Part shown: piece by piece, positions 1 to 64,000 of the stretch
Position numbering within the stretch: the stretch's first letter is position 1
How the letters are laid out: each line of letters begins with the position of its first letter
Virus record (IMG/VR): IMGVR_UViG_3300037423_001065
Location: 1 to 64,000 of that record
Source: a virus
Direction: 5' to 3' (one strand)
DNA length: 64,000 nucleotides
Translations under genes and position numbers: made by a program
The notes under the pieces: model-generated
What the model was told of the DNA's origin: nothing
Database searches by the model: none
Seen by the model: only the letters and a program-made list of their open reading frames with translations

Positions 1-1
1 C

Positions 2-1393
2 CGCGTCGCCGCGCACGGCAAGCACGGCGTCACCGGCGAGATTGACGGCGCCCACCACAAGATCACCTGGGACAAGGTCCTGGGCCACAAGTCGCGCGTC
101 GCCATCCACGGCCGCATCATCGACCAAGGCGAGGATGGCATGCTCCTACAGGACCAGGCCGGCCGGCGCCGCTACGTCGCTACCCCCAACGAGGCAAAAG
201 AGGACCCGCTCGTGATCGCGAAAGCATTCGACCCGCGCCGCCCCGTGCTCCTGTTCAAGGGCGGGCCGATCGCGAACCGGCCGGGCCTGGTCAAGCGGCC
301 GGTCACGGACAAGAACGGCGTCCAGACGCAGCGCTGGGTCAGCACCGACCAGGCGGCCGCGCCGGCGCAACCAGGCGCGCACGTCGGTTTCGTGAACGGC
401 GCGCACCGCGGGCACGGCCAGGTCACGGCCGCCGGCCAGCATGGCGTCACCGTCAAGGACGACGCCGGCGGCGAGCATCGCGTGCGCCACGGCGCCATCA
501 CGCACCACTGGGAAGGCGCCGGCAAGCCGACCAGCTCGCCGCACGAGCAGCGCCAGGCCGACGCCGGCGCCGAGCCGGCGAAGGGTGACGCAGTGTTCGA
601 CCAGGCCGAGGTGGCGAAGCTGCCGAAAAAGGTGAACCAGCCGCACAAGACCTGGGGCGACCTGGTCAAGCACGGCTCCGAGGGCCTGGAGCAGTTCAAG
701 CAGCAACTGTCCGGCATCGCGAAGTCCATGGGCCTGGTCGAGGGCAAGCGGCCCGACGACATGACCGAGAAGGACTGGGCCGACGAGAACGGCTTCGTGT
801 TCATCGCGCCGCTCAAGAGCGAGGCGCGCTCGAAGGAAAAGGTCGAGGCCGATTACGGCGGCGACTGGTCGCAACTGCGCGACGTGGTGCGCGCGACCAT
901 CAGCGTGCCCAGCATGGCGGACGTGAAAACCGCGATCGCCAAGCTGAAAGAGGCCGGCGTGCACCTGGCGCAGCAACCCAAGGACCGGTTCTCCGAGCCG
1001 ACCAGCGAGGGCTACCGCGACGCCATGACGATCGTCAAGCTGCCCAACGGCATGCTCGCCGAGCTCCAGATTCACGTGAAGGCGATGACCCTGGCGAAGG
1101 AAAAGGGCCATCACGCCTACGGCGTGTGCCGATCGCTGCGCGCGAAGTACAACGAGGCGTCGCCCACCGACAAATGGTCGGACGAGGACCACACCAAGTT
1201 CTACGAGGCGCTGAAAGAGCAGAAGGAGCTGTACGGCAACGCCTGGGCCCAGGCGACGGCCGGCGGCCAGCCGGAGGCGAAGGTCGCCGGCAAGGACGGC
1301 AAGCCCGGCGCGTCGCAAAAAAGCGACGAGCGGCCCTTGCAAAAAGGCGGGACTTCATCGAAAATGATCATGTTGGTTAGGAAATCGAAGTGA
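2..1393 (+). CDS. 5'-truncated multidomain protein: SH3/KOW-like repeats plus a RelA/SpoT-like (small alarmone synthetase-type) nucleotidyltransferase domain
   Basis: Frame is open from position 2 into ORF 140-1393. Motifs PLKSEARSKEK, LRDVVRAT, GYRD, ELQIH and GHHAY match the RelA_SpoT synthetase pattern. Confidence 0.75.
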   Translation, partial: RVAAHGKHGVTGEIDGAHHKITWDKVLGHKSRVAIHGRIIDQGEDGMLLQDQAGRRRYVATPNEAKEDPLVIAKAFDPRRPVLLFKGGPIANRPGLVKRPVTDKNGVQTQRWVSTDQAAAPAQPGAHVGFVNGAHRGHGQVTAAGQHGVTVKDDAGGEHRVRHGAITHHWEGAGKPTSSPHEQRQADAGAEPAKGDAVFDQAEVAKLPKKVNQPHKTWGDLVKHGSEGLEQFKQQLSGIAKSMGLVEGKRPDDMTEKDWADENGFVFIAPLKSEARSKEKVEADYGGDWSQLRDVVRATISVPSMADVKTAIAKLKEAGVHLAQQPKDRFSEPTSEGYRDAMTIVKLPNGMLAELQIHVKAMTLAKEKGHHAYGVCRSLRAKYNEASPTDKWSDEDHTKFYEALKEQKELYGNAWAQATAGGQPEAKVAGKDGKPGASQKSDERPLQKGGTSSKMIMLVRKSK

Positions 1394-1632
1394 ACGAAAA
1401 CCCGAACATGGTCTACATCGAGAACGAGGGCGCGCTGTTCCGCGGCCCGGCTCGTAGCAACCCTGTCGAGGTCTGGAACGTCGCGAAGGGCGCGTTCGTT
1501 CCGTACATGGGTAGCAAGGACAAGCCGATCGACTGGGGCAACGAAATCAGCGAGGCGGAAGCCAAGGAGCTGATGGGCGAAGGCGCCGAAGTCGAGGGCG
1601 AGCAAGAACAGCCGGCTCCTGCCGGCGAATGA
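1390..1632 (+). CDS. Small acidic hypothetical protein (80 aa), possible antitoxin/partner of the upstream enzyme
   Basis: GTG start overlaps the upstream stop (GTGA); phage-like codon usage. Confidence 0.7.
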   Translation: MNENPNMVYIENEGALFRGPARSNPVEVWNVAKGAFVPYMGSKDKPIDWGNEISEAEAKELMGEGAEVEGEQEQPAPAGE

Positions 1633-1641
1633 AAGCGCGAG

Positions 1642-1895
1642 GGGCCCGGGGTGACAGCCGGGTCTAACTTTACCGGGTAGGCGTACCGAAGCGAGCGGTC
1701 CCGGGTCTATGACAAAAGCGCTAGGAGCCTGGTGCTGCGCACCGTTCTGTCGCGGAGCGCGGCATCAGGCGCCGAACATTTTCAGAACCCCGGGGGGTGT
1801 GTCGGGTTGGCGCCGGCACCGTGTCATCGGAACCTCCTAGCGAAGCAAAGCCCACACTGCCCAATGTGAGCCTCCCGGGATTCACTACTACCTGA
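1642..1895 (+). ncRNA. Candidate structured ncRNA A (nested multi-stem with possible pseudoknot)
   Basis: Complementary segments 1674-80/1888-94, 1697-1705/1874-82, 1719-27/1834-42, 1728-40/1757-69 and 1770-75/1807-12; crossing pair 1709-14/1822-27; followed by a terminator. Confidence 0.55.
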
Positions 1896-1896
1896 C

Positions 1897-1928
1897 ACGC
1901 CGCGGCGCATTCTGCCCGCGGCGTTTTT
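1897..1928 (+). terminator. Rho-independent terminator
   Basis: ACGCCGCGG/CCGCGGCGT stem followed by a T run. Confidence 0.8.
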
Positions 1929-1930
1929 GC

Positions 1931-1946
1931 GTCGTGAGCCGAAACT
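1931..1946 (+). promoter_or_regulatory. Putative late promoter motif driving ncRNA B
   Basis: GTCGTGAGCCGAAACT, immediately after a terminator; matches the recurring motif. Confidence 0.6.
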
Positions 1947-1951
1947 GGGTA

Positions 1952-2165
1952 CTGCCATCGGGAGATGGCGGCTTGGCCTGCGCGTTCGCGCGCTGTGCTG
2001 TTGCGACCCTGAGCGGCTTCCATTGGGGAAATAAAGGCCGCAGTTAGGTCACGATCGTGTCGTCTAGGGGTAGGCGGCATCCTTTCCTGCGGGGCTTCGG
2101 GGCTCGCAGTAGACGGGGGCCTAACCGTGAGGCCGGGGCGGGAAACCGCTCCGGCCTTTCGTCTT
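1952..2165 (+). ncRNA. Candidate structured ncRNA B (about 210 nt) ending in a terminator hairpin
   Basis: Hairpins with GGGA, UUCG, cUUCGg and GAAA tetraloops; stems 2013-19/2035-41, 2060-66/2110-16 and 2087-93/2103-09; own promoter motif; terminator at 2130-2165. Confidence 0.6.
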
Positions 2166-2181
2166 GTCGTGACTCGATGAT
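2166..2181 (+). promoter_or_regulatory. Putative late promoter motif (leaderless start)
   Basis: GTCGTGACTCGATGAT, 6 nt before ATG 2188, no SD sequence. Confidence 0.7.
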
Positions 2182-2187
2182 CGCGAG

Positions 2188-3342
2188 ATGGGCCTGTTTG
2201 TCGACCTCGAGCCGCTGTCCGAATCGCAAACGGACATGGCGCTCAACCTGATCTACAAGGCCATCCACGATCACAACGGCGAGGAGATTTGGCTCCCGCT
2301 GGACAACCCTTTCGTGGCGCGCCTCGCCGAGCTGTTCACGCAGCGCGGACTCGATCGCCTGGACGCCTTCCGCCGCGAGCTCAAGGCATGGTCCGAGGGC
2401 GCGCGTCACCGCGCCGGCATGGAGCGCGTCGCGCGGCCCGCCGGCATCATGGAGCGCTGGTCGCCTGGCGAACTCGAGCTGGTGAAGCTGTACCTCGAGC
2501 ACCTGCCGCCCGCCGAGTGGACCCTCGAGGACCACATGATGATGGTGGACTGGCTGACGCAGCGCTACCTGCCGGCCAGCGACATGCAGACCGAGGCCGA
2601 GTGGCTGGCGACCCGCGCGACGCTCATGGGGCGCGTGCAGGCGAGCATGGACCAGGTGACGGCCGCCCAGGCCGACCAGGTCATCGCGGCGCTGCCGCTC
2701 ACCGCCCAGGCGGCGATCGACCTGTTCCCGTTCACGAAACCGCAGCGCGCCGGCCTCGAGTACGCCGTCGAGCGCGCCGGCGAGAACGTGCGCGAGGTCG
2801 CCAACGACGTGCGGCGTCGCATGCGCCAGACGATCGCGCAGCACGTCAACGCCGTGCACCTGGGCGACGCGCCGCTGGCCGCCTCGCTCGAGACCAAGCT
2901 GGGCGACCAGTTCGCGCAGCTCAATCGCGACTGGCGTCGCATCGCCGTGACCGAGACCGTCGAGGCGCAGAACCAGGGCTACATCGCCAGCCTGCCGCGC
3001 GGCGCGCGCGTCAAGCGCATCGAGCAGTACAAGGGCGCGTGTAAGTTTTGCCGCAACATCGACGGCCGGGTCATGAACGTGGTCGACGCCGGCGACGTGC
3101 ACAAGAACGGCCAGACCGACATTTGGCCTGGCAAGACCAACGTCGGCCGCTCGGCGGCGCTGCACAAGCGCCTGGGCGGCCTGCTGATCGAGCGCGAGCC
3201 GCACGAGCTGTGGTGGCCGGCTGCAGGAACGCAACACCCCCACTGCCGCGGCCGCTGGGTGCCGACGATCGCCGACCAGGCCGGCGACGACCCGCAGTTC
3301 GGCGACTGGCTGCGCAAGACCCTGGCCGGGAGCAAGACGTGA
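2188..3342 (+). CDS. Head morphogenesis protein, MuF/SPP1 gp7-like
   Basis: WRRIAVTE, CKFC and C-terminal HPHCRGRW motifs typical of the MuF family. Confidence 0.8.
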   Translation: MGLFVDLEPLSESQTDMALNLIYKAIHDHNGEEIWLPLDNPFVARLAELFTQRGLDRLDAFRRELKAWSEGARHRAGMERVARPAGIMERWSPGELELVKLYLEHLPPAEWTLEDHMMMVDWLTQRYLPASDMQTEAEWLATRATLMGRVQASMDQVTAAQADQVIAALPLTAQAAIDLFPFTKPQRAGLEYAVERAGENVREVANDVRRRMRQTIAQHVNAVHLGDAPLAASLETKLGDQFAQLNRDWRRIAVTETVEAQNQGYIASLPRGARVKRIEQYKGACKFCRNIDGRVMNVVDAGDVHKNGQTDIWPGKTNVGRSAALHKRLGGLLIEREPHELWWPAAGTQHPHCRGRWVPTIADQAGDDPQFGDWLRKTLAGSKT

Positions 3343-3566
3343 TCCTGTACCAGGCGCTCGAGCTGCGCGACGAGCTCGGCAAGCCCCTGGGCCGCTGGCG
3401 CCAGACCATGAGCTGCGACGAGGCGCCGCGCCTGGAGCATCCGGTGCCGCTGTGCTCCTGCCCGAACGGGCACGAGTCGCGCCAGGCCGCGCGCCAGTGC
3501 CCCGTGGTGCAGGCGGCGCTGCCGCCGGAGCTGCGCGATCGACCGGACGACGAGGCCAGCGAATGA
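3339..3566 (+). CDS. Small Cys/His-containing hypothetical protein (75 aa)
   Basis: GTG start overlaps the MuF stop, and its stop overlaps the next ATG; CSC..GH....A..C pattern. Confidence 0.65.
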   Translation: MILYQALELRDELGKPLGRWRQTMSCDEAPRLEHPVPLCSCPNGHESRQAARQCPVVQAALPPELRDRPDDEASE

Positions 3567-4741
3567 CCATCCTGCTGCTCAAGACCCATGTGAGGGGGTA
3601 CGTCAAGCGCGACGGCACCGCGGTGGCCCCGCACCAGGACAAGCGCCCGGCCGCGCACGGGCATCCGCCGCCGGCGATGACCGCCGCCCAGGCGAAGCAG
3701 CGCGACCTGTTCGAGGAGCATGCGCCCAAGGTGTTTTCCATCTCAGCTCATGGCTCCGCGGTCGCGATCGCGCCCGGGCCCGACCTCGCCAGCTATGACA
3801 AGGTCCTGATCGGATTCAGCGGCGGCAAGGACAGCATCGCGTGCCTGCTCGCGCTTCTCGAGAACGGCGTCCCGCCGGAGAAGATCGAGCTGCACCACCA
3901 CGACATTGACGGTGAGGGCGCGTCCTTCATGGACTGGCCGATCACCAAAGACTACTGCCGCAAGATCGCGGAAGCGGTCGGCGTGCCGATCTACTTCTCC
4001 TGGCGCGAGGGCGGGTTCGAGCGCGAGATGCTGCGCGAAAACCAACGCACGGCGCCGGTGATCTTCGAAAAGCCCGACGGGACCCGTGGGCGCGCTGGCG
4101 GTGAACATGGACCGCTGGGCACGCGCAGAAAATTCCCCCAGCAGTCCGCCAACCTCACGACGCGCTGGTGCAGCGGCGCGCTCAAGGTGGATGTGATGGC
4201 CGCGGCCGTTCGCAACCAGGAGCGGTTCACCGGCAAGCGCACCCTAATCGTGACTGGCGAGCGCGCCGAGGAGAGCTCCAACCGGGCGAACTACAAGGCG
4301 TTCGAGCCCGATCGCGCGCACAGCTCGACGCGCCACGTCGACCACTACCGGCCGGTGCACGGCTGGAGTGAGGCCCAGGTCTGGGACGTGATGCGCAAGC
4401 ACGGCGTCGTGCCGCACCCGTCGTATCAGCTCGGCTACGGCCGGCTGTCGTGCCGGAATTGCATCTTCGCCGGCCCGAACCAGATTGCGACGAACAACAC
4501 GCTCTACCCGGCCGAGACCGGCAAGGTGGCGCAGCGCGAGCGCGAGTTCGGCGTGACCATCCACCGCAAAGAGGACCTGATGACGCGCGCCGCGAAGGGC
4601 CGCGCGTACCAGGCGGCGATCGACCAGCCGGAGGTGGCGGCGCTGGGCAACTCCAAAACCTGGGCGGGACCGGTCATCGTGCCGGTCGACCAGTGGAAGC
4701 TGCCGGCCGGCGCTTTCGGCGAGAAGGACGGACCATGCTGA
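3563..4741 (+). CDS. PAPS reductase-family (PP-loop) protein with N-terminal cargo tag
   Basis: FSGGKDS PP-loop, WCSGALK, TGERAEES and RLSCRNC motifs; likely start ATG 3563 (ATGA overlap). Confidence 0.85.
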   Translation: MTILLLKTHVRGYVKRDGTAVAPHQDKRPAAHGHPPPAMTAAQAKQRDLFEEHAPKVFSISAHGSAVAIAPGPDLASYDKVLIGFSGGKDSIACLLALLENGVPPEKIELHHHDIDGEGASFMDWPITKDYCRKIAEAVGVPIYFSWREGGFEREMLRENQRTAPVIFEKPDGTRGRAGGEHGPLGTRRKFPQQSANLTTRWCSGALKVDVMAAAVRNQERFTGKRTLIVTGERAEESSNRANYKAFEPDRAHSSTRHVDHYRPVHGWSEAQVWDVMRKHGVVPHPSYQLGYGRLSCRNCIFAGPNQIATNNTLYPAETGKVAQREREFGVTIHRKEDLMTRAAKGRAYQAAIDQPEVAALGNSKTWAGPVIVPVDQWKLPAGAFGEKDGPC

Positions 4742-6690
4742 TTGTGTTGGCGAAGGCCCACGTCAAGGGCTATGTGAAACAGGACGGCACCGTGGTGCGG
4801 CCGCACGACGACAAGCGGCCGGCGGCAAAGCCGGTACAGCCGTCGCTCGAGCTGCGCGAGCCCACCGGTGGCGACCAGGTCACGCCGTTCCCGTACGCGT
4901 CCGGCATGAGTCGACGCCGCGACATGGAGGCGGCGATCGAGTCGCCGGCCGGCCTGGGCACGGAAATCGGCGAGCTGTCCAACTTCGGCATGGACCGCAT
5001 CGTGGAAGCCATCCGGCGCGAGAAAAAGCCGGTGTTCGTGGACTCCGGCGCCTTCAACGCGTTCAAGCGCGCGATGCGCGAGGGCGACGCCAGCAAGGCG
5101 CGCCTGGACTTCGCGCCGATCTTCGCGAAGTACTCCGAGCTGTCGCGCCGGGTGTGCCAGGACGTGCCGTATCGCGACCGCGCGCTGCTCATGGTCGTCG
5201 CGCCCGACGTGATCGGCGACCAGGTCGCGACGCTCGAGCTGATCGAGAAGCACGCCGACCAGGTGCAGGCGTGGCTCGAGGCCGGGCACGAGGTCATCGT
5301 GCCATTCCAGCGCGGGCCGCTGAACCAGCGCGAGGCGTATGACCGCGTCGCCGCGGCGCTGGGCGGTACCGACTTCGTCGTCGGCATCCCGTCGGCGGCG
5401 GCCGCCATGACCGCGTCCGACCTGCGCGAGCTGCTGTCTGGCGACTACCTGCCCGATCGCCTGCATATCCTCGGCGCCGTGAGCTCGCACCGCATGGAGG
5501 AGCGCATGGAGGTGATCCGCGAGTGCTACGTCTCGGACGTGCCGGGAGTGACCTGCGACGCGAACGTGATGCGCTCGAAGCTCCAGGAACTCGGCGGCCT
5601 GTCCGGCGGCGTGAAGTTCGACAAGATCAAGGAGATTCTGTCGCGCGTGGTGCCGAAGCAATGGGGCGGCTCGCTCGAGCCCGTGCTGGCGAAGGCGATG
5701 CTGGACGAGGACGACGCCCAGGTGGGGTTCTTCACGGCGCCCGTGCGCCACGTGGACGTGTTCGCCCAGGGCTGGACGCCGCCGACGCGCGCCCAGGCCG
5801 AGGCCGGCGAGTACTTCAAGCCGACGGTGCAGTGGCGCGGCCTGACCATCCGCATCGAGAATCCCGCGGGCTCGACGCGGCACTGGCGTGGCGGCGCGAC
5901 GAAAATGCGCTACGACTACGGGTACTTCGAGGACACGATCGGCGCCGACGGCGACGAGCTCGACGTGTACCTGGGCCCGTCGCTGGCCTTCGCGCCGAAC
6001 GTCTACATCGTGCGCCAGCGCCGACACGGCGACCCGGCCGCCGGCTCCTGGCGGCGCTACGACGAGGACAAGGTCATGGCCGGCTTCCTGTCTGAAAAGC
6101 AGGCGCGCGCAGCCTACCTCATGCACTACGACGACCCGCGGTTCCTGGGCGAGGTCGTCACAATGCCTGTGGACAAGTTTGTGGAAAAGGTCCATGCGAT
6201 GGGCGGCAAGCCCGGCATGCTCAAGGCGCTGATGTTCATGACCCAGGTCGGGAACTACATGCGCAACGGCCATCCGGTGCAGGGCTACCAGCGCCACGAG
6301 ACGCGCGAAAGCACCGACCCGCACGCCGGCATCCGAGCGGCCCACCAGCGCCAGCGCCAGGCCCTGCGCGACCACTTCCGCCAGTACGGCGACGGCTTCG
6401 AGCTGCGCCACTTCGACGGCAAGCAGTGGGCCGTCCTGATGCCCGATGCGAGCCACGAGGGCAAGTACCGGTACCAGGTGTTCGATGACCGCGGGCTGCG
6501 CGCGCACTACACGTACAACCGGCCGGAGGACGCGCTCGACGGCGCCTACGATGCCGGGTTCCGCGAGCATGATCCTGGCGCCATGGAGCGCCTGGCGCCC
6601 GTCTGGGCGGCCCGCTTCGATGACCCCGAGGTGCAGGCCCGGGCGTCGGTCTCCGGCGAGCGGGAAGATGGCGACCGCACGCAATCGTGA
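4735..6690 (+). CDS. Polyprotein: cargo tag + TGT/DpdA-like base-exchange domain + inorganic pyrophosphatase-like domain + C-terminal domain
   Basis: VDSGAF, PDVIGD and HILG (TGT-like); IENPAGSTR, DYGYF, GADGDELDVY and DEDKVM (PPase-like). Start ATG 4735 follows AAGGA. Confidence 0.7.
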   Translation: MLIVLAKAHVKGYVKQDGTVVRPHDDKRPAAKPVQPSLELREPTGGDQVTPFPYASGMSRRRDMEAAIESPAGLGTEIGELSNFGMDRIVEAIRREKKPVFVDSGAFNAFKRAMREGDASKARLDFAPIFAKYSELSRRVCQDVPYRDRALLMVVAPDVIGDQVATLELIEKHADQVQAWLEAGHEVIVPFQRGPLNQREAYDRVAAALGGTDFVVGIPSAAAAMTASDLRELLSGDYLPDRLHILGAVSSHRMEERMEVIRECYVSDVPGVTCDANVMRSKLQELGGLSGGVKFDKIKEILSRVVPKQWGGSLEPVLAKAMLDEDDAQVGFFTAPVRHVDVFAQGWTPPTRAQAEAGEYFKPTVQWRGLTIRIENPAGSTRHWRGGATKMRYDYGYFEDTIGADGDELDVYLGPSLAFAPNVYIVRQRRHGDPAAGSWRRYDEDKVMAGFLSEKQARAAYLMHYDDPRFLGEVVTMPVDKFVEKVHAMGGKPGMLKALMFMTQVGNYMRNGHPVQGYQRHETRESTDPHAGIRAAHQRQRQALRDHFRQYGDGFELRHFDGKQWAVLMPDASHEGKYRYQVFDDRGLRAHYTYNRPEDALDGAYDAGFREHDPGAMERLAPVWAARFDDPEVQARASVSGEREDGDRTQS

Positions 6691-6699
6691 CAGGATGAT
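6684..6699 (+). promoter_or_regulatory. Putative late promoter motif
   Basis: ATCGTGACAGGATGAT, overlapping the upstream TGA stop. Confidence 0.6.
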
Positions 6700-6725
6700 C
6701 TAGGGCACCCGGACCAGGCGCGCCC

Positions 6726-9700
6726 ATGATCATCCTTTTCCAGAAATCCCAACTCGCCCTGTTCGACACGCCCGTGCGAGTGGCGACGCACGTGCGCAAG
6801 GACGGCGTCGTGATCCCGGAGCACACCGCGACGCGGAAAAAGGGCGTGCACGCCGCGCACCACGGCCGCCTGCAAGCCTTCATCGACAACCACGGCGGCG
6901 CCGCCGGCATGGCCCGCACGCTGTCGTCCATGTCGGCCGCTCACCAGCAGCGCCTCTACGCCGAGATGGCGAAGCTGGGCGGCATCACGCCCGAGGAGGT
7001 CGCCGCGAAGTTCCCGGACGTGAAGCCGGCGCCGGAGCCCGTGCCGGATATGTTCACGCCGCCGCCGGCGCCTGCAGCGGCCGAACCCGCGCAAGTCGTT
7101 GAAAACACTGGGGACGAGGAGCCGCGATCGACCGACGACGACCACCCGGCGCCGACGCCGCGCCAGTCGCTGCGCGACCTGAGCGACGCCGATCGCAAGC
7201 GCTGGCTCGAGCTGCACCGCACGCAGCACGAGACCCACTACCACGAGATGGGCAAGGTGCGCGCCGAGATGGAGCGCGTGCACTCGAAAAAGAACAAGGC
7301 GGAAACCGCGATGCGCGAGGCCGAGGCCGGTCTCGAGTCGCAGCGCAAGGCGCCCGTGCCGGACGTTGTGCGCGAGGGCCAGTTCGAGGGCTCCATCGGC
7401 GCGCACCGCGCGGAGTTCAAGAAGCACGCCGCCAAGCTGGACGAGCTCGCCGGGCACCTGGAGACCCTGACCGGGTTGCGCGATCGCCTGGGCAAGCAGA
7501 AGGACGAAATCCTGGCCGGCAGCGGCGACCTGCGCATGAACCTCATGTCCGGCCAGCGCTCGACGCTCCAGGAGGAGCTGGACGCCCAGAAGCACTACGC
7601 GCGCGAGTACCGCGACTACTTCAAGGGCAAGGACAAGAAGCCGAAGGCCGAAACGAAACGCGCCAAGCGCGGAACGGAGCCGGCCAAAGCTGAAACGAAA
7701 CCCGCAGAAGTCGAAACGCCGGTGCCCGACACGCACGATCGCGCCGCGCCGTTCGGCGTGCCGGCCGGCATCAGCAAGGCCGAGCGGCGCTCGATCAACA
7801 GCCAGGTGGCCGCACGCATCGCGCAGGGCGGGCCGTTCGACGGCGCCGACCGGCACCTGATGCGCCAGTACAGCGGCAACGGCGGATGCGGCGACAGCCT
7901 CAACGAGTACTACACCGACCCGGCCGTCACGCGCGGCATGTGGACGGCGATCGCCGCGATGGGCGTCACGCATGGCGACGTGCTCGAGCCTTCCTGTGGC
8001 ACCGGCGTGTTCCTGCACACCGCGCCGACCGGCTTCAAGGTCACGGGCGTCGAGCTGGACCCGGTGAGCGCCACGGTGGCGTCTGTACTGCACGGCGATC
8101 GCCATGAGGTGCACACCGCTTCGCTCGAGCGCTTCGCGACCATGGACGATCGCCAGTTCGACGTGGTGATCGGCAACCCGCCGTACGGCCCGCGCGGCAT
8201 GCTGGCGAAGGACGACAAGAAGTACATCTCCACCGCCGAGCAGTACTTCGTGGACACGGCGATCGACAAGGCGAAGCCGGGCGGCATCATCGCCCTGGTC
8301 GTGCCCACCGGCATCCTGGACTCGAGCTCCGGTCGCTCGATGCGCCAGAGCTGGCTGTGCCGGGCCGAGTTCCTGGGCGCGCAGCGCATGCCGAACACCG
8401 CGTTCGAGCACTCGCACACCGAGGTGACAACCGACGTTGTCTACTTCCGCAAGCGCCCCGACGCCGTCGGCCAGGCCCTCAACACCCTGGACGAGAAGAT
8501 TCCCGACGACCTGGCGGCGCTCAAGAAGCTGGGCGTCTGGGACGAGGAGTTCATCGCCGGCTCGTACTTCACCGGCCGCGGCGCCGCGAACATCCTGGGC
8601 ACGATGGGCCCGGGCTGGCGCGCCCAGGCCGGCATGGGCAACGACATTACCGTCAACGGCTCGATGGCCGGCGTCCCCGAGGCCCTGGCGGCCTTCACGC
8701 CCGACAGCGAGTCGCGCCCGGCGACCGATCTGAGCGTCGACCAGGTGCTCGACACTCTCCAGGGCGAGCCGCGCGAGCGCGCGCGCAACGCCGCGCAGCG
8801 CGATCGCCCCTACCTGAACACCGCCAAGGTCGGCGACGTGAAAACCGTCGACGGCGTCGAGTACATCCTCCAGGGCGACCCGCCGCGCTGGCATCGCGTG
8901 GACGAGTTCATGCAGGCGCCGGCGATCGCCGACGCCGCGCCGATCGCCGCGGAAATCGACCGCCTGTTCAACGGCCAGGCCGTGAACCGGCCGCAGCTCG
9001 AGGCCGACGTGCGCGCCTGGGTGGCGAAGCACGGCATCCCGGCCGACAACAAGGACCTGATGACCGCGGCGTCGTCGGACCGCACGCTGTACCGCCTGAT
9101 CGGCGCCGTCAACCGCCAGGGCGAGCTGTCCGACGCCGTGCTGGGCAAGGGCTCGCGCGCGCTCGAGGGCGGCTTCGACGCGACCGCCGAGGCGATGGCG
9201 CTGGAGGCGAAGTCGGGCGACTTCACGGCCGCCGAGCTCGCCGAGCGCCTGGGCAAGAACCTGGACGAGGTCGAGGAGCACCTGGCCGCGGACGCGCGCT
9301 ACGCGTGGGTCGGCGACGGCCGCTGGGCGCCCATGAGCATGTACCTGACCGGCGAGCTGTGGCCGAAGCTGGACGCCGCGCGCGCCGCTGTCGCCGCCGG
9401 CCATCCGCTCAAGGACAAGCTCGCCGACCAGGTCTCGCGCCTGGAGAAGGCGATCGACCCGAAGGCGCTCGAGGACGTTGAAATCCAGCTCAATTCCGCG
9501 TTCCTGCCGCTGCACGTCATCGAGGCGTTCTTCAACTGGAAGCAGTACGACAGCGACGAGGCCAACGAGTGGACGAAAAAGCAGAAGCCGCTCGAGCTGG
9601 TGTTCCGCGACGGCGTCTACATCGTCAGCGGCGGCAACCAGTACGGCACGGCGAAGCTGCTGGACAAGTACCTCAATCGCACCGGCATCCGCAAAGAGGA

Positions 9701-12700
9701 GGACCTGCCGACGATCGAGCGCCTGAACGACGAGTTCAAGCAGTGGCTGTGCACCTCGCAGTACCGCGACGCCGTCGAGGACCTTTACAACCGCAAGTTC
9801 CGCGGCTTCGCGCAGCGCGACTTTTCCGATGAGCCGATCGACGTGCCGGGCCTCACGACGGACCGCGACGTGCGCGCCTGGCGCTGGTCGAGCCTGCGGC
9901 GCAGCCTGTCGGACGGCAAAGGTATCGTCGCGGACGACGTTGGCCTGGGCAAGACCCTGGGCGGCCTGCTGCTCGCGCGCATGGCGAAGATGCAGGGCAC
10001 CGCGAAGCGCCCGATCATCGTCGTGCCAAAGTCCGTGCTCGCCAACTGGTACGCCGAGTCCCAGGTGTGGTTCCCGGGCTCGCGCGTGCTCACGATCGGC
10101 GCCAACTTCGCGCGCGACAAGACCGGCGAGCTGGTAGGCCGCGACGACGACGCCGCGGAGCGCAAGCGCAAATACCACGACCTGACGCAGAACGACTACG
10201 ATTTCGTGTTCATCAGCGAGCCGGCGTTCGAGGAGGTCGACCTGAACCCGGAGACCAAGGAGAAGTACTACTCCGAGGACTTCTGGGTGCAGCGCGGCGA
10301 GGCCCTGGGCAACGCCGGCGACAAGCGGCGCAAGGCGATCAAGGAGCGCTTCGAGCAGCACCTGGCGCAGCGCGAGTTTCAGGACCGCACCGACGCGATC
10401 TGGTTCGATGACCTCGGCGTTGACATGCTCATCGCCGATGAGATGCACCACCAGAAAAACCTCTACGCGGCGCGCGCGCGCTTCGGTGAGAACCCGAAGT
10501 TCCTGGGCGGCCAGGGGCTTTCGAATCGGGCCCTGGACTTCAACCTCAAGACCCGCTGGGTGCGCGAGCACAACGGCGGCAAGGGCATCTACGGCCTGAC
10601 GGCGACGCCGACGAAAAACAGCCCGCTCGAGATTTACTCGATGCTGTCGCATATCGCGCCGGAGGCGTTCGAGAACATCGGCATCCGCAACAGCGAGGAG
10701 TTCCTGGACCGCTTCTGCGAGTTTCAGAACGACAAGGTGCTATCGACCCAGGGCGCGATCGAGGACGCGCTCGTGGTGTCCGGGTTCAAGAACCTGGACG
10801 AGCTGCGCGAAATCATGTTCCGGTTCATCGACCGGCGCACCGCGCAGGACGTGGGCCTCAAGCTGCCGGAGCGCGACCAGCGCACGCACCTGATCGAGAT
10901 GAGCAAGGCGCAGGAGAACGTCTACGCCGAGCTGCGCGCCCTGGCCGAGGAGAGCGCCGGCAAGAAGGACGCGACCGGCGACTCGCACATTTTCTCGATC
11001 ATGGACAAGATGGGCAAGGCGGCCCTGGACCTCGAGCTCCTGGGGCACGCCGGCGCCCGCTCGCCGAAGATCGAGGCCCTGGCGGAGCAGGTCACGGCCG
11101 GCTTGAAGGACGGCGGCCAAATCGTGTTCTGCGAGTCGGTGCCGACGCACGACAAGATCGTGCGCGCCCTGGTCGACGCCGGCGTGCCGCGCGAGCAAAT
11201 CGGCGTGATCAACGCCCAGGTGGCGGGCTCCGCGGTCAAGCGCCAGAACATCGCCGACAAGTTCAACGCCGGCAAGCTGCGCGTCGTCATCGGCAACGTC
11301 ACGATGGCCGAGGGCCTGAACCTCCAGAAAACCACGACGGACATTCACGAGCTGGACATTCCCTGGGAGCCCGCCACGGTGCAGCAGCGCCTCGGCCGCG
11401 GCATCCGCCAGGGCAACCTCAACGAGTCCGTGCGCACGCACTCCTACCTGGCGCGCGGCAGCTTCGACGGCTACCGGTACCAGGCCGTGCACGCCAAGCG
11501 TGACTGGATGGACCTGCTCTGGTCCGGCGGCGATCGCGTCGAGAACCTGGCGCGCGAGGGCAACCTCACCCTGGACGACATGCGCATCATGCTGGCGGCC
11601 GACCCGGACGAGGCGCGCGCCAAGTTCGAGGAGGACAAGACGGCCGCGATGAAGCGCTATGACGCCGAGCAGCGCGCCGACGCCCAGAAGCAGTTCGTCC
11701 GGTTCGTGGACCTGCACCGCAACTACTCGTCGCTCAAGAACAAGGACACCAAGTCGGCGACGATGCTGCGCCAGCGGCTCGAGGCGGCGAAAACGTCCCT
11801 GTTCAACAATCCGCACTGGCCGGCGAAGGCAGCGCTCGAGACCGGCTCCGACACGCTGATCCACCCCCAGACCGGTACGACCCTGGCGGCGAACGTCGGC
11901 CTCGAGCTGCCGAGCGAGGGCAAGGTCGTGATCACCGGCGTCAACATGCGCGACGGCACCGTGACGCTGCGCCGCTACGCCGACCTCGAGGGCGGCAAGC
12001 GCGCGACCGTGAAGCTGGACGAGCTCAAGGAGGCCGCGCCGTTCAAGTATGACGCCGAGGCCGAGAACAAGGAGGCCCAGGAGAAGTTCGAAGCCGCGGC
12101 CGCCGAGAAGCTGGACTCGATCGAGTCGTACGAGGAGATTGCGGCGCTGCCGACCGCGGTCATCGACAAGAACGCGGCGATGCTCCAGGAGCGCATCAAG
12201 CAGGGCATGAAGGAGTACAAATTCCGCATGCCGTACGGCGCCATCACGATGGTGGACAAGCAGACCGGGCAGCTCGAGTCCGTCGAGGACTATCACGCGC
12301 GCGACAAGCACGACACGCACGACTACCTGCTGCCGACCAGCGACGCGCGCGAGAAGTCCATCCAGGCGTACATGGACGCCGAGCGCCAGGCGAAGATCGG
12401 CACGCAGTTCTTCTCCGGCAAGCGCAACAAGTCGTACTACACCGCGGCGCGGAAGTACGTCGGCACGCGCTACGGAAACGAGCACGCGAACCCGTTCAAG
12501 GCGTCCCTCGAGCGCCTGGGTGGCAGCTCCAGGACGTACGGCGTCGACGCGCCGCTTGTCAAGGAGGCGAAGCAGCGCCTGGCCGCCGAGCAGGTGAGCG
12601 CAATTCGACACGCCAGCTCGATCAAGTCGGCGTTCGACGCCCTGTACCCCCTGGCGACCGTCGAGGGCCGCACCGAGGGCTACGGCGAGGAGGGCATGCA

Positions 12701-13181
12701 GGCGAAGTACCCGAAGGAAGCCCTCACCATGCTGTGGGCGCGCGCGCGGCACCTGGGCGCCCTGGGCAAGCCCATGGCCGAGGCGTTCGACAAGAAGCAC
12801 GCCTTCTACGCCGTCAGCAAGGGCCACGAGCTCAGCGTGCACAACGCCCTGGTCAAGATGGCGCTTTCCAGCGGCTACAACGACCTGGCGGAGGCGATGC
12901 TGGAAAGCGGCCGCCGGCACCACAAGACCAACATTCACGCCGAGACCGTGCGCGTCCTGGGCCAGGGCTGGAACCACTCGCGCGGCCTGCTGCAACACCT
13001 GCGCCACGCGGCCGATGAGGCCGGCGTGCTGGACATGACGCCGAACCAGCTCCGCGAGTACAAGCTGAGCGGCAAGTTCGCGCCGTACAGCGGATACGGG
13101 GGCTACTACACGAGTCACCACTCGAGCTCCGGAAAGACCATGCGCGAGCTCATCGCGGAAAGCCTGGAGACCGCCAAATGA
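6726..13181 (+). CDS. DarB-like N6-adenine DNA methyltransferase-SF2 helicase fusion (2151 aa)
   Basis: EPSCGTG and NPPY MTase motifs; DVGLGKT, DEMH, TATP, EGLNLQ and QRLGRGIRQG helicase motifs. Confidence 0.88.
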   Translation: MIILFQKSQLALFDTPVRVATHVRKDGVVIPEHTATRKKGVHAAHHGRLQAFIDNHGGAAGMARTLSSMSAAHQQRLYAEMAKLGGITPEEVAAKFPDVKPAPEPVPDMFTPPPAPAAAEPAQVVENTGDEEPRSTDDDHPAPTPRQSLRDLSDADRKRWLELHRTQHETHYHEMGKVRAEMERVHSKKNKAETAMREAEAGLESQRKAPVPDVVREGQFEGSIGAHRAEFKKHAAKLDELAGHLETLTGLRDRLGKQKDEILAGSGDLRMNLMSGQRSTLQEELDAQKHYAREYRDYFKGKDKKPKAETKRAKRGTEPAKAETKPAEVETPVPDTHDRAAPFGVPAGISKAERRSINSQVAARIAQGGPFDGADRHLMRQYSGNGGCGDSLNEYYTDPAVTRGMWTAIAAMGVTHGDVLEPSCGTGVFLHTAPTGFKVTGVELDPVSATVASVLHGDRHEVHTASLERFATMDDRQFDVVIGNPPYGPRGMLAKDDKKYISTAEQYFVDTAIDKAKPGGIIALVVPTGILDSSSGRSMRQSWLCRAEFLGAQRMPNTAFEHSHTEVTTDVVYFRKRPDAVGQALNTLDEKIPDDLAALKKLGVWDEEFIAGSYFTGRGAANILGTMGPGWRAQAGMGNDITVNGSMAGVPEALAAFTPDSESRPATDLSVDQVLDTLQGEPRERARNAAQRDRPYLNTAKVGDVKTVDGVEYILQGDPPRWHRVDEFMQAPAIADAAPIAAEIDRLFNGQAVNRPQLEADVRAWVAKHGIPADNKDLMTAASSDRTLYRLIGAVNRQGELSDAVLGKGSRALEGGFDATAEAMALEAKSGDFTAAELAERLGKNLDEVEEHLAADARYAWVGDGRWAPMSMYLTGELWPKLDAARAAVAAGHPLKDKLADQVSRLEKAIDPKALEDVEIQLNSAFLPLHVIEAFFNWKQYDSDEANEWTKKQKPLELVFRDGVYIVSGGNQYGTAKLLDKYLNRTGIRKEEDLPTIERLNDEFKQWLCTSQYRDAVEDLYNRKFRGFAQRDFSDEPIDVPGLTTDRDVRAWRWSSLRRSLSDGKGIVADDVGLGKTLGGLLLARMAKMQGTAKRPIIVVPKSVLANWYAESQVWFPGSRVLTIGANFARDKTGELVGRDDDAAERKRKYHDLTQNDYDFVFISEPAFEEVDLNPETKEKYYSEDFWVQRGEALGNAGDKRRKAIKERFEQHLAQREFQDRTDAIWFDDLGVDMLIADEMHHQKNLYAARARFGENPKFLGGQGLSNRALDFNLKTRWVREHNGGKGIYGLTATPTKNSPLEIYSMLSHIAPEAFENIGIRNSEEFLDRFCEFQNDKVLSTQGAIEDALVVSGFKNLDELREIMFRFIDRRTAQDVGLKLPERDQRTHLIEMSKAQENVYAELRALAEESAGKKDATGDSHIFSIMDKMGKAALDLELLGHAGARSPKIEALAEQVTAGLKDGGQIVFCESVPTHDKIVRALVDAGVPREQIGVINAQVAGSAVKRQNIADKFNAGKLRVVIGNVTMAEGLNLQKTTTDIHELDIPWEPATVQQRLGRGIRQGNLNESVRTHSYLARGSFDGYRYQAVHAKRDWMDLLWSGGDRVENLAREGNLTLDDMRIMLAADPDEARAKFEEDKTAAMKRYDAEQRADAQKQFVRFVDLHRNYSSLKNKDTKSATMLRQRLEAAKTSLFNNPHWPAKAALETGSDTLIHPQTGTTLAANVGLELPSEGKVVITGVNMRDGTVTLRRYADLEGGKRATVKLDELKEAAPFKYDAEAENKEAQEKFEAAAAEKLDSIESYEEIAALPTAVIDKNAAMLQERIKQGMKEYKFRMPYGAITMVDKQTGQLESVEDYHARDKHDTHDYLLPTSDAREKSIQAYMDAERQAKIGTQFFSGKRNKSYYTAARKYVGTRYGNEHANPFKASLERLGGSSRTYGVDAPLVKEAKQRLAAEQVSAIRHASSIKSAFDALYPLATVEGRTEGYGEEGMQAKYPKEALTMLWARARHLGALGKPMAEAFDKKHAFYAVSKGHELSVHNALVKMALSSGYNDLAEAMLESGRRHHKTNIHAETVRVLGQGWNHSRGLLQHLRHAADEAGVLDMTPNQLREYKLSGKFAPYSGYGGYYTSHHSSSGKTMRELIAESLETAK

Positions 13182-13507
13182 ACGCCCGCGCATTCGCCGA
13201 AAGCACGCTCCAGCTCCTGCAACAGGACCCGCGGCGCTACCGCAATTTCGGCCCCTACTGGTGGTTCGTCAAGGCGCTGCTCAAGCAGTTCTACACGCGC
13301 GACAACCTGCACCTGCTCGGTGACTACGAGGAGCCGGACGCGCTCACGCGCATGGCGCCGGAGGCGACGACCTCGCTCGACGCCGCGCTGCAGGCGGCCG
13401 TCGAGGAGTACCGCCAGAACGCCACGTACAACCTGGGCCGGACGACCGTCACCGACGCGAACGGCGAGGTCTACACCCTGAGCGACCCGGACGCCGGGCT
13501 GTCGTGA
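13178..13507 (+). CDS. Hypothetical protein (109 aa)
   Basis: ATGA overlap with the upstream gene; typical codon usage. Confidence 0.75.
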   Translation: MNARAFAESTLQLLQQDPRRYRNFGPYWWFVKALLKQFYTRDNLHLLGDYEEPDALTRMAPEATTSLDAALQAAVEEYRQNATYNLGRTTVTDANGEVYTLSDPDAGLS

Positions 13508-13516
13508 TCCCACAAT
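13501..13516 (+). promoter_or_regulatory. Putative late promoter motif
   Basis: GTCGTGATCCCACAAT, overlapping the upstream stop. Confidence 0.65.
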
Positions 13517-13526
13517 CGGAGCCAAC

Positions 13527-14087
13527 ATGAACAAGCCCGTCGTTTTCCTCAAGTCGCACGTCGAGCCCTACACCAAGAAGGACGGCACGACCGTTGCGGC
13601 GCACGAGCGTCTGGTGAACATGCGCGCTCACCCGAAGGGGTACAAGCCGGGCCAGCACGTGTTTTTCCCGCACCCGCAAAAGAAGGGCAAGAACGGCCTG
13701 GGCATCTACATGGGCGAGCGCGAGGGCAAGTCCGTGGTGCATCACGTGCACGGCGAGGACGGCAACCAGCATGACGTGGAGCACGACCAGGTCAAGGGCG
13801 CGCGCGGCATCCCGAAGCCCGCGGACCCGGCGGCCGACGCCGAGAAAAACCTCGAGCGCGCGAAGGGTGGCAACAAGTCCGGCGTGCCGGACGATCACCT
13901 CGAGCTCATGGAGCAGTCGCTCGCCAACGACGAAAACAGCTCCGACGAGGAGCTGCATGACCATTTCGTCAGCTCCGGCGTGCACCCGGACCATGCCCGC
14001 GAGGCGATCAAGCACCGCGAGAAGTTCACCTCGGCCCCGCTGCCGGCCGCCGGCGAGCTGCGCCGGCTGATGGCGAAAAAGGACTGA
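13527..14087 (+). CDS. Hypothetical protein with N-terminal cargo tag and SH3/KOW-like domain
   Basis: Starts VVFLKSHVEPYTKKDGTTVAAH, similar to the N-termini at 3563, 4735 and 6726. Confidence 0.75.
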   Translation: MNKPVVFLKSHVEPYTKKDGTTVAAHERLVNMRAHPKGYKPGQHVFFPHPQKKGKNGLGIYMGEREGKSVVHHVHGEDGNQHDVEHDQVKGARGIPKPADPAADAEKNLERAKGGNKSGVPDDHLELMEQSLANDENSSDEELHDHFVSSGVHPDHAREAIKHREKFTSAPLPAAGELRRLMAKKD

Positions 14088-14091
14088 CGGC

Positions 14092-14107
14092 GTCGTGACC
14101 CTACGAT
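14092..14107 (+). promoter_or_regulatory. Putative late promoter motif (leaderless start)
   Basis: GTCGTGACCCTACGAT, 6 nt before ATG 14114. Confidence 0.7.
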
Positions 14108-14113
14108 GAGGCG

Positions 14114-17100
14114 ATGGCCGATCGCCCCATCGTTTTCCTGCCCGCCCAGGCCCTGGCGAAGGCCGCCGCCATCCCGGACGGCGCGCGCTGGATTACCGTT
14201 CACCCGAACGGACCCGGCACTGAGGGCCAGCCCGTGCTCATTCAGCCCCAGGCCGACGGCTCGGCGCACGTCATCGGCGGCGCTGGCGGCAAGCTGAACT
14301 ACCTCAAGCTGCGCGGCGTCAAGAAGGAATCCGAGTACCAGGCCGAGGCGGCGCAGCGCAAGAAGGCGAAGGCCGAGGAGCGCAAGGTCCAGGCGCAGCG
14401 CGATCGCGAGGCCGGCATCGCTGAAAAGAAAAAGCAGGCGAAGCAGGACGTTGCGCGCCAGCAGCGCGAGCACGAGGCGAAGTTCGTCCAAACCGTCGCC
14501 CAGGCCATGGGCTGGGACCCGAAGGCGCTCGAGTTCCCAGAGGACCAGTACGCGAACGTCTCCGACGCGGCGCGCAACAAGGCGGCCGCCGAGCACCACC
14601 GCGAAATCATGCGCAAGGCGTCCGAGGCCGTCGAGATGCAGCGCCAGCGCCTGGTGGCCGACCATGCCGCGCGCATGGAGGCCGGCATCGGCGAGGTGCC
14701 GCTCGATTCGAAGGACCCCGAGGTGCTGTCGGTCGAGGACCTGGACCCGACCCCCATCGGCGCCGCGGCGACCGGTTTCTCGCACAACTTCAAGGAGCGC
14801 GCCGAGAAGGCCGGCCTGACGGACGAGGAGCTGAAACAGGAGGTGGCGCCGATCAAGGAGGCGCGCCTGGCGCAGCTCACCGACGACCAGCGCAAGGCGG
14901 CGATCGCGCGCGGCGAGACCGCGAAGATGGTCAAGAACGAGCTCGAGAAGATTCGCGAGCCCATCGCCCCCAAAAACGACACCTCGCTGGCCGACGCCCG
15001 CCAGGCCGCGGAGATTCTGCGCGCTGCGAAGCGCCTCAAGCAAATCCAGAAAAAGGCGCGCGAGGCGAACGCGGCGATCGACAAGTCCACCGCGGAGCCG
15101 AAGGCGTACATCCTCGAGTACACCGCGGACCCGGAGGCCGACTCGAAGATCGCCGAGGACCTGGCGAACGACTTGCGCACCGCGCAGACCATGGCGTTCC
15201 TGTCCGAGTTCAATCGCCTGGCCGGCGATCGACCCGAGGAGACCCTGGGCAAGCACATTGCCGTGGGCGCCTACAACAGCATCAACAGCCTGGCCCAGGC
15301 CGTCGGCGGCCAGGCGCTGGTCGACCGCAGTGTCGTGGACGTGCTCGGCGTCGCCGGCGCCGCACAGGTGCTGGCGCGCCGCATCCACAACGACCTGCCC
15401 GAGGATGCCGAGCGCATCACGGAGGGCATGCAGGACTTCCACCTGCACCACTACATGGACGCGAGCGCCGAGGCCATGGGCCGCGCGCAGGAGCTCCTGG
15501 ACGCCGCGAAGGAAATCGAGCTGGGCGAGGCCGAGACCGGCCAGGACCTGCAAGTCGCCCAGGAGATGAACGCGCGCCGGCGCCGCGCCGTCGTGGAGGC
15601 CCAGAAGATTCTCGGCCAGACCCTGGGCGAGATGGAGGCGAACGCCGCGCTCACCGTCGCCCTCAAGCAAGGCAAGAAGGGCCAATTCCAGGTCTCGATG
15701 GGCAAGCGCTCGATCGAGTCCGCGATCACCCAGGCGCGGGCGATCGGCCTGCAGCGCGGCGACTACCAGGTGGACACCGCCGGCGGCAACACCTTCCTGA
15801 CCGTCACCGGCGCCGGCCTCGATCGCCTGGCGAAGCCGATCGACCGCGCCGACCTCGAGCAGGTCCGCCGGAACCTGGCGATCATCCGCGGCGACCAGGA
15901 CGAGGACGGCTGGCTCCCGCTGGGCGTAGCGCGCCGGCCAGACCTCGCCATGGACGTGAAGCCGGGCGTCGCGCCGCGCCTGGCCGAGCCATTCAACCCG
16001 GGCGCCGACCTCGAGCAGGCGCTCCTCGATTACATCGGCGGGCGCGCGGCCGACGGTGACACGCCGGGCGACATAGTCGCGGACATTCAGTCGGCGGCGT
16101 TCTTCGACAAGGTCGGGCCCGGCCGCGCCGACGAGTACCGCAAGGCACTGGACGCCGTCGCACCGCTCAAGGACGGCCGCGGAAAGCCGCGCCGCGCTGA
16201 GGCCCTGGCCGGCGACTTCGACGGCTACGCCGACCTGTTCGTGCAGAAGCGGCACCCGGCTGGCCGGGCGGCGATCAACCGCCAGCAGTTCAAGGTGGAC
16301 CAGGTCAGCGTCGACGCGCTGCACCGCGCCCTGGCGGAAACGCCGGATGGCGTCGCCGCCTTCAAGCAGCTCGGCGAGCTCGAGCCGCATGACCAGCGCG
16401 CGCTGCGCGAGTTCTTCTACCGCAACATCGCCAAGGAGGGCGACGCCGCGGGCAACCTGCGCCGCGAGCTCGAGGACCACGTCGCCGCGGAGCCGGAAAA
16501 GACCGTCGGCGATATGTTCGGCGAGCAAACCGAGAACCCGGCCTGGGCCGAGTGGCGCGCGCGCCGCGACGAGCTGGCCGCCAAGGTCGGCAGCGCGTCG
16601 CTCGACTGGCCGAAGTACGTCGATGCCATGCACGGCAACGAGAAGGCGTACGAGGCCGTGCAGGACCTGATCCGATCGCGCGTCGCGAAGTCGTTCCTCG
16701 AGGCGCACAACCGGCTGAACCCGCGCTCGCCGCTCAAGCTGGGGCGCACCGTCATCCGGAACAACCTGAACCACCTGGACGCCGTCGACCCGGCCGCGCG
16801 CGAGGAGCGCATGGCCAGCGAGCGCGCCCTGGTGGACAGCCTGCGCGAGCGCTCCGCCGGCAAGTACGCCGCCGGCGCCGTCTCCGACAAGCTGGACGCC
16901 GCCCGCGAGAAAAACGAGGCGCTGGAGCAGGCCCAGATGGGGTTCTTCTCCACCGACGACGCGCCGGCCGCGGCCGACGACCAGGCGCCGCAGCTCGCCG
17001 GCGACGAGCGCTACACGATCGGCCACGAGGCAGAGCGCCAGCTCGCCGGCATGATGGGCGTCGTCGGCCGCAACTTCAAGCCAGGCCAGCCGCTGCGCCT

Positions 17101-18691
17101 GTGGGAGCCGACCATGTCGGGCGGCAAGAACGCCGCGCGCCAGCGCCTGGTCAAGCTGGTCGACGCGAACAAGCGCGTCGTCGCGGCCTTCGGTACCGGC
17201 TCCGGCAAAACCCTGCTCGGCCTGGCGTCGTTTTCGCACCTGCACGAGCAGGGCAAGGCCAAGCGCGGGCTGTTCCTGGTGCCGTCGATCGTGCAGGGCC
17301 AGTTCGCCGGCGAGGCGCTGCGCTACCTCGAGCCCGGCAAGTTCAAGTGGCATATCGAGCCTGGCGCCAGCCGCGAGGAGCGCATCCGCGCCCACAAGGA
17401 CGCGAGCAACCACTTCACGGTCATGACGCATCAGTCGTTCCGCGACGACATGATGCACCTGGCCGCGCAGCACGCCGGCGTCTCCCCGGACGAGATGGCG
17501 TCGCGCGTGGCGGCCATGTCCGACGGCGAGCGCAAGGACTGGATGAAGGCGACGCTCGAGCGCGAGGGCATCAGCTATGACTACCTGAACGTGGACGAGG
17601 GCCAGAACACCCTCAACCGCGCCGGCAAGGAAAACTCCAGCCTCGCGAACGTGGTCGACGCGCTGTCGCACCCAGAGGTGACGCCGTACTACGTCACGGC
17701 CAGCGGCGACCCTGTCAAGAACGATGCCAGCGAGGTATTCGACCTGCTGCGCAAGATGGACCCGGCGCGCTACGTCGATCGCGGCGAGTTCATGCGCCGC
17801 TACGGCGCCGACACCCTGTCATCCAAGGACGGCCTGCGCCGCGAGATGGCGCGCTACATCTTCCCCAGCAAGATCGACCCGGACGTGCACGCCGACCGCA
17901 AGGAGTCGAAGCTGGCGCTGTCCGCCGGCCAGAAGTCGGCACTCGCCGAGCTCGAGGGCCACTTCACCCGGGCGCGCATCGCGCGCATCCAGGGCAAGGT
18001 GGACGTGGACGCCATGAAGGCGATCGCGCCGCATGCCTTCGAGGGCCTGGCGGATGCCGAGCACGAGGCGCGCGCGAAAGAGCTCCAGCAAAGCCTGGGC
18101 ATCATGAAGTCGTCCGCGGTGCTGCGCACGATCATGGAGCACCCGGACAACCCGATCGCCGACGACCTGATTGCGAAGGCGGCCGAGCGCAAGGGCAAGC
18201 CCGGCGTGGTGTTCGCGCACTCGCTCAAGCAGGTCCAGATGCTGGCCGAGCGCCTGGAGAAGGCCGGACACCGGGTCGTCACGATCACCGGCAAGGACGG
18301 CCCGAAGGAGAAGGAGCGCAAGCGCCGGATGTTCAAGCCGGAGCAGGGCGAGGCCCAGGCGGACATTCTGGTGGCGTCCGACGCCGGAGCGACGGGCATG
18401 AACGTGCAGCGCGGGCAGTGGCTGTACCAGGCGGACACGCCGATGACGGCCATGACGCACGCCCAGCGCAACGGCCGCATTTTCCGCACCGGCCAGGAAA
18501 ACGATGTGGAGCTGATCGACGCCGTGCCGGACCATCCCGAGGTGCACCGCGCGCGCGATCGCCTCCAGAAAAAGTACGGCCTGCGCGACCTCATGACCTC
18601 GAGCATGGAGGGCCTGGACGACTCCGGCGTCGCCCAGTTCCTGCGCGAGCGCCAGGTGCGCGAGGCGGATTCCCCTGGTGCTCTTTTTTGA
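14114..18691 (+). CDS. Large protein (1525 aa) with C-terminal SNF2-like SF2 helicase
   Basis: GTGSGKT, VDEGQ, GATGMNVQ and QRNGRIFRTG motifs; N-terminal ALAKA followed by a WITVHPNG hairpin. Confidence 0.8.
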   Translation: MADRPIVFLPAQALAKAAAIPDGARWITVHPNGPGTEGQPVLIQPQADGSAHVIGGAGGKLNYLKLRGVKKESEYQAEAAQRKKAKAEERKVQAQRDREAGIAEKKKQAKQDVARQQREHEAKFVQTVAQAMGWDPKALEFPEDQYANVSDAARNKAAAEHHREIMRKASEAVEMQRQRLVADHAARMEAGIGEVPLDSKDPEVLSVEDLDPTPIGAAATGFSHNFKERAEKAGLTDEELKQEVAPIKEARLAQLTDDQRKAAIARGETAKMVKNELEKIREPIAPKNDTSLADARQAAEILRAAKRLKQIQKKAREANAAIDKSTAEPKAYILEYTADPEADSKIAEDLANDLRTAQTMAFLSEFNRLAGDRPEETLGKHIAVGAYNSINSLAQAVGGQALVDRSVVDVLGVAGAAQVLARRIHNDLPEDAERITEGMQDFHLHHYMDASAEAMGRAQELLDAAKEIELGEAETGQDLQVAQEMNARRRRAVVEAQKILGQTLGEMEANAALTVALKQGKKGQFQVSMGKRSIESAITQARAIGLQRGDYQVDTAGGNTFLTVTGAGLDRLAKPIDRADLEQVRRNLAIIRGDQDEDGWLPLGVARRPDLAMDVKPGVAPRLAEPFNPGADLEQALLDYIGGRAADGDTPGDIVADIQSAAFFDKVGPGRADEYRKALDAVAPLKDGRGKPRRAEALAGDFDGYADLFVQKRHPAGRAAINRQQFKVDQVSVDALHRALAETPDGVAAFKQLGELEPHDQRALREFFYRNIAKEGDAAGNLRRELEDHVAAEPEKTVGDMFGEQTENPAWAEWRARRDELAAKVGSASLDWPKYVDAMHGNEKAYEAVQDLIRSRVAKSFLEAHNRLNPRSPLKLGRTVIRNNLNHLDAVDPAAREERMASERALVDSLRERSAGKYAAGAVSDKLDAAREKNEALEQAQMGFFSTDDAPAAADDQAPQLAGDERYTIGHEAERQLAGMMGVVGRNFKPGQPLRLWEPTMSGGKNAARQRLVKLVDANKRVVAAFGTGSGKTLLGLASFSHLHEQGKAKRGLFLVPSIVQGQFAGEALRYLEPGKFKWHIEPGASREERIRAHKDASNHFTVMTHQSFRDDMMHLAAQHAGVSPDEMASRVAAMSDGERKDWMKATLEREGISYDYLNVDEGQNTLNRAGKENSSLANVVDALSHPEVTPYYVTASGDPVKNDASEVFDLLRKMDPARYVDRGEFMRRYGADTLSSKDGLRREMARYIFPSKIDPDVHADRKESKLALSAGQKSALAELEGHFTRARIARIQGKVDVDAMKAIAPHAFEGLADAEHEARAKELQQSLGIMKSSAVLRTIMEHPDNPIADDLIAKAAERKGKPGVVFAHSLKQVQMLAERLEKAGHRVVTITGKDGPKEKERKRRMFKPEQGEAQADILVASDAGATGMNVQRGQWLYQADTPMTAMTHAQRNGRIFRTGQENDVELIDAVPDHPEVHRARDRLQKKYGLRDLMTSSMEGLDDSGVAQFLRERQVREADSPGALF

Positions 18692-18705
18692 GTAACATAG
18701 GCGCC

Positions 18706-18888
18706 ATGTTTCGAATCAGCCTAGTCGCCCTGGCATCGCGGTACGCCCTCTACGGCCAGCCGACGCATGGCCTGAGTAGCATCCCCGGCACCCAGGCGTC
18801 CGGAAGCAACGCCCTGCGCCTGCTGCGGCACCACTTCCTGCCGGGCCAGACCGGGCACCAGGTCCTGCTCCTGCGGAGGCCCGAATGA
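18706..18888 (+). CDS. Small hypothetical protein (60 aa)
   Basis: Fills the gap, and its stop overlaps the next ATG. Confidence 0.45.
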   Translation: MFRISLVALASRYALYGQPTHGLSSIPGTQASGSNALRLLRHHFLPGQTGHQVLLLRRPE

Positions 18889-19145
18889 ACGACATGCGGG
18901 ACACGCCGCGCCGGCAGCTCGGCGAGCTCGGCGCCCTGGCGACCAGGACCGAGGCCGACGAGCGACGCATCCTCGAGGCGGCCGAGAAGCGGCTCGAGCG
19001 TGTCGAGGGCGAGCTGGACTCCGCGCGTGCCGTGGCAATGGGTGCGCCGGCGGACGCCGATCGGTACCAGGCGCTGATCGAGGAGCGCGGGCGATTGAAC
19101 CAGGTCATCGCCCAGGCGCGCGCCGTGCTCGAGCCCGACGACTGA
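18885..19145 (+). CDS. Hypothetical coiled-coil protein (86 aa)
   Basis: GGAGG SD upstream; followed by a terminator. Confidence 0.7.
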   Translation: MNDMRDTPRRQLGELGALATRTEADERRILEAAEKRLERVEGELDSARAVAMGAPADADRYQALIEERGRLNQVIAQARAVLEPDD

Positions 19146-19167
19146 TCGTCGCAACACCTGACATATA

Positions 19168-19190
19168 GGCCGCCGCGAGCGGCCTTTTTC
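19168..19190 (+). terminator. Rho-independent terminator
   Basis: AGGCCGC-CGCGA-GCGGCCT followed by TTTT. Confidence 0.7.
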
Positions 19191-19216
19191 GTGTCCGCGC
19201 GCGATGGCGTTGTCCG

Positions 19217-19232
19217 GTCGTGACAACACCAT
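19217..19232 (+). promoter_or_regulatory. Putative late promoter motif (leaderless start) for the head operon
   Basis: GTCGTGACAACACCAT, 7 nt before ATG 19240. Confidence 0.7.
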
Positions 19233-19239
19233 ACGCTCC

Positions 19240-20169
19240 ATGTTTCCGTCCGACGAAAGCCTCATCGCGGCTGTCCCGTCCTTCATCAGCATCGGTTCGA
19301 TGTTGAAGGCGACGCCGTCGATGGATGGCGGTCGCCGCTTCCTGTACTGCGAGGCCAGCAACGAGGGCCTGGACCAGCAAAACGAGGTCGTCGCCGCGAA
19401 GGCGCTGGCCGAGTCCGCCGAGTACTTCAAGCGCTACGGCAACATCGACCTGGAGCACTACACGCTGATCGGCAAGCCGAACCCGGCCAAGGGCTGGCCC
19501 GGCATTCCCGACGCGAACCTGTACGAGATTGGCCGGCCGTGCGACGTGCGCCAGACCGGCAAGTCCACGTTCGTGAAGTCGGAGATTTACTCCGGCGACG
19601 GCATCGCGGCCGCGCGCGCCAACGAGTTCTGGTCGTCCCTGACCGAGCTCAATCCGCCGCAGCGCTGGTATCCGTCCGTCGGCGGCGCGATCGACAAGTC
19701 GGCGACCAAGGTCGTGATCGACCCCGAGACCAAGCTGCGCAAGGCGATCGTGCAAAAGGTCCGCTGGACCAACATCGGTTTCAGCAAGACGCCGGTCAAC
19801 CAGCACGTGCCCGAGTGCGCGACGCTGCCCATGGGTGCGTTCGCGAAGTGCTTCGGCGCCGAGGGCTTCGACCTGGCGAAGGCGCTCGAGGCGAGCTACG
19901 CAACGGACGCCGTCGGCAAGACCGGCGGCGGTGCCCTCGGCATGCAGTCGCTCGATCGCGGCCAGGCGCCCAGGAACTATCACGAGTTCCGCGAGAAATT
20001 GGCCGAGCACGTCCGCACGGGCGTGATCGGCGAGAACCCCGGTGCGGGCGAGCTTGTCTCGTACGCCGCCAATCATTTCAGCTTGCCGTCCGACCAAGCG
20101 GCTGAATGGGTCGAGCGCTTCGTGCGCGATTTGAAAACTGGTCTCAACAAACGGAGCATGAAATCATGA
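19240..20169 (+). CDS. Prohead maturation protease
   Basis: ASNEGLDQQNE, IDLEH, SVGG and TPVN motifs of the HK97/herpes-type protease fold; lies before scaffold and capsid. Confidence 0.8.
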   Translation: MFPSDESLIAAVPSFISIGSMLKATPSMDGGRRFLYCEASNEGLDQQNEVVAAKALAESAEYFKRYGNIDLEHYTLIGKPNPAKGWPGIPDANLYEIGRPCDVRQTGKSTFVKSEIYSGDGIAAARANEFWSSLTELNPPQRWYPSVGGAIDKSATKVVIDPETKLRKAIVQKVRWTNIGFSKTPVNQHVPECATLPMGAFAKCFGAEGFDLAKALEASYATDAVGKTGGGALGMQSLDRGQAPRNYHEFREKLAEHVRTGVIGENPGAGELVSYAANHFSLPSDQAAEWVERFVRDLKTGLNKRSMKS

Positions 20170-20867
20170 GTCAATTCCAGAAGCTGCTGGCGGACCTCGC
20201 GCAGGCCCAGGCAGGCACGGATACCCTCGCGAAGTCGCTCCCGGCGGGCGGCGAAGGCGCCGGTGCCGGCGCGGGTGGCGAAGGTGGTGAAGGCGGCGCA
20301 GCGGCCGGCGGCGAGGGTGCCGGCGGTGAAGGCGGCGCGGCGGGCGCGGGCGAAGGCGCGGGCGCGGGCGGCGAAGGCGGCCAGGCGACCCTCACCAAGT
20401 CGCTCAAGGTCACGCTGGCCGACGGCACCGAAGTCGAAGCCGAGGACGGCACCGAGCTCGTGAAGGCGCTCATGGCGCGCCTGGACGACGCCGAAACGAC
20501 CCTCACCAAGTCGCTGACGATCACCATGGACGTGATCGGCAAGCAGAACGCGATGATCAAGTCGCTGAGCGAGCAAGTCACCGCGCTGCGCGGCGAAGGC
20601 CGCGGCCGCAAGACCGTCATCGCGATCCACGACAAGGGCGGCGCCGCCGCCGGCGGCCAGGGCGCGGGCGCCCAGGGCGGCGAAGGCGAGCTCGCCAAGG
20701 GCGGGGCCGAAGTGTCCGCCGACGACTTCATGCTCAAGGCGCACGCCGCCTATGACCAGAAGCTGATCGACGGCGTCGGCCTCGGAACCATCGACGTGTG
20801 CCTGCGCTCCGGCCAGCCCGTCCCCACCGACCTGATTTCCAAGGTTGCGAAGGCCAAGACGGCCTAA
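20166..20867 (+). CDS. Putative capsid scaffolding protein, Gly/Ala/Glu-rich
   Basis: Lies between protease and capsid; coiled-coil segment; several LxKS motifs. Confidence 0.7.
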   Translation: MSQFQKLLADLAQAQAGTDTLAKSLPAGGEGAGAGAGGEGGEGGAAAGGEGAGGEGGAAGAGEGAGAGGEGGQATLTKSLKVTLADGTEVEAEDGTELVKALMARLDDAETTLTKSLTITMDVIGKQNAMIKSLSEQVTALRGEGRGRKTVIAIHDKGGAAAGGQGAGAQGGEGELAKGGAEVSADDFMLKAHAAYDQKLIDGVGLGTIDVCLRSGQPVPTDLISKVAKAKTA

Positions 20868-20911
20868 GCCCCTGCGAAAACCCAGCCCACCAACTCTCAT
20901 CGAGGTTTGAA

Positions 20912-22417
20912 ATGAAACAACTTCTCGCGCAATTCGCGAACGTGGCGGCCGGTACCGGCGCCGCGGCAGCGCTGGGCGGCTCGCATGGCGGCGCCCTCTC
21001 GCAATTCGAGGAGCTCCAGAAAGCCCTCCAGGCGAGCAACTACCAGACGGACGTTTCGACGCTGACCGGCGGCGGCGCGCTCGGCGTGCAATCGCTGGAC
21101 ACGGCGATGAAAACGACCATCCAGGAGAACGAACACTTCATCCTGTTCAACCAGCTCCAGAGCACGAACGCCACGAACATCGTGGACGAGTACACGCGCC
21201 AGACGAGCGTGGGCGGCTTCCTGGGCGGCACCACGAACACCCAGATGGGTGTCGTGCGCGCGGCGCAGGGCGACTACAGCCGTGAAATCGGCCTGGTCAA
21301 GTTCCTGATGACCCTTCGCCAGGTCGGCTACGTGCTGAACATCGGCAAGAACATCGTGGAAGCGACCGCGGTCGAGGAGCGCAACGGTGCCCTGCAGCTC
21401 CTGACGGACGCCGAGTACCTGCTGTTCTACGGCAACGCCGACGCGAGCCCGACGCAGTACGACGGCATCTTCGCGCAGCTCGACAAGGAAATCGCCGCCG
21501 GCGGCATGCCCAGCGACTGCGTCCTGAACATGAACGGCGCGAAGCTCGACTCCGTCGACCCGTTCTCGAAGATCAACGTCGCGGTCTCGCGCTACGGCTC
21601 CTGGGGCCGCAGCACGGACGTGTACCTGCCCAACTCCGTGCAGAACGACCTGAACATGGGTCTCGACCCGGCGTTCCGCTGGGGCCCCGGCCAGAACACG
21701 CCGCAGATCGGCTCGCACGTCGAGGGCATCCGCCTGACGAACGGCGTGCTCAAGACGCACATGGACACGTTCATCCACGACGAGGCGCACCCGATGCAGT
21801 CCCCGTTCGAGGTGAACTTCGCCGCGATCGCGACGGCCAACGTCGGTTTCCGCCCGGTGTCGATCGCCGGTGTGGCCGCCGCGGGCACGCCCGCCAACTG
21901 GTTCACCGCGGGCCGCGCGGGCAACTACTACTACGCCGTCGAGGCCATCGGCGCGAGCGGCGAGGGCATGTCCGGCGTCGTGAAGTCGGGCCAGGTGGCC
22001 GTGGCCGCGGGCAACAAGGTGACGCTCACGATCACGCGCTCCGCCGCGGCGACCGAGTCGGGCTATCGCATCTTCCGCTCGAAGCAGGACGGCGTGAACA
22101 CCACGTCCGAGTTCCGCCTCATGGCGGTGGTGAAGTGCGCCGGCGCGACGACCACGTACGTGGACGAGAACCAGAACATCCCCGGCACGACCGCCGTCCC
22201 CATGCTGAACATGAGCCGTTCGGCGGACGCGATCGGCTGGCGGCAGTTCCAGCCGATGACCAAGATTCCCCTGCCGTTCGGCATCGGTGGCGTCCCGGTC
22301 ATCTCGTGGTTCCAGTTCCTGTTCGGGTACCTGCGGATCACCAAGCCGAAGCACCACGGCTACATCAAGAACATCCTGCCGGCCAACGCCCTGTGGCGTC
22401 CGCACACCGGCGAGTAA
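20912..22417 (+). CDS. Major capsid protein
   Basis: LQKAL...GGALGVQSLD N-arm resembling SPO1/A511/K-type capsid proteins; LFYGNAD and QYDGI motifs; GAGG SD; terminator downstream. Confidence 0.88.
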   Translation: MKQLLAQFANVAAGTGAAAALGGSHGGALSQFEELQKALQASNYQTDVSTLTGGGALGVQSLDTAMKTTIQENEHFILFNQLQSTNATNIVDEYTRQTSVGGFLGGTTNTQMGVVRAAQGDYSREIGLVKFLMTLRQVGYVLNIGKNIVEATAVEERNGALQLLTDAEYLLFYGNADASPTQYDGIFAQLDKEIAAGGMPSDCVLNMNGAKLDSVDPFSKINVAVSRYGSWGRSTDVYLPNSVQNDLNMGLDPAFRWGPGQNTPQIGSHVEGIRLTNGVLKTHMDTFIHDEAHPMQSPFEVNFAAIATANVGFRPVSIAGVAAAGTPANWFTAGRAGNYYYAVEAIGASGEGMSGVVKSGQVAVAAGNKVTLTITRSAAATESGYRIFRSKQDGVNTTSEFRLMAVVKCAGATTTYVDENQNIPGTTAVPMLNMSRSADAIGWRQFQPMTKIPLPFGIGGVPVISWFQFLFGYLRITKPKHHGYIKNILPANALWRPHTGE

Positions 22418-22446
22418 TCGCCGGCGCGCCCGACAGGTGAAAGAGC

Positions 22447-22480
22447 GCCCGGGCTTCTGAAAGGAGGCCCGGGCTTTTTT
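22447..22480 (+). terminator. Rho-independent terminator after the capsid gene
   Basis: GCCCGGGCTTC...GAGGCCCGGGC followed by TTTTTT. Confidence 0.85.
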
Positions 22481-22501
22481 AAGACGCAACCAGGAACGGA
22501 C

Positions 22502-22954
22502 ATGAGCAACAAGGTCAAGGTCATCTGCACGCGACCCAACGCGAGCGAGGAAATCAACGGCGTGAAGTTCGAGAAGCACCCGGACGGCATCGGCATGGTG
22601 TCCGAGCCGATCGACGCCGACACGGCGCAGCACTTCCTGAGCATCGAGGGCTACGAGCTCGTCGGCGCCAAGAAGGAAGCGCAGACCGATTCGGGCAAGG
22701 GCTCCGGCAGCGACGGCGCCGGCTCGAGCACGACCCAGGCGCCCGCGAACACCGCGAAGGCGACGGGCAAGGGTGGCAACAAGGGCCACAAGGACAAGCC
22801 GGCCGGCGACAACGCGGGCCAGCAGCAAGCTCCCGCCGGCGGCGGCGAGATGACTCCCAGCACCGGCAACGCGAACGCGGAAACCGGCGGCGGCAGCGAC
22901 AACAAGGGCGCCGAAGGCGCCGGTACCCCGGGCGGCACGCCCGAGGTGTTCTAA
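22502..22954 (+). CDS. Hypothetical virion protein with low-complexity C-terminus
   Basis: AGGA SD; folded N-terminal ~55 aa followed by a G/A/S/T-rich tail. Confidence 0.75.
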   Translation: MSNKVKVICTRPNASEEINGVKFEKHPDGIGMVSEPIDADTAQHFLSIEGYELVGAKKEAQTDSGKGSGSDGAGSSTTQAPANTAKATGKGGNKGHKDKPAGDNAGQQQAPAGGGEMTPSTGNANAETGGGSDNKGAEGAGTPGGTPEVF

Positions 22955-23007
22955 GCCCGCCTGGCTACCCACCAGGCGATCGACACGTACCCCGAAGCGA
23001 AACCAAC

Positions 23008-24456
23008 ATGCAAACCGTAGAGACCGGAATCGAAGGAGCGTCGCCCCAGGTGCTCATTGCCCCTGCGCCGCGCCCGGCGGAGGCGGACATTTATCGCCAG
23101 ATGTGGGCCCGGCCGGAATACCGCGCCGTCGCCCCGGGCGAGGACATGGTGCCCGTGTTCATGGACGTGGCGCGGCCGAAGCCCGGCGCGACCATCCTGG
23201 ACATGGGCTGCGGCACCGGCCGTGGGTCCTTCGCCCTGGCGTTCAACGGCCTCAACGTCACCATGCTGGACTTCGCCAGCAACTGCCTGGACGAGGACAT
23301 TCGCCCCATGCTCGAGACGCAGGCGCACGCCTTGCGCTTCGTGGAGGCGGACCTCACCAAGCCCCTGCCGGCGAACGCGGAGTACGGCTACTGCACCGAC
23401 GTGCTCGAGCACATTCCGCCCGAGCACGTCGATGCGGTCCTGGACAACACGCTGATGGCGGCGCAGCACGTGTTCTACCAAATCAGCACGGTAGACGACG
23501 TGTGCGGCGCGCTGATCGGTCATCCCCTGCACCTGTCGGTGCACCCGTACGAGTGGTGGCTCAAGAAGTTCACCGAGCGCGGCTGCATCGTGCACTGGAG
23601 CGGCCAGAGCGAGAACGCCTGCTGCTTCTACGTGAGCGCCTGGTCGACGGGCACCGACGTGGTCGAAGTCGGCACGCTCAACATGGCCGAGGACGACGTG
23701 CGCGCGAACGTGCGGCACAACATCGCCCAGGGTTACGCCCAGGCCGTCCCGCACGAGACCAACGACGTGGAAGTCATGATCGTCGGCGGCGGGCCCAGCC
23801 TGGCCGGCCAGGTCGAGAAGATTCGCGAGCTGCGCGAGGCCGGCGTCAAGCTGATCACGCTCAACGGCGCGCACGACTGGTGTCTCGATCACGGCATCAC
23901 GCCGTCCGCCTTGATCATGGTGGACGCTCGCCCGTTCAACGCGCGCTTCACGCGCCGCCCGGTGCCTGGCTGCAAGTACATGCTGGCGAGCCAGTGCGAC
24001 CCGTCGGTGTTCGATGGCATCCCGCGCGACCAGGTCATTCTCTGGCATACCACGGCCGACATGATCCAGGGCGAGCTGAACGAGCAGTACAAGGACGACG
24101 TGTGGTACGGCGTGCCCGGCGGCTCCACGGTGCTGCTGCGCGCGATTCCGCTGCTGCGCATGCTCGGCTTCAAGAAGTACCACCTGTTCGGCTGTGACTC
24201 GTGCCTGTCCGACGAGGAGGTGCATCACGCCTACTCGCAACCCGAAAACGACGGACCTCTCGTCACGCCGCTGATCGTCGGCGGCCGCATCTTCAAGTGC
24301 CATCCCTGGATGATTGCCCAGGCGCAGGAGTTCATGGACCTGATCAAGGTCCTGGGCAACGAGTTCGAGCTCGAGATGTACGGCGACGGCCTTCTCACCC
24401 ACATCCTCAACACCGGAGCCGACCTGGCGCCGGATTCCATCGACGCAACTGCTTAA
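23008..24456 (+). CDS. SAM-dependent methyltransferase fused to a Maf/DUF115 (MptE-like) glycosyltransferase-like domain
   Basis: LDMGCGTG and DVLEH (class I MTase); IVGGGPSL, GGSTV and LGFKKYHLFGCDS (Maf-type). Confidence 0.75.
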   Translation: MQTVETGIEGASPQVLIAPAPRPAEADIYRQMWARPEYRAVAPGEDMVPVFMDVARPKPGATILDMGCGTGRGSFALAFNGLNVTMLDFASNCLDEDIRPMLETQAHALRFVEADLTKPLPANAEYGYCTDVLEHIPPEHVDAVLDNTLMAAQHVFYQISTVDDVCGALIGHPLHLSVHPYEWWLKKFTERGCIVHWSGQSENACCFYVSAWSTGTDVVEVGTLNMAEDDVRANVRHNIAQGYAQAVPHETNDVEVMIVGGGPSLAGQVEKIRELREAGVKLITLNGAHDWCLDHGITPSALIMVDARPFNARFTRRPVPGCKYMLASQCDPSVFDGIPRDQVILWHTTADMIQGELNEQYKDDVWYGVPGGSTVLLRAIPLLRMLGFKKYHLFGCDSCLSDEEVHHAYSQPENDGPLVTPLIVGGRIFKCHPWMIAQAQEFMDLIKVLGNEFELEMYGDGLLTHILNTGADLAPDSIDATA

Positions 24457-24468
24457 CCGGAGCAAAAC

Positions 24469-24936
24469 ATGGCAGCAGGTACCTGGAAAATCTACGCGAA
24501 AGCGAAAAAGTACTTCGGCGCGGGCACGATCACGCTCGGCGCCGGCGTGTTCAAAATGTCGCTGCATCGCGCATCGGCATCGGCGGCCATCCTGGCGCTG
24601 TCGACGCGCTCGACGTTCGCCTCCATCCCGGGTGAAATCTCGGCGACGGGCGGCTACGTGGCCGGCGGCCGCAACCTGGTGCCGGCAACGGGCCAGTGGA
24701 CGGTCGGCGCCTCGGCGAAGCAGTTCAAGTTCACGTACTCGACCGCGGGTCTCGTGTTCACGGCCAACGGCGGCAACCTGACCAACATCAAGTACGCCGT
24801 GATCCGCAACTCGACGGGCGCGGGCGCCGGCAAGGTGCTGTGCTTCTGCACGCTGTCGACGGCCGCGTTCACCGTGACGACCGGCAACACGCTGACGATC
24901 AAGCCGGCTGCGACCGGCGTGTTCACCCTGGCGTGA
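24469..24936 (+). CDS. Small beta-rich virion structural protein (fibre-associated)
   Basis: GGAG SD; EISATGGYVAGG motif; precedes the giant repeat protein. Confidence 0.7.
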   Translation: MAAGTWKIYAKAKKYFGAGTITLGAGVFKMSLHRASASAAILALSTRSTFASIPGEISATGGYVAGGRNLVPATGQWTVGASAKQFKFTYSTAGLVFTANGGNLTNIKYAVIRNSTGAGAGKVLCFCTLSTAAFTVTTGNTLTIKPAATGVFTLA

Positions 24937-24937
24937 T

Positions 24938-24953
24938 TGCGTGACGGCACAAT
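24938..24953 (+). promoter_or_regulatory. Putative late promoter motif (leaderless start)
   Basis: TGCGTGACGGCACAAT, 7 nt before ATG 24961. Confidence 0.55.
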
Positions 24954-24960
24954 CGCCGTC

Positions 24961-25209
24961 ATGGTCATCACGCCAGGCACGGGGACGCTGAGCGTCGCCT
25001 CTACGGAGGCGACGCTTTCGCTCGCCCTGCCGGCGCCGGCCGCGCGCGTCGATCGCGTTGCCATCGTGAACGCTCCGGTGCGACTGGGGCGACGCGGCCA
25101 GGACGCCGTCAGCTCGACCGGCCCGCCTGCGCTGGTGACTCTCCTCCTCCTCGAAGCCGAGGCGGTTCGCGAACGCGGCCGCCCGGCTTTTTCTTTGGGT
25201 GCTCGGTAA
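24961..25209 (+). CDS. Small hypothetical protein (82 aa) carrying one ITPxxG fibre-type repeat
   Basis: Begins MVITPGTGTLSVASTEATL; abuts the next gene. Confidence 0.55.
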   Translation: MVITPGTGTLSVASTEATLSLALPAPAARVDRVAIVNAPVRLGRRGQDAVSSTGPPALVTLLLLEAEAVRERGRPAFSLGAR

Positions 25210-28200
25210 GTGGCAACGAAAACCCTCTACCCGTTGTGGGACTCGAACGCCGCAGGCTCGACCAAGCTGGTCGACATGCAGGATGGCGGCACCGCCCCGG
25301 CGACCGCCACGATGGTGACGGGCTGGACCGTCGGCACCACGGTGGCGACGCGCTACGCCGAGATGACCAACGGCGCGAAGGTGGCCGCGGCATCCTTCGG
25401 CACCACGGCCCTGCCGGACGCCGCGGTCAGCAACGCCAACGGCGACTCGTGCCGCTCGCCGTCCGCCTACTCCGGCGTCTTTGCCAACTCGAATTGGGTT
25501 TTCAACTTCGCCTGCGCGCGCAGCGCTGGCACGAACTCTGGGTCGTGGGCTCTGCGCATGCGCGTGTTCGCGTCGACCGACGCCACGGGCGCGACTGGCC
25601 TGCGCGAGCTCACCGGCTCGACCCAGGTGTCCGGCACGGTCACCACGGCCGCGTCGATGACGGGCTCGCTCACCTGGACGCCTGGCGCCACGGTGCGCCT
25701 GAATAACGAGTACCTGTTCTTCTCGCTCGCCATGGTGACTGTCACCGCGGCCAGCAACTCGAGCACCGCGATCGCCATGGGCAAGGGCTCGGGGACGACC
25801 ATCGTCACCCCTGACTTTGTCGCCGACACGGTCATCACGCCGTCGGTTGGGGCGGCGTCCGTCTCTGGCGCGGCGCCGACGATGACGCGCACGGGAGGCG
25901 ATACCCCGATCACGCCGTCGGTAGGCTCCGCGGCCCTCGCCGGCGTCGCGCCGACGCTGTCCAATGGCGTCGCCATCACGCCGTCCGCCGGCGCCGTATC
26001 GGCCGCCGGCGTGGCTGGAACCAACGGTCGCACCACGACGCCGTCCGCTGGCTCGCTGTCGATCGCCGGCGTGGCGCCAGGTGTCACGCGCCAGACGACG
26101 ATCGCGCCCGCGGCGGGCTCCGTAACTGCCGCCGGCTCCTCGAGCTTGACCGACCTCACGCTGACGCCCAGCACGGGGTCGGCTGCGGTCACGGGACAGG
26201 CTCCGACCGTGTCGCAGTCGGCCACGGTGCACACCTTCTACCTGCTGCCCGACACCGCCGCATCGTTCTCCGGCGCGGCGGCGATCCAGTCGGACGGCGC
26301 CGCGCCTGCAGCGGCCAACGCCACGGCGGGCTTCAACCCTGGCACGGCATCGCTCAACAAGTACCAGCCGTTCCAGCGCGGCGTGGTGGCCGGCCCAAGC
26401 CTGCTCAGCACCACGGCGCTACCCGACACGACCATTGACGACACGAACGGGAACACGTTCCGCACGTCGTCTCAGTACACCGGCCAGTTCGACGGCTCGA
26501 GCTCGTGGTTCTTCAACTTCGCGTTCGTCGCCAACCGCAGCGGCGACCCGGGGCGCATGGCTATCCGGGTGCGGGTGTTCGCGGCCAGCGACCCATCCGG
26601 CGCGGGCGCGCGTGAAATCACGACGGCGACGCTGGAAACGAACGCGATCGCCAACGCCAACGCGACGGAGCAGTTCGGCACCGTCACCTGGGCGCCTGGC
26701 TCGTTCCGGCTGGACCAGGAATACCTGTTCTTCTCGATCGCCAACCGCACCACGGTCACGCCGAACTCGACGGCCCTGACCTGGACCCTCCGCTCCGGGT
26801 CGACGTACATCACTACCGACGCGTTCGCGGTGACGACGGTCATCCAGCCGGCGGCGCGAAACCTGTCGTTGACCGGCGGCGCCGGCACGGCTGACATTGT
26901 TCGAACGGCGACGCCTGGCACTGGCGCTGCCGCGGTCAGCGGCCAGGCCGCTACGCGACTTATCGACGCGCCCTTTACGCCTGGCGCGGCCGCGTTGACT
27001 GTTTCGGGCCAGGCTGGCGGCACTACCGCCATCACGATCACGCCTGGCGCCGCCGCCTTGTCGGTCGCCGGACAAGCGGCCGACGTGACCGACACCGGCC
27101 AGCCGTTGCAGTTGTACTTTTTGCCGGACACGACCCTGGGCAGCGGCTTCGCCGAGGTGCAGTCCGACCCGCCGGCCTCCGGCACCAGCAGCACCGGATG
27201 GAACGCGACCGGCATCAACGCGGCGCCGCAGTACTCGCCCATGGCGCGCGGCGTGCAGCAGCTCGCAAGCACTTTCTCCGCCGCGGTCCTGCCCGACACG
27301 ACGCTCGACGCCGCGCACGGCGACGCGTTCGTGCTCGGCTTCTATCGCGGGCAGTTCGCGGCCGGCAACTGGACGATCTCCTTTGCCGCTGACGTAACGC
27401 TCAACCAGTCGTATGCCCTGACGGCCCGGCTGCTGACTAGCCCGAACAGCGACGGCAGCGGGGCTACGGACGTGGGCGGCGGGGTGCTGTCCAGCAACAC
27501 CCTGACGGGGCCTAACTCCGGCACGTCGAGCGGGACGTTCTCGATCACGTTCAACCCTGGCGCAATTTCGTGCGACCCGGCCGCTGGCGTCTACCTGTTC
27601 CTCTCGATCGCGATTGAGGTGACGGTCAAGAAGGGCGGCTCGCATGCCGTGTTCCTGGATACGGGGGCGAGCTCGTATGTGCTCACCTCCGCATTCCAGG
27701 GGCAGGTCCTCTCGACGCCGGCGGCGGCTTCGGTGTCGATCGCCGGCTATGCGCCGACGGCGGCGATCGTGCGCGAGACAACGCCCTTCTCTGGCGCGGC
27801 CAGCGTTGCCGGCGTGGCGCCGACGGCCGTCGTCACGATCTTTCCGATTCCGCAAGCAGGCTCCGCGGCGATCACCGGCGCCGCTCCGACCGTCCTGCTC
27901 GGCGCGCTACTCATCCCGACGGCGGGCTCTGTCGTTGCCTCGGGCCAGGCCGGAACGGTCGGCGGCACGAAAGCGCCCAGCTCGGCGAGCGCGACCATCT
28001 CCGGGGCCGCGCCGACCCTCGCGATGGCGACGGTACCGGGCGCTGGCGCGATCGCGCTGGCTGGCGCCGCGGGCACGATCGGTGTCACGGTCACGCCAGG
28101 CGCGGGGTCGGTCGCGACGGCCGGCGTGGCGCCGACGCGCATCGCCGGCGCGGTCATCACGCCAGCGGTTGGCTCGGTCTCGGTTTCCGGCGTCGCCGGC

Positions 28201-31200
28201 ACGCGCCTGGTCAACTCGCTGCCGGCGCCCCTGGCCGGCTCGGCGTCGATCGCCGGCGCATCGGCGACGGTGCAGAGCGGCGCTGTCATCACGCCGGCAG
28301 CGGGCGCCATTTCGGCCGCGGGCGTCGCCTCGAGCTCCGGCGTCACGGTCACGCCCGCCGCCAGCGCTGTCGCCTCCTCCGGCGCCGCTGCCGCTGTCAC
28401 GACCCAGTTCAATCGCACGCCGGTCGCCGGGGCGGCAGCGCTGTCGCTGGTCGCGCCAGCCGTCACGCAGCAATTCAACATCGCGCCGAGCTCTGGCGGT
28501 GTCGCGGCGACGGGCCAGGCGCCGACGATCGCCGAGACCGGCCTGTTCACCTGGTACATGGACGACGGCGTGTCGTTCTTCGGTCAGACGTTCGCCAAGC
28601 TCACTCAGCCGCAGTTCTCGGCCTCGGGCTACCTGTCGTCCACTGGCTGGAATGTTCTCTCCGTGAGCAGCGCCCAGTACGCGGAGTTTCAGAACGCGAC
28701 GATGGTCTCGTCGTTCTCGGCCGGCGCGCGCCCGAGCACCACGGCGAAGCTCAGCACCGGAAACGCCCTCATTAGCAACGGCGAATACGGCTCGTTCGCC
28801 GCCGGCACGTGGGTGTTCAACTTCAAGCTGCAAGGCTACAGCGACGGCGCGCGCAAGCCGCAGGGGTACCTGCGCGTCCGTGTGTTCAAGGGCGCCGTTG
28901 ACACCGGCGTAGACCAGCAGGTGATAACCGAGCTCACCGACAGCGCGAACATCCCGCAGAGCGCGCTGTTCGGCGACACCGGCTGGTCCGGCACCGACCT
29001 GACCGTGAACGTGCCCATCACGTGGAACGCCTCGGCGTTCACGCTGGCGGAGGGCGAGTACCTGTACGTCAAGGTCGCGATCCTGACGAACAACAACGCG
29101 AACGGCACCTCGGCGACCTGGTCGCTGTACTACAACATCGGGCAGTCCTCGATCCTCACGGCGCCGTTCCAGCAGAACACGAACATGCCGAGCATCGGCG
29201 GCGGCGGACCATTCACGGCGACCGCTACGCTGACGGGCAACCAGGCCAGCCTCACGCGCCAGAACGTGATCACGCCGGCCGTGGGTGCGGTCACGAGCTC
29301 CGGCCAGGTGGCGACGCGTGTCGTGGACTTCCCGCGCGCTCCTGCCGCCGGAGCCATCTCCGCGACCGGCGCTGCCGGTACCGCGCAGACCGTCACGTTC
29401 ATCGCGCCTGGCGCCGCGGCGGTCTCCGCGTCCGGCCAGACGGCCACGTCGGTGCGCGGCTCGGTACAAACGACCGGCGCCGGCTCGGCTTCCGTGAGCG
29501 GCGCTTCGCCTTCGGCCGTCGTGACCACTTTCACGACGCCGAGCTCCGGCGCGATCGCCGCTGCCGGCGGGCTGGCTGGCGTGACCCAGCAGACGTTCCT
29601 CGCCACGTCGACGGCGACGGCCAATGTCATCGGCCAGGCGCCGACGGTCGGCGTGCAGCGCTTCGCGACGCCCGGGCGCGGTTCCGTGGCAATCGGCAGC
29701 GCGGACCCTATCGTGCAGCTTAGCGGCGACCCGCCGGCGACTGGCGCGGCCGACCTGGACGGGCAGCTACCAACGCTGTTCCGCGAGGACTCGATCACGA
29801 CGGCGACCGGTGGCGCAGCGCTGTCGGGCGGCATCGGCGCGCCCTCGATCGGCTTCCCGCTCACGCCGGCGCGCGGCTCGGTTTCGATCGTCGGTCGCGT
29901 GCCAGGCTTCGACACCGGCATCAGCGATGGCGCTGACGCCGCGGCCGTCGACGGCGTCGCCGCCGTTGTCATCGCCGGCTCCGGCGCGTACCCGGCCGGC
30001 CAGGACGTGGCGATCGACGGCCAGGCGCCCGTGTTGGCCCTGGGCGAGTTCGACGCGCCTCCGGCGGCCGCGCTGGCCGTCAGCGGCGGCCAGGCGATCG
30101 TTGTCGCGGGCCGCGTGCTCACTCCCAGTGGCCCGCCCATGGTTGCGATGGGCGGCGACTGGGTGTCCTCCTTCGGCGCCGTCGCGACGCCTGGTGCCGG
30201 CGCCATGCAGGCGAGCGGCACCGGCGCGCGCATCGTCCGCTTCGACGCCATCACGCCAGGCGGTGAGCCCGCCATGGTCATCACGGGCAAGGCGCCCGTC
30301 CTAGTTCGCGGCCGCGTCGCGATGCCTGGCGCCGGGTCGATGGTGGCCGCAGGTGCCGCGCCGACTCGAACCGTTGACCAGGCGCGCCAGCCAGGCGCCG
30401 GCCAGGTGGCGGTTGCGGCGGCCGCAGCGGTCGCGGTCTCGAGCACGATCCCGGTCGCCGGCGCCATGACGGCGCTCGGCCAGGCTGCGACTGTCATCGA
30501 GGGCGCGGTGCTGACGCCGGGCCGCGCGAGCATGGGAACCACGAGCTATGCGCCGGGCGACGCCGTCGATGCCGGCCGACAACCTGGCGCCGGCCAGGTG
30601 TCGCTCGCCGGCGCCGCGCCGCTCGTGGTGGGCTCCACGGTGCCCGATACCGCGGCGGCGCTGGCGGTCGGCCTGGCGCCGGTCATCGTGCGCGGCAACG
30701 TCGTGCAGGCGGCCGCCGCGGCGATCGCCGTCACTGGCGCCGCTCCGGCGCGCGTGACCGATCATGCCGCGCGCCCTGGCTCCGGCACCGTCGCGCCCTC
30801 GAGCGCCGCGGCGGTCGTCGTCGCCGGCCGCGTGGTGACGCCTGCCGCTGCCGCGTTGTCCGTGACCGGCCGCCCTGGCGCCGCGCCGAGCAATTACGCG
30901 CTGACGCCTGGCGCCGGCGCCGTGGTCACGCACTCGGAAGCCGTCTCCGAGGCCGGCGGGATCGTCGTCACGCCGCCGGCTGGCCGCGTCGACGCCGCCG
31001 GCGCCGCTCCCGTGCCGGGCTATACCCGGGCGCCCTCCGCGGCCGCGGTCTCGATCGTCAGCGCGGCGCCGCGCGTCGCCTTCGATCACTACATCACGCC
31101 GGCCGCCGGCCAGGTGTCGATCGTGGGCCGCGCGCCTGGCGCCGCGGGCTCCCAGGTCATGGTGCCGGCAGCGGCCGCCATCGCCTCGAGCTCTGGCGCG

Positions 31201-31419
31201 CCTACGATCGGCCGCGATACGCCGATCACGCCGGCCGCCGGCACGGTCACGCTCAAGCCTGGCCGCCCGCATCTGGGCGCCGGCCGCGGCGCCGACTTCA
31301 AACTCACCGACGGCGGCGGCTTCAAGCTGCGCAATCGGCCGCAGCCTGGCGAGCAGGCCGACTCGTTCGCGTTGAAGCGTGACGCTACGATGTTCAAGCT
31401 GGAAAAGGACGACCAATGA
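25210..31419 (+). CDS. Giant Ala/Thr/Gly/Ser-rich repeat fibre protein (2069 aa)
   Basis: Dozens of ~22-aa TPxxGxxxxxGxAPT repeats and four diverged copies of a ~190-aa beta domain. Confidence 0.8.
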   Translation: MATKTLYPLWDSNAAGSTKLVDMQDGGTAPATATMVTGWTVGTTVATRYAEMTNGAKVAAASFGTTALPDAAVSNANGDSCRSPSAYSGVFANSNWVFNFACARSAGTNSGSWALRMRVFASTDATGATGLRELTGSTQVSGTVTTAASMTGSLTWTPGATVRLNNEYLFFSLAMVTVTAASNSSTAIAMGKGSGTTIVTPDFVADTVITPSVGAASVSGAAPTMTRTGGDTPITPSVGSAALAGVAPTLSNGVAITPSAGAVSAAGVAGTNGRTTTPSAGSLSIAGVAPGVTRQTTIAPAAGSVTAAGSSSLTDLTLTPSTGSAAVTGQAPTVSQSATVHTFYLLPDTAASFSGAAAIQSDGAAPAAANATAGFNPGTASLNKYQPFQRGVVAGPSLLSTTALPDTTIDDTNGNTFRTSSQYTGQFDGSSSWFFNFAFVANRSGDPGRMAIRVRVFAASDPSGAGAREITTATLETNAIANANATEQFGTVTWAPGSFRLDQEYLFFSIANRTTVTPNSTALTWTLRSGSTYITTDAFAVTTVIQPAARNLSLTGGAGTADIVRTATPGTGAAAVSGQAATRLIDAPFTPGAAALTVSGQAGGTTAITITPGAAALSVAGQAADVTDTGQPLQLYFLPDTTLGSGFAEVQSDPPASGTSSTGWNATGINAAPQYSPMARGVQQLASTFSAAVLPDTTLDAAHGDAFVLGFYRGQFAAGNWTISFAADVTLNQSYALTARLLTSPNSDGSGATDVGGGVLSSNTLTGPNSGTSSGTFSITFNPGAISCDPAAGVYLFLSIAIEVTVKKGGSHAVFLDTGASSYVLTSAFQGQVLSTPAAASVSIAGYAPTAAIVRETTPFSGAASVAGVAPTAVVTIFPIPQAGSAAITGAAPTVLLGALLIPTAGSVVASGQAGTVGGTKAPSSASATISGAAPTLAMATVPGAGAIALAGAAGTIGVTVTPGAGSVATAGVAPTRIAGAVITPAVGSVSVSGVAGTRLVNSLPAPLAGSASIAGASATVQSGAVITPAAGAISAAGVASSSGVTVTPAASAVASSGAAAAVTTQFNRTPVAGAAALSLVAPAVTQQFNIAPSSGGVAATGQAPTIAETGLFTWYMDDGVSFFGQTFAKLTQPQFSASGYLSSTGWNVLSVSSAQYAEFQNATMVSSFSAGARPSTTAKLSTGNALISNGEYGSFAAGTWVFNFKLQGYSDGARKPQGYLRVRVFKGAVDTGVDQQVITELTDSANIPQSALFGDTGWSGTDLTVNVPITWNASAFTLAEGEYLYVKVAILTNNNANGTSATWSLYYNIGQSSILTAPFQQNTNMPSIGGGGPFTATATLTGNQASLTRQNVITPAVGAVTSSGQVATRVVDFPRAPAAGAISATGAAGTAQTVTFIAPGAAAVSASGQTATSVRGSVQTTGAGSASVSGASPSAVVTTFTTPSSGAIAAAGGLAGVTQQTFLATSTATANVIGQAPTVGVQRFATPGRGSVAIGSADPIVQLSGDPPATGAADLDGQLPTLFREDSITTATGGAALSGGIGAPSIGFPLTPARGSVSIVGRVPGFDTGISDGADAAAVDGVAAVVIAGSGAYPAGQDVAIDGQAPVLALGEFDAPPAAALAVSGGQAIVVAGRVLTPSGPPMVAMGGDWVSSFGAVATPGAGAMQASGTGARIVRFDAITPGGEPAMVITGKAPVLVRGRVAMPGAGSMVAAGAAPTRTVDQARQPGAGQVAVAAAAAVAVSSTIPVAGAMTALGQAATVIEGAVLTPGRASMGTTSYAPGDAVDAGRQPGAGQVSLAGAAPLVVGSTVPDTAAALAVGLAPVIVRGNVVQAAAAAIAVTGAAPARVTDHAARPGSGTVAPSSAAAVVVAGRVVTPAAAALSVTGRPGAAPSNYALTPGAGAVVTHSEAVSEAGGIVVTPPAGRVDAAGAAPVPGYTRAPSAAAVSIVSAAPRVAFDHYITPAAGQVSIVGRAPGAAGSQVMVPAAAAIASSSGAPTIGRDTPITPAAGTVTLKPGRPHLGAGRGADFKLTDGGGFKLRNRPQPGEQADSFALKRDATMFKLEKDDQ

Positions 31420-32522
31420 GCACGACCGAAGTGAACGTAGCGCTCGAGACGCCGACGGCGGAAAAGGACAAGGACTCGATCAAGGTCTACAACTTCGACC
31501 TGGACGACCTGTTCCCGGTCGATGACGCGCTCGCCGCGGTCGCGTGGACCGTGCCGGCGGGCCTGGTGCAGGTGTCGGCATCGCACGATGACCGCACGTG
31601 CTCGATCGAGCTGTCGGGCGGCGTCGAGGGTCAGTGGTACATCGTGCGCGGCACGTGGCTGACGGTCGCCGGGCTGCAGGACGAGATTGTGCTGCGCCTG
31701 TTCATCAAGCAGGACGCCGAGGACGCCGTGCAGCTCGGCACGGCGCTGTTCCCGAATCGCTTCACCGCGGTGCAGCGCATGCGCGCCGATCGCCTGCTCA
31801 TGGCGGCCGCCGGCATCATGCCCAAGGTGTCAGTCTCCGACGACTACATCTGGGACAAGATTCGCGCGGCCGAGGCGGAGGCGCAGCGCGACCTGAACGT
31901 GTTTTTCCAGCCGACGGCGCTGTTCCCGTTCGACCCGACGAGCGACGAGCTCGCCGCGCTGACGCCAGGCATGCCCTGGGCGATCGACCCGGCGCAGGAC
32001 TTCGGGCCGGAGAACTTCCTCGAGGACCGCTGGGGCTTCTTCATCACGCGGCAGAAGCCGGTCATCAGCATCACGTCGGTGCAGATGGTCTACCCGAGCC
32101 CTGGCGCCGTGAAATACGCGTTCCCGCCGGAGTGGCTGCGCGTGGACCGCAAGTACGGGCACGTGCGCATCGTTCCGACGAGCGCGCTCAGCCTGGGCTC
32201 GCTGTCGGCCTCCGTCATCCAGCTTTTCTCGAGCCGCACGATTCCCCAGGCGCTCGAGGTGCGCTACATCGCCGGCCTGGCGAACGCCGTGCAGGACTAT
32301 CCGGAGCTGGTCGACCTGGTGCTCAAGAAGGCCGCCCTCAAGATCATCGGCGACCGCTTCCTGCCGCAGTCCGGCTCGATCAGCGCCGACGGCCTGTCGC
32401 AGAGTTTCAGCAACGACATGAGCAAGTACCACGATGACGTGAACGTGATCATCAACGGGCCCAAGGGCTCCAACGGTGGTCTCATGCGCGCCATTCACGG
32501 CATCCGCATGGGGGTGCTCTGA
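31416..32522 (+). CDS. Head-tail adaptor/neck protein with N-terminal Ig-like domain
   Basis: SISADGLSQS motif and position between head and tail genes. Confidence 0.7.
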   Translation: MSTTEVNVALETPTAEKDKDSIKVYNFDLDDLFPVDDALAAVAWTVPAGLVQVSASHDDRTCSIELSGGVEGQWYIVRGTWLTVAGLQDEIVLRLFIKQDAEDAVQLGTALFPNRFTAVQRMRADRLLMAAAGIMPKVSVSDDYIWDKIRAAEAEAQRDLNVFFQPTALFPFDPTSDELAALTPGMPWAIDPAQDFGPENFLEDRWGFFITRQKPVISITSVQMVYPSPGAVKYAFPPEWLRVDRKYGHVRIVPTSALSLGSLSASVIQLFSSRTIPQALEVRYIAGLANAVQDYPELVDLVLKKAALKIIGDRFLPQSGSISADGLSQSFSNDMSKYHDDVNVIINGPKGSNGGLMRAIHGIRMGVL

Positions 32523-33166
32523 TGTTGTTCAACGCCGGCGCCTTCAACGAGCTGCTGAACGGGCTCGGCGAGTGGTTCGAATGGCGCCGCGCGTCGGCGT
32601 GCCCGTGCGTGAATCCCGCGTCGCTGTCGCCGAAGGCGAATTGCCCGAAGTGCTTCGGCAAGGGCTATATGTGGGGCCCGGGCACGCGCGCCATGGCGGG
32701 CGTGGCGAGCTCGAACGTGCAGCAGCAGTGGGCCCGGTTCGGCCGCTGGGAGCAGGGCGACATGGTCCTGTCCATCCCCGAGGACTCGCCCATGTACGAA
32801 ATCGGCATGTTCGATCGCGTGCTGTGCGAGACGAGCACCGACTCGTTCACCCTGTCGCTCGTGCGCGGCTCCGCCGGCGATCGCGTGCACGGCATGATCA
32901 AGGAGTTCACCAGGGTGTTCTGGTTCGACAACGACCTCAACATCGTGGAGGGCGGCATCCCCACCTCGGACGCCAACGGCCGCCTGACCTGGGCGCAGGG
33001 CGAGCCGCCGGCGGGCAAGTCCTACACGATCGAGGGCGTGAAGTACCAGGAGTACTACTGCTTCGGGCCGTTCTCGAACGACCGCATGAAGCACGCCGGC
33101 ATGCGCCTGCCGCGCCGGATGGTGCTGCGCAAATTCGACCTGCTGGGCCGCAACTCGACGGCTTAG
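32522..33166 (+). CDS. Neck/head-closure protein
   Basis: CPC...CPKCFGKG motif, as in neck proteins of large myoviruses. Confidence 0.7.
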   Translation: MLFNAGAFNELLNGLGEWFEWRRASACPCVNPASLSPKANCPKCFGKGYMWGPGTRAMAGVASSNVQQQWARFGRWEQGDMVLSIPEDSPMYEIGMFDRVLCETSTDSFTLSLVRGSAGDRVHGMIKEFTRVFWFDNDLNIVEGGIPTSDANGRLTWAQGEPPAGKSYTIEGVKYQEYYCFGPFSNDRMKHAGMRLPRRMVLRKFDLLGRNSTA

Positions 33167-33951
33167 GCGATCTTGACGGCCTCGCCGAAGGCGAGCTCGG
33201 CGAGCGGCTGCATGCGCTCGGCGACGCCGCGGGCCAGGCCCAGGCCAGGGCGCGGCGCCACGACCCAGCCAGGCGAGCCCTCCATCATCACGCGGAACGT
33301 GAGGTACGCCGAGCTGCGCGCGCCGCCTGGCGTCGTCGTGCTGAACCGGTACATGCCTTCGTGGTTCTTGTTGCCGCCCAGGGCCACGGCGCCCACCAGG
33401 CGATCGCCCCAGGAGTAGCGGCGCTGCGGCACCGTGACGGCCTGGCGGGTCTTGGGGTCCATGGCGCCCGTGCCTGACACCCGGGAGCCCATGCCCGTGA
33501 CGCGCGAGGCGGCGAGCTGCGAGACCGCGGCGAAGATCGACGGCGGCATGGCCGGCGCCAGGGCGTCGCTGCCGGGCGTGTTGTGCCGCATCGGGATGAT
33601 CAGGTAGCGCTTGCCCTTCTTGGTGGTGCGCACCTTGAGGCTGGTGTCCAGCATGGACTTGAGGTCCTTCGCTGGCCGGCCGTTCTCGATTTCCTCGGCG
33701 TACTTGTAGTCCGTCCAGACCAGGCCGGAGAAGTCGCCGGTCATCTTCGCCTGGATCGAGGCGGCGTAGGCGTCCTTCTCGCCGCTCCAGAGGCCCCGGG
33801 CGCGCTGCACGGACTCCATCCAATCGGCCTGCGTCTGGGCGACGACGGCGCGCACGGCCTGATTGAGCCGCGGCAGCACCTGGGCGTTGATCACGTTGCC
33901 GGCGGCCGACATGACGCCCGCCAGGTCAACTCGAATCCGAAATTCCGCCAT
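33163..33951 (-). CDS. Neck/tail-completion-like protein (HK97 gp10-like) encoded antisense within the structural module
   Basis: YAEEIENG, GKRYLIIPMRH and TFRVM motifs; fills the gap exactly; has its own promoter motif. Confidence 0.7.
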   Translation of the reverse strand: MAEFRIRVDLAGVMSAAGNVINAQVLPRLNQAVRAVVAQTQADWMESVQRARGLWSGEKDAYAASIQAKMTGDFSGLVWTDYKYAEEIENGRPAKDLKSMLDTSLKVRTTKKGKRYLIIPMRHNTPGSDALAPAMPPSIFAAVSQLAASRVTGMGSRVSGTGAMDPKTRQAVTVPQRRYSWGDRLVGAVALGGNKNHEGMYRFSTTTPGGARSSAYLTFRVMMEGSPGWVVAPRPGLGLARGVAERMQPLAELAFGEAVKIA

Positions 33952-33957
33952 GCAGGC

Positions 33958-33973
33958 AGTATGGCGTCACGGC
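33958..33973 (-). promoter_or_regulatory. Putative late promoter motif (leaderless start), minus strand
   Basis: GCCGTGACGCCATACT on the minus strand, 6 nt before ATG 33951. Confidence 0.65.
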
Positions 33974-33979
33974 GCCGGG

Positions 33980-33995
33980 GTCGTGACAACATCAT
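33980..33995 (+). promoter_or_regulatory. Putative late promoter motif for the tail operon
   Basis: GTCGTGACAACATCAT, back-to-back with the minus-strand copy. Confidence 0.7.
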
Positions 33996-34004
33996 GCGAG
34001 GACC

Positions 34005-34859
34005 ATGATTTCCTCGGTCCGCCCACTCTACGTGGGCAATGCGCTGCAAGTCACGCTCGCGCCGCCCGCCGGCGCCGTGCAGTGGCGCATTCTGCGCAAG
34101 GAAACCAACACCTTCACCGACCAGGACGACCCGGGCGCCCTCCTCGCCTTCGAGGGGCGCGATACCGTCGTCACCGACGCCGAGCCCGGCCTGGTCAACG
34201 AGACGCCGATCTACTACAAGCCGTTCTACCAGGACGACGCCGGCGCCTGGTCGACCGCGCCGGCCGTGTCCGGCACGCCGCTGGCGACGTACGAGGAGCA
34301 CAGCACCGACGTGCTGCGCCTGGTGCGCAACCGCCTCGAGGACGGCCTCAAGGTCGAAGTGCAGCGCGGCACGTTCGTGCTCGAGGGCGGCCGCGACGTG
34401 ATTGCCGTCTACTCGGCGCCGCCGGCCGCAGGCGCCGTGGACCTGCCCGTCGTCACCGTGCACCTGGCGAGCGAGCGCGCCGAGGCGAGCGCGATGGGCG
34501 AGCTGATCGTGCCCGACACCCTGCTGCCTGGCGGCGACTGGCTCGAGCACGAGGGCCGCGAGGCCGACGTGCAGCTCGAGATTGTCGGCTGGTGCCTGAA
34601 CCCGGACGAGCGCATTGCGATGCGCCAGGCCATCCGGCGCCTGCTCATGGCGAACCTGGGCGTGTTCGCGGCCGCCGGCATGAACGAGGTCGCCTTCCAA
34701 TTCCAGGACCTGGACGCCATCAACGGCGAGTACGCGGCCAACGTCTACCAGGCGATGTGCACGCTCACCTGCAAGGCGCCCGTCGTTGTCATCAACCGTG
34801 TCACCCCGATCGCGGACGTGCAAATCACGTTCTCCGCGGAAGAAATCCCCACCCATTAA
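34005..34859 (+). CDS. Putative tail terminator/completion protein
   Basis: Position before the sheath; LPVVTVHL segment; N-terminal Fn3-like region. Confidence 0.6.
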   Translation: MISSVRPLYVGNALQVTLAPPAGAVQWRILRKETNTFTDQDDPGALLAFEGRDTVVTDAEPGLVNETPIYYKPFYQDDAGAWSTAPAVSGTPLATYEEHSTDVLRLVRNRLEDGLKVEVQRGTFVLEGGRDVIAVYSAPPAAGAVDLPVVTVHLASERAEASAMGELIVPDTLLPGGDWLEHEGREADVQLEIVGWCLNPDERIAMRQAIRRLLMANLGVFAAAGMNEVAFQFQDLDAINGEYAANVYQAMCTLTCKAPVVVINRVTPIADVQITFSAEEIPTH

Positions 34860-34871
34860 CCGGAGCCCACC

Positions 34872-35120
34872 ATGGGAAAGACCAACCAACAAACCGAGAC
34901 GACGACCAACGAGACCGCGGCCGCCGCGCCTGCTGCTGCCGCCGCCGCGCCGTCCGAGGAGGTCACGCTCGAGGAGTTCTGCATCCGCCTGTCCAAGTCG
35001 GACAAGCGCGTGGAGATGATCGGCGGTTTCAACGCCTCCGAGACGGCCGCCGGCCACGTGAAGGACACCGAGGCGAGTTTCCGCGCCCGGTACGACCAGT
35101 TCTGCAACAAACCCGCTTAA
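34872..35120 (+). CDS. Hypothetical protein (82 aa)
   Basis: GGAG SD; small gene just before the sheath. Confidence 0.7.
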   Translation: MGKTNQQTETTTNETAAAAPAAAAAAPSEEVTLEEFCIRLSKSDKRVEMIGGFNASETAAGHVKDTEASFRARYDQFCNKPA

Positions 35121-35135
35121 CCAGAGGAGTCCACC

Positions 35136-36851
35136 ATGGGCGTTTTCTTCGGGGGCCGACTCATCACCTCGCCGGCGGTCGCGTCGGTGGTGGATGACTC
35201 CGGTCTCGCCAACAAGAACCTGACCGTCGGCAACGTCGTTGCCTTGATCGGTCGCTCCGCGGGCGGCCAGCCCAAAACGGCGCTGCGATTCGGCACGCCC
35301 GACCAGGCGAAAGCTGCGCTCATCTCGGGCGAGCTGCTGGACGCCGTGCTCAAGGCATTCGACCCGAGCGCGCAGACCGGCTCGCCGTCGGAAGTCGTCG
35401 CCGTGCGCGTCAACCCGGCGCTGCAATCGGCGCTCACCCTGGTGGACGGCTCGAGCGCGAACGCGATCGACCTCAAGTCCACCGACTACGGCCTGGTCGC
35501 CAACTCGATCAAGGTCAAGGTCGAGGCCGCGACGAACCTGGGCAAGAAGCTGACGGTGCAGCGCGGCAACGCGTACTACACCGCCGACGACGTGTATCGC
35601 AAGGCCATGTCCGTGCGCTACACCGGCGCCCAGGCGACGGCGACCATGACCATCACGGGCAACGCGATCACGCTGCAGGCGCCGGCCGGCAACACCGTGG
35701 CGACCGTGGACATGACGGTGTACGACAGCATCCAGGAGGTGGTGGATTACATCAACTCCGTGACCGGCTTCACCGCCGCGGTGCTCGACGGAAACGGCGA
35801 AAAGACCGCCCTGGCCGGCCTGGACTTCGTCACCAACGTGGACGTGAAGTCGGCGCTCTACACGGTGCGCGCGGACCTCCAGGCGTGCATCGACTGGATC
35901 AACGGCAGTGCCGAGGGCTTCCTGGACGCGACGCGCGCCACGGGCGCCGGCGCACCGCCCGCGAACATCGGGTTCACGTACCTGTCCGGCGGCACCGACG
36001 GCAACGTCACGAACAACGACTGGTCGGACTGCTACACGGCCCTCCAGCAGGAGGACGTGCAGTGGGTCGTGCCGATCAGCGGCGACCCGTCCATCCACGC
36101 GATGAACGACTCGCACTGCTCGTTCATGTCGACGGTGGGCCAGATGGAGCGCCGCGGCATCGTGGGCACGGCGATCGGCACCAGCGACGCGGCCGCGATC
36201 ACCGCGGCCCTGGCGCTGAACAGCGACCGCACGTCGCTCGTGCACATCGGCTACTACGACTACAACAGCGACGGCAAGCTGACGCTGTACGCGCCGTACA
36301 TGACGGCCGCCCTGCTCGCCGGCGCCTTCGCCAGCGTGAACCCGGGCACGCCGCTGACGAACAAGACGATCAAGGTCCGCGGCCTGGAGCGCTACCTGCG
36401 CAACCCGACCGACACCGACCAGCTCATCAAGGGCGGCGTCCTGTGCGTCGAGCGCACCAAGAAGGGCTACAAGGTCGTCCAGTCGATCACGACCTGGCTG
36501 GCGAACGACAACTACAACCGCGTCGAGGTCAGCACCGGCGTGGCGGTGGACTTCGTTGCGCGCAACGTGCGCGACGTGCTGGACGACCTGCGCGGCATGA
36601 AGGGCACGCCCATCCTGCTCACGCAAGCGGTCAGCCGCGTCGACTCGACCCTCGCCGAGCTCGCGCGCGCCGAGCCCCAGGGCCCGGGCGTGATCACCGG
36701 GGACAAGGCCAACCCGGCGTACAAGAACATCCAGGCGACGCTGGACGGCGACGTGCTGCGCGTGCAGTTCGAATGCCACCCGGTCATCGGCGTGAACTAC
36801 GTCCTGGTCTCCATCTTCGCGACTGCCTTCTCGGGCAGCGCGTCCGCCTAA
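35136..36851 (+). CDS. Tail sheath protein
   Basis: ALIGRSAGGQP, LSGGTDG and VVQSITTW motifs; 571 aa; precedes the tube gene. Confidence 0.9.
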   Translation: MGVFFGGRLITSPAVASVVDDSGLANKNLTVGNVVALIGRSAGGQPKTALRFGTPDQAKAALISGELLDAVLKAFDPSAQTGSPSEVVAVRVNPALQSALTLVDGSSANAIDLKSTDYGLVANSIKVKVEAATNLGKKLTVQRGNAYYTADDVYRKAMSVRYTGAQATATMTITGNAITLQAPAGNTVATVDMTVYDSIQEVVDYINSVTGFTAAVLDGNGEKTALAGLDFVTNVDVKSALYTVRADLQACIDWINGSAEGFLDATRATGAGAPPANIGFTYLSGGTDGNVTNNDWSDCYTALQQEDVQWVVPISGDPSIHAMNDSHCSFMSTVGQMERRGIVGTAIGTSDAAAITAALALNSDRTSLVHIGYYDYNSDGKLTLYAPYMTAALLAGAFASVNPGTPLTNKTIKVRGLERYLRNPTDTDQLIKGGVLCVERTKKGYKVVQSITTWLANDNYNRVEVSTGVAVDFVARNVRDVLDDLRGMKGTPILLTQAVSRVDSTLAELARAEPQGPGVITGDKANPAYKNIQATLDGDVLRVQFECHPVIGVNYVLVSIFATAFSGSASA

Positions 36852-36867
36852 CCGGAGGTAGTTCAAC

Positions 36868-37293
36868 ATGGCGACGCAGAACCTCAAGACCCGCTCGGGT
36901 AACCGCATCATCGTGACGTTCGACGGCAAGCAAATCGGGCTTGTCCAGAACGTGCGCATGAACGACGACTACGCTCCGGAGCCAGCCTCCGGCGTGGGCG
37001 ACATTCACGTGCAGGAGTACGTCCCGACGATGGCCCGCCACAGCATCACGGTGCAGACCATGGTGCTGAACAAGGGCAACATGCGCGACGTGGGCATCGC
37101 GACCGAGAACGGCGACGGCATGCTCCAGGGCATGGTTTTCGACATCGAGGTGTACTCGAAGGACGACAACACGCTCCTGCGCAAGTACAAGGGCTGCTCG
37201 TACGCGAGCGGCGACGTGGAAGTGCAGAAGCACGCCATCGTGATGGCCTCGGCGCAGTTCAATGCGCTGGACGTGGTCAACACGAGCATCTAA
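36868..37293 (+). CDS. Tail tube protein
   Basis: 141 aa gene after the sheath; DGKQIGLVQ and GVGDIHVQEYVP motifs. Confidence 0.85.
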   Translation: MATQNLKTRSGNRIIVTFDGKQIGLVQNVRMNDDYAPEPASGVGDIHVQEYVPTMARHSITVQTMVLNKGNMRDVGIATENGDGMLQGMVFDIEVYSKDDNTLLRKYKGCSYASGDVEVQKHAIVMASAQFNALDVVNTSI

Positions 37294-37311
37294 GCCTGGC
37301 GCGACCAGACC

Positions 37312-37340
37312 AGGGCCGCCCTTCCCCGGCGGCCCTTTTT
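37312..37340 (+). terminator. Rho-independent terminator after the tube gene
   Basis: AGGGCCGCC...GGCGGCCCT followed by TTTT. Confidence 0.8.
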
Positions 37341-37360
37341 CCTTAAACCCCGGAGTTCCC

Positions 37361-37714
37361 ATGCACGCAGCAAGCCCTACCGACTTTCCCGTCGAAGTGC
37401 CCGGCGTCGGCGCCTTCATGTTCGCCAAGCGAATGATGGCCGACCATCTCAAGATCAACGTCGAGTACTCGCGCCTCACCGAAGGCGTCGAGCCGACGCC
37501 CTGGCTCGACACGATCGCGACGTGCATCGCCGTGATCAAGACCCTGGCCGTCCGCGTCCCCGACGACTGGGACATTGACGCCATGGACCCGCTGGACGAG
37601 GAGACCTACAACAAGCTGCTCAAGGTGCACGGTGCGCTGCGAGCGAAGGAGGACTCCTTTCGAGGCAAACCGAAAGCGCCTGTCGAAGGAGGCGGGCAAG
37701 CGCCGAGCGTCTAG
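37361..37714 (+). CDS. Tail assembly chaperone (G-like)
   Basis: Lies between tube and tape measure; GGAG SD before ATG 37361. Confidence 0.75.
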   Translation: MHAASPTDFPVEVPGVGAFMFAKRMMADHLKINVEYSRLTEGVEPTPWLDTIATCIAVIKTLAVRVPDDWDIDAMDPLDEETYNKLLKVHGALRAKEDSFRGKPKAPVEGGGQAPSV

Positions 37715-37928
37715 CCTGGAGTTCTGGTACCGCGCCAAGTACAACCTCACCGCGACCGACCCGCGGTTCCTGGCGGCCACGATCGAGGAGATGGCCGCCG
37801 ACTACTGGGCGTGGTTCTTCAAGGAGAACCCCAAGGCGACGATCGAGGACGAGGACGAGGACTTTAACCTTGACGAGGTCCTGAAACAGATGGAGGAGAA
37901 CCCGGAGGACTGGGTGACCCTCACGTAG
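37659..37928 (+). CDS. Tail assembly chaperone extension (T-like), reached by a +1 frameshift
   Basis: +1 frame continues FEANRKRL...FWYRAKYNL...DPRFL after TCC-TTT-CGA at 37655-37663. Confidence 0.65.
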   Translation, partial: FEANRKRLSKEAGKRRASSLEFWYRAKYNLTATDPRFLAATIEEMAADYWAWFFKENPKATIEDEDEDFNLDEVLKQMEENPEDWVTLT

Positions 37929-37943
37929 ACGGGACAACATAAT
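37928..37943 (+). promoter_or_regulatory. Variant late promoter motif before the tape measure gene
   Basis: GACGGGACAACATAAT. Confidence 0.5.
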
Positions 37944-37952
37944 CGAGCGACC

Positions 37953-40841
37953 ATGGCCGGTATCAAAATCCCAGTAGAGGCAGCGTTCGACAAGGGCGAT
38001 GCCGACCGTGTCGTAAACGACTTCGCCGAGCAATTCAACAAGCTCGGCGCCGCGATCGCCCAGGCGAACAAGCAGCGCTTCAACCCGATCGACCGCGCGT
38101 CGATCGAGGACTTGAAGCGGCTCCAGGCCGGGTTCGAAAGCCTCAAGCGCGTGTCGGGCGACATGCGCAAGCGCCTCAAGGCCACCGGCCAGGCCGACAA
38201 GCCGTTCTTCGATGTGGACTGGCGCCAGATGTACCCGGACGAGCACTCTCGCAACCGGCAGATGCAGAAGGCGTTCGACTACGTCACCGGTGGCGGCCGC
38301 TTCCAGGCGCCGGCGCCTCCCCCGACCCCCGCGCCTGGCGGCCGGCCCGCGTCGCCCCCTCCTGGCCCGCCCGCGCCTCCTGCGCCCGGTGGTGGTGGCG
38401 GCGGCGGCGGCGGCGGTGGTGGTGGTGGTGGCGGCCAAATGCGCAACATCCTGGGCGCCGGCCTCAACGCCATGGGGCCAGTCGGCCAGGTCGCGAACGC
38501 CGGCCTCTCCGCCGGCATGTCCGCGGGCCTGGGCGCCGGCATCGGTGCCGCCGTCGGCATGGCGGCGATCAAGGTCATCGGCGCGATCGCGAACAAGATC
38601 GCCGCCGCGCAGCAAGAGTTCATCGGCTATGACACCCTCAAGCGCCAGCTCGGCGACGTGGGGGTCAGCTTCGAGACGTTGAAGGAGTCGCTGCGCGAGG
38701 CGTCGCGCGGCCTCGACATGACGTTCGAGGAGGGCCAGAAGCTCGGCTCGCAATTCGCGAAGCTGTCGGGCATGACCGCGGACCAGTACAAGACCCTGGC
38801 CGAGGAGGTCAACACGGCCGGCGGCTTCGGTCGCTCGTTCGGCATGGACCCGGCGCAGAGCACGCAGTTCTTCGCCCAGATGCGGCTTTTCCAGGTCACG
38901 CAGTCCCAGGAGGACAGCCGGCGCCTGGCGCTCGTGATCGGCGAAAGCCTCGCCAAGTCGAAGTCCTTCGCGAAGGCCGACGAGGTGCTGGAGGCGATCG
39001 CCGGATTCACCGCGCAGCAAACCCGCATCGGCATGAACGCGGCGAACGCCGAGGGCTATACGAGCTTCTACACCGGCATGGTGGGCTCGCGCATCCCGGG
39101 CATGGACCCCGCGAGCGCCGCGGCGCTGCTCGGGCGCGCCAACTCGACGTTCGCCAGCGGCGGCGGCGCCGGCGAAGCGGGCCAGAACTTCATCTACCAG
39201 GCGATCGGCGGCCAGCTTGGCCTGGACCCCATCCAGACTGCGCTGCTGCGCGAGCAGGGCCTGTTCGGCACCGGCCGCGGCACCTTCGGCGACAAGTCCA
39301 CCTTCGGCCAGTTCGCCAAGAAAAACGGCCTTGATACGCCTGGCGCCGCGGGCTCCGACGCGACCAACCTCGAGCTGATCATGCAGCAACTGAATCGGGT
39401 CTACAGCCGACCCGACCAGGCGATGCTCAGGGTCAACGCCATGTCGAACCTGTTCGGCGTGAACAACAGCCAGGCCATGGCCCTGTCGATGGTGGAGCCG
39501 GCGCAGCTTGGCGGCATCGGGAAGCGGCTGAAAAAGCTCGGCATCAACCTGAACGACGTAGACGCGACCGGCATTTCTCGCCTCTCGCAAATCGAAGCCG
39601 ACGGCTCGCTATCCGACAAGGAGAAGGACGCCCAGACGCGCGAGGCGGCGAAGCAGCACCAGGAGCAAACCGAGGGCTCGCGCACGCGCGCGACGATCAA
39701 CGGCGTGGAGCGCGCCGTGCAGGACCTGGCCGGCAAGTCGGTACCTCTGCTCAACGACATGCGCGCCGGCATTATGTTCCTGGCCGGCGAGCGCAACGGG
39801 ATGAGCTCGCGCCAAATCAAGGAGCGGGTCGCCGAGCTCGACGCGAACGACCGCATCGGGCAAATCAACAAGGACTTCGAGGCCAAGCTGCCGGCCGCGC
39901 GCACCGACATTGAAAAGGCCGAGGCCGAGTACAACAAGGCGTTCGAGGAGCATCGCACCAAGGGCCCGAAGATGACGCCCGAGGAGCGCGCGGCGTCCGA
40001 GAAGCACCTGGGCGAGCTGCGCGACAAGCGCGATCGCGCGAAGCAGCGCATCCCGCAGATGCGCGCCGAGGCCGACGCGAAGATCGAGGACGAGCGCCGC
40101 GCGCTCAAACAGGAAATCGCCGCCATCCGCACGCCGGTGTCCGACAACCGCGTGAACATGGAGGACTATGACAAGGGCGGCGTCGGCGGCGGCCGCGGCT
40201 CCGTCAACCCGCCTCTGCTCGGCGACACCGAGAAGCGCTCCAGCGACTCCACGACGCCCTACAAGGTCAGCGCCGCGGACCTGGCGGAGTTCGAGAAAAC
40301 CGACAGCATGATCGGCGCGCCGAAGGGCTTCTCGCGCGCGCAAATCGAGCAGGAGAGCGGATTCGACCCGAACGCGGTCAGCAAGAAGGGCGCGATGGGC
40401 TTCGCCCAGGTCATCCCGTCAACGCTGGCGGCGCTCGAGAAGCGCCTGGGCCGCAAGCTGGACCCTTCGAACATGCAGGACGCCATCATCATCCAGCGCG
40501 AGCTGATGGTCGAGAACACCCGGCATTTCGGCGGCGACTGGCGCAAGGGCGCCATGGCGTACAACTCCGGCTGGGACCCTTCGAAGTGGGGTAACGCCGA
40601 GACCGCGACGTACCTGCCGTCGATCGAGGCGCGCATGGGCAAGGCCGGCACGACGACCGACTCCATCACGCCGCTGCCGCGGTCGGCGTCGGAGACCGAG
40701 CAGGCTCGTGCGCGCGACGAGTTCCGCCGCTTCGAAATCAGCGGAACCTTCCAGTTGAACGGCCCGAACGGCATGCCTGCAGCGCCGCCCGTGCAGGCGA
40801 TCGCCACGGCGCGCGGCGCGGCGCGTCCGACGGGGACCTGA
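37953..40841 (+). CDS. Tape measure protein with C-terminal lytic transglycosylase (SLT) domain
   Basis: Ala/Gly-rich helical protein after the chaperones; QESGFDPNAVS.KGAMGFAQ and AYNSG SLT motifs. Confidence 0.85.
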   Translation: MAGIKIPVEAAFDKGDADRVVNDFAEQFNKLGAAIAQANKQRFNPIDRASIEDLKRLQAGFESLKRVSGDMRKRLKATGQADKPFFDVDWRQMYPDEHSRNRQMQKAFDYVTGGGRFQAPAPPPTPAPGGRPASPPPGPPAPPAPGGGGGGGGGGGGGGGGQMRNILGAGLNAMGPVGQVANAGLSAGMSAGLGAGIGAAVGMAAIKVIGAIANKIAAAQQEFIGYDTLKRQLGDVGVSFETLKESLREASRGLDMTFEEGQKLGSQFAKLSGMTADQYKTLAEEVNTAGGFGRSFGMDPAQSTQFFAQMRLFQVTQSQEDSRRLALVIGESLAKSKSFAKADEVLEAIAGFTAQQTRIGMNAANAEGYTSFYTGMVGSRIPGMDPASAAALLGRANSTFASGGGAGEAGQNFIYQAIGGQLGLDPIQTALLREQGLFGTGRGTFGDKSTFGQFAKKNGLDTPGAAGSDATNLELIMQQLNRVYSRPDQAMLRVNAMSNLFGVNNSQAMALSMVEPAQLGGIGKRLKKLGINLNDVDATGISRLSQIEADGSLSDKEKDAQTREAAKQHQEQTEGSRTRATINGVERAVQDLAGKSVPLLNDMRAGIMFLAGERNGMSSRQIKERVAELDANDRIGQINKDFEAKLPAARTDIEKAEAEYNKAFEEHRTKGPKMTPEERAASEKHLGELRDKRDRAKQRIPQMRAEADAKIEDERRALKQEIAAIRTPVSDNRVNMEDYDKGGVGGGRGSVNPPLLGDTEKRSSDSTTPYKVSAADLAEFEKTDSMIGAPKGFSRAQIEQESGFDPNAVSKKGAMGFAQVIPSTLAALEKRLGRKLDPSNMQDAIIIQRELMVENTRHFGGDWRKGAMAYNSGWDPSKWGNAETATYLPSIEARMGKAGTTTDSITPLPRSASETEQARARDEFRRFEISGTFQLNGPNGMPAAPPVQAIATARGAARPTGT
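38388..38435 (+). repeat. (GGY)16 trinucleotide tract encoding poly-Gly in the tape measure protein
   Basis: 16 consecutive GGT/GGC codons after a Pro-rich stretch. Confidence 0.9.
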
Positions 40842-40842
40842 G

Positions 40843-42333
40843 ATGCGCGTCCCCGTCTATCAGCCTGGCATCCAGGTGAAGCTGTTCAAGACCATCAAGC
40901 GCACGCTCCTGGACGATGGCACGACGCCCACCTCGAGCCGCTTCCAGAACATGGGCGACTCGATCGACCTGGTGCCATACCTGGGCGAAGGCGGCAGCGT
41001 GCGCACGACGAAATCCGTGCGCGACGCCGCCGGCGGCTTCTCGATCACGATGACGGACCGGCCGTTTCACGACGGCTCGAACACCCTGGCGGGCTCCAAC
41101 TTCGAGACCATGTACGGCCTCATCGAGCCCATGGACTTCATTGAAATCCGGATGCGCCATGACCCGGTAGCGGCCGGATCGAAGCCGCCGATCGTGATGC
41201 GCGGATTCGTCTCGGACGTGCAGCGCAACGAGGCGATGGGAGCTGACGGGCGCCCCATGCGAACGGTCGTCATCAACGGCCAGGACTACGGCAAGCTGTG
41301 GCAGCAAATGCGCATCATCTACTGGCCCGGCTACGTGCTCGGCCAGGACGTGCTGTCCAACTTCAAGCTGTTCACCCGGTTCGGCGTCGGCTTCAAGACC
41401 GTGCAGAAGGGTACCGACTTCGTGCGCGAGGTCATCTCCAAGGTGTTCAATCCGTACCTGACCGAGCTCATGCCGGCGAGCTCGCCGAACCCCAAGGAAA
41501 TCCTGGTCGACACCGTCGCCGACGTGCCCGGCGTCGCGTCCGTGACCGGGCCGCAGAACCAGGACGGCACGATTTACGAGCTGCTGCGCCAGTACCTGGA
41601 CGTTGGCGTGTGGAACGAGCTGTTCCTCGAGGACCGCGAGGACGGCGTGCACGTCGTCTATCGCACCAACCCGTTCAAGGCGGTCTCCGGCGAGCCGATT
41701 CAGGACGGCTCGACCATCCCGGACCTGATCGACGTTCCGGCATCCGACGTGATCAGCCTGTCGGTCTCGCGCAGCGACGCCAACGTGGCGAACTACTACT
41801 GGGTGCGCGCGCCGCGCTTCGACCTCAATAGCGAGGTGTTCCGCAAACAGTACGCGCTGGGCGCCGACAAGAAAACGCTGATTCTCGACACCTATGACAA
41901 CGCCAAGGACTCGCTGTACGGCGTGCGCCTGATGGACACCGAAACCCAGATGGGCGGCGAGGACGTGACCAGCTTCAACAGCGGCCAGGACAAGGACACG
42001 ATCGCGACGCGCGACGTGAGCATGTCCAACTGGGTGAACGATCGCCGGCGCATCCTGGTGGAGCAGAACCGCGACAACGTCGTGCTCGAGCAGGGCTCCA
42101 TGCGCATCCGCGGCCGCCCCGACATTCGCGCCGGCAGCTACGTGAACCTCAAGCGGGGCACCTTCTCGGCCGAGTACTACGTGCCCCAGGTCTCGCACGA
42201 GTACATGCCGATGCAGGGATTCTTTTCGACCGTCTCCCTCGAGCGCGGCACCGGGTTCGTGGAGCGCGCCAAGCGCGACGGCGGAGCATCGACGCCGTAC
42301 CTGGCCGAGATGGCGAGCGGAGACACTAAATGA
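40843..42333 (+). CDS. Baseplate hub protein
   Basis: Follows the tape measure; GRPDIRAG and YYVPQVSH motifs of hub proteins. Confidence 0.75.
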   Translation: MRVPVYQPGIQVKLFKTIKRTLLDDGTTPTSSRFQNMGDSIDLVPYLGEGGSVRTTKSVRDAAGGFSITMTDRPFHDGSNTLAGSNFETMYGLIEPMDFIEIRMRHDPVAAGSKPPIVMRGFVSDVQRNEAMGADGRPMRTVVINGQDYGKLWQQMRIIYWPGYVLGQDVLSNFKLFTRFGVGFKTVQKGTDFVREVISKVFNPYLTELMPASSPNPKEILVDTVADVPGVASVTGPQNQDGTIYELLRQYLDVGVWNELFLEDREDGVHVVYRTNPFKAVSGEPIQDGSTIPDLIDVPASDVISLSVSRSDANVANYYWVRAPRFDLNSEVFRKQYALGADKKTLILDTYDNAKDSLYGVRLMDTETQMGGEDVTSFNSGQDKDTIATRDVSMSNWVNDRRRILVEQNRDNVVLEQGSMRIRGRPDIRAGSYVNLKRGTFSAEYYVPQVSHEYMPMQGFFSTVSLERGTGFVERAKRDGGASTPYLAEMASGDTK

Positions 42334-43196
42334 GCCTGCGTCTGGGCCGCGTCGCGGCAGTTCACCCCGAAGATCACAGCGTCGACCTGGTCATGACGGA
42401 CGACGGCTCGCGCCTGGCCGGCGTGCAGGTCATGTCCGGCGCGGCGACGACGAACACCGGCAGCAACGACCTGGCGGACATTTCGATTCCATCGAGCGGC
42501 GACCCGTGGGACCTCACGACGCAAACCGACCGCGACGCGATGGCCGTCGTCGGTTTCTTCGGCCGGCACCCGATCGTGCTGGGCTTCCTGTTCCCGCAGG
42601 TGTGCCAGATGACGTTCGATCGCAAGAACTTCTCCGTCCACCGTCACCCGTCCGACGTGTACGTGGCGATCGACAACGACGGCAACACCGAGGTCTACCA
42701 CCCCAGCGGCACCTTCCTGCGCATCGGCGCGTCGCCGGCGCACGAGGACCTGACCGGCAAGGACGTGGACGGCGAGTGGAAGATCGCCAAGAACACCGAC
42801 TCGGCACCCTATGTGCACCTGGTCACGGCCGCCGCCGGCGCCGTCAAGGCGGACCTCCAGATTGACCCTGCCGGCAACATCAGCCTGGACCACGTCGGCA
42901 ACCTCACGTCGCACACCGCCGGCAACGCCGCCGTGACCGTCGACGGGACCACGACCGTGACCTCCGGCGGCAATGCGCACGTCACGGCGCCCCAGCTCCT
43001 GGTCACGTGTCCGGATACCACGTTCACAGGGCACGTCGCCATCCAGGGCGGCCTGGCCGTCTCCGGCGGCGAAGGCGCGGCCGTCTCCGGCAACCTGGCG
43101 GCGACCGGCGGCAGCTTCACGCACAACAGCGTGAACGTCGGCTCGACGCACCATCACTCTGACCCGCAAGGCGGAAACACCGGCGGCCCGTCGTGA
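42330..43196 (+). CDS. Baseplate central spike (gpV/gp45-like)
   Basis: OB-fold N-terminus, HPSGT motif, beta-helix repeats and C-terminal THHH metal-binding tip. Confidence 0.85.
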   Translation: MSLRLGRVAAVHPEDHSVDLVMTDDGSRLAGVQVMSGAATTNTGSNDLADISIPSSGDPWDLTTQTDRDAMAVVGFFGRHPIVLGFLFPQVCQMTFDRKNFSVHRHPSDVYVAIDNDGNTEVYHPSGTFLRIGASPAHEDLTGKDVDGEWKIAKNTDSAPYVHLVTAAAGAVKADLQIDPAGNISLDHVGNLTSHTAGNAAVTVDGTTTVTSGGNAHVTAPQLLVTCPDTTFTGHVAIQGGLAVSGGEGAAVSGNLAATGGSFTHNSVNVGSTHHHSDPQGGNTGGPS

Positions 43197-43205
43197 CCTT
43201 ACGCT
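43190..43205 (+). promoter_or_regulatory. Putative late promoter motif (leaderless start)
   Basis: GTCGTGACCTTACGCT, overlapping the spike stop, 6 nt before ATG 43212. Confidence 0.65.
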
Positions 43206-43211
43206 GAGGGC

Positions 43212-44534
43212 ATGCCCTTCTTTCCGCCGTCCGGCGGCATCGAGCTGCCCACGTCGCTGCCGTCGCTGCCCAGCCTATCCGGCCTCACGAGCTCGCTCGC
43301 GTCGGCCGTCGGCTCGCTGACGGGCGCGCTGCCTGGCGCGCTGTCGGGAGCGTCGGGCACCCAGGCCGCCAGCTCGGCGCCTGACAGCCAGAAGGCCGGC
43401 GAGCGGCCCATTTCCTTCCTGCTGGACGACCAGTCGCTGGGCGTCGCCGAGCCGACGCCGTTCCTGGACTTGGTCATCCGGCCGGAGGAGCTGACGCGCA
43501 CCGACCCGTCGCGCATCAATGTGCAGCAAACCCTGGGCGGCGCCTGGGCGGACAGCTTCGGCGCGGGCCTGCCGCAAATCACCATCAGCGGGCATACCGG
43601 CTGGCGCCGGCGCCCGTCGAGCGACCAGGACGGCGTCGACCGGTTCCTCGAGCTCAAGGACCAGGTCTTCGACCAGTGGCACCAGCGCCGCGACGCCGCA
43701 ACGCTGCGCGGCACGGACCCGAACAACGTGCGCCTGGTGTTCTCCGATGCCCTGGACGACTTCACCGTCGTCGTGGCGCCCATGAGCTTCGTCCTGCGCC
43801 GCTCGAAGTCGCGCCCGCTTCTGTGCCAGTACCAAATCGTCATGGTCGTGATCGACGGCGACCCCGGCATCGAGCGCGAGGACGACGCGGTCATGGACTC
43901 CGCGGCCGACCCCGCCATGCTCCAGGGCCTGGGCCTCACGAGCCTGACGGCATCGGTCGCCTCGATCACGGCGCAAATCGGCAACGTGCAGAAGATGGTC
44001 AACGGCTCACTGGTCGCTCCGGTGCAGGCGTTCATGGGCCAGACCGCGCAGCTTTACGGCCAGGTGCGCGCCGCGATCACGGCCGGGAGCCAGCTCGCCG
44101 GATCGTTGATCAGCGTCGCCCAGATGACCGCCCAGGCTGGCGTCAACATCTTTCGCAGCATCGCCGCGGTGGCGAGCATCCCGCAGATTGCGAAGGCGCA
44201 GCTCATGTCCGTGGCGAGCGCCTACTCCAACATCTCGTGCGTGCTGAATAACGCGCTGCACCAGCAAATCTACTTCCAGGACTATTCCGCCGTGTACGGG
44301 GCGAGCAACTGCTCGAGCACGTCGGGCGGCCGCCCCATCAGCTCGCTCGCCGGCGTGAACCCGTTCTACAGCGCGGTTCCGACGCCGATCGCGTTGCCGA
44401 TCAACCTCACCCAGGACGCGCAGACCGCGTTCCGCACCTTCGCCAGCGCCGACAACGTCCTGGCGCCCATCTCGCCCGCCGCCTTGACCTCGGGCCTGTC
44501 CTCCATCGCCAGCGGCTTCTCGATCAGCGTATGA
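43212..44534 (+). CDS. Baseplate/tail tube initiator-like protein
   Basis: RPEEL, QQTLGG and ITISGHTG tube-like domain; baseplate context. Confidence 0.6.
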   Translation: MPFFPPSGGIELPTSLPSLPSLSGLTSSLASAVGSLTGALPGALSGASGTQAASSAPDSQKAGERPISFLLDDQSLGVAEPTPFLDLVIRPEELTRTDPSRINVQQTLGGAWADSFGAGLPQITISGHTGWRRRPSSDQDGVDRFLELKDQVFDQWHQRRDAATLRGTDPNNVRLVFSDALDDFTVVVAPMSFVLRRSKSRPLLCQYQIVMVVIDGDPGIEREDDAVMDSAADPAMLQGLGLTSLTASVASITAQIGNVQKMVNGSLVAPVQAFMGQTAQLYGQVRAAITAGSQLAGSLISVAQMTAQAGVNIFRSIAAVASIPQIAKAQLMSVASAYSNISCVLNNALHQQIYFQDYSAVYGASNCSSTSGGRPISSLAGVNPFYSAVPTPIALPINLTQDAQTAFRTFASADNVLAPISPAALTSGLSSIASGFSISV

Positions 44535-45148
44535 GCCAATTCGACCGCCCGATGATCGGCTTCCGGTTCGTGACCACGGACGTGGGGGACACGCTGCAGG
44601 AAATCGCCGCGCGCGAGCTCGGCGACGCGTCGCGCTGGACCGAAATCGTCGCGTACAACAACCTGGTGCCGCCGTTCATCACGGACGACGCCGACGAGGC
44701 CGGACCTGGCGTCATCCTGACCGGCTCGCGGATTCGCTTGCCGGCGCCGTCGACGCAGGTGTCCGCGCGCCTTTCCGCCGACCAGGCGTTCGGCACCGAC
44801 ATGCGCCTCGATCGCGGCGCGCTCGCCGTGACGGACGCCGGCGACTTCGACGTGGTGTCCGGCTCCGCCAATCTCGTACAGGCGCTGAGCAACCGAGTCG
44901 TCACCGAGCGCGGCGAGCTCGTTTTCCATCCGCGCTACGGCTGCGAGACGCGTCGCCTGGTCGGCCTGGCGAACGGCCCCACCAAGCGGCTCCTGGCCGC
45001 GCAGTCCGCGAAGGCGGCCGTGCGCCAGGACCCGCGGGTGACGCGCGTCACCAAGGCGATCGGCAGCGTCAACGGCGATGTGATTGCCGTCGGCGTCGTG
45101 GCGGAGACCGTGCTCGGCTCCGGGGTTCAAGTCGTGGCGAAACCGTAA
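44531..45148 (+). CDS. LysM + gp25-like baseplate wedge/sheath initiator
   Basis: GDTLQEIAARELGD (LysM); GELVFHPRYG and DPRV (gp25-like). Confidence 0.8.
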   Translation: MSQFDRPMIGFRFVTTDVGDTLQEIAARELGDASRWTEIVAYNNLVPPFITDDADEAGPGVILTGSRIRLPAPSTQVSARLSADQAFGTDMRLDRGALAVTDAGDFDVVSGSANLVQALSNRVVTERGELVFHPRYGCETRRLVGLANGPTKRLLAAQSAKAAVRQDPRVTRVTKAIGSVNGDVIAVGVVAETVLGSGVQVVAKP

Positions 45149-45157
45149 GGGCCCAGC

Positions 45158-46339
45158 ATGGCATTCCAAATCAAGGACTTCACGTCGATCGCCGCATCCA
45201 TGGTCAACTGGATGCGCACGGTCACGACCAGAATCACCGACTTCAACATCGGCAGCGTGGCGCGCACCCTGGTCGAGGCCGCGGCCGCGGAGATTGACGA
45301 GCTCTACCAGCAAATGTTCATCGGGCTGCGCGAGGCCATCCCGGTGAGCGTCTACAACTCGTTCAACTTCCAGGCGCTCGATGCCCTGTCGGCGAGCGGC
45401 CTGGTGACGGTCAACATCGCCGCCCAGGCCAGTGACGTGCTGATCGTGGCCGGAACCCAGTTCAAGGTCGAGGGCAAGTCGGCGCCGTACACGTCCACCG
45501 CGGACGTGACGATCGTCGCCGGGCACACCTTCGGCAACGTGCCGGTGAGCTGCGACGTGCCTGGCGTCGCCGGCAACGTCGTGGCCGGTACCGCGTTCGT
45601 GCCGAACCCGAAACCGGACGGCTTCGTAGGCGCCAGCAACCAGGCCGGGCTCGTCAGCGGCCGCGACGCCGAGACCGACGAGGAGCGCAAGATTCGCTTC
45701 GCCGCCTTCATCGCCTCGCTGAACCGCGGAACCCTGGTGGCGATCGACTACGGCCTCAAGACGACCACGATCAAGGACTCCGTCGGCAACGAGGTGGAGC
45801 GCGTCGTCTACACGCAACTCGTGGAGCCCTACCTCACCGACGCGACGAAACCGATCGCCTGGGTGCAGTGCTACGTGCACAACGGCACCGGCGGCACCTC
45901 CGATGCGCTGGTGGCGCAGGGCAGCGCGGTGCTGCACGGCTACTACGATGCCGCCGGCAACGCCGTGCCGGGCTGGAAGGCCGCGGGCGTCAAGGTGGAC
46001 GTGATCAAGGCCGCGGAGCAGCGCGTGACCGTCGCCGGCGCCATCACGCCGGCGCCAGGCTTCGCGCACGACGCCCTGGCGACGACGGCGGCGGCCGCGG
46101 TCTCGGACTACCTGGCCGGCCTGAACATCGGCGTGCCGGCGATCCGCTCGGAAATCATCGCCCTGGTCATGGGCATCCCGGGCGTTTACAACTTCGCCCC
46201 GCTCCTGCCGGCCGGCGACGTGACGCCGGCGATCGGCACCAAGCTGATGCCCGGCACCGTCGGATTCAACACCCTGGTGCTCACGCCGCCGGCGGCCGCC
46301 GTGACCCTGGGCGGCAACCTCGCGACGCGCACGCCCTAA
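45158..46339 (+). CDS. Baseplate J/gp47-like wedge protein
   Basis: TDFNIGSVARTL, PGVAGNV and GRDAETDEE motifs. Confidence 0.88.
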   Translation: MAFQIKDFTSIAASMVNWMRTVTTRITDFNIGSVARTLVEAAAAEIDELYQQMFIGLREAIPVSVYNSFNFQALDALSASGLVTVNIAAQASDVLIVAGTQFKVEGKSAPYTSTADVTIVAGHTFGNVPVSCDVPGVAGNVVAGTAFVPNPKPDGFVGASNQAGLVSGRDAETDEERKIRFAAFIASLNRGTLVAIDYGLKTTTIKDSVGNEVERVVYTQLVEPYLTDATKPIAWVQCYVHNGTGGTSDALVAQGSAVLHGYYDAAGNAVPGWKAAGVKVDVIKAAEQRVTVAGAITPAPGFAHDALATTAAAAVSDYLAGLNIGVPAIRSEIIALVMGIPGVYNFAPLLPAGDVTPAIGTKLMPGTVGFNTLVLTPPAAAVTLGGNLATRTP

Positions 46340-46342
46340 GCC

Positions 46343-47446
46343 ATGCGCCTGACCCAGAAGCTCCTCAACTACCTGAACCGGGTATTCGACAAGGACCCGG
46401 TGCAGTTCCTGGCGCTGCGCCTGTCTTATGACGGCGCCATGAGCTGGCGCGTGAACGACGCCGTCCTCACGACGACCGTGACGGGTGGCAGCGGCCAGGC
46501 GCTGCAGGTGGACCTATCCGGGTACAGCGTCTCGGACCTGGCGACGTTCCTCGCCGCGCAACCTGGCTACTCGGTGCCGTACGTGGACTCCAGCGAGCTC
46601 TCGCGCCTGTCCGCGCGCGTGCTCCTGGATGGCGGCGCCGACATTGGCACGTCCAACGGCGACCACCTGTACGGTTACACCAGCGTGCTCTGGTCGTACC
46701 TCGAGGCGGTCGCGAACGAGCTCACTATCGCGAAGCAGCAAATCGCCCAGGCGCTGCGCCAAATGAGCACGCGCACCGCCGAGGGCGCATGGCTGGACGA
46801 GCTGGGCAGCTATTACGGCGTTCCGCGCCTGGACGGCGAACTGGACGCCAGCTACGGCCCGCGCATCATCGCCGAGGTGCTGCGGCCGCGCGAGAACAAT
46901 GTCGCCATCGAGGAGGCGATCCGGGTGTTCACCGGCCAGGACACCACGGTTACCGACGTGACGGCCTTCGCCGGGTCGTTCCCGTCGCATAACGGGCTCA
47001 TCACTCATAACGGAACGTACAACTACAGCTCGGTGGACGTGCCGGCGTACGGCCTGTTCGATGTGGCCTACGGCTACGATCTGATCAACGGCGGCAGCTT
47101 CGCCGAGTTTCAGCAGGTCATCACGGACCTGATCGGGCGGCTTCGCTCGGCCGGCACGCACCTGCGCGCCCTGAGCCTGGTCGGCAGCAAGATCGGCGAC
47201 GACTTCCAGTTCGCGCCAGCCGACGCCACGTCCATGAGCGTGCACGCCGCCCTGGCGGACGCCGCGGACGCGCCGGTCGAGGCCACGACCATGGCCGTGC
47301 GCCTGGCGCCGCTCGAGGACCTGGGCGTGCAGGGCTGGGACGAGGCCGGCGTCGCGATCGCCTACGCGACGACGTACAACGGGCTGCGCAAGCACGACGG
47401 CGTCGCCCGGTACAACAGCGGCTCCGTGGAGCTCGAGGCGCTATAG
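46343..47446 (+). CDS. Baseplate wedge protein (gpI-like)
   Basis: AEGAWLDELGSYYGVPR..GE.D motif. Confidence 0.75.
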   Translation: MRLTQKLLNYLNRVFDKDPVQFLALRLSYDGAMSWRVNDAVLTTTVTGGSGQALQVDLSGYSVSDLATFLAAQPGYSVPYVDSSELSRLSARVLLDGGADIGTSNGDHLYGYTSVLWSYLEAVANELTIAKQQIAQALRQMSTRTAEGAWLDELGSYYGVPRLDGELDASYGPRIIAEVLRPRENNVAIEEAIRVFTGQDTTVTDVTAFAGSFPSHNGLITHNGTYNYSSVDVPAYGLFDVAYGYDLINGGSFAEFQQVITDLIGRLRSAGTHLRALSLVGSKIGDDFQFAPADATSMSVHAALADAADAPVEATTMAVRLAPLEDLGVQGWDEAGVAIAYATTYNGLRKHDGVARYNSGSVELEAL

Positions 47447-47447
47447 G

Positions 47448-47463
47448 GTCGTGACACCAGAAT
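47448..47463 (+). promoter_or_regulatory. Putative late promoter motif for the fibre genes
   Basis: GTCGTGACACCAGAAT. Confidence 0.65.
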
Positions 47464-47487
47464 GCCCTGGCAGACAGGAGCACCCTG

Positions 47488-47982
47488 GTGAAATTCTTCG
47501 ACCGCTTCAAGAAGGGCCCCGAGGGCCATCTCGTGCTGAACGTGTTCCGGCACGGAAAGCTGATCGACCAGATGGACGAGCGCGATCGCATCATCGTCCC
47601 GCCGACCCTCATCGAGCGATTCAAGGGCAAGAACCTGATCGTGGACAGCTCCAAGCTGATTCACGCCAAGCTCCTCGGCGGCGACGTGGCGAACCGCAGC
47701 GTCTCCAAGTTCGGCGTGGGCACCAACGGCGCGGCGCCCGCCGGCGGCAACACTGCGCTGACGGCCGCCTACACCAAGGCCGTCGACGCCGTGAGCTACC
47801 CGGCCGTCAACCAGGTCGCGTTCGACTTCTCGCTCGCGACCGGCGAGGCCAACGGCAAGGCCATCCTCGAGTTCGGCCTGTTCACCACGGGTGACGTGCT
47901 GTACGCGCGCAAGATTCGCGCGACCCCGCTGAACAAGGAAGCCGACATTTCGTTCGCCGGCACCTGGACCATCAGCTTCTAG
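47488..47982 (+). CDS. Tail fibre attachment/collar-like protein
   Basis: EANGKAILEFGLF and LYARK motifs; AGGAG SD. Confidence 0.7.
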   Translation: MKFFDRFKKGPEGHLVLNVFRHGKLIDQMDERDRIIVPPTLIERFKGKNLIVDSSKLIHAKLLGGDVANRSVSKFGVGTNGAAPAGGNTALTAAYTKAVDAVSYPAVNQVAFDFSLATGEANGKAILEFGLFTTGDVLYARKIRATPLNKEADISFAGTWTISF

Positions 47983-47993
47983 GAACCCCACTC

Positions 47994-50207
47994 ATGGCCT
48001 ACCAACCGGAATCCGCCGTCTACGATGCGGGCGTCATCCAGCTCGAGACGAATACGCCCGTGCAGGGCGGTGTGGGCGGCGCATCGAACGCGCCCCTCCT
48101 GAACCTGGCGAACCGCACCGCCTACCTCAAGGCCCACCTGGATGCCCTCGAGGTCGGCGCCGCTGGCCTGGCGCCGATCAACAGCCCGGCCTTCACCGGC
48201 AACGCGACCACGGTCGACGTGGCGATGGGCAACCGCTCGCAGAAGATCGCCAACACGAATTTCGTGCAGGACACCGTCAGCGGCATCGCCAACATCAACT
48301 GCGCCGGCAATTCGAACATCGTCCTCACGGCGGTGCAGGCCGGCGTCGGCATCCTGAACCTGACCGGCGCGCTCACCGGCAACATCGCCGTCATCGTGCC
48401 CGGCGCCATCCCCAAGTCGTGGATCGTCGTCAACGGCACGACCGGCTCGACGGGCGGCAACCCGTACACCGTCACCGTCAAGACCGCCGGCGGCGCCGGC
48501 GTCGCCGTGACCCAGGGCAAGAGCAGCCTGGTGTGGTCTGACACCGTCAACGTCTACGATTCGAAAACCGACTTCGCGGCGATCGACCTCAAGAACGCCA
48601 CGGCCAACACCCAGGCCCCGGGCGACGCCACGGCCAAGCTGGCGACCGACGCCTTCGTGCAGGCCGCCATCTCGGGCATCGCCACGGTCAACGTGGCCGG
48701 CAACACGAACGTCGCGCTCAACCAGTCGCAGTGGGGCGCCGGCATCATCGTGCTCACCGGCGCGCTGACGGGCAACATCGCCGTCACCGTGCCTGCGGCC
48801 GCCGATCGCTGGATCGTCTCGAACCAGACCAGCGGCAACTTCACGCTGACGTTCAAGACCACCGCCGGCGCCGGCATCGTGGTGCCGGCCGGCTCGTCGT
48901 ACGAGCTGTGGTGCGACACGGTCGACGTGAAGCCGATCACGGCGCCGACGGATGCCACCTACCCCGTGGTGCGCAAGCCTGTCATCCAGTCGCCGACGGC
49001 CGCGCAGGTGCTCGCGACGCAGTCGCCGCAGGTTCTCGGCAACAGCTACTTCTCGCTGTACGGCGTTCCGCAGCTCGCCGCGCAATTCCAGGTCTCGAGC
49101 TCGCCGACGTTCGTCGTCACGGACGTGGACGTGACTGTGGGTCCCCAGAACTACGCCCAGGTCCCCGCCGGCGCGCTGCTGTCGAACACGGTCTACTACA
49201 CGCGCTGCCGCTACCAGGACCTCGAGCAGTCCTGGTCGCCGTGGTCCGACACGGTGTCCTTCACCACGGGCAGCAACACGATCACGCAACCGGCGATCAC
49301 GGCGCCGGCGAACGGCGCGACGAACATCGGCGATGGCGTTACGCTGACGGCGAACGCGTTCGCGATGACCAGCGGCGTCGACACGCACGCGAGTTCCGAC
49401 TGGGAAATCTGGACCGGCGCCGGCGGCACCGGCTCCCTGGTGTACTCGTCGTACGCCGACTCGGTCAACAAGCTCTCCATCGCGGTGCCGGCCGGCACCT
49501 TCGCGGTCAGCACGGTGTACCACCCGCGCGTGCGCTACAACAGCAACGGCGGCGGCACCTCGGCCTGGTCGAACGACGTGCAGTTCACGACGGCGAACAG
49601 CTTCGGCACCGTCCTGGCGCCAGGCGGCGCGTACGGCGGAGGCTACTTCGCCGGCTACATCACGCTGAGCGGCCAGCGCTACGCGCTCATCGTTTCGGAC
49701 GTGTCCGGCTCCATTCGCAACGGCGACCTGGTCGGGAACAACGGCATCGCGACCTCGACCTCCGACGGCAAAGCCAACACCGCGGCCTACATCGCGGCCG
49801 GGCACTACAGCGGCGGCAACGACGCCGTCAACTTCGTCAAGAACTACCGCGGCGGCGGCTACAGCGACTGGTACCTGCCGTCGCTGTACGAGGCGGAAAT
49901 CCTGTATCGCAACCTCAAGCCGACCACGGACGCGAACAACACCGCGTTCGGCGCCAACGCCTTCGCATCGCCGGCGCCCACCGGCAACTACCTGGCGAAC
50001 AACCCAGCCCAGACGACGGCCGCCAACTTCCAGTACCCGGCGGGGGCCGACAACCTCTGGGACAACAACGACAGCATGGGGTGCCTCACCTACGTGGGTG
50101 GCGGCAACAACTCGGCGTACCTGATCAAGCGTCGCGACGGCACCCAGCAGACGCACGGCCCCGGCAACAACATGAACTACCGGGCCATCCGCCGCATTCC
50201 GGCCTAA
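47994..50207 (+). CDS. Tail fibre/receptor-binding protein with duplicated shaft module, Fn3-like domains and C-terminal DUF1566/C-type-lectin-like domain
   Basis: N-terminal LANRTAYLK; two GAGII.LTGALTGNIAV.VP repeats; GGYSDWYLPS..E and terminal YRAIRR. Confidence 0.8.
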   Translation: MAYQPESAVYDAGVIQLETNTPVQGGVGGASNAPLLNLANRTAYLKAHLDALEVGAAGLAPINSPAFTGNATTVDVAMGNRSQKIANTNFVQDTVSGIANINCAGNSNIVLTAVQAGVGILNLTGALTGNIAVIVPGAIPKSWIVVNGTTGSTGGNPYTVTVKTAGGAGVAVTQGKSSLVWSDTVNVYDSKTDFAAIDLKNATANTQAPGDATAKLATDAFVQAAISGIATVNVAGNTNVALNQSQWGAGIIVLTGALTGNIAVTVPAAADRWIVSNQTSGNFTLTFKTTAGAGIVVPAGSSYELWCDTVDVKPITAPTDATYPVVRKPVIQSPTAAQVLATQSPQVLGNSYFSLYGVPQLAAQFQVSSSPTFVVTDVDVTVGPQNYAQVPAGALLSNTVYYTRCRYQDLEQSWSPWSDTVSFTTGSNTITQPAITAPANGATNIGDGVTLTANAFAMTSGVDTHASSDWEIWTGAGGTGSLVYSSYADSVNKLSIAVPAGTFAVSTVYHPRVRYNSNGGGTSAWSNDVQFTTANSFGTVLAPGGAYGGGYFAGYITLSGQRYALIVSDVSGSIRNGDLVGNNGIATSTSDGKANTAAYIAAGHYSGGNDAVNFVKNYRGGGYSDWYLPSLYEAEILYRNLKPTTDANNTAFGANAFASPAPTGNYLANNPAQTTAANFQYPAGADNLWDNNDSMGCLTYVGGGNNSAYLIKRRDGTQQTHGPGNNMNYRAIRRIPA

Positions 50208-50225
50208 GCCTGACAACCTGACACG

Positions 50226-50251
50226 AAACCCGGCCGCGGCCGGGTTTTTTC
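50226..50251 (+). terminator. Rho-independent terminator after the tail fibre gene
   Basis: AAACCCGGC-CGCG-GCCGGGTTT followed by further Ts. Confidence 0.8.
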
Positions 50252-50253
50252 AT

Positions 50254-50269
50254 GTCGTGACCGAACAAT
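50254..50269 (+). promoter_or_regulatory. Putative late promoter motif for the lysis cassette
   Basis: GTCGTGACCGAACAAT, right after the terminator. Confidence 0.7.
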
Positions 50270-50298
50270 GCTGACACCGTCACGCGTCGGAGTCCTAC

Positions 50299-50619
50299 AT
50301 GAAGCACCTCGAATCCTGGTTGAAGCGCGTCAAGGTCTTTTCCGACCTCTCGGCGTGGTTCCTCATCGCGCCGGCGTTCGCCGCGCTGTGGTTCATGGAC
50401 CCGCCCACCGCGAAGGCCCTGCTCCAGTGGAGCCTGTTCGGCATCGTCATGGCCGGCGTGGCCGTCATGGTGAGCCGCCTGGTGTTCCCCGACCTGCACC
50501 TGAACGACTTCATCAAGCGCGCCTATAACGGTGGCATCGCCTCGGCGATCGTCTCGGCCGCGGTGATCCTGTTCGTCGGCCTGGTGTTCTTCGGCCTGGT
50601 GTACTGGGCGAAACCGTGA
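50299..50619 (+). CDS. Holin
   Basis: 106 aa with three hydrophobic segments, upstream of the endolysin. Confidence 0.75.
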   Translation: MKHLESWLKRVKVFSDLSAWFLIAPAFAALWFMDPPTAKALLQWSLFGIVMAGVAVMVSRLVFPDLHLNDFIKRAYNGGIASAIVSAAVILFVGLVFFGLVYWAKP

Positions 50620-51317
50620 CGCGAGTCGTCGCGCTGCTGCTCGCGCTCGCCAGCCTGGCCGCCTTCGGCCAGGTCGTTCCGCCGCGCGCGCTCGAGCTCA
50701 TGCCGACGATCATCAACACGCAGCGCTCGGTGTGGCCGGACGCGCCCATGCCGTCGTTCCTGCCGGCGCAAATCGAGCAAGAGACGTGCCCCTCGCTCAA
50801 GAGCCCGAAGTGCTTCAACCCGCGCGCCGAGCTCAAGACCTCGCGCGAGTACGGCTTCGGCCTGGGCCAGACGACGATCGCGTATCGCCAGGACGGCAGC
50901 GTGCGCTTCAACAAGTGGGCCGAGCTGCGCACGCGATACCCGAGCCTGCGAGGCTGGACCTGGGAGGACCGCTACAACCCCGGATTCCAGCTCGCCGCGC
51001 TCATGGAAATGGACAAGGCGAGCTACCGGCTCTACCCCTTCGCTGCGACGCCGCGTGACCGCCTGGCGTTCACCCTGGGCGGCTACAACGGCGGCGATCG
51101 CGGCAACATGCAGGACCGTCTCCTGTGCCAGAGCACACCTGGCTGCGACTCCAATCGCTGGTTCGACAACGTCGAGCGCTACAGCCTCAAGTCAAAGATC
51201 GCGAACCCCGGCTATGGCAAGTCGGCGTTCGAAATCAATCGTGAGTACCCGAGGAATGTTCTGGGAATCCGGCGTCCGAAGTACGACCCTTTTTTCCGGA
51301 CAGAAGGACCTCAGTGA
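50616..51317 (+). CDS. Endolysin, lytic transglycosylase type, with N-terminal signal-like sequence
   Basis: QIEQE, GLGQ and YNGG motifs; hydrophobic N-terminus. Confidence 0.8.
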   Translation: MTRVVALLLALASLAAFGQVVPPRALELMPTIINTQRSVWPDAPMPSFLPAQIEQETCPSLKSPKCFNPRAELKTSREYGFGLGQTTIAYRQDGSVRFNKWAELRTRYPSLRGWTWEDRYNPGFQLAALMEMDKASYRLYPFAATPRDRLAFTLGGYNGGDRGNMQDRLLCQSTPGCDSNRWFDNVERYSLKSKIANPGYGKSAFEINREYPRNVLGIRRPKYDPFFRTEGPQ

Positions 51318-51318
51318 A

Positions 51319-51618
51319 ATGGACCAACCCATCAGCCCCTGGGTGCTCATCGGCTTCAACGTACTGCTCGGCGTAGCATCGTTTTTCGGGGCGATGTGGC
51401 TGCGCAAGATGGAGAGCGACATGAACGACTTGCGGAAGGCGCACACCGATTCACTCGCGCAGCAGAACCAGCGCGAGGTCCAGCTCCTGGAGAAGCTACA
51501 GAACTACGTCGCGAAGGACGACTTTCGCGAGTTTCGCGACGAGAACCGGCGCAACTTCGAGGCGGTGTTCAACCGCATCGACGCGCTGGCCGATCGGCTA
51601 CCCGTCAAGAGCACCTGA
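51319..51618 (+). CDS. Membrane-anchored coiled-coil protein of the lysis cassette
   Basis: One N-terminal TM segment, then a coiled coil with YVAKDDF. Confidence 0.65.
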   Translation: MDQPISPWVLIGFNVLLGVASFFGAMWLRKMESDMNDLRKAHTDSLAQQNQREVQLLEKLQNYVAKDDFREFRDENRRNFEAVFNRIDALADRLPVKST

Positions 51619-51620
51619 TC

Positions 51621-51986
51621 ATGCTCCCCATCCCCGGAACCTTCACTCTCCAGGCGACGCTAATCGCCGGCGCCGTCGCTCTCGTGGTCGGCCTGGCGGG
51701 CGGCGGCTATGCCATGCACGCCTGGTACGCGCCCCAGCTCGAGGCCGAGAAGTCGAAGGTCCAGAGCCTGGGCGAGAAGATCAAGGACCAGAACGACGCG
51801 ATCGCCGCGCTGCAGGACGCCGACAAGAAGCGCGCCGCCGATGCGGCCGCGAAGATCAAGGCGGCGCGCAACGCCCAGGCCGCGGCCGAGGCCGACGCGC
51901 AGAACCTTCTGATGGCGCAACCGCTCGCCGGCGAGGACCGCTGCACGGCCGCCAGCCGCTTGATCCGCGAGGAGCTGCCCAAATGA
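51621..51986 (+). CDS. i-spanin (Rz-like)
   Basis: N-terminal TM segment and Ala-rich coiled coil. Confidence 0.75.
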   Translation: MLPIPGTFTLQATLIAGAVALVVGLAGGGYAMHAWYAPQLEAEKSKVQSLGEKIKDQNDAIAALQDADKKRAADAAAKIKAARNAQAAAEADAQNLLMAQPLAGEDRCTAASRLIREELPK

Positions 51987-52246
51987 TGCGTGCGCTGTCG
52001 ATCGCCTGCCTGGCGGCCTTCCTGGCCGCCTGCAACACCCTGCCGCGCGAGGTGAAAGTCCCCGTGACGGTCTACTGCAAGGTCGAGAAGCCGGCCGAGC
52101 CCGCCTGGGCGACGAAATCGCTCAAGCCGGACGCCGACATATTCGACCAGGTCAAGGCCCTGCTGGCCGAGCGCAAGCAGCGCATCGGGTACGAGCGCCT
52201 GCTCGAGGCCGCGGTCGACGGGTGCCAGCCGCCGGCCGGCCGCTAG
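51983..52246 (+). CDS. o-spanin (Rz1-like lipoprotein)
   Basis: Lipobox LAAC and Pro-containing mature part. Confidence 0.8.
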   Translation: MMRALSIACLAAFLAACNTLPREVKVPVTVYCKVEKPAEPAWATKSLKPDADIFDQVKALLAERKQRIGYERLLEAAVDGCQPPAGR

Positions 52247-52392
52247 GCGAAAATCCGCTGCGCCTTGTCGGCGAGCTCTTGCTGGCGCAGCATGATGCGC
52301 GGCACGTCCGGGTGTAGCGGGTCGATTTCCGACATGGCCCAGCGGTAGAACGCCTGGGCGACCATGACGTGGATGAGGCTGAGAATCTTCAC
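52243..52392 (-). CDS. Small 49-aa protein absent from the ORF track
   Basis: GTG 52392 to TAG 52243 (VKILSLIHVMVAQAFYRWAMSEIDPLHPDVPRIMLRQQELADKAQRIFA); preceded at 6 nt by the promoter motif. Confidence 0.6.
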   Translation of the reverse strand: MKILSLIHVMVAQAFYRWAMSEIDPLHPDVPRIMLRQQELADKAQRIFA

Positions 52393-52398
52393 GTTACA

Positions 52399-52414
52399 AC
52401 CTTAGCGTCACGAG
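52399..52414 (-). promoter_or_regulatory. Putative late promoter motif (leaderless start), minus strand
   Basis: CTCGTGACGCTAAGGT on the minus strand, overlapping the upstream TGA. Confidence 0.55.
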
Positions 52415-53046
52415 CCGACCAGGTCCATCTGGCCGTCCGTGGCGCCCCTATCCGCCTTCCGGCGCTTCGCCGGCTTCGGCTCGAGCTTGTGCTCGATCGA
52501 CAGGATGGTTCGGTCTGGCGCGCCCTCCAGGCGCTGACGCCAGGTGTCCTCGAACACCGGCTTGAAGCGCTCGGACAGGGCGGCGTACGTGAGCGGGCGC
52601 AGACTTCGCAGCAGGTCCGGATTGGTCACGAACAGCCGGAACATCTCAGCGAACCACTCGGCGTCATCGGGGCAGTAGGACGTGAGCGGGTCCTCGCCGA
52701 CGCGCTTGCGCATCTCGATGCTGAAATCGCTGTAGTACGGCCCGCGGCGCGCGATCGCGTTCACCAGGTCGGCGTGGTGCCCCAGCTCGTGCGCCAGGAC
52801 GCCGTAGGGCGTGCGATCGACCGAGTGCCCGGGGAACGACCACTGCATGCCGGCGAAGCCGATCGAGGCGCACGCCTGCACGTTGATCGTGATGAGGCCG
52901 CGGCGGTAGTAGGCGCAGACGCCGAAGGGCCAGCCCTTCGGGTCAGCTTCCTCGACGGCCGGCAGCTCGAGCCCGTTCGCGGCGCAGAACCTGGCGATCA
53001 GGTCCTTGCCGCGCGCGAGCATCGACGGCTTGGTCTCGTACGTCAC
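52408..53046 (-). CDS. Zincin-like metallopeptidase
   Basis: LAHELGHH and downstream EWFAE motifs; GTG start overlaps the thyX stop. Confidence 0.7.
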   Translation of the reverse strand: MTYETKPSMLARGKDLIARFCAANGLELPAVEEADPKGWPFGVCAYYRRGLITINVQACASIGFAGMQWSFPGHSVDRTPYGVLAHELGHHADLVNAIARRGPYYSDFSIEMRKRVGEDPLTSYCPDDAEWFAEMFRLFVTNPDLLRSLRPLTYAALSERFKPVFEDTWRQRLEGAPDRTILSIEHKLEPKPAKRRKADRGATDGQMDLVGS

Positions 53047-53693
53047 AGCGTCAGAACCTCGGCCAGCGCCGGGAACTGCTCGAGCAGGATGCGCTTGGCA
53101 TCGAGCGCGATCGCGCGGTGCTCCTTCTGCGTTCCCTGTTCGGTGCGCAGCTCGACGTAGTGAATCCACGATCGGATCGTGCCGGCCATGTAGAGCACGC
53201 TCTCCGTCGTGCCCTCGGGCAGCACGGCGCGCGCGACCTCCTTCGCGATGCCCTTCGCGAGCGCCGCCTGGTAGACCTCCGCGGCGCGCTTGGCGTGTAG
53301 CGCCTGCATCGACGCCCACCAGCCCTGCAACTCCATGTCGTCGGTCTCGTTGCTGGCCTGGCGGTTCTTGGCGTCCTGCAGCCGGGCCTCGCGCAGCACG
53401 GGCGGCGCCACGACGGCCGCGTAGCGCTGGCTGAACTCCTGGAAGCTGAAACTGCGATGCCGCAGGATTTGCCGGGCAATGTCGCGCGTCGTCGTGATTT
53501 CGAGCGTCATGCTCGCCATCTCGAAGGGGGACCAATGCGCGTTGCCGGCCAGGTAGCGAAGCAGGCGCGTCGACGTGGCGGTGTTGGCCTGGTTCGCCGG
53601 GTTGCTCACGCGCGCGCAGTACGCGATGAGGTCGCCGGCCTCCTGGCAATCAGGGATGACCGGCTTGCTGATGGCGATGAGGCGGGCCGTCAT
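53043..53693 (-). CDS. thyX: Flavin-dependent thymidylate synthase
   Basis: HWSPFE and RHRSFSFQEFSQRY signature; start ATG 53693. Confidence 0.93.
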   Translation of the reverse strand: MTARLIAISKPVIPDCQEAGDLIAYCARVSNPANQANTATSTRLLRYLAGNAHWSPFEMASMTLEITTTRDIARQILRHRSFSFQEFSQRYAAVVAPPVLREARLQDAKNRQASNETDDMELQGWWASMQALHAKRAAEVYQAALAKGIAKEVARAVLPEGTTESVLYMAGTIRSWIHYVELRTEQGTQKEHRAIALDAKRILLEQFPALAEVLTL

Positions 53694-54265
53694 GCTGCAC
53701 CCGCGGTCTGCGTCTGGGGGAGCTCGTGCGACAGCAGCGGGAACATCGGCTCCCGGTAGCTGGCCGACTTCAAGAACTTGCCCTTGGGCGCGTCCGGCTG
53801 GTCGCTGGCCGACTTCATGATCATGGTCGGGTAGTCGCCCTCGAAATACACGTCCGTGACGCCGGCGGCCGCGTGTTTGGCGATCGTCGCCTCCTTGTCG
53901 GCCGGGTCCTTGATGAACCTGGTCATCACGCCGTCGATGACCGCGCGCATGTCCGCATCGGCGTCGATGCCCATGAGGTGGTGCGCGCCGTAGCTGAACA
54001 CGTTTATGTCGCACAGCGAGTCGCGGACCTGGTGCAGGTCCGGCGCGTTGGGCATCTGGGCGACGGCCGCCTTCAACGCGGCGACGGCGGCCTTCGTGGC
54101 GGCCGGATCGGCGCCCAGAGCGATGAACAGCTCGCCGACCTCGTCGGGGATGTTCATGCACTGCTTGCCGATGCGTGCCCAGTTGATGCTGCTCGAGAAG
54201 CCCTTGGGGTTCCCGAACGCGTTGTTCATGTAGCTCACGAGCATGAAGTTAGTCGGTCCGTTCAT
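53690..54265 (-). CDS. MazG-like nucleotide pyrophosphohydrolase
   Basis: DEVGEL...RDSLCDINVFSYG pattern; next to thyX. Confidence 0.7.
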   Translation of the reverse strand: MNGPTNFMLVSYMNNAFGNPKGFSSSINWARIGKQCMNIPDEVGELFIALGADPAATKAAVAALKAAVAQMPNAPDLHQVRDSLCDINVFSYGAHHLMGIDADADMRAVIDGVMTRFIKDPADKEATIAKHAAAGVTDVYFEGDYPTMIMKSASDQPDAPKGKFLKSASYREPMFPLLSHELPQTQTAGAA

Positions 54266-54614
54266 CGTCCTCTTTCGTTGGTGGCCTTCCGGCCGGGGTG
54301 GAAATTCGGGCCTGGTGCAGGCGCTTCGCGTCCTCCAGGATTCGGTCGGCCGCCTCGAGTCCGCGGGCCTTGTAGATCGACGCCGGCACCGCGCTCGAGC
54401 GCCGGTTCTGGAACTCCTCCACGATCACGTCGCGGCCGGTCTTGCTGTCGTACGTCACGAGCTGCGATCGGTCCGGCACGCCGTAGAGGTACAGGTGCTT
54501 CGCCGCTCGGTTCGGCTTGTTGGCGAGCAACCAGGCGCACTCGCACTCGTGGCGCCAGGCTTCCGAGCTGGTGTCGACGGGCTCGCCGGTGAGCTCGCTG
54601 ATGACGGTCGGCAT
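54249..54614 (-). CDS. Hypothetical protein (121 aa)
   Basis: TSSEAWRHECE motif; tight packing with neighbours. Confidence 0.65.
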   Translation of the reverse strand: MPTVISELTGEPVDTSSEAWRHECECAWLLANKPNRAAKHLYLYGVPDRSQLVTYDSKTGRDVIVEEFQNRRSSAVPASIYKARGLEAADRILEDAKRLHQARISTPAGRPPTKEDDERTD

Positions 54615-55010
54615 TCAATGCGCCGCCATCCGCTGGTGGGTCGTGGGCGGCTTCTTCGGTACCGGCCAGAGCCGGCCGTCGCGGCGTCGCCAGTCGCGCG
54701 ACATGCCGATCGCGAGCTTCTTCACGTCGAACCCGTAATGGCCCTCGCTGGCGTGCTCGTGAATGTCCTCCTCGACCATGCCGTAGATGTACCCGCCGCA
54801 CTCGCCGGCCAGCCACGACTTGACGACCTCGCAATGCGCGCAGGTCTTGTACTGGCAGAACCGGCCGTCGAACACGCCGCTTTCGTAGCTGTACTTCTCG
54901 CCCGGCAGGATGGCCCGCCGGCACTCGTGGCACCGATGCTCCTTGCGCGCGGTGCGCATCTCGTCGGTGAGCAGGTTTACGCGCTCGTCGGCGCCGTCGA
55001 TCATGCACAT
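54615..55010 (-). CDS. Hypothetical Zn-finger protein
   Basis: ARKEHRCHEC...CAHC. Confidence 0.7.
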   Translation of the reverse strand: MCMIDGADERVNLLTDEMRTARKEHRCHECRRAILPGEKYSYESGVFDGRFCQYKTCAHCEVVKSWLAGECGGYIYGMVEEDIHEHASEGHYGFDVKKLAIGMSRDWRRRDGRLWPVPKKPPTTHQRMAAH

Positions 55011-55012
55011 GG

Positions 55013-56119
55013 TCAGGTCTTGACGATGGTCACGCGCTCGGCCGCGCGCGTGAGGGCGGTATAGAGCCAGCGCGCGGCGTTCTCGCGGAACACGGCCGAC
55101 TCATCGAAAACGAAAACATAGTCCCACTGCGAGCCCTGGGCCTTGTGCCCGGTGAGCGCCCAACCGAACGTGAACTGGTCGGCGTGCTTCTTCTCGAACC
55201 ACTCGAGGTCGGCCTCGGTGCCGCGGAAAAACTCGATCGGCGTCTCCACGTCGACCGGCAGGAACACCTTCGGGTCGTCCAGGGACTTGACCGTCATCTT
55301 CACGCGCTTGGGGTTGCCGTCCTCCTTGAATCGCAGCGGCTCCCAAAGCGACCCGTTGAGCAGGCCCTTCGTACGGTTGTTCTTCAAGCACACCAGGCGA
55401 TCGCCGAACACCGGCCGCTCGCCCTCGTACCCTTTGAGCTGGCGGATGCGAGCATTGAACGCCTGGCGCGTGCGATTGCGGCCGACGAGCACCTGGTCGG
55501 CCGCCAGGACCTCCTCGCGCTCGAGCTGGTCGCGCGTGATCACCTTGCTGTCGCCCCAGGTGCCGAGCTCGAGCGCGCGGCCCTCGCGCACGTCCATGGA
55601 CATGCGGATGATCGGGCTCTCGGCCGCCTGGCGGTGAATCTCGGTGAGCATCACGTCCGGCTCGCAGTCGGTGAAGTAGCCGGCCCCGTCGATCGGGGGG
55701 AGCTGCGCGGGGTCGCCCAGCACCAGGATGCGCGTGCCGTAGCTCACCAGGTCCTTGCCCAGCTCCTCGCCGACCATGCCGACCTCGTCCACGATGACCA
55801 GGCGGGCATACGCCACGTCGCTGTCCGGGTTGAGTTTGAAGATTGTCTCGCCGGTGATAATGTCCTCGTCGGGCTTGTAGATCGCGCTGTGAATCGTGCT
55901 CGAGGGCGAGCATCCCTTGCGACTGAGCACAAGGGCGGCCTTGCCCGTGAAGCACATAAACAGGACCCGGCCGTCAACGTCTGCCGCGATCTGCTTCGCC
56001 AGCGTCGTCTTGCCGGTACCGGCGAAGCCGAACACGCGGAAGATTTGCGGGCCGTGAGGGTCCGCAAGCCAACGCTTTATGGCGAGCAGGGCGCGGTCCT
56101 GCTGTGGAGACCACTGCAT
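55013..56119 (-). CDS. RecD/Dda-like SF1 helicase
   Basis: GFAGTGKT, VDEVGM, GDPAQLPP, HKAQGSQW and YTALTRA motifs. Confidence 0.88.
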   Translation of the reverse strand: MQWSPQQDRALLAIKRWLADPHGPQIFRVFGFAGTGKTTLAKQIAADVDGRVLFMCFTGKAALVLSRKGCSPSSTIHSAIYKPDEDIITGETIFKLNPDSDVAYARLVIVDEVGMVGEELGKDLVSYGTRILVLGDPAQLPPIDGAGYFTDCEPDVMLTEIHRQAAESPIIRMSMDVREGRALELGTWGDSKVITRDQLEREEVLAADQVLVGRNRTRQAFNARIRQLKGYEGERPVFGDRLVCLKNNRTKGLLNGSLWEPLRFKEDGNPKRVKMTVKSLDDPKVFLPVDVETPIEFFRGTEADLEWFEKKHADQFTFGWALTGHKAQGSQWDYVFVFDESAVFRENAARWLYTALTRAAERVTIVKT

Positions 56120-56131
56120 CCGCGCCCCTGG

Positions 56132-57280
56132 TTAGAACACGTCGTCGTCGCTGCGCGGGCCGCCCGCCTGGCCGTTGCCCTGGGGCTCCTCCGGCGGAAT
56201 GTCGTCCGGCGGGCCGCCTTCCTCCTGCGGCGGGGGCGGAGCGGGCGTCGGCGCCGGCGTGGGCTTGGGAGTGGGCTTCGGCGTCGCGGCGGGCTTCGCG
56301 GCGGCCGCGGCGGGCTTCGAGGCAGCGGCCGGCGCCGGCGTAGCGGCGGGCGCGGCAGGCTTCGAAGCCGCGGCAGGCGCGGGTGTCGCGGCAGCTCCGG
56401 CGGCGGCCGCCTGGGTGATTGCGGCCGCTTGGCTGGCGGCGCCGGTGGGCGCGGAGCCCGACACGTCGAAGTACTCGGCCGGCTTGCGGCCGTCGTTCTT
56501 GATGGCGTTGTAGACGCCCGTGAGGTTGATCAGCTCGTCCAGCGTGCACGTGTCGATCGAGTGGCCCAGGTAGCTCTCGAGGTGCGCGATGGTCACGCCG
56601 TACGTCTGGAACGCTGTCGCCATGTTGCGCACGCGTTCGGAGATGGGCTTGTCGACGGCGCCGGCGATCGTCGCGCGACACTTCGCGATGCCGGCCTCGA
56701 CCATCTGCTTCGGCACGAGCGCCAGGATGCGGCCGCGGATTTGCTTGCTGGCGACATTCGCGATGCGGTCGTCAATGTCGCGCTGGTCGCGCAACTTGCG
56801 CGGGCCGCTCTGCGTGTCGAGCGTGTGCATGACCGTGATCTGGCGCACGCTGCGATTGTTGTTCTCCATGTCCCAGGCGAACACCTCCACCTCGGACTTG
56901 CCCTCGGTGCGGCCCAGCTCGCGGTGGCCGTACTGGAAGTTGCCGAAGCAGCGCGCGACCTCCTCGGCGAAGCGGATGCTGGGGCCCGTCACCTTGCCGC
57001 CGGCGCGCGGCACGCTGTAGAACGCGGCCTGGGCGAACGCGGCCTGGGAGCACGCCTCCATGAAGTCGGCATGCGCCTTCGTCAAGCTGCGCGGGAAGCG
57101 CTTGGCGAGCACGAGCTGGCCCTGGGCCTCGGCGATCGCGCGCTCCTGCTCGATGGCGACGGCGCCGACGTTCATCGCGCCGTGGTCGCGCATGCGCGCG
57201 AACGGGTCAACGCCGCCAGGCTGGCGCTGGCCCTGGGTTGCGGGCAGGTTCTCGCTGCCGGTTTCTTCGTGTTCGTTCAT
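56132..57280 (-). CDS. Putative single-strand annealing protein with Pro/Ala-rich acidic tail
   Basis: AKRFPR, GPSIRFAE and WDMENN motifs; acidic DDVF end; same operon as the RecE-like nuclease; GAGGA SD. Confidence 0.6.
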   Translation of the reverse strand: MNEHEETGSENLPATQGQRQPGGVDPFARMRDHGAMNVGAVAIEQERAIAEAQGQLVLAKRFPRSLTKAHADFMEACSQAAFAQAAFYSVPRAGGKVTGPSIRFAEEVARCFGNFQYGHRELGRTEGKSEVEVFAWDMENNNRSVRQITVMHTLDTQSGPRKLRDQRDIDDRIANVASKQIRGRILALVPKQMVEAGIAKCRATIAGAVDKPISERVRNMATAFQTYGVTIAHLESYLGHSIDTCTLDELINLTGVYNAIKNDGRKPAEYFDVSGSAPTGAASQAAAITQAAAAGAAATPAPAAASKPAAPAATPAPAAASKPAAAAAKPAATPKPTPKPTPAPTPAPPPPQEEGGPPDDIPPEEPQGNGQAGGPRSDDDVF

Positions 57281-57293
57281 GTTGTCCTCGGGG

Positions 57294-57899
57294 TCAGTGC
57301 ACTTGCGGGGTGTCGCCGGCGGGGGTGTCGCCGGCGGGCTGGGTGTCGTTGGCGGCCGCATCGGCCGCGGGCTGCTGGGGCTGCGCCGCGCGCACGACGG
57401 CGTCGGTGAGCTCCTGGATGCCGCCCTGGTAGAACTGGATGACCGGCGGGCCGCCCTGAATGAACACGAGCGCGACGTTCGGCTGGCCCTTGTCGTCGTT
57501 GAGGACCGCCATCTGGCAGAGGCGGTTGTGCACGGCCATGGCCGACAGCACCATCTCCACGGGCAGGTCCAGCACCGTGGCCTCGTCAAGCTGGCCGATG
57601 AGGGCCTGCGCGTCGTGGTAGGTGATTTCCGCGTCGTTCGGGTCCAGGCCGGGCCGCGTGAAGCGCACCAGGCGCGCGTGCGGCATGTACTCGTCCGGGT
57701 TCATGTTGCCCATGAGCCAGTCCGTAATTTCGCGGCTGTCCTCGAACAGACCGGTCGTGTCCTGGAGGGCGGCCTCCATGGTGGGGAACTCGTCGTTGCG
57801 CTCGTTGTGATAGAAGGCGGCGCGGTTGTTTGCGACGATCGCAGTTGCCAATTCGTAGGTGTGCCCGGTGGGGAAAGCGAGCTGGATGAAGGGTTTCAC
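57294..57899 (-). CDS. Hypothetical protein (201 aa)
   Basis: GGAG SD and GTG start. Confidence 0.7.
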   Translation of the reverse strand: MKPFIQLAFPTGHTYELATAIVANNRAAFYHNERNDEFPTMEAALQDTTGLFEDSREITDWLMGNMNPDEYMPHARLVRFTRPGLDPNDAEITYHDAQALIGQLDEATVLDLPVEMVLSAMAVHNRLCQMAVLNDDKGQPNVALVFIQGGPPVIQFYQGGIQELTDAVVRAAQPQQPAADAAANDTQPAGDTPAGDTPQVH

Positions 57900-57961
57900 G
57901 GGTGCTCCAAAAATGATGAGGTTGATTCTATTTGATCAAGTCAGCAGGGGTCCAGATTTTT

Positions 57962-59257
57962 CTAGTGCTCGATCGCGAAGTCGTCGCCGGTGACGCGCGT
58001 AACGAACATCTGGAGCCCGCTGTCGGTGGCGCGCGCGCGGAACGCCTCGAGCGCTTCCGGGTCCAGGGCCTCGATGCGGTCGACGCAGATGACGCCCAGG
58101 TCGCCGGCGCGCACCTGGGCGAGCTCGACAGCCGCCTCCACCTGGCGGGCGGTGTTCACGCGATCGAACGGCACGCCGTCGATATAGAGCTCGCCGTCCT
58201 TGACCTCGGCGCCGGTGATCGGTAGCGACTCGAGCAATTCCAGCTTGTACGCGTCGATCGCCGCGAGCTGTTCGGTCTCGCTGGCCGCCTGGGTCTCCAG
58301 CGACTCGAGCTCGGTCTCCAGGTTCGCGATGGTCTCCAGCGTCTGCTGGCGCCGGCCGTGGGCCTCGCGATCGCCGGCGATGCGGTCCAGGGCCATGCGC
58401 ACCGGCTGCGAGTCGGCGTTGTACTTCTCCTGGTTCTTCTGGCGCTGCGCGTTTGCCTTGCCCTCGGCCGTCGTGTATCCCTCGCGCAGGCCCGAGATTT
58501 CCAGTTGCAGCGCGGCGATCTTGTCCATGCGCTCCTGGATACCCTTGTCGCGATCGGCGCGCATGCCTTCGAGCTTCGTGTCGATGCGCTGCTTCTCGCC
58601 GAGGAGCCAGGCGTCGAGCTCCGCCAGCTTGGCGCGCAGCTCCTGCTCGTCGCCGTCGGCCTGGCCCTGCGGTACCGGCGGCAGCGCCTGGCGAAGCTGG
58701 GCGATCGTCGCCGACTTCTCCTTGACGGCGCGGTTGGTGCCCGTGCGGCCGTCGTAGACCTGCTGGCGCACGTCGTCAATCACGGTGAGCGCGTGCACGC
58801 CCTGGCGCTGGCGCGGCTCCATGCCGGTGATCTTCGCCAGGCGCTCGTAGTCGGCCTCGATCGGCAGCGACTCGAGCAGCACGCGCACGCGGTCCTTCGA
58901 GTCGGCGAGCAGGAACTGGACCGGGTTCACGCTGAGCGCGTCGGTGATTTGGCGCAGCGCGTCGACGGGCTTGTTCACCCTCTTGCCCTCGCGCTTCACG
59001 ACGGTGTCGGAGCCCGACTCCGTCACCTTGCGCGTCACCTCGGTGCCGTCGTCCAGGAGCAGGACGATTTCGCCCTTCTTCTGGCCGGCGCGCAGGAGCG
59101 TGGCGTCGTGCCCGCCCTTGAGCGCCGCCTTGATGGCCTCGAGGATGCTGGTCTTGCCGGTGCCGTTCTTGCCGCTGATCTGGTTGAAACCGTCGGGCGT
59201 GAACTCGAACTCCTCGATGCCGAGGATGTTCTGGATGCGGACGTGTGTGATGCGCAT
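57962..59257 (-). CDS. SMC/Rad50-like AAA ATPase with coiled coil
   Basis: GKNGTGKTS Walker A, long coiled coil and ICVDRIEALD Walker B region. Confidence 0.8.
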   Translation of the reverse strand: MRITHVRIQNILGIEEFEFTPDGFNQISGKNGTGKTSILEAIKAALKGGHDATLLRAGQKKGEIVLLLDDGTEVTRKVTESGSDTVVKREGKRVNKPVDALRQITDALSVNPVQFLLADSKDRVRVLLESLPIEADYERLAKITGMEPRQRQGVHALTVIDDVRQQVYDGRTGTNRAVKEKSATIAQLRQALPPVPQGQADGDEQELRAKLAELDAWLLGEKQRIDTKLEGMRADRDKGIQERMDKIAALQLEISGLREGYTTAEGKANAQRQKNQEKYNADSQPVRMALDRIAGDREAHGRRQQTLETIANLETELESLETQAASETEQLAAIDAYKLELLESLPITGAEVKDGELYIDGVPFDRVNTARQVEAAVELAQVRAGDLGVICVDRIEALDPEALEAFRARATDSGLQMFVTRVTGDDFAIEH

Positions 59258-59260
59258 GGC

Positions 59261-59851
59261 TCAGGCCCCCAGCTCGCGAAGGCGGTTGGAGAGAAGGCCG
59301 TACGCGCGGCCGACGTGCAGCTCGGCGAGCTCGGTCCAGTCGGCGACGATCGCGCCCCAGGTGGGCGACAGCTCGCCCATGCGCTCGAGGTGAGGCGCCA
59401 GGCGCGGGACGGTGCGCACGAGCTCGAAGCAGCGCGAGAAGTCATCGGCGTCGCGCGGGTGCGCGGTCGGGTCGCGCAGCTCTCCTGCTTCGAACTGGTA
59501 CCCGGTGAGGTGCTGGAACATCGCCATGGAGCTGTTGCCACGGTCGCCGGCGCCGAGCCACTTCGCCGAGCCCTCCGGCAGTCCGAGCTGTCGCTCGATG
59601 GCCTCGTACTTGGCGATCGCCGCCGGCGCCAGCACTTCGCGCAGCTCCTTGCAGTCGTCGGGCTCGCCGAACGCGAAGTTGGCGCCGGCCAGGCGCGCGA
59701 GCGTCGGGTCCATGATGGCCTTCTTCGGCTCGTGCGTGAGCTGCGCGAGCGCGCCGAACACGCGCATGGGGACCATGCCGAAAATCAGGACGCACCGCCG
59801 ACGGTGCTCGATCGTGTAGCGGGCGTCGCCGCTGATGAGGGTCGTGTTCAT
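59261..59851 (-). CDS. Hypothetical protein
   Basis: ATGA overlap with the exonuclease stop; GNSS and HPRDADDFSRC motifs. Confidence 0.7.
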   Translation of the reverse strand: MNTTLISGDARYTIEHRRRCVLIFGMVPMRVFGALAQLTHEPKKAIMDPTLARLAGANFAFGEPDDCKELREVLAPAAIAKYEAIERQLGLPEGSAKWLGAGDRGNSSMAMFQHLTGYQFEAGELRDPTAHPRDADDFSRCFELVRTVPRLAPHLERMGELSPTWGAIVADWTELAELHVGRAYGLLSNRLRELGA

Positions 59852-60687
59852 CGCTTCATCCACTTCGGAAGTTCAAGGGGCAGCGCCTCGATGCCGTAGT
59901 CGGGCCAGGCCGTCGCGGTGCCGTACGTCTGTTTCAGTTGCACGATGCGACCGAAGTCGCGCCGCGCGGTATCGCGCGCCACGGCGATCTGCTCCGGCGT
60001 CGCGAAGTAGATGCCGATGGCATAGGGCGGCTTCTTTTCCACCGCCAGGTACACGAACGACTGGGGCGTCTGTCCGTACAGAATGTCCATCACGTCGAAG
60101 TACCAGGGCGGCTGCAGGTCATAGCGGAAATTCGCCACGGACCGGCCGAAGCCTTCGGGGCTCGCGTCCTCGGTGGACTTCACGTCGATCGCCATGTCGC
60201 CGGCATCGCGCAGGTAGTCGAAGCGGCACTTCACGAGCTCGTTGTGCTCCGGGTCCAGCGCGAAAAACGTCTGCTCCGGCTTGCCGTCGGTGAGAAGGCC
60301 GCGCGCCACGGGATGGCGGTAGACGGCGTCGCGCACCAGGAGCACGGCCTGGTAGTCCTCATCGGCCAGGATGATCTTGCCGGCGTGCTCCGCGCAGAAC
60401 GCCGCGTATTCGGCCTTGCCGGCGTTCGAGCGACGGTCGATGCCGGGATTCGGCACGCACACCGCGCTGAGGGTGTCGGGCTCGAGGATGGCCGAGTGGA
60501 TGCACGTGCCGAGCTGCATCGCCGGCGTGGGCTCCGATCGCTCGCGCTCCGGATTGAGGTACTTGTGCCAGTAGTGCAGGGGCGCCTGGTTGGCGATCAC
60601 GTCCAGGTGCGACTTACTCACGCCAGGCCCGGCGTGGTATTCGTCGTTCGTCATCTCGACGTGCCCCATGGGGGTGTTCTCGTGCAT
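59848..60687 (-). CDS. RecE/exonuclease VIII-like PD-(D/E)XK nuclease
   Basis: YHA..GVSKS, GTCIH, KCRFD, DVKST and YDLQ motifs; GAGGAG SD before ATG 60687. Confidence 0.88.
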   Translation of the reverse strand: MHENTPMGHVEMTNDEYHAGPGVSKSHLDVIANQAPLHYWHKYLNPERERSEPTPAMQLGTCIHSAILEPDTLSAVCVPNPGIDRRSNAGKAEYAAFCAEHAGKIILADEDYQAVLLVRDAVYRHPVARGLLTDGKPEQTFFALDPEHNELVKCRFDYLRDAGDMAIDVKSTEDASPEGFGRSVANFRYDLQPPWYFDVMDILYGQTPQSFVYLAVEKKPPYAIGIYFATPEQIAVARDTARRDFGRIVQLKQTYGTATAWPDYGIEALPLELPKWMKR

Positions 60688-60689
60688 CG

Positions 60690-60845
60690 GGCTCCTCTTG
60701 ATCAAAAATGGGTGAGCGGATTCTCAATCAAATTTGATCAAGTGGCAACGGCTTTTTGTTCGCGTCGCAAATTTGCGACACGATAACCATTGATCAAAAT
60801 TGAGCGCCTGGGCTAAACTCGCGGCACTTGCACCTTTTGAGGACC
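60690..60845. promoter_or_regulatory. Divergent early control region with sigma70-like promoters and three TTGATCAA palindromes
   Basis: AT-rich; minus-strand TTGCCA-N17-GAGAAT, plus-strand TTGATC-N18-TAAACT; TTGATCAA at 60698, 60734 and 60790. Confidence 0.65.
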
Positions 60846-60849
60846 ATCA

Positions 60850-61101
60850 GTGCCCGCCGCCGAGACGAAACCGTACGACGAGGAGTTCCGCGATCGACTA
60901 CAGAAGATCGAGGCGGACGTGCTCGAGCTCGGTCTGAACTTCACCGTGATCTGTAGCCGCGCCGGCATCAGCCGCGCGACACCCGACCGCTGGAAGCGGC
61001 ACACGCCCAAGACCATCGCGCTGGTCGCGAAGGTGGAAAGCATCATCGCCGAGGAGCGCGCCAAGCTGCCGCGCCGTCGCCCGGCACGCAAGAGGGCATA
61101 G
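60850..61101 (+). CDS. Small HTH (Cro-like) transcriptional regulator
   Basis: NFTVICSRAGISRATPDRW HTH pattern; GAGGA SD. Confidence 0.7.
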   Translation: MPAAETKPYDEEFRDRLQKIEADVLELGLNFTVICSRAGISRATPDRWKRHTPKTIALVAKVESIIAEERAKLPRRRPARKRA

Positions 61102-61158
61102 CCAACGAAACACCCGCGGGGCCCGGACCCTTCAAGTTCGCACTGGGCCCTTCACGAC

Positions 61159-62859
61159 ATGAGCAACATCCAGCTTCGGGACTACCAGGCGAAAGCCTTC
61201 GATGAAATCCGCGTCAAGTTCCGTGACGCCGAGCAGCATCCCGTGCTGTTCGTGCTGCCCACCGGCGGCGGCAAGACCTACACGTTCTCGGCGATCGCCG
61301 ACTCCGCGGCCAGGCGCGGGCGCGAGGTCATCATCATCGTGCACCGCAAGGAGCTCCTGACCCAGGCGAGCCAGTCGCTCACGAACCTGGGCATCGAGCA
61401 CGGCCTCATCAGCCCGTTCTTCACGCCGAACCCGCACGTGCTCGTGCAGGTGGCGAGCGTGGACACCCTCCTGATCCGCCTCAAGAAAAAGCCGCACAAG
61501 CCGAAGCCTGGCGGCCTGCTCGTGATCTTCGATGAGGCGCACCACGTCGTAGACAGCAACAAGTGGGGCCGCGCGTTCGAGGCCCTGGGCCGCCCGCACA
61601 TGCTGGGCGTGACGGCGACGCCCGTGCGCACCGATGGCAAGGGCCTGGGCGCGCACGCCGGCGGCGTGTTCAAGTCGATGGTGCTAGGCCCGTCGGTCGC
61701 CGAGCTGATCGAGCGCGGCATGCTCGTGAACCCGATCGTCTACACGTCGTACGAGACGCCGGACTTCTCGGACCTCAAGACCAACAAGGACGGCGACTAC
61801 AACCTCCAGGACCTGGCGGCCAAGGTCGATAAGCCGAAGATCACCGGCGACGCCGTCGAGCACTACTCGCGCATCTGCCCTGGCGCCAAGGCCATCGTGT
61901 TCTGCGCGTCGATCGCGCACGCCAAGCACGTTGCCGAGGCGTTCAACGCCGCCGGCTTCAAGTTCGAGCTGCTGGTCGGCGCGCCGGAGATGAGCGACGC
62001 CGAGCGCACGTCGGTGAATCGCCGGCTGCGCCGCGGCGAGATTGACGGCGCCTGCACCGTGGACCTGGTGAGCGAGGGCTACGATTTGCCCGACCTCGAG
62101 TGCTGCATCATGCTGCGCCACACCGCGAGCGAGGGCCTGTTCCTGCAGCAGGTCGGCCGCATCATGCGCCCGTCGGACGCCAAGCGCGGATGCTGGCTCC
62201 TGGACCACGTCGGCAACGTCGGCCGCCTGGTCGACGGCGAGTTCAAGCGCAAGCACGGCCTGCCCAACGAGGTGCGCGAGTGGACCCTGGACGGCCGGCG
62301 CAAAAAGAAGCGCAAGAAGGACCAGGACGACGAGCCGACCATTCCGATGAAGCAGTGCCCGCAGTGCTTCGCCGTGCACGCGCCGGCGACGCATTGCCCG
62401 GCGTGCGGGTTCGAATACCCGGCCGCGGCGCGCCAGCTCGAGCAGGTCGACGGCGAGCTCGTGCCGCTGGACCAGGCTGCGATCGCCGAGCAGCGCAAGC
62501 AGCAAATCCGCATCCAGGCGACCTCGAGGACCGTCGAGGAGATGATGCAGAACCTGGGCTACACGCGCGGCCGCGCGGAGGCGATCGTCAAGGCCCGCGA
62601 GGAGAAGGACGCCCTGCGCAAGGCGCTCGAGGACGACCTAGCCGCCTGGCGATCGGAGACCGGCATCCCGCCCCAGGAGCTGATCGGCATGTTCCTGGCC
62701 GACCTCAAGCGGCTGAAACCCAAAGAGCTCAAGGCGAAGCACGAGCACGTGCAGCGCGCCAGGGCGACGTACTTCAAGGCGCAGCAGGCCGGCGACGACC
62801 CGGTCCTGGCGCTGCGCCTCGAGCAGATTCTCAACCCGGCGGACTCGCCGCTCCTCTGA
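61159..62859 (+). CDS. SF2 DEAH helicase with C-terminal Zn ribbon
   Basis: PTGGGKT, DEAH, TATP, QQVGR and CPQC...CPAC motifs. Confidence 0.9.
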
Positions 62860-62869
62860 AAGGCCCACC

Positions 62870-63325
62870 ATGGCATCCGTAAACAAGGTCATCCTGATCG
62901 GCAACGCCGGCCGAGACCCCGAGACGCGCACCTTCCCCAGCGGGGACAAGGTGTGCAACGTCACCATCGCGACCACCGAGAAGTGGAAGGACAAGAGCTC
63001 CGGCGAACAGAAGGAGGCGACCGAATGGCACCGCCTGGTGTTCAACGGCCGCCTGGCTGAAATCGCCGGCGAGTACATCAAGAAGGGCTCCCAGATTTAC
63101 GTCGAGGGCTCGATCAAGTCGCGCAAGTACACCGACAAGGACCAGGTCGAGCGCACGGCCGTCGAGATTCGCGTCGACAAGCTGACGCTGCTCGGCTCGA
63201 AGCCGGCCGGCGAAGGCGGCGGCCAGCAGTCGCGCGCGCCGGCGCCCGCTCAGCGCCCCGCGGCGCCGGCGGCCGGCGGCCGCAAGGCCGGGTTCGATGA
63301 CATGGACGACGACATTCCGTTCTGA
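62870..63325 (+). CDS. ssb: Single-stranded DNA-binding protein
   Basis: [12 protein letters not shown]...DDDIPF. Confidence 0.95.
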
Positions 63326-64000
63326 TGGCCTGGTCCAAGGGTTACGCCGAGTGGATTGATGGGGACACCGCGTTCCTGTCGATCGCGTTCACCTGGCTGC
63401 TCGATCACGCGTACATGCGCGCCCTGTCGCTTCGCGCGACGGGGCTCAAGGTGCGCGCGGGCGGCCCAGCGCTGTTCCTGGTGCAGATGCGGCACGAGCT
63501 CGCGGACCTCGATGGCGTCGAGCTGGGCGGCGATGTGCCGGAGGCTGTCACCAGGCACAACCCGGACGCCACGTTTTTCAGCCGTGGGTGCCCGGTGGGG
63601 TGCGGCTTCTGCATCGTGCCGGCGATGGAGGGGCGCGAGTTCACGCTCATCCCGAACGCCGTGCCGCGGCCGGTGCTGTGCGACAACAACCTCTCGGCGC
63701 TGCCGGCCGACTACCAGGACTTCATCATCGCCAGGTACCAGGGCGCCGGCGTGAAGCTCACCGATGCGAACAGCGGGTTCGAGCCGATCACGTTCACGCC
63801 CGACGTGTACGAGCGCTGGCGGCCGCTGATCAACGAGGGCGGCGGGCCCTGGCGCTTCGCGTACGACGAGCTCAAGGAGCGCGACGACGTGCTGCGCGTC
63901 ATGCGCATGCTCGAGGCCGAGCCGGCGAAGCGCAAGCGCGTGTACGTGCTGATCGGCAACGAGCCTTTCGCCGAGTGCATGCGGCGCCTCCAGGAGGTCC
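63325..64000 (+). CDS. Radical SAM protein, 3'-truncated (absent from the ORF track)
   Basis: ATG 63325 overlaps the ssb stop; the frame contains SRGCPVGCGFCIVP (CxxxCxxC) and LCDNN and stays open to the window end. Confidence 0.85.
   Translation, partial: MAWSKGYAEWIDGDTAFLSIAFTWLLDHAYMRALSLRATGLKVRAGGPALFLVQMRHELADLDGVELGGDVPEAVTRHNPDATFFSRGCPVGCGFCIVPAMEGREFTLIPNAVPRPVLCDNNLSALPADYQDFIIARYQGAGVKLTDANSGFEPITFTPDVYERWRPLINEGGGPWRFAYDELKERDDVLRVMRMLEAEPAKRKRVYVLIGNEPFAECMRRLQEV

Follow-up and report, generated by a model that had tools for sequence, protein, structure and literature searches.

A two-part tag on phage enzymes shares a lysine motif with head proteins: a candidate module for capsid incorporation and prohead-protease processing

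Introduction

Why should several otherwise unrelated enzymes, encoded between the portal and the capsid genes of a phage, begin with the same short sequence, and why should the core of this sequence recur in the proteins of the head? The question is raised by the first 64,000 nucleotides of the IMG/VR record IMGVR_UViG_3300037423_001065 (the window), for which an initial annotation had proposed an address-and-cleavage code loading enzymes into the capsid. The window contains the head-assembly module of a myophage of about 98 kb (98,102 bp, 68% G+C) of the clade of Bordetella phage PHB04 and Pseudomonas phage Dolphis. Comparative analysis supported the modular tag and the shared motif, while the two-part construction of the tag, its internal copies and the incomplete tagging of the cargo genes call for amendment of the proposal. 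The reading that we regard as reasonably probable from sequence comparison is that the tag constitutes a module for capsid incorporation and prohead-protease processing of polyvalent effector enzymes. The features given below with start and end coordinates lie on the + strand.

The tag and the cargo genes

The tag is formed by a short hydrophobic leader ending in K-small, usually followed by a basic beta-hairpin with the pattern H-V-x-G-Y-x-[KR]-x-D-G-T-x-V-x-x-H, and it has two separable parts, the leader and the hairpin. An HMM made from 4 sequences and scanned over the six frames of the whole genome matched only at 3563, 4735 and 13527 (62-66 bits), the runner-up remaining below 7 bits. The leader, sought as a regular expression at every possible start codon in all frames, was found at the four cargo starts and at two sites inside cargo genes; three more matches were judged to lie in non-coding frames. 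The N-termini initially quoted at 3563, 4735, 6726, 13527 and 14114 all exist, each with a true start codon preceded by an SD-like sequence. Modelled in isolation with AlphaFold2, the tag gave a low-confidence structure (pLDDT 63) with merely a two-residue beta bridge.

Full tags are found on unrelated proteins. The one at 3563..3646 (K7/T8, then hairpin; 66 bits) opens an enzyme of the PAPS-reductase family (gene 3563-4741), identified by matches to Pfam PAPS_reduct and to phrog_424. Another (13527..13610, K9/S10; 65 bits) opens a 186-aa protein (gene 13527-14087) whose apparent counterpart in Dolphis, gp116, is likewise tagged. A third (4735..4818, K7/A8; 65 bits) starts a polyprotein (gene 4735-6690) whose residues 353-485 form an InPase domain; this domain is preceded by an internal L-A-K/A (5686..5697, residue 318) and followed, just after its end, by an M-L-K/A with a degenerate hairpin (6217..6300, residue 495). 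At the spot equivalent to 6217, the relative L003 (90% identical) has a recognisable tag (13.4 bits). In PHB04, the InPase unit is encoded on its own, behind a leader ending in K/A, and gp028 of this phage presents M-I-K/A about 12 residues before the C-terminus, after the InPase domain, so that the unit is bounded by the same sites as a separate gene in PHB04 or inside the polyprotein in the window.

Two further proteins share the leader but continue differently after it. In the 2151-aa DarB homologue (6726..6824; gene 6726-13181), the leader (K7/S8) precedes a 13-residue insert and then the hairpin part of the tag; BLASTP aligned this protein with P1 DarB across the methylase and helicase parts (E 2e-49, 6e-36 and 5e-25), and its N-terminus recurs in PHB04 gp027 and in L004. 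In the 1525-aa SF2 helicase (14114..14212; gene 14114-18691), the leader (K16/A17) runs into the module W-I-T-V-H-P-N-G, and the orthologues from PHB04, L006, L010 and L012 all open with a hydrophobic run leading through K/A into this same module. ORF1 (2..1393), a RelA_SpoT-like cargo protein (Pfam RelA_SpoT, E 1.7e-6) whose start lies across the contig junction, has K-small sites at 212-226 and 248-262, after an N-terminal small domain, and a third at 1337-1351, near the C-terminus. The tag HMM does not detect the internal element initially reported in ORF1, although both of its K-small sites are kept in the PHB04, L003 and L004 orthologues.

The cargo genes sit within the portal-to-capsid operon. 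The roughly 19 kb of enzymes for which head loading was initially proposed is tagged only in part, and three genes have no tag. A 384-aa head-module protein (2188..3342), which adjoins the portal in all relatives, has no Pfam or PHROG match and zero motif sites; the MuF label suggested by its MuF/SPP1-gp7 position is putative. The Ulx homologue (13178..13507; phrog_1629, E 3.5e-15), immediately downstream of the DarB homologue, and the 86-aa ORF at 18885 are untagged as well.

The motif in the head proteins

The prohead protease (19204..20169, not starting at 19240 as first annotated; phrog_1028, E 9e-35) has the fold of T4 gp21, that of herpesvirus assemblin (Foldseek against 5jbl, T4 gp21: E 4e-5, probability 1.0), with H85 and S158 invariant. 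Its sites K35/A36 (19300-19311) and K226/A227 (19873-19884), which bracket the protease domain, are kept in 8 phages. Exactly at the second of these begins a copy of the capsid N-arm, protease residues 223-251 resembling capsid residues 34-63 at 20/30 positions (E 6e-7). The scaffolding protein (20166..20867) presents seven motif sites, beginning at 20226, 20391, 20457, 20502, 20553, 20691 and 20730, with six sites counted against 0.4 expected. Across 8 phages with scaffolds about 32-39% identical, five of the sites match fully in all; among the remaining two, one is A-K-G in Dolphis and ST4 and the other is displaced in the window. The distant relative L065 is missing two of the seven sites, and in a 6-sequence alignment that includes it the Lys is invariant at 5 sites. 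Sites are retained even in a relative whose protease is merely 42% identical.

In the major capsid protein (20912..22417; phrog_752, E 2e-91), the predicted maturation site K37/A38 (21014-21025), kept in 8 phages, falls where the variable N-terminus meets the conserved body. It aligns opposite the K-S and K-A bonds of PDB 5lii ("Major capsid protein"), presumably from Staphylococcus phage phi812, and 9vel (Gp6.1), which we take to be the cleaved bonds. A motif site at the portal C-terminus is conserved too. Every K-small site initially listed for the scaffold, the protease and the capsid protein is present, and the motif common to the tag and the head proteins is independently conserved in scaffold, capsid protein, protease and portal. 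The cleavage predicted for the protease follows the Lys of [L/M/F]-x-K/[S/A/T]. The literature searched yielded no virion N-terminomics for the PHB04/Dolphis clade, and tryptic proteomics cannot reveal cleavage after Lys.

Could such a pattern arise from composition? In a 68% G+C genome, K-small after a hydrophobic residue is common, Ala, Gly, Ser and Thr being abundant, and an appreciable number of [LMF].K[SA] sites is expected by chance (10 in 7.6 kaa). This motif was counted in 13 head and cargo proteins (7.6 kaa) and in the 66 others, using 500 shuffles: the former have 25 against 10.0 +/- 3.1 expected, a count reached by 0/500 shuffles, and the latter 18 against 17.4, in line with the initial expectation of unequal frequencies. 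That the motif was derived from the genome under test is a concern lessened by replication in other genomes (28 vs 9.6 expected in the head module of PHB04, 15 vs 2.5 in Dolphis and 15 vs 2.8 in ST4) and by negative controls, those with R or E replacing K or with scrambled order showing no enrichment. Non-head proteins of the three relatives were at expectation each time, head modules were enriched 2.5 to 6 times in the window phage and these relatives, and none of the 500 shuffles attained the observed count in any of the four genomes. Together with the column conservation of the sites, the HMM scores and the 1077 clusters described below, these results refute chance or a compositional artefact, to which we attach practically no probability; the tag and the K-small pattern are real. 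The existence of motif and tag and their specificity for head and cargo proteins are direct observations.

The tag in relatives and databases

In related phages, the tag was found on varied cargo (HD hydrolase, stand-alone InPase, NUDIX, 2H+ART and a RadC giant protein), so that a modular tag on unrelated proteins, as initially suggested, exists both in the window phage and in its relatives. More broadly, the full tag is present in 1077 protein clusters (library-wide E <= 1e-3), at the N-terminus and between domains. Of the best 150 representatives, 103 had Pfam matches, among them InPase (16 members), ART-PolyVal (11), NUDIX, Acb1, Zeta_toxin and RadC, and a separate scan found PBECR3 and LPD3 on tag-bearing proteins. 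Among 99 internal full copies, K is present in 92 and R never; the next residue is S/A/T in 91, and P3 is L/F/M in 89. Full tags between domains imply that polyproteins may be processed there. Among cultured phages, the tag is confined to the PHB04/Dolphis clade. In the related Yersinia phage fHe-Yen8-01, the tag-bearing gp131 and the leader-bearing gp129 are labelled "particle associated protein" in GenBank, the sole direct hint of packaging. The gp131 leader is only M-L-K, and since the leader can shrink to this extent, the peptide presumed to be removed cannot alone be the whole address.

Tandem repeats of the hairpin are present in Ser-rich proteins, in kinase-domain proteins and in proviruses without the gp21-fold protease, a distribution indicating that by itself it is a separate, widespread module with a more general role. 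One alternative is that polyvalent proteins use the module as a general linker, binding nucleic acid or serving as an adaptor, with no relation to the capsid; the enzymes would be made late and act either in the cell that produces them or once it has lysed, or they would be processed by another peptidase such as a metallopeptidase domain. The repeats in proteins without phage head context fit this explanation, as does the MPTase-mediated processing of polyvalent proteins proposed by Iyer et al. 2017 (PMC5512222). We nevertheless consider it improbable: Pfam scans returned no peptidase family in the cargo proteins of the window, the genes lie in the portal-to-capsid operon, and the DarB/Ulx homology and the particle-associated annotation point to the virion. 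Moreover, the full tag strictly co-occurs with the gp21-fold protease family, encoded by 5/5 informative IMG/VR contigs with a full tag against 0/3 hairpin-only contigs. This co-occurrence is observed directly, as are the conservation and modularity of the tag.

A less improbable alternative, though still an unlikely one, is that leader and hairpin form a small beta module which only docks or anchors the cargo, uncleaved, to the scaffold, the capsid interior, the portal/MuF or DNA. The cargo would be encapsidated through binding, and the Lys and small residue conserved for this purpose. The independent existence of the hairpin and the three-residue leader agree with such a role, internal copies might simply connect domains, and no cleavage is reported for the N-terminal signal that targets P1 DarB (PMC9024508). 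Against it, each position in the core of the tag (P3 L/F/M, P1 K and never R, P1' S/A/T) agrees with the motif of scaffold, capsid, protease and portal, which would be a coincidence, and the InPase unit is site-bounded in both of its genomic arrangements.

Comparison with known systems

The arrangement recalls the capsid-targeting principle of T4 (PMC9024508), in which IPIII and other internal proteins, unrelated to each other, share a short N-terminal peptide (CTS) ending in the prohead-protease consensus. As here, the consensus also occurs on capsid and core/scaffold proteins, with many sites in the scaffold, and the protease fold is the same. The principle would be that of CTS and gp21 with Lys instead of Glu at the presumed P1, gp21 removing the CTS at L/I-x-E sites. 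Further differences from T4 are the conserved basic hairpin after the leader, which would stay on the cargo, the recurrence of the module within giant multidomain proteins, and the nature of the cargo, which in T4 consists of small internal proteins and here of large polyvalent-type enzymes.

In P1, DarB, a methylase-helicase of ~250 kDa, is packaged in the head via its N-terminal 30 residues, a signal that also takes a reporter into capsids (PMC9024508). The parallel with P1 initially drawn holds for the genes, true homologues of DarB and Ulx in the order of darB-ulx, but not for the signal, as the N-terminal targeting sequence of P1 DarB and the tag are dissimilar in sequence. The authors of the P1 study found no signal common to the Dar proteins; in the window phage, one tag is shared. 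The P1 capsid protein is processed at E120/S121 (PMC9024508), a specificity other than the Lys proposed here.

In giant phages of the phiKZ/SPN3US type, the cleavage motif ends in Glu. Many of their ejected head proteins are reported to share a motif at which a gp21-like protease processes them (PMC5694885, PMC10052503, PMC7411985), propeptides of head-packaged proteins being removed by the prohead protease, as would be the case here; these phages are without the conserved hairpin module and belong to another clade with another capsid size. The polyvalent proteins described by Iyer, Burroughs, Anand, de Souza and Aravind (2017) have the same domains (InPase, ART-PolyVal, RelA/SpoT, 2H, PBECR, LPD, SNF2 plus methylase), adjoin head genes and were predicted to be packaged. 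A term search of that paper (PMC5512222) found no mention of a leader-hairpin module, and the autoprocessing it proposes involves metallopeptidase domains, whereas the inter-domain sites here match the prohead-protease motif.

For cleavage after Lys, there is a likeness to other capsids: the capsid protein is homologous to 5lii and 9vel and its conserved K-A aligns with their K-S/K-A. The capsid proteins of A511 and phage K (Twort-like) and of HK97 undergo maturation cleavage at K/S, and we know of no shared cargo tag in these phages.

A proposed mechanism

Since the opening motif of the tag also marks predicted cut sites in capsid, scaffold, portal and protease, anti-defence enzymes are probably loaded into the capsid by the tag and trimmed there. 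The shared motif would mark the capsid maturation site, about seven scaffold degradation sites, both ends of the protease domain and the portal C-terminal peptide. The effectors that may ride in the capsid with an N-terminal motif are the PAPS-reductase-like enzyme, the InPase polyprotein, the DarB homologue, the 186-aa protein and the SF2 helicase; in the RelA/SpoT-like ORF1, the motif is internal. During prohead assembly, leader and hairpin would dock the cargo to the protease/scaffold core, like the capsid-targeting sequence of T4. The activated protease would then remove the leader and cut polyproteins at the internal copies of the module, releasing separate enzymes that each begin with a hairpin. 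Finally, the basic hairpin would remain on the mature cargo and may hold it on the packaged DNA, with which the cargo would exit the capsid.

Gene content and genomic setting

The window, the first 64,000 bases of a 98,102-bp viral contig, carries a single late module on the + strand, extending from position 2 to about 51 kb. The RelA_SpoT-like ORF1 (2-1393) is split by the contig junction, and the portal gene is located at the opposite end of the contig. Translations compared by eye suggested that part of ORF1 is encoded at both ends (bases 1-260 of the window and the contig end); an exact terminal repeat between 21 and 300 bases long was looked for by script in the contig and not found, so that the overlap is a tentative one. 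The module also encodes a conserved protein of 384 amino acids which we call MuF by gene position alone, because it has no family match, followed downstream by a PAPS-reductase-family enzyme (3563), a 651-aa InPase-domain protein (4735), a 2151-aa homologue of DarB (6726; E of 2e-49, 6e-36 and 5e-25 against P1 DarB) with a Ulx homologue directly after it, a 186-aa protein (13527-14087) and a 1525-aa SF2 helicase (14114). The protease (phrog_1028, 19204-20169), the scaffold (20166-20867) and the major capsid protein (phrog_752, 20912-22417) come next. A methyltransferase-like ORF (23008-24456) and a 2069-aa ORF (25210-31419) were observed between the capsid and the neck and tail genes; the latter has an unusual distribution of G+C over the codon positions and was therefore missed by the GC-frame gene caller.

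The domains found beside the head genes of the window (InPase, RelA_SpoT, SNF2 and methylase) form a set of polyvalent type, and tag-bearing relatives add ART-PolyVal, PBECR3, LPD3, 2H-like and RadC domains. The nearest cultured phages are Bordetella PHB04, Pseudomonas Dolphis and Jeremy, Aeromonas ST4 and Yersinia fHe-Yen8-01. Touem01 and Morganella phage Mecenats66 are remoter relatives, and the similarity of the capsid protein extends to Thermus and SPO1-like phages.

The leader-hairpin tag

The initial annotation had reported that otherwise unrelated proteins of the head module start with the same peptide. The N-termini on which this claim was based are real, with genuine start codons, and the shared peptide is present on several unrelated head-module proteins in the window as well as in relatives. 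The full tag is composed of a hydrophobic leader ending in K followed by S, A or T and of a basic hairpin containing D-G-T (the predicted cut is marked | below). An HMM built from four tag sequences and run against six frames of the whole genome matched only the full tags of the PAPS-reductase-family enzyme, the InPase polyprotein and the 186-aa protein, at 62-66 bits, the next match being below 7 bits. When the leader pattern was searched at all possible start codons, it was found at the starts of four cargo genes, at two sites inside cargo genes and at three further places, which we judged to be in non-coding frames. Partial tags are also present: in the DarB homologue the leader is followed by a 13-residue insert and then by the hairpin half, and in the helicase by a different conserved module, a layout found again in the orthologues of four other phages.

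No Pfam or PHROG family covers this module of about 30 residues, for which only sub-threshold, partial DUF5666 matches were obtained on hairpin repeats. A word-indexed protein search with residues 1-40, an insensitive method, returned only the query, and tblastn with the DarB-type N-terminus gave PHB04 as sole match. When the 34 residues of the tag were modelled on their own with AlphaFold2, confidence was low (pLDDT 63) and no more than a bridge of two residues formed at the D-G-T turn. The idea that the hairpin mimics the D-G-T hairpin behind the second scaffold site was rejected, as the hhalign alignment of the same 10 residues is not significant (probability 0.5%, E 0.13).

Predicted protease sites in the head proteins

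The short motif [LMF]-x-K-[SA] was observed 25 times in 13 head and cargo proteins for 10.0 ± 3.1 expected, and 18 times in the 66 other proteins for 17.4 expected, so that the proposal of a head-specific motif withstood the comparison with the rest of the proteome. The excess comes mainly from the scaffold (6 for 0.4 expected), the protease (4 for 0.5) and the InPase protein (3 for 0.6), and it was found again in PHB04 (28 for 9.6), Dolphis (15 for 2.5) and ST4 (15 for 2.8), the other proteins of these phages being at expectation. The signal is lost with control motifs in which K is replaced by R or E or the order is scrambled; the motif is not a composition effect.

The tag leader ends in the same consensus as sites which are conserved by alignment column in the capsid and scaffold proteins. 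In the scaffold, seven [L/M/F]-x-K-[S/A/G] sites are aligned in eight phages despite an identity of just 32-39%: five are full in 8/8 phages, a sixth reads A-K-G in two of them (Dolphis and ST4), and the last has a shifted position in the window. In a six-sequence alignment including a more distant relative, five of these sites have an invariant Lys, and the sites are kept in a relative whose protease has only 42% identity. In the capsid protein, the N-terminal 35-45 residues are variable up to L-Q-K|A-L and conservation is high beyond; comparison with solved capsid proteins (HMMER) aligned this K-A with the K-S of PDB 5lii, which we take to be the phage phi812 capsid protein, and with the K-A of 9vel Gp6.1. 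Capsid proteins of the A511/K type and of HK97 mature by a K|S cut. In the portal, whose C-terminus is encoded outside the window at about 97.7 kb, an acidic variable linker leads to a conserved [L/M]-x-K|[S/A] and to a hydrophobic tail of about 11-14 residues conserved in 5/5 phages compared, and this motif may also be a processing site.

The protease itself presents one conserved site near its N-terminus and a second at residues 226/227, where the predicted catalytic domain ends, just ahead of a low-confidence stretch of the model. Its C-terminal region (19870-19956), disordered in the model, repeats the N-arm of the capsid protein (21011-21100) from its own L-x-K|A site onward, with 20/30 identical residues and an E of 6e-7; owing to this repeat, searches made with the protease in relatives matched their capsid genes as well. 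A search of PDB sequences with the protease gave no match, and Foldseek aligned its AlphaFold2 model (pLDDT 70) with T4 gp21 (5jbl) at an E of 4e-5 and a probability of 1.0, the TM being only 0.28/0.46. In the 7 sequences compared, His85 and Ser158 do not vary, and the enzyme is predicted to be a serine protease of the gp21/assemblin fold. Because the evidence from scaffold, capsid, protease, portal and fold combines, we consider it highly probable from these sequence comparisons that [L/M/F]-x-K|[S/A] is the prohead-protease site in this clade.

Spread and modularity of the tag

Compared with 1.84 billion representatives, the tag profile matched 1077 clusters at a threshold of E <= 1e-3, of which 112 also passed one of E <= 1e-10. 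Many of the matched proteins carry 2-9 copies. Of the copies in the best 150 of the 1077, 92 are N-terminal, 99 are internal and full, and 85 are repeats of the hairpin only. Among the internal full copies of these 150, K is present in 92/99 (and never R), S, A or T next to it in 91/99, and L, F or M at P3 in 89/99, which is the same profile as that given, independently of the tag, by the sites of the portal, the protease, the capsid protein and the scaffold. Pfam searches on 103 of the best 150 identified InPase (16), ART-PolyVal (11), protein kinase (5) and also NUDIX, Acb1, Zeta_toxin, RadC, GNAT and other families. One tag-bearing protein matches Acb1, the anti-CBASS nuclease (E 5e-40), and another the Zeta toxin, so known counter-defence enzymes may arrive in the cell pre-made. 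The module is conserved, statistically solid and apparently undescribed.

Among relatives, the tag is carried by an HD phosphohydrolase in PHB04 (whose stand-alone InPase has the leader only), by NUDIX enzymes in ST4, Dolphis and fHe-Yen8-01, and by a 1896-aa RadC-containing protein in locus L009. Giant members combine PBECR3, InPase and LPD3 with copies at residues 115, 687 and 914, one directly after PBECR3. In a single ORF of locus L004 (11130-12539), a first part of 150 residues, called 2H-phosphoesterase-like by eye from two H-x-T motifs, is joined to an ART-like C-terminal part by an internal tag made of a double K|A/S site and the hairpin. We also observed that Dolphis gp116 (L067:3361-3732) and the 186-aa protein share, behind the tag, the stretch K-G-[YH]-K-P-G-x-x-V-[FY]-F-P-H-P-Q-K, which may be a small beta-barrel domain; by eye, the N-terminal domain of ORF1 loosely resembles it.

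The internal copies imply polyprotein processing. In PHB04, the InPase unit has a gene to itself (169 aa), with a leader that ends in K|A and an M-I-K|A about 12 residues before the C-terminus; in the window the unit is embedded in a polyprotein, between one site at residue 318 and another at residue 495. Behind the second site, a third tag copy is recognizable in a 90%-identical relative (L003:13785-13874), whereas its counterpart in the window (6217-6300) is degenerate, and the module is therefore decaying within one lineage. The orthologues of ORF1 keep three sites, of which two follow a small domain at the N-terminus and the third is close to the C-terminus.

The tag had been proposed to form one unit. 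It consists of two, a leader ending in the predicted protease motif and a hairpin which is a separate and far more widespread module. The hairpin-only pattern V-x-V-x-G-Y-T-R-x-D-G-T-x-V-x-x-[YH]-x-R is repeated in tandem in proteins rich in Ser, among them some with Ser/Thr kinase domains and small ones with signal-peptide-like N-termini from proviruses devoid of the phrog_1028-family protease (cluster representatives P0008, P0020, P0021, P0025, P0028, P0030 and P0069; loci L018, L020, L033, L035, L040 and others). Since a leader can be as short as M-L-K, the removed peptide cannot be the full address, and the hairpin or a protease-substrate interaction must contribute.

Link to the head system

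A search of 50,697 records of cultured phages found the tag (E < 0.5) only in the clade of the window phage. The genomic context of the tag clusters was sampled through IMG/VR contigs found with a degenerate DNA pattern of the hairpin. All 5/5 informative full-tag contigs encode a phrog_1028-family protease (42-59% identity); two fragments have none, a 60%-complete one which duplicates a positive contig and one of 12 kb. The protease was found in 0/3 hairpin-only records (72-97% complete).

In the window, in PHB04 and in several metagenomic relatives, the cargo island is flanked by the MuF-position gene on one side and by the protease on the other. In Dolphis (L067:3361-8780), ST4 (L015:1-4575) and fHe-Yen8-01 (L016:77-7822) it is found upstream of the terminase, where it encodes NUDIX, a giant ART protein and what is probably the equivalent of the 186-aa protein, and the portal-MuF-protease stretch has no insert. 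From these different positions we conclude that the island moves as a block. In GenBank, the tag-bearing gp131 and the leader-bearing gp129 (a 2146-aa ART protein) of fHe-Yen8-01 are labeled particle-associated, a label behind which we found no paper; nor did the literature searched contain an account of the virion proteome or of virion protein N-termini of PHB04, Dolphis, Mecenats66 or fHe-Yen8-01. The predicted cut follows a Lys and is therefore indistinguishable from a tryptic cut, thus invisible to standard tryptic virion proteomics, which may be the reason why such cuts went unreported.

A candidate load-and-cut cassette

Capsid entry of large enzymes is, to our knowledge, understood in only a few models: T4, P1 and the phiKZ-like phages. 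The principle would be like that of the T4 CTS and gp21, as the leader consensus is common to capsid and scaffold positions which we infer to be processing sites; it would differ from T4 through the specificity of the protease and the added hairpin, which would be retained. The giant N6-methylase and SF2 helicase DarB of P1, with Ulx downstream, has its equivalent in the window. P1 DarB is packaged via its first 30 residues, a signal which brings a reporter into capsids (PMC9024508). A targeting sequence of the P1 type was rejected for the tag: the N-termini of DarB, Ulx, DdrA/B, DarA and Hdf have no motif in common with it, and by eye those of the P1 and window DarB show no similarity. Moreover, the P1 capsid protein is cut after Glu, whereas the predicted cut of the window phage follows Lys. 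For polyvalent proteins, Iyer et al. (2017) propose autoprocessing by metallopeptidase domains, and searching their paper by terms gave no mention of a leader-hairpin module; the sites of the window match the predicted motif of the prohead protease instead.

On the strength of these comparisons, we consider capsid incorporation combined with prohead-protease processing of polyvalent effector enzymes to be the most likely function of the tag, with moderate confidence in the full mechanism. A more tentative proposal, which we put forward only as a whole, is that leader and hairpin form a portable cassette. Giant polyvalent proteins would be polyproteins cut inside the capsid at every cassette by the prohead protease, and not through autoprocessing by metallopeptidase domains. 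The freed anti-defence enzymes (DarB-like, ART, NUDIX, Acb1-like, InPase and others) would retain the basic hairpin, which would tether them to the DNA for co-injection. The users of the cassette would be a large clade of mostly uncultured phages, with more than 1000 protein clusters.

Injected proteins can disable host defences ahead of phage gene expression. If the proposed mechanism is true, a sequence signature would predict from genomes alone the injected proteome of an entire clade, with Acb1-like, NUDIX, ART and DarB-like enzymes among the candidates. It would also provide a compact leader and hairpin tag with which foreign proteins, such as a reporter in laboratory packaging experiments, could be brought into capsids, and a testable account of how the polyvalent giants are split into working units.

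Follow-up and report, generated by a model that had tools for sequence, protein, structure and literature searches.

A Tas1-like pyrophosphokinase and a small acidic partner encoded among the head genes of a large phage: a candidate toxin–immunity cassette

At the left end of the DNA analysed here (the window; 64,000 nucleotides, positions 1 to 64,000 of IMG/VR virus record IMGVR_UViG_3300037423_001065) lie two genes that in our judgement are likely to form a toxin–immunity cassette within a head-morphogenesis operon, encoding a probably head-loaded Tas1-like enzyme and its small predicted inhibitor. By its sequence and its modelled fold the effector domain is a catalytically intact RelA/SpoT-type pyrophosphokinase of predicted activity, with Tas1 the nearest relative on both counts. 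The acidic protein encoded next to it is predicted from a modelled complex to be an active-site inhibitor (an immunity protein) and would represent a new family. The portal-adjacent carrier of about 200 aa that precedes the catalytic domain is new and previously undescribed.

Gene organization and the catalytic domain

The complete virus record is 98,102 bp long, and bases 1–254 recur at 97849–98102. The effector gene, its parts and the small partner gene are all on the + strand. The ORF at 2–1393 is real but truncated by the window start; it belongs to the C-terminal part of the effector gene (1–1393, the last 463 codons plus the stop codon), whereas codons 1–36 correspond to genome positions 97742–97848, on the other side of the circular junction. 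The full-length protein is taken to be 499 aa because the true ATG (L003:19640) lies beyond the window start, where it overlaps, as ATGA, the stop codon of a 585 aa gene whose product is the portal (TIGR01537, E 1.6e-9). The effector gene thus has the portal gene on one side and a MuF-like gene (2188–3342) on the other, and more than 268 full-length homologues were found. The cultured relative is Bordetella phage vB_BbrM_PHB04, a myovirus of about 94 kb in which the two genes correspond to gp034 and gp033. No integrase was found when the genome was searched for one, and the phage, at about 98 kb, is probably non-integrating, with lytic growth only. A scan of the + strand from 1 to 2300 for sigma-70 promoters and intrinsic terminators gave nothing beyond the shuffled expectation.

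The catalytic domain occupies 587–1276 (residues 196–425; residue numbers throughout count from the window fragment and not from the 499 aa protein, in which the domain spans 232–461), as defined by Pfam, profile, AF2 and Foldseek results. As the preliminary description implied, it matches the RelA_SpoT profile (PF04607, E 1.7e-6), which covers Pol-beta-type pyrophosphokinases; the score of 28.8 bits clears the cut-off of 27 by a narrow 1.8 bits, and a six-frame search gave 31.9 bits. When a family profile of the domain was used, 15 solved chains were matched (Rel, RelA, SAS and Tas1), the best being Tas1 (6ox6, E 1.5e-9), followed by Rel, RelA, RelQ and RelP, although identity to Tas1 is only about 19–20 %. 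The AF2 model has pLDDT values above 90 across residues 200–420, and Foldseek places Tas1 first (E 1.1e-7), then the small alarmone synthetases RelQ and RelP (E 1e-7 to 1e-6). Searches of PHROGs, NCBIfam and PADLOC with the effector and the small protein returned no match save a trivial RelA assignment in NCBIfam.

The synthetase-type motifs named in the preliminary description are real. K272 (815–817) and K280 (839–841) lie within LKSEARSKEK, D294 (881–883) within DVVRAT, Y338 (1013–1015) within EGYRD and E354 (1061–1063) within AELQIH, the last three being equivalent to RelSeq D264, Y308 and E323 respectively. These five residues, together with R297 and Q356, are invariant among 31 relatives, and most of them are also invariant over 20 diverse domains. 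The possibility that the protein is a catalytically dead structural component is ruled out, since every catalytic residue is invariant.

The reported lack of a hydrolase domain also holds, an HD or other hydrolase domain being absent from both the effector protein and the whole genome. In relatives an HD_4 hydrolase gene follows the small ORF, the HD gene of PHB04 being gp032. We looked for a remnant of an HD gene between 1500 and 2300 and found none, so that this lineage lacks the hydrolase and does not carry a decayed copy at the site.

The signatures of the Apk enzymes are R-x-T at syn2, G-x-N at syn3 and x-H at syn4, where the RSH counterparts are AVR, SxH and IR (PMC12226406). Compared with these, syn2 (R-A-T) and syn4 (I-H) of the present domain are like those of Apk2 (RYT, YH) and, for syn2, Tas1 (RNT), and unlike those of RSH proteins. 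At syn3 (GYRDAM), however, D-x-M stands in place of the guanine-reading SxH; the D-A-M seen here, and the D-I-N of some relatives, fit neither the Apk nor the RSH signature, and the acceptor is thus uncertain. The product would probably be (p)ppApp.

Production of (p)ppGpp instead, giving a stringent-like response that reprogrammes host transcription and translation and that a MESH1-type hydrolase resets in the relatives, is the strongest alternative, although we consider it unlikely. An alarmone-like response has been proposed for the RelA/SpoT domains of polyvalent proteins (Iyer et al., 2017; PMC5512222). The acceptor-stacking tyrosine is retained in the present domain (Y338), and the HD_4 partner of the PHB04-like relatives is MESH1-like, its nearest matches being MESH1 (E 5e-36) and the SpoT/Rel hydrolase domains (to E 1e-16), whereas the (p)ppApp hydrolase Aph1 (7smg) is matched only at 6e-4. 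Some MESH1-like small alarmone hydrolases cleave (p)ppApp too, so that the HD partner cannot tell the two products apart. The loss of the guanine-recognizing SxH, the Apk/Tas1-like form of syn2 and syn4 (PMC12226406) and the position of Tas1 as the top match in sequence and in fold all argue against (p)ppGpp.

More improbable still is an activity like that of FaRel2, PhRel2 and CapRel, with the 3′ CCA end of tRNA as the pyrophosphate acceptor, which would block translation and leave nucleotide pools unaltered. The toxSAS and CapRel models in PADLOC give no match, and the best solved relatives are Tas1 and the nucleotide-forming SAS proteins, not the tRNA-modifying toxSAS, even though the pairing of a toxic-type RelA/SpoT domain and a small neutralizing partner, and the basic character of the effector (pI 9.3), would suit such an activity. 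The HD partner of the relatives would be compatible with it as well, since small alarmone hydrolases can reportedly reverse tRNA pyrophosphorylation.

The carrier module and its association with head genes

The N-terminal carrier module (2–526, residues 1–175) consists of small β-barrels in which HG(V/I)T(V) motifs recur. The N-terminal segment of about 200 aa belongs to no family in Pfam, PHROG or NCBIfam, and a comparison of residues 1–175 with the protein atlas gave no usable match. In relatives the carrier either precedes a Zeta-toxin domain or stands alone, at 100–250 aa, and the Zeta-toxin version, which occupies the same position, has its own small partner ORF. An element at 203–340 combines a poorly ordered linker, in which there are conserved lysines, and after it a basic β-hairpin, GLVKRPVTDKNGVQTQRWV; the element contains K74 (in IAKA, 221–223), which is invariant in relatives, and K86 (in LLFKG, 257–259), which is at least 90 % conserved. 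We note that this element is similar to the N-terminal tag of other head-module enzymes in the same phage. Beyond the catalytic domain is a disordered C-terminal tail (1277–1390) that includes a conserved LQK(G/S), with K448 (1343–1345) at least 90 % conserved, and a terminal hydrophobic run, KMIMLVRK. This tail is common to the Zeta-type carrier proteins and is missing from the portal fusions.

It had been suggested that lysine motifs flank the domain on both sides, and this is borne out only in part. Lysines followed by S, A, T or G number 13 of 45 (29 %, against a background of 32 %), several of them are inside the catalytic domain, and the VRKS site is not conserved; as the count is at chance, the bare dipeptide of lysine and a small residue was dropped as evidence of processing. 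The conservation of K74, K86 and K448 is nevertheless notable, all three lying in low-confidence linkers, and these positions may have a role in processing.

The toxin domain is always located on the head-module carrier, on the portal or on polyvalent proteins. Members of the same RelA domain subfamily are fused elsewhere to portal, portal plus InPase, MuF (P0151), ART-PolyVal and Acb1, and on the portal tree the cargo state changes at least 11 times. The portal-fused forms all but compel the RelA domain into the capsid. The head-module site, the portal and MuF fusions and the carrier shared with Zeta toxins fit a virion-associated effector restrained by an inhibitor, and the effector is probably loaded into the virus head. 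The literature was searched for virion proteomics of PHB04-like phages and none was found.

We give little credence to an unpackaged alternative, in which the two genes are an ordinary phage toxSAS toxin–antitoxin or exclusion pair, work inside the infected cell through abortive infection or the exclusion of superinfecting phages, and only happen to lie in the head operon. Phage-encoded toxSAS pairs do exist, for example those of the PhRel type, and the present genes are adjacent, with stop and start codons that overlap or are 14 nt apart. Against an unpackaged module speak a toxin that is always accompanied by the carrier of about 200 aa after the portal gene or is elsewhere fused in frame to portal, MuF or polyvalent proteins, a carrier common to the Zeta-toxin version at the same position, and the lack of a detectable integrase in the genome.

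The small acidic protein

The overlapping acidic ORF of the preliminary description is real. Two starts can be read for the small partner gene (1390–1632). GTG 1390, which shares bases with the effector stop codon (GTGA) and is preceded at 5 nt by AGGAAA, would give 80 aa, and the conserved ATG at 1408, 14 nt past the effector stop, would give 74 aa. In most relatives the ATG of the small ORF overlaps the stop codon. The protein has a pI of 4.3, is 68 % identical to PHB04 gp033 and contains a conserved core of about 57 aa with an invariant IENEGALFRGPAR motif. It has no Pfam family, its comparison with PDB sequences at E-values up to 10 yielded noise only, with Tis1 not matched, and Foldseek found no match to its model. 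In a wide VIA search with this model, Tis1 was second of 48,161 chains, at Z 2.8, tied with unrelated chains; the alignment (rmsd 3.6 Å over 56 residues, 20 % identity) is too weak for homology, which we do not claim, and is a lead only.

Nearly all relatives have the small ORF next to the RelA domain. By tblastn it is present in 24 of the 34 IMG/VR loci having a RelA domain and in one of the 45 lacking one, and it adjoins the RelA domain in 20 of 22 small-ORF loci. Four loci (L020, L022, L028 and L040) have diverged ORFs of about 70 aa at the same position, and the three of these that were tested, L022, L028 and L040, are homologues of the small ORF (hhalign probability 92–94 %). One Zeta-type locus, L038, also has it. 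Among the portal–RelA fusions (866–904 aa) the small ORF is retained, although its orientation is inverted. Loci L013 and L019 are 99 % identical over the portal and carrier and 96 % over the HD gene, and the toxin domain plus the small ORF is all that distinguishes them, a natural swap that ties the two together. Phylogenetically independent contrasts between the RelA domain and the small ORF or HD gene were underpowered, with four contrasts, none opposite, and p of 0.25–0.5, and are not counted here as support.

Structure prediction of the complex, which the preliminary description had put forward as a check, sets the small protein over the active site of the domain with a score of 0.90, the best of three controls scoring 0.25; of 80 solved complexes, 58 attain a mark of 0.90, as do two of 110 mismatched pairs. 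At least 94 % of the contacts are shared between runs and the partner has a pLDDT of at least 89. The predicted interface includes K280, D294, Y338, D340, E354 and Q356. The complex of Tas1 with Tis1 has already been solved, so the score may partly reflect likeness to that pair. Tight binding of this kind would also be predicted of an assembly chaperone or adaptor that stabilizes the toxin domain or passes it to the procapsid, but we consider that role very improbable because the predicted interface takes in both catalytic acidic residues (Asp and Glu) as well as the Tyr that stacks on the acceptor, the small gene swaps with the catalytic domain while the carrier stays in place, and it is kept beside the portal-fused forms, where an adaptor is not needed.

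Proposed function and comparison with known systems

If the two genes are a toxin–immunity cassette, the pyrophosphokinase domain of about 230 aa that follows the β-barrel carrier would move pyrophosphate from ATP to the 3′-OH of an acceptor, most likely ADP or ATP, yielding (p)ppApp. The acidic protein, about 74 aa long, would silence the enzyme within the producing cell by covering its acceptor and catalytic sites. The carrier, or direct fusion to portal or MuF in other phages, would probably put the enzyme inside the procapsid, whence it could enter the next host along with the DNA; once there, with no inhibitor at hand, it would deplete ATP and shut down host metabolism or defences. Against this reading is the nature of the phage, which is probably lytic and has neither hydrolase nor integrase; the need for an immunity protein is therefore puzzling, beyond the guarding of late ATP-dependent steps.

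A broader proposal, which is possible but which we hold only tentatively, is that the carrier defines a MuF-independent family of phage polymorphic toxins that brings swappable toxins, either a Tas1-like pyrophosphokinase or a Zeta kinase, into the capsid, with a cognate small immunity gene for each. In phages probably confined to lytic growth, brief ATP depletion by the ejected enzyme could then disarm ATP-dependent defences ahead of phage gene expression, and in relatives a tagged HD hydrolase and InPase might perhaps complete a futile cycle from ATP to AMP.

The toxSAS toxin–antitoxin systems (FaRel, FaRel2, PhRel, PhRel2 and CapRel; Jimmy et al., 2020; Kurata et al., 2021) share with the present pair a hydrolase-free toxic RelA/SpoT synthetase and a neighbouring neutralizing gene, although the neutralization is here a prediction. 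The domain described here differs from them in never being stand-alone but joined to a head-module carrier or directly to the portal, and has no match in PADLOC. The toxSAS toxins stand alone, act in the cell that encodes them and are often anti-phage defences, and in some systems the antitoxin is a small alarmone hydrolase. The original comparison with toxSAS pairs was therefore apt in the general logic of a toxin with a neighbouring neutralizer but not in the class named, and the toxin–immunity logic of Tas1 and of Apk2–IapK–Aph1 is a better fit than a classical toxSAS pair.

RelA/SpoT domains, Zeta-toxin-like kinases and InPase were described as head-delivered phage effector domains by Iyer, Burroughs, Anand, de Souza & Aravind (2017; PMC5512222). 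The present locus resembles those polyvalent proteins in its head-gene setting and in belonging to an effector domain subfamily shared with MuF and portal fusions. The effector has, however, a single catalytic domain, a carrier not named in that work and a dedicated small inhibitor gene, and immunity genes are typical of polymorphic toxins and less so of polyvalent proteins.

The nearest solved relative is the (p)ppApp synthetase Tas1 (Apk1), which with Tis1 forms an effector–immunity pair of type VI secretion in Pseudomonas aeruginosa (6ox6), and Tis1, with 76 residues in the structure, is comparable in size to the small-ORF product. Tas1 is delivered by a PAAR/T6SS module, whereas a head route is proposed here, and neither an N-terminal PAAR (Apk1) nor a MuF (Apk2) delivery domain is present in the effector.

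[quoted passage not shown] Both they and the present family place a C-terminal RelA/SpoT-type toxin domain on a head-module protein, with a small immunity gene directly next to it whose product occludes the acceptor site (a prediction in our case) and then a variably present HD hydrolase gene. In the Apk2 systems immunity is specific to the toxin variant and the hydrolase is generic; in parallel, L013 and L019 exchange the toxin domain together with the small ORF and keep the HD gene. The differences are that the carrier here is a portal-adjacent module of about 200 aa and not MuF, the MuF-like gene being separate; that no sequence similarity between the small protein and Tis1 can be detected; that the hydrolase of the relatives is MESH1-like, not Aph1-like, and is lacking from the present phage; that the syn3 motif is different; and that, unlike the Apk2 phages, this one has no integrase and has a myovirus of about 94 kb as its cultured relative. 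Whether phage (p)ppApp-type toxins travel in the virion, and how they benefit the phage, was left as an open question in the Apk2 work (PMC10083569), and the present family makes it testable through its cultured member vB_BbrM_PHB04 (gp034 and gp033), its portal-fused forms, the natural swap between L013 and L019, and a carrier and an inhibitor family that are both new. The genes described here would also extend a toxin–immunity logic seen so far in temperate phages and secretion systems to large integrase-free phages.

Gene order and the catalytic domain

The window covers bases 1-64000 of a 98,102-bp virus record whose first 254 bases recur at its end; the record is thus circular or terminally redundant, and the ORF at 2..1393 (+) is therefore a gene cut by the start of the window. 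The enzyme gene begins with an ATG at genome position 97742 (L003:19640), which overlaps the stop codon of the 585-aa portal gene (ATGA), and its full product has 499 residues; residue numbers used here are those of the 463-residue part that the window encodes. The small partner ORF (1390 or 1408 to 1632) lies directly downstream and is followed by about 550 bp without an ORF (1633-2187), by a gene with a weak match to MuF/SPP1-gp7-like proteins (2188-3342), and then by genes for a PAPS-reductase-like protein and an InPase-containing protein. The stretch at 1633-2187 is where most relatives place an HD_4 hydrolase gene. A 90 %-identical relative, L014, likewise has about 550 bp without an ORF at the hydrolase position; conservation of the stretch between the two phages is 80-84 %, and no HD remnant was found in either. 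The absence of a hydrolase domain, claimed in the preliminary description, extends to the whole genome, in which no HD_4 domain was found and the single RelA_SpoT domain is the enzyme's own.

The synthetase-type RelA/SpoT domain proposed in that description is also borne out. The Pfam RelA_SpoT match covers residues 278-371 and at 28.8 bits narrowly passes the curated cut-off of 27, and a phmmer search of solved structures gave as first match Tas1 (6ox6), a type VI (p)ppApp synthetase. With a profile of 31 relatives the Tas1 match improves to E 1.5e-9, and Rel, RelA, RelQ and RelP are also found. Residues 200-420 of the AlphaFold model have pLDDT >90, and with this model Foldseek again ranks Tas1 best, followed by small alarmone synthetases. 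When aligned with RelSeq, D294, E354 and Y338 correspond to D264, E323 and Y308, and these three residues, with K272, K280, R297 and Q356, are invariant across the family. Given the profile and fold matches to Tas1 and other synthetases and these invariant catalytic residues, the enzyme is very probably active. At syn2, syn3 and syn4, respectively, Apk enzymes carry R-Y-T, G-x-N and Y-H, whereas RSH enzymes carry A-V-R, S-x-H and I-R (PMC12226406); the enzyme described here, with R-A-T, D-A-M and I-H, is Apk-like at two of these sites and resembles neither class at the third. Judged from sequence, its product is most likely (p)ppApp.

The small partner and its joint exchange with the toxin domain

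The neighbouring small acidic ORF proved to be a conserved companion of the RelA domain. Its product has a pI of 4.3 and a core of about 57 residues that contains an invariant IENEGALFRGPAR motif, and is 68 % identical to its counterpart in the cultured Bordetella phage vB_BbrM_PHB04, as against 52 % for the enzyme. In 24 of the 34 RelA loci tblastn places the small ORF directly 3′ of the domain; the tblastn-negative RelA loci have an ORF of about 70 aa in the equivalent position, and the three of these tested (L022, L028 and L040) encode small-partner homologues (profile comparison probability 92-94 %). It is missing from 44 of the 45 loci without a RelA domain, the exception being the Zeta-type locus L038, where it looks like an orphan immunity gene. 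Conversely, in searches started from the small ORF a RelA domain adjoins in 20 of 22 loci, and beside portal-RelA fusions the ORF is kept, inverted and converging on the toxin gene.

The strongest single observation on the small partner comes from two IMG/VR phages compared over L013:3744-8192 and L019:3530-8085. Across portal and N-terminal carrier module their DNA is 98.9 % identical, and identity through the HD gene is 96 %, whereas in the RelA domain it is only 68 % and the domain's tail and the small ORF cannot be aligned. Since divergence is confined to these two elements between flanks of 96-99 % identity, toxin domain and small gene have been exchanged as one unit while the hydrolase was retained, a clean natural swap of a toxin-immunity cassette. 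The pattern parallels the published observation that immunity proteins which act by binding are specific to their cognate toxin, and hydrolases are generic (PMC12226406).

Structure prediction supports binding of the small protein to the enzyme domain. Three runs of a complex model pairing enzyme residues 196-425 with small-protein residues 1-60 gave a score of 0.90, while the best of three controls gave 0.25. Of 80 solved complexes 58 attain the mark of the pair, as do 2 of 110 mismatched pairs, and part of this score may be due to resemblance to the Tas1-Tis1 effector-immunity complex, which is already solved. The runs share at least 94 % of contacts, with partner pLDDT of at least 89, and the predicted interface includes, on the enzyme side, the catalytic- and acceptor-site residues K280, D294, K327, Y338, D340, E354 and Q356 and, on the partner side, the invariant motif.

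Zeta-type loci have a conserved ORF of their own, of 55-64 aa, 3′ of the carrier protein (L036:7500-7685, L039:7485-7676, L049:2047-2214 and L062:7698-7892), with the motif IPSPEQRPDLYDD...PDYIQKLIAER and no Pfam match; presumably this is a Zeta-specific partner. In proteins P0128, P0132 and P0135 the Zeta-type peptide is joined to the C-terminus of a RelA-type small protein.

The carrier, its fusions and possible head cargo

Full-length homologues of the enzyme number more than 268 proteins (40-90 % identity), the only named one being PHB04 gp034, encoded in the order portal, gp034, the 69-aa gp033, HD_4 hydrolase, metallophosphatase and MuF-like gene. Across 79 IMG/VR loci the N-terminal module, roughly 200 aa long, always follows the portal gene; it carries a RelA domain in 34, a Zeta-toxin kinase in 23 (PF06414, E 1e-17 to 1e-25), and in 20 makes up a protein of its own, about 100-250 aa long, with at least 11 switches among these three states on the portal tree. 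In two diverged lineages, represented by five further contigs, the RelA domain is fused in-frame to the C-terminus of a Phage_portal_3 portal (866-904 aa). A domain-profile search of 1.84 billion representative proteins gave 492 clusters at E <1e-30, and fusion partners among the scanned clusters included MuF, ART-PolyVal, Acb1, portal plus InPase, and portal alone, in agreement with the phage-type polyvalent proteins described by Iyer et al. (2017; PMC5512222). These fusions to MuF, portal and polyvalent proteins are the main reason to think that the enzyme is head-associated, and are not proof of it. Single polypeptides join this RelA-domain subfamily to the anti-CBASS nuclease Acb1 (P0177, 1430 aa), to ART-PolyVal (P0155, 928 aa) and to portal plus InPase (P0199, 1030 aa). 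A 787-aa ORF at L082:3478-5841, which matches no Pfam family, apparently joins portal and carrier module in one frame.

Four lysine motifs had been flagged on both sides of the domain; the bare pattern occurs at chance level, but conservation marks out three of the four lysines (K74 is invariant; K86 and K448 are ≥90 % conserved), and they fall in low-confidence segments of the model (residues 68-89 and 423-463). A C-terminal L-x-K-S followed by a hydrophobic run is common to RelA-type and Zeta-type carrier proteins and missing in portal fusions. The stretch after K86 resembles both the N-terminal tag of other head-module enzymes of this phage and the N-terminus of relatives' HD hydrolases, and would fit a signal for packaging or processing. 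The HD_4 hydrolases encoded beside the toxin in relatives (L020:4888-5481; L022:7684-8280; PHB04 gp032, L004:10586-11161) start with a hydrophobic-K-small and basic-hairpin tag, LLFK(S/T)..GYTRRDGVYVSPH; since the window's PAPS-reductase-like and InPase proteins begin with the same tag (4738-4806 and 13539-13610), these hydrolases may also be head cargo. Synthetase, hydrolase and pyrophosphatase combined would make up a futile cycle from ATP to AMP.

Relationship to described toxin systems

The reading of the module as toxSAS-antitoxin-like is supported with refinements, the underlying observation being confirmed: it would work like a toxin-antitoxin pair but does not fit the stand-alone toxSAS class. 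The closest described system is Apk2-IapK-Aph1 (toxin, immunity protein and hydrolase) of MuF polymorphic toxins, with which it shares a three-gene logic, the binding immunity gene being constant and the hydrolase only sometimes present. Unlike that system, the carrier here is not MuF, the hydrolase of relatives is MESH1-like and this particular phage has none, and the phage, of about 98 kb, is integrase-free (no tyrosine integrase was found in the 98,102-bp genome). Apart from a weak structural match (Z 2.8), no similarity between the predicted inhibitor and Tis1 was detected. The cassette fits a known toxin-immunity logic, with a new carrier and a new predicted inhibitor.

What the first reader, a model, noticed from the sequence alone, without database searches (positions are those of the whole stretch)
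1642..1928. Candidate pseudoknotted ncRNA A
Seen: about 250 nt without a convincing ORF in a very gene-dense genome. It has three nested long-range helices (CGGGTAG/CTACCTG, GGTCCCGGG/CCCGGGATT, CGCTAGGAG/CTCCTAGCG), a 13-bp inner stem with G-U pairs, and a crossing ATGACA(1709)/TGTCAT(1822) pair, then a terminator. It does not look like tRNA, tmRNA or RNase P RNA to me. Inference: a complex RNA (ribozyme-like, antitoxin or decoy) co-transcribed with the RelA-like operon.
Basis: partly seen in the sequence, partly recalled or inferred. Interest (0 to 1): 0.75.

Follow-up and report, generated by a model that had tools for sequence, protein, structure and literature searches.

The report
Widespread kissing-loop phage RNA motif

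Summary
Region 1642-1928 lies in a 555-nt gene-free gap (1633-2187) of a 98-kb PHB04-like phage, between an 80-aa gene and the MuF-like head gene. However, the global fold is only marginally better than shuffles (z -2.2). Two of its three long-range helices and its crossing pair are broken in the only close homologue.

Comparison shows a chain of local modules instead:
- two hairpins (1643-1664, 1673-1704);
- a window-specific 13-bp hairpin (1728-1769);
- a conserved module at 1785-1883;
- an intrinsic terminator (1897-1928).

The conserved module has outer stem P1, hairpin P2 with loop GUUGGCG, a variable linker carrying ACCUCCUAG, and mini-hairpin P3, whose loop pairs with the P2 loop. A covariance model built on it finds 12 copies in related phages. 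A loop-based pattern finds at least 120 IMG/VR contigs, and all 80 that were fetched give full-length matches. About 95% of cells are paired against 69% in shuffles. All P1 pairs covary, G-U pairs far outnumber A-C, and the kissing pair switches A-U to G-C without exception. Rfam 15 has no such family.

Function is inferred: most likely a scaffolded antisense or leader RNA resembling P1 c4, presenting a variable, often anti-Shine-Dalgarno, seed.

The parts
1643..1664 (+). Hairpin h1 (GCCCGG / CCGGGT stem, loop GGTGACAG)
   Evidence: Folds locally in the window and in L003. L003 has one extra G-C pair made by matched insertions on both strands. Found only in the window and L003.
1673..1704 (+). 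Hairpin h2 (CCGGG ... CCCGG) with a 22-nt loop containing GCGTACC
   Evidence: L003 has CCTGG ... CCAGG, a compensatory G-C to U-A change. It resembles 'motif X' of relatives by eye, but the motif X covariance model does not match it.
1719..1727 (+). SD-like box CGCTAGGAG, followed by GTG at 1732; perfectly complementary to linker 1834-1842
   Evidence: Linker-to-upstream duplex is -32.7 kcal/mol against -25.8 +/- 3.2 for shuffled linkers, and 3% of shuffles do as well. The 45-aa ORF 1732-1869 is not conserved in L003.
1728..1769 (+). 13-bp hairpin with two G-U pairs; specific to this window
   Evidence: Absent from L003, where about 205 nt including a canonical motif X lie instead. No match in any other locus.
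1785..1883 (+). Conserved 'Y module'. P1 is 1785-1797 / 1871-1883. P2 is 1799-1805 / 1813-1819 with loop GTTGGCG at 1806-1812. The linker is 1820-1854 and carries ACCTCCTAG. P3 is 1855-1857 / 1866-1868 with loop 1858-1865. The kissing pairs are 1809-1811 with 1859-1861.
   Evidence: Covariance model hits: 93.5 bits with R1 and 86.2 bits with R2. Covariation is shown. Strand and RNA nature follow from 168 G-U against 18 A-C cells.
1831..1842 (+). Anti-Shine-Dalgarno-like stretch AACCTCCTAGCG in the single-stranded linker
   Evidence: Anti-SD 5-mers occur in 21 of 90 distinct family linkers against 3.6 expected (maximum 10 in 1000 shuffles). Anti-SD 4-mers occur in 40 against 14.3 +/- 3.0.
1897..1928 (+). 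Intrinsic terminator: 9-bp GC stem, 10-nt loop, T5
   Evidence: The 3' stem arm and T run are conserved in L003. The consensus scan missed it because its loop limit is 8 nt.
1931..1946 (+). GTCGTGA box; starts the next unit (element B), so it marks the 3' boundary of A
   Evidence: GTCGTGA-N4-(-10-like hexamer) recurs 15-40 nt before at least 8 start codons on the + strand. The geometry matches the annotated P1 late promoters, which have a -22 box, 4 nt, then a -10. The promoter reading is an analogy only.

Best explanation
Finding A is not one large pseudoknot. It is this phage's version of an intergenic 'RNA island', made of independently folding modules.

Its functional core is the module at 1785-1883. 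This is a member of a large, previously uncatalogued family of phage RNAs. A 13-16-bp outer stem (P1) stacks on a 7-bp hairpin (P2, loop GUURGCG). A variable linker follows, then a 3-bp mini-hairpin (P3, loop CUGCYNNAU), whose loop base-pairs with the P2 loop. Together these form a rigid three-way junction. A terminator (1897-1928) ends the unit.

Shown:
- the structure;
- its conservation and its strand;
- that it is an RNA-level feature.

Inferred (my odds about 40%): the invariant kissing-loop scaffold stabilises and presents the variable linker as an antisense seed. The seed is often anti-Shine-Dalgarno (here ACCUCCUAG). It would pair with ribosome-binding regions of an mRNA on the same transcript or in trans, in the manner of the c4 RNA of phages P1/P7.

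In this window the module has no promoter box of its own. It would therefore be made as the 3' end of the RelA-like/80-aa transcript. Its seed can pair with an SD-like box 106 nt upstream.
For: Structure and family:
- RNAalifold on an unfitted MAFFT alignment of four copies gives 11 of 23 pairs with compensatory changes.
- Model R1 finds eight further copies in related phages, six of them at E <= 5e-6, one at 2e-4 and one at 0.02.
- On the 12-copy alignment, 94.6% of cells are paired against 68.1% in shuffles and 36-47% in slid controls. 21 of 27 pairs have changes on both sides.
- A pattern built from the two loops alone hits at least 120 IMG/VR contigs. It hits 0 of 401 bacterial genomes and 0 reversed controls.
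- All 80 fetched loci give full-length model matches, including P1 and P2, which the pattern did not specify.
- On the 94 copies (91 distinct), 94.9% of cells are paired against 68.7% in shuffles. All 13 P1 pairs and 6 of 7 P2 pairs covary.
- The kissing pair is A-U in 83 copies, G-C in 8 and mismatched in none.
- G-U cells number 168 against 18 A-C cells, which shows RNA read from this strand.
- In L003 the P1 pair 1796/1872 changes G-C to A-U.

Mechanism:
- Anti-SD motifs are enriched about 3- to 6-fold in linkers.
- In several members the linker is complementary to the SD of the gene that starts about 20 nt after P1. Examples are L132 at -18.4 against -8.6 kcal/mol and L088 at -12.3 against -4.7, each beaten by 0 of 100 shuffles.
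- In L124 and L137 a perfect TTGACA-16-TATAAT promoter ends 7 nt before the module, so the module is the 5' end of a transcript.
- P1 c4 has the same layout: a long outer stem enclosing hairpins and seeds, with annotated target sites both upstream and downstream on the same transcript.
Against: - No expression data exist for any member.
- The invariant nucleotides lie in the loops and junction, not in the linker. That fits a protein-, RNAP- or ribosome-binding core as well as it fits a scaffold.
- Only 23-44% of linkers carry anti-SD motifs. Others form a hairpin or are A/U-rich.
- Complementarity of linkers to +/-400-nt flanks is not enriched overall. The difference in duplex energy between real and shuffled linkers averages about 0 upstream and -0.3 kcal/mol downstream. 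It is only slightly enriched for nearby SD regions, at -7.7 against -6.6.
- Loop invariance in the 80 pattern-derived loci is partly due to how they were found.
- The covariance alignments are fitted to the structure.
- In this window no promoter precedes the module, so this copy could be idle.
Confidence: 0.5

Rival explanations
1. A cis-acting leader or operon element whose invariant kissing-loop core binds a machine or protein, for example RNA polymerase for processive antitermination (as with HK022 put or Bacillus EAR RNAs), an RNase, or the ribosome. The linker would then be merely a tolerated insertion site.
For: - The invariant bases are in L2, L3 and the P3/P1 junction, while the linker is hypervariable.
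- The module sits inside operons, with a median gap of 29 nt after the preceding ORF and 48 nt before the next.
- It lies directly behind consensus promoters in one subgroup.
- In the PHB04-like clade a terminator follows within 0-15 nt.
Against: - Anti-SD enrichment in linkers would be unexplained.
- There is no similarity to any Rfam antiterminator or leader family.
- Many members have no terminator downstream. Only 17 of 94 show a T run within about 60 nt after the module.
Confidence: 0.22
2. A tRNA-shaped mimic or decoy. P1 would act as an acceptor-like stem, and the kissing loops would imitate the D-loop/T-loop contact. The RNA would serve as substrate or decoy for a tRNA-directed enzyme, such as the neighbouring RelA/SpoT-like toxin or RNase P.
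For: - In relatives the same gap holds tRNA-Met, tRNA-Glu and a permuted tmRNA.
- One copy ends 2 nt before a tRNA-Met (L163), and one follows a tRNA-Tyr by about 35 nt (L004).
- Some members have a fourth hairpin in the linker, giving a cloverleaf-like four-way junction.
- The upstream protein has a RelA_SpoT domain.
Against: - Arm order is the reverse of a tRNA.
- The loops lack T-loop and D-loop consensus, and there is no CCA.
- ARAGORN and the Rfam tRNA clan do not match.
- Only 3 of 81 family loci have a tRNA nearby.
- Most members are next to primase/helicase or other genes, not RelA-like genes.
Confidence: 0.08
3. One reading: one roughly 250-nt RNA with three nested long-range helices, an inner 13-bp stem and a crossing ATGACA/TGTCAT pair (ribozyme-like).
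For: - All segments exist, and the fold is within 2.5 kcal/mol of the MFE.
- The + strand folds better than the - strand, with z -2.19 against -0.50.
Against: - Two of the three helices and the crossing pair are broken in L003, and the 13-bp stem is absent there.
- The 3' arm of helix 2 belongs to the conserved P1.
- No ribozyme family matches.
Confidence: 0.04
4. In this particular phage the region is a decaying remnant of the RNA island: a module copy without a promoter, plus relics. It would be transcribed only by read-through and have no role here.
For: - No GTCGTGA box or sigma-70-like promoter lies upstream of the module on the + strand.
- L003 carries a GTCGTGA box 9 nt before its copy and a canonical motif X, both of which the window lacks.
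- Several complete relatives lack the module altogether.
Against: - The window copy is one of the best-scoring members at 86-93 bits, with all pairs intact.
- A 37-nt block (about 1785-1821) differs from L003 at a single base, while the flanks are 75-80% identical.
Confidence: 0.12
5. A small protein gene: GTG 1732 to 1869, 45 aa, behind the AGGAG box.
For: A good SD (AGGAG) lies 4 nt before GTG 1732. The ORF is listed.
Against: - L003 has an unrelated 55-aa frame at the homologous start.
- The ORF overlaps an RNA module whose variation is compensatory rather than codon-like.
Confidence: 0.03

Closest known systems
c4 antisense RNA of phages P1/P7 (Rfam RF01695) and, from my own knowledge, the related CI RNA of satellite P4
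   Same: - A phage RNA of about 80-100 nt, made from the leader or an internal part of an operon transcript.
- A long outer stem encloses hairpins and short single-stranded seeds.
- The seeds are complementary to ribosome-binding regions on the same transcript. In the P1 record, sites are annotated both upstream (a1, b1) and downstream (a2, b2).
- The scaffold is conserved while the seeds vary.
   Different: - There is no sequence or model similarity. RF01695 gives no match to any copy, and model R2 scores only 10 bits on P1 c4, through the outer stem alone.
- c4 has no loop-loop pseudoknot.
- The invariant GUURGCG and CUGCYNNAUG loops are specific to the new family.
- Antisense action and RNase P processing are untested here.
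Purine-type riboswitch aptamers (three-way junction with kissing L2/L3 loops)
   Same: An outer P1 with two hairpins whose loops pair with each other. Sometimes found in a 5' leader, and sometimes followed by a terminator.
   Different: - The junction is not conserved, and a 20-45-nt hypervariable linker sits in it.
- There is no Rfam riboswitch match.
- The module often lies in 3' or internal positions.
- There is no indication of a ligand.
Processive antitermination RNAs (HK022 put, EAR); compared from my own knowledge
   Same: Compact structured RNAs inside phage or operon transcripts, near promoters and ahead of terminators, acting in cis.
   Different: A different fold, since put is two adjacent hairpins. 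No homology, and no functional test here.
tRNA and permuted tmRNA genes that occupy the same gap in related phages
   Same: The same genomic island. An acceptor-like stem and a loop-loop tertiary contact.
   Different: Not detected by ARAGORN or Rfam. Reverse arm order, no T-loop, no CCA and no tag reading frame.

Membership tests
Provisional 'Y module' family (defined here) | Outer stem P1 of 10-16 bp enclosing the whole module | tested here: met
   Window 1785-1797 / 1871-1883, with 12 of 13 pairs. All P1 pairs covary across 91 distinct copies.
Provisional 'Y module' family (defined here) | P2 hairpin with 7-nt loop GUURGCG directly after the P1 5' strand | tested here: met
   Window 1799-1819, loop GTTGGCG at 1806-1812.
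Provisional 'Y module' family (defined here) | P3 (C-R-C / G-Y-G) with loop UGCYNNAU, followed by A and then the P1 3' strand | tested here: met
   Window 1855-1868, then A1869.
Provisional 'Y module' family (defined here) | Loop-loop pairs RGC / GCY that covary | tested here: met
   Window GGC 1809-1811 with GCC 1859-1861. Across the family: A-U 83, G-C 8, mismatches 0.
Provisional 'Y module' family (defined here) | Full-length covariance-model match | tested here: met
   93.5 bits (R1) and 86.2 bits (R2). The window was in the seed alignment, so this holds partly by construction. The 80 pattern-derived loci were not in the seed.
c4 antisense RNA (RF01695) | Match to the Rfam model at or above 45 bits | tested here: not met
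   No match at the module in G000 or in three other carriers. None in the window at E <= 10.
c4 antisense RNA (RF01695) | Seeds complementary to an RBS on the same transcript | tested here: inconclusive
   The window linker pairs with the SD-like box 1719-1727, and 3% of shuffles do as well. The pairing is clear in L132 and L088 but absent in many members.
c4 antisense RNA (RF01695) | 5' end made by RNase P | not testable with these tools
   Needs an enzymatic assay or end mapping.
tmRNA (standard or permuted) | tRNA-like domain with T arm and CCA end, plus a tag reading frame | tested here: not met
   ARAGORN finds none in the window, and Rfam finds none. The relatives' tmRNAs share no motif with region A.
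'Motif X' RNA of related phages (two covarying hairpins, GGAGACGUACC loop) | Match to covariance model R3 | tested here: not met
   The best match in 1600-2200 with filters off is 4.3 bits, on the - strand, and 2.7 bits at h1. True members score 42-74 bits.
Intrinsic terminator | GC-rich hairpin immediately followed by a U run | tested here: met
   1897-1905 / 1916-1924, then T5. The consensus scan missed it only because the loop is 10 nt. Termination itself is untested.

The most novel reading that the evidence does not exclude
The module represents a new, abundant class of phage-specific structured RNA. Its invariant kissing-loop core would be a docking surface for a central host machine (RNA polymerase or the ribosome). 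That would make it a new kind of processive antiterminator or translation-hijacking RNA, rather than a c4-like antisense RNA.
Probability: 0.22. Interest if true: 0.85.

Novelty: new variant of a known kind. Interest (0 to 1): 0.62.

Why it matters
Large families of structured RNA that are still missing from Rfam are now rare.

This one has three features that make it worth attention:
- textbook covariation, including a covarying loop-loop pseudoknot;
- at least 120 viral contigs spanning 38-68% GC, but 0 of 401 sampled bacterial genomes with the pattern and only 1 of 151 with the model, that one inside a prophage;
- locations at strategic points of phage operons, directly behind perfect consensus promoters or after replication genes.

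If it is a scaffold for programmable anti-RBS seeds, it would extend the P1 c4 / P4 CI principle to a much wider set of phages and satellites. It would also give a compact natural chassis for antisense regulation. If instead the core binds polymerase or the ribosome, it would be a new regulatory RNA class.

For this genome, the result replaces a speculative 250-nt ribozyme-like fold with a defined 100-nt element that can be tested.

Tried and rejected
- Rfam 15 at gathering and E-value thresholds, on the window and on 40 related or carrier loci, found nothing at the module.
- ARAGORN found nothing in the window.
- Pseudogene idea: tblastn of the PHB04 and L004 genes that occupy this position gave no match in the gap.
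Contigs of the closest protein relatives (P0002-P0016, 64-81% identity) could therefore not be fetched, and only one close homologue of the whole region (L003) was available.
- Extra viral scans for closer relatives found none.
- Sequencing runs: no RNA holder is listed. Laid contigs showed only the identical phage and an L003-like variant, so there was no new variation.
- The motif X model does not match the window.
- A tRNA association of the family was rejected, at 3 of 81 loci.
- General cis-complementarity of linkers to +/-400-nt flanks is not enriched.
- BLAST of two family members against cultured phages gave no match.
- A literature search for the loop sequences found nothing relevant.
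- RF01695 (C4) and P1 c4 were compared directly. They are the same kind of layout but not the same family.
- Candidate trans targets in the window: only the cis box 1719-1727 and a coding-region site at 55508 matched.

Full report
SETTING

The window is the first 64 kb of a 98-kb IMG/VR virus record. It is related to Bordetella phage PHB04.

Finding A (1642-1928) lies in a 555-nt gap, 1633-2187. The flanking genes are:
- upstream, an 80-aa ORF (1390-1632) that follows a protein with a RelA_SpoT domain;
- downstream, a 384-aa gene (2188-3342) whose relatives are named Mu F-like.

PHB04 has two protein genes at this position. The gap shows no remnant of them.

THE OBSERVATION

The complementary segments, the 13-bp stem with two G-U pairs (1728-1740 / 1757-1769) and the terminator (1897-1905 / 1916-1924 plus T5) are all present. 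Rfam and ARAGORN find no known RNA.

The global fold is only marginally special:
- z is -2.19 on the + strand and -0.50 on the - strand.
- CCCGGG occurs four times, so many alternative pairings exist.

COMPARISON WITH THE ONE CLOSE HOMOLOGUE

L003 (90% protein identity) has a 688-nt gap. The 5' piece (1635-1704) and the 3' piece (1784-2187) are about 80% identical to it. The middle, which includes the 13-bp hairpin, is replaced by about 205 unrelated bases.

What is broken in L003:
- helix 1674/1888;
- helix 1697/1874;
- the ATGACA/TGTCAT pair.

What is kept through compensatory change:
- the local hairpin CCGGG/CCCGG, which becomes CCTGG/CCAGG;
- the pairing 1785-1797 / 1871-1883, where G-C becomes A-U and G-U becomes G-C.

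THE GAP IS AN RNA ISLAND

In relatives with 50-65% protein identity, the same gap holds:
- tRNA-Met, tRNA-Glu and other tRNAs;
- a permuted tmRNA (RF04321);
- a conserved two-hairpin 'motif X';

The window's hairpins h1 and h2 look like motif X by eye, but a covariance model of motif X does not match them.

THE CONSERVED MODULE

A profile of the 3' piece picked up L006 and L007. All four sequences share these parts in order:
- an outer stem;
- a hairpin with loop GUUGGCG or GUUAGCG;
- a variable linker;
- the box CACUGCYNNAUGUGA;
- the closing strand.

The evidence builds as follows:
- RNAalifold on the unfitted alignment gave 11 of 23 pairs with compensatory changes.
- Models R1 and R2 found 12 copies in nine related phage loci, two per genome in some.
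- 94.6% of cells are paired, against 68% in shuffles and about 40% in slid controls.
- The fourth base of loop L2 and a base of loop L3 switch together (G-C to A-U). This supports a loop-loop pseudoknot.

THE FAMILY IS LARGE

- R2 hit a prophage in one of 151 Burkholderiales genomes, at 44% GC.
- The same pattern hit none of 401 bacterial genomes (roughly a gigabase by my own sum) and no reversed control.
- All 80 fetched loci gave full-length matches of 29-67 bits.

On the 94 copies (91 distinct):
- 94.9% of cells are paired, against 68.7% in shuffles.
- All P1 pairs and 6 of 7 P2 pairs covary, with up to six pair types.
- The kissing pair is A-U in 83 copies, G-C in 8 and never mismatched.
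- G-U cells outnumber A-C cells 168 to 18. The structure is therefore RNA, read from the gene strand.

Two caveats apply. Loop invariance in the pattern-derived loci comes from how they were selected. The alignments are fitted to the model.

No Rfam family overlaps any copy. The literature search by loop sequence found nothing.

CONTEXT OF THE FAMILY

- The module sits in short gaps on the gene strand, with a median of 29 nt after one ORF and 48 nt before the next.
- It recurrently follows a primase or helicase gene and precedes a small gene.
- In one subgroup a perfect TTGACA-16-TATAAT promoter ends 7 nt before the module, and an AGGAG-ATG start follows about 20 nt after P1. There it is a 5' leader.
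- In the PHB04-like clade a terminator follows, and then a GTCGTGA box.
- That box plus a -10-like hexamer 4 nt later precedes many genes of the window. This mirrors the geometry of annotated P1 late promoters. The window's copy has no such box upstream.

MECHANISM (INFERRED)

The linker is hypervariable but enriched for anti-Shine-Dalgarno words:
- 5-mers occur in 21 of 90 linkers, against 3.6 expected;
- 4-mers occur in 40, against 14.3.

In some members the linker is perfectly complementary to the SD region of the next gene (L132, L088).

Because the linker lies inside P1, this pairing would itself be a pseudoknot.

The layout parallels P1 c4 RNA, which has annotated target sites both upstream and downstream on its own transcript. 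RF01695 does not match the family, however, and R2 scores only 10 bits on c4.

Points against the antisense reading:
- Many linkers lack such seeds.
- Cis complementarity is not enriched overall.
- The invariant bases sit in the core.

A protein- or polymerase-binding cis element is therefore a serious rival. A tRNA-mimic role tied to the RelA-like gene is unlikely, given the family's contexts and the tRNA count of 3 in 81 loci.

VERDICT

The drawn architecture and the ribozyme/antitoxin reading are not supported.

The real content is a member of a widespread phage RNA family that is not in Rfam 15. Here it is flanked by lineage-specific hairpins. Its function remains to be tested.

Noticed in passing
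L003:4496-4552; also L006, L009, L013, L026, L033, L034, L037-L040: 'Motif X' is a two-hairpin RNA motif with consensus CACGAGCGGUGAAAGCCCGCGCCGGAGACGUACCCGG. The third pair of hairpin 1 takes all four Watson-Crick forms. It scores 42-74 bits in 11 loci and has no Rfam match. It is followed by a long helix that pairs a GUCGUGAG box with its complement. It is absent from the window.
   Followed up: partly
L026:2177-2427, L033:1406-1667, L034:2159-2527: Related phages carry a permuted (two-piece) tmRNA and a tRNA-Met in the gap that holds finding A here. The window and L003 have neither.
   Followed up: partly
window 1931-2187: Element B, the next unit, begins at a GTCGTGA box. Positions 2005-2187 are nearly identical to L003. 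It is recognisably conserved in all relatives with 58-61% protein identity (L006-L010, L018, L019). It is therefore far more widely kept within this clade than the 5' part of A.
   Followed up: partly
window 2166, 13501, 14092, 19217, 33980, 43190, 47448, 50254 (+ strand): A recurrent GTCGTGA-N4-(-10-like hexamer) lies 15-40 nt before start codons, often directly after terminators. The geometry matches the -22 box / -10 late promoters annotated in phage P1. In several relatives the same box forms the first bases of the module's P1 stem.
   Followed up: partly
L112:1481-1598 (-): A Betaproteobacteria-1 RNA (RF02932, 101 bits) lies about 570 nt downstream of a module copy on the same strand.
   Followed up: no
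L034:2694-2782: Rfam anti-hemB (Burkholderia RNA 7) matches at 54.7 bits (cut-off 49.5), just upstream of the MuF gene of a relative. There is no such match in the window.
   Followed up: no
L163:4556-4672 (-) and L004:1307-1410: One module copy ends 2 nt before a tRNA-Met. Another starts about 35 nt after a tRNA-Tyr. Both suggest co-transcription and shared processing in those phages.
   Followed up: no
window 2-1632: The RelA_SpoT-domain protein and the 80-aa partner are conserved in PHB04, L003 and L006. PHB04 additionally has a separate annotated (p)ppGpp synthetase/hydrolase and a Ser/Thr phosphatase where the window has the RNA gap.
   Followed up: partly
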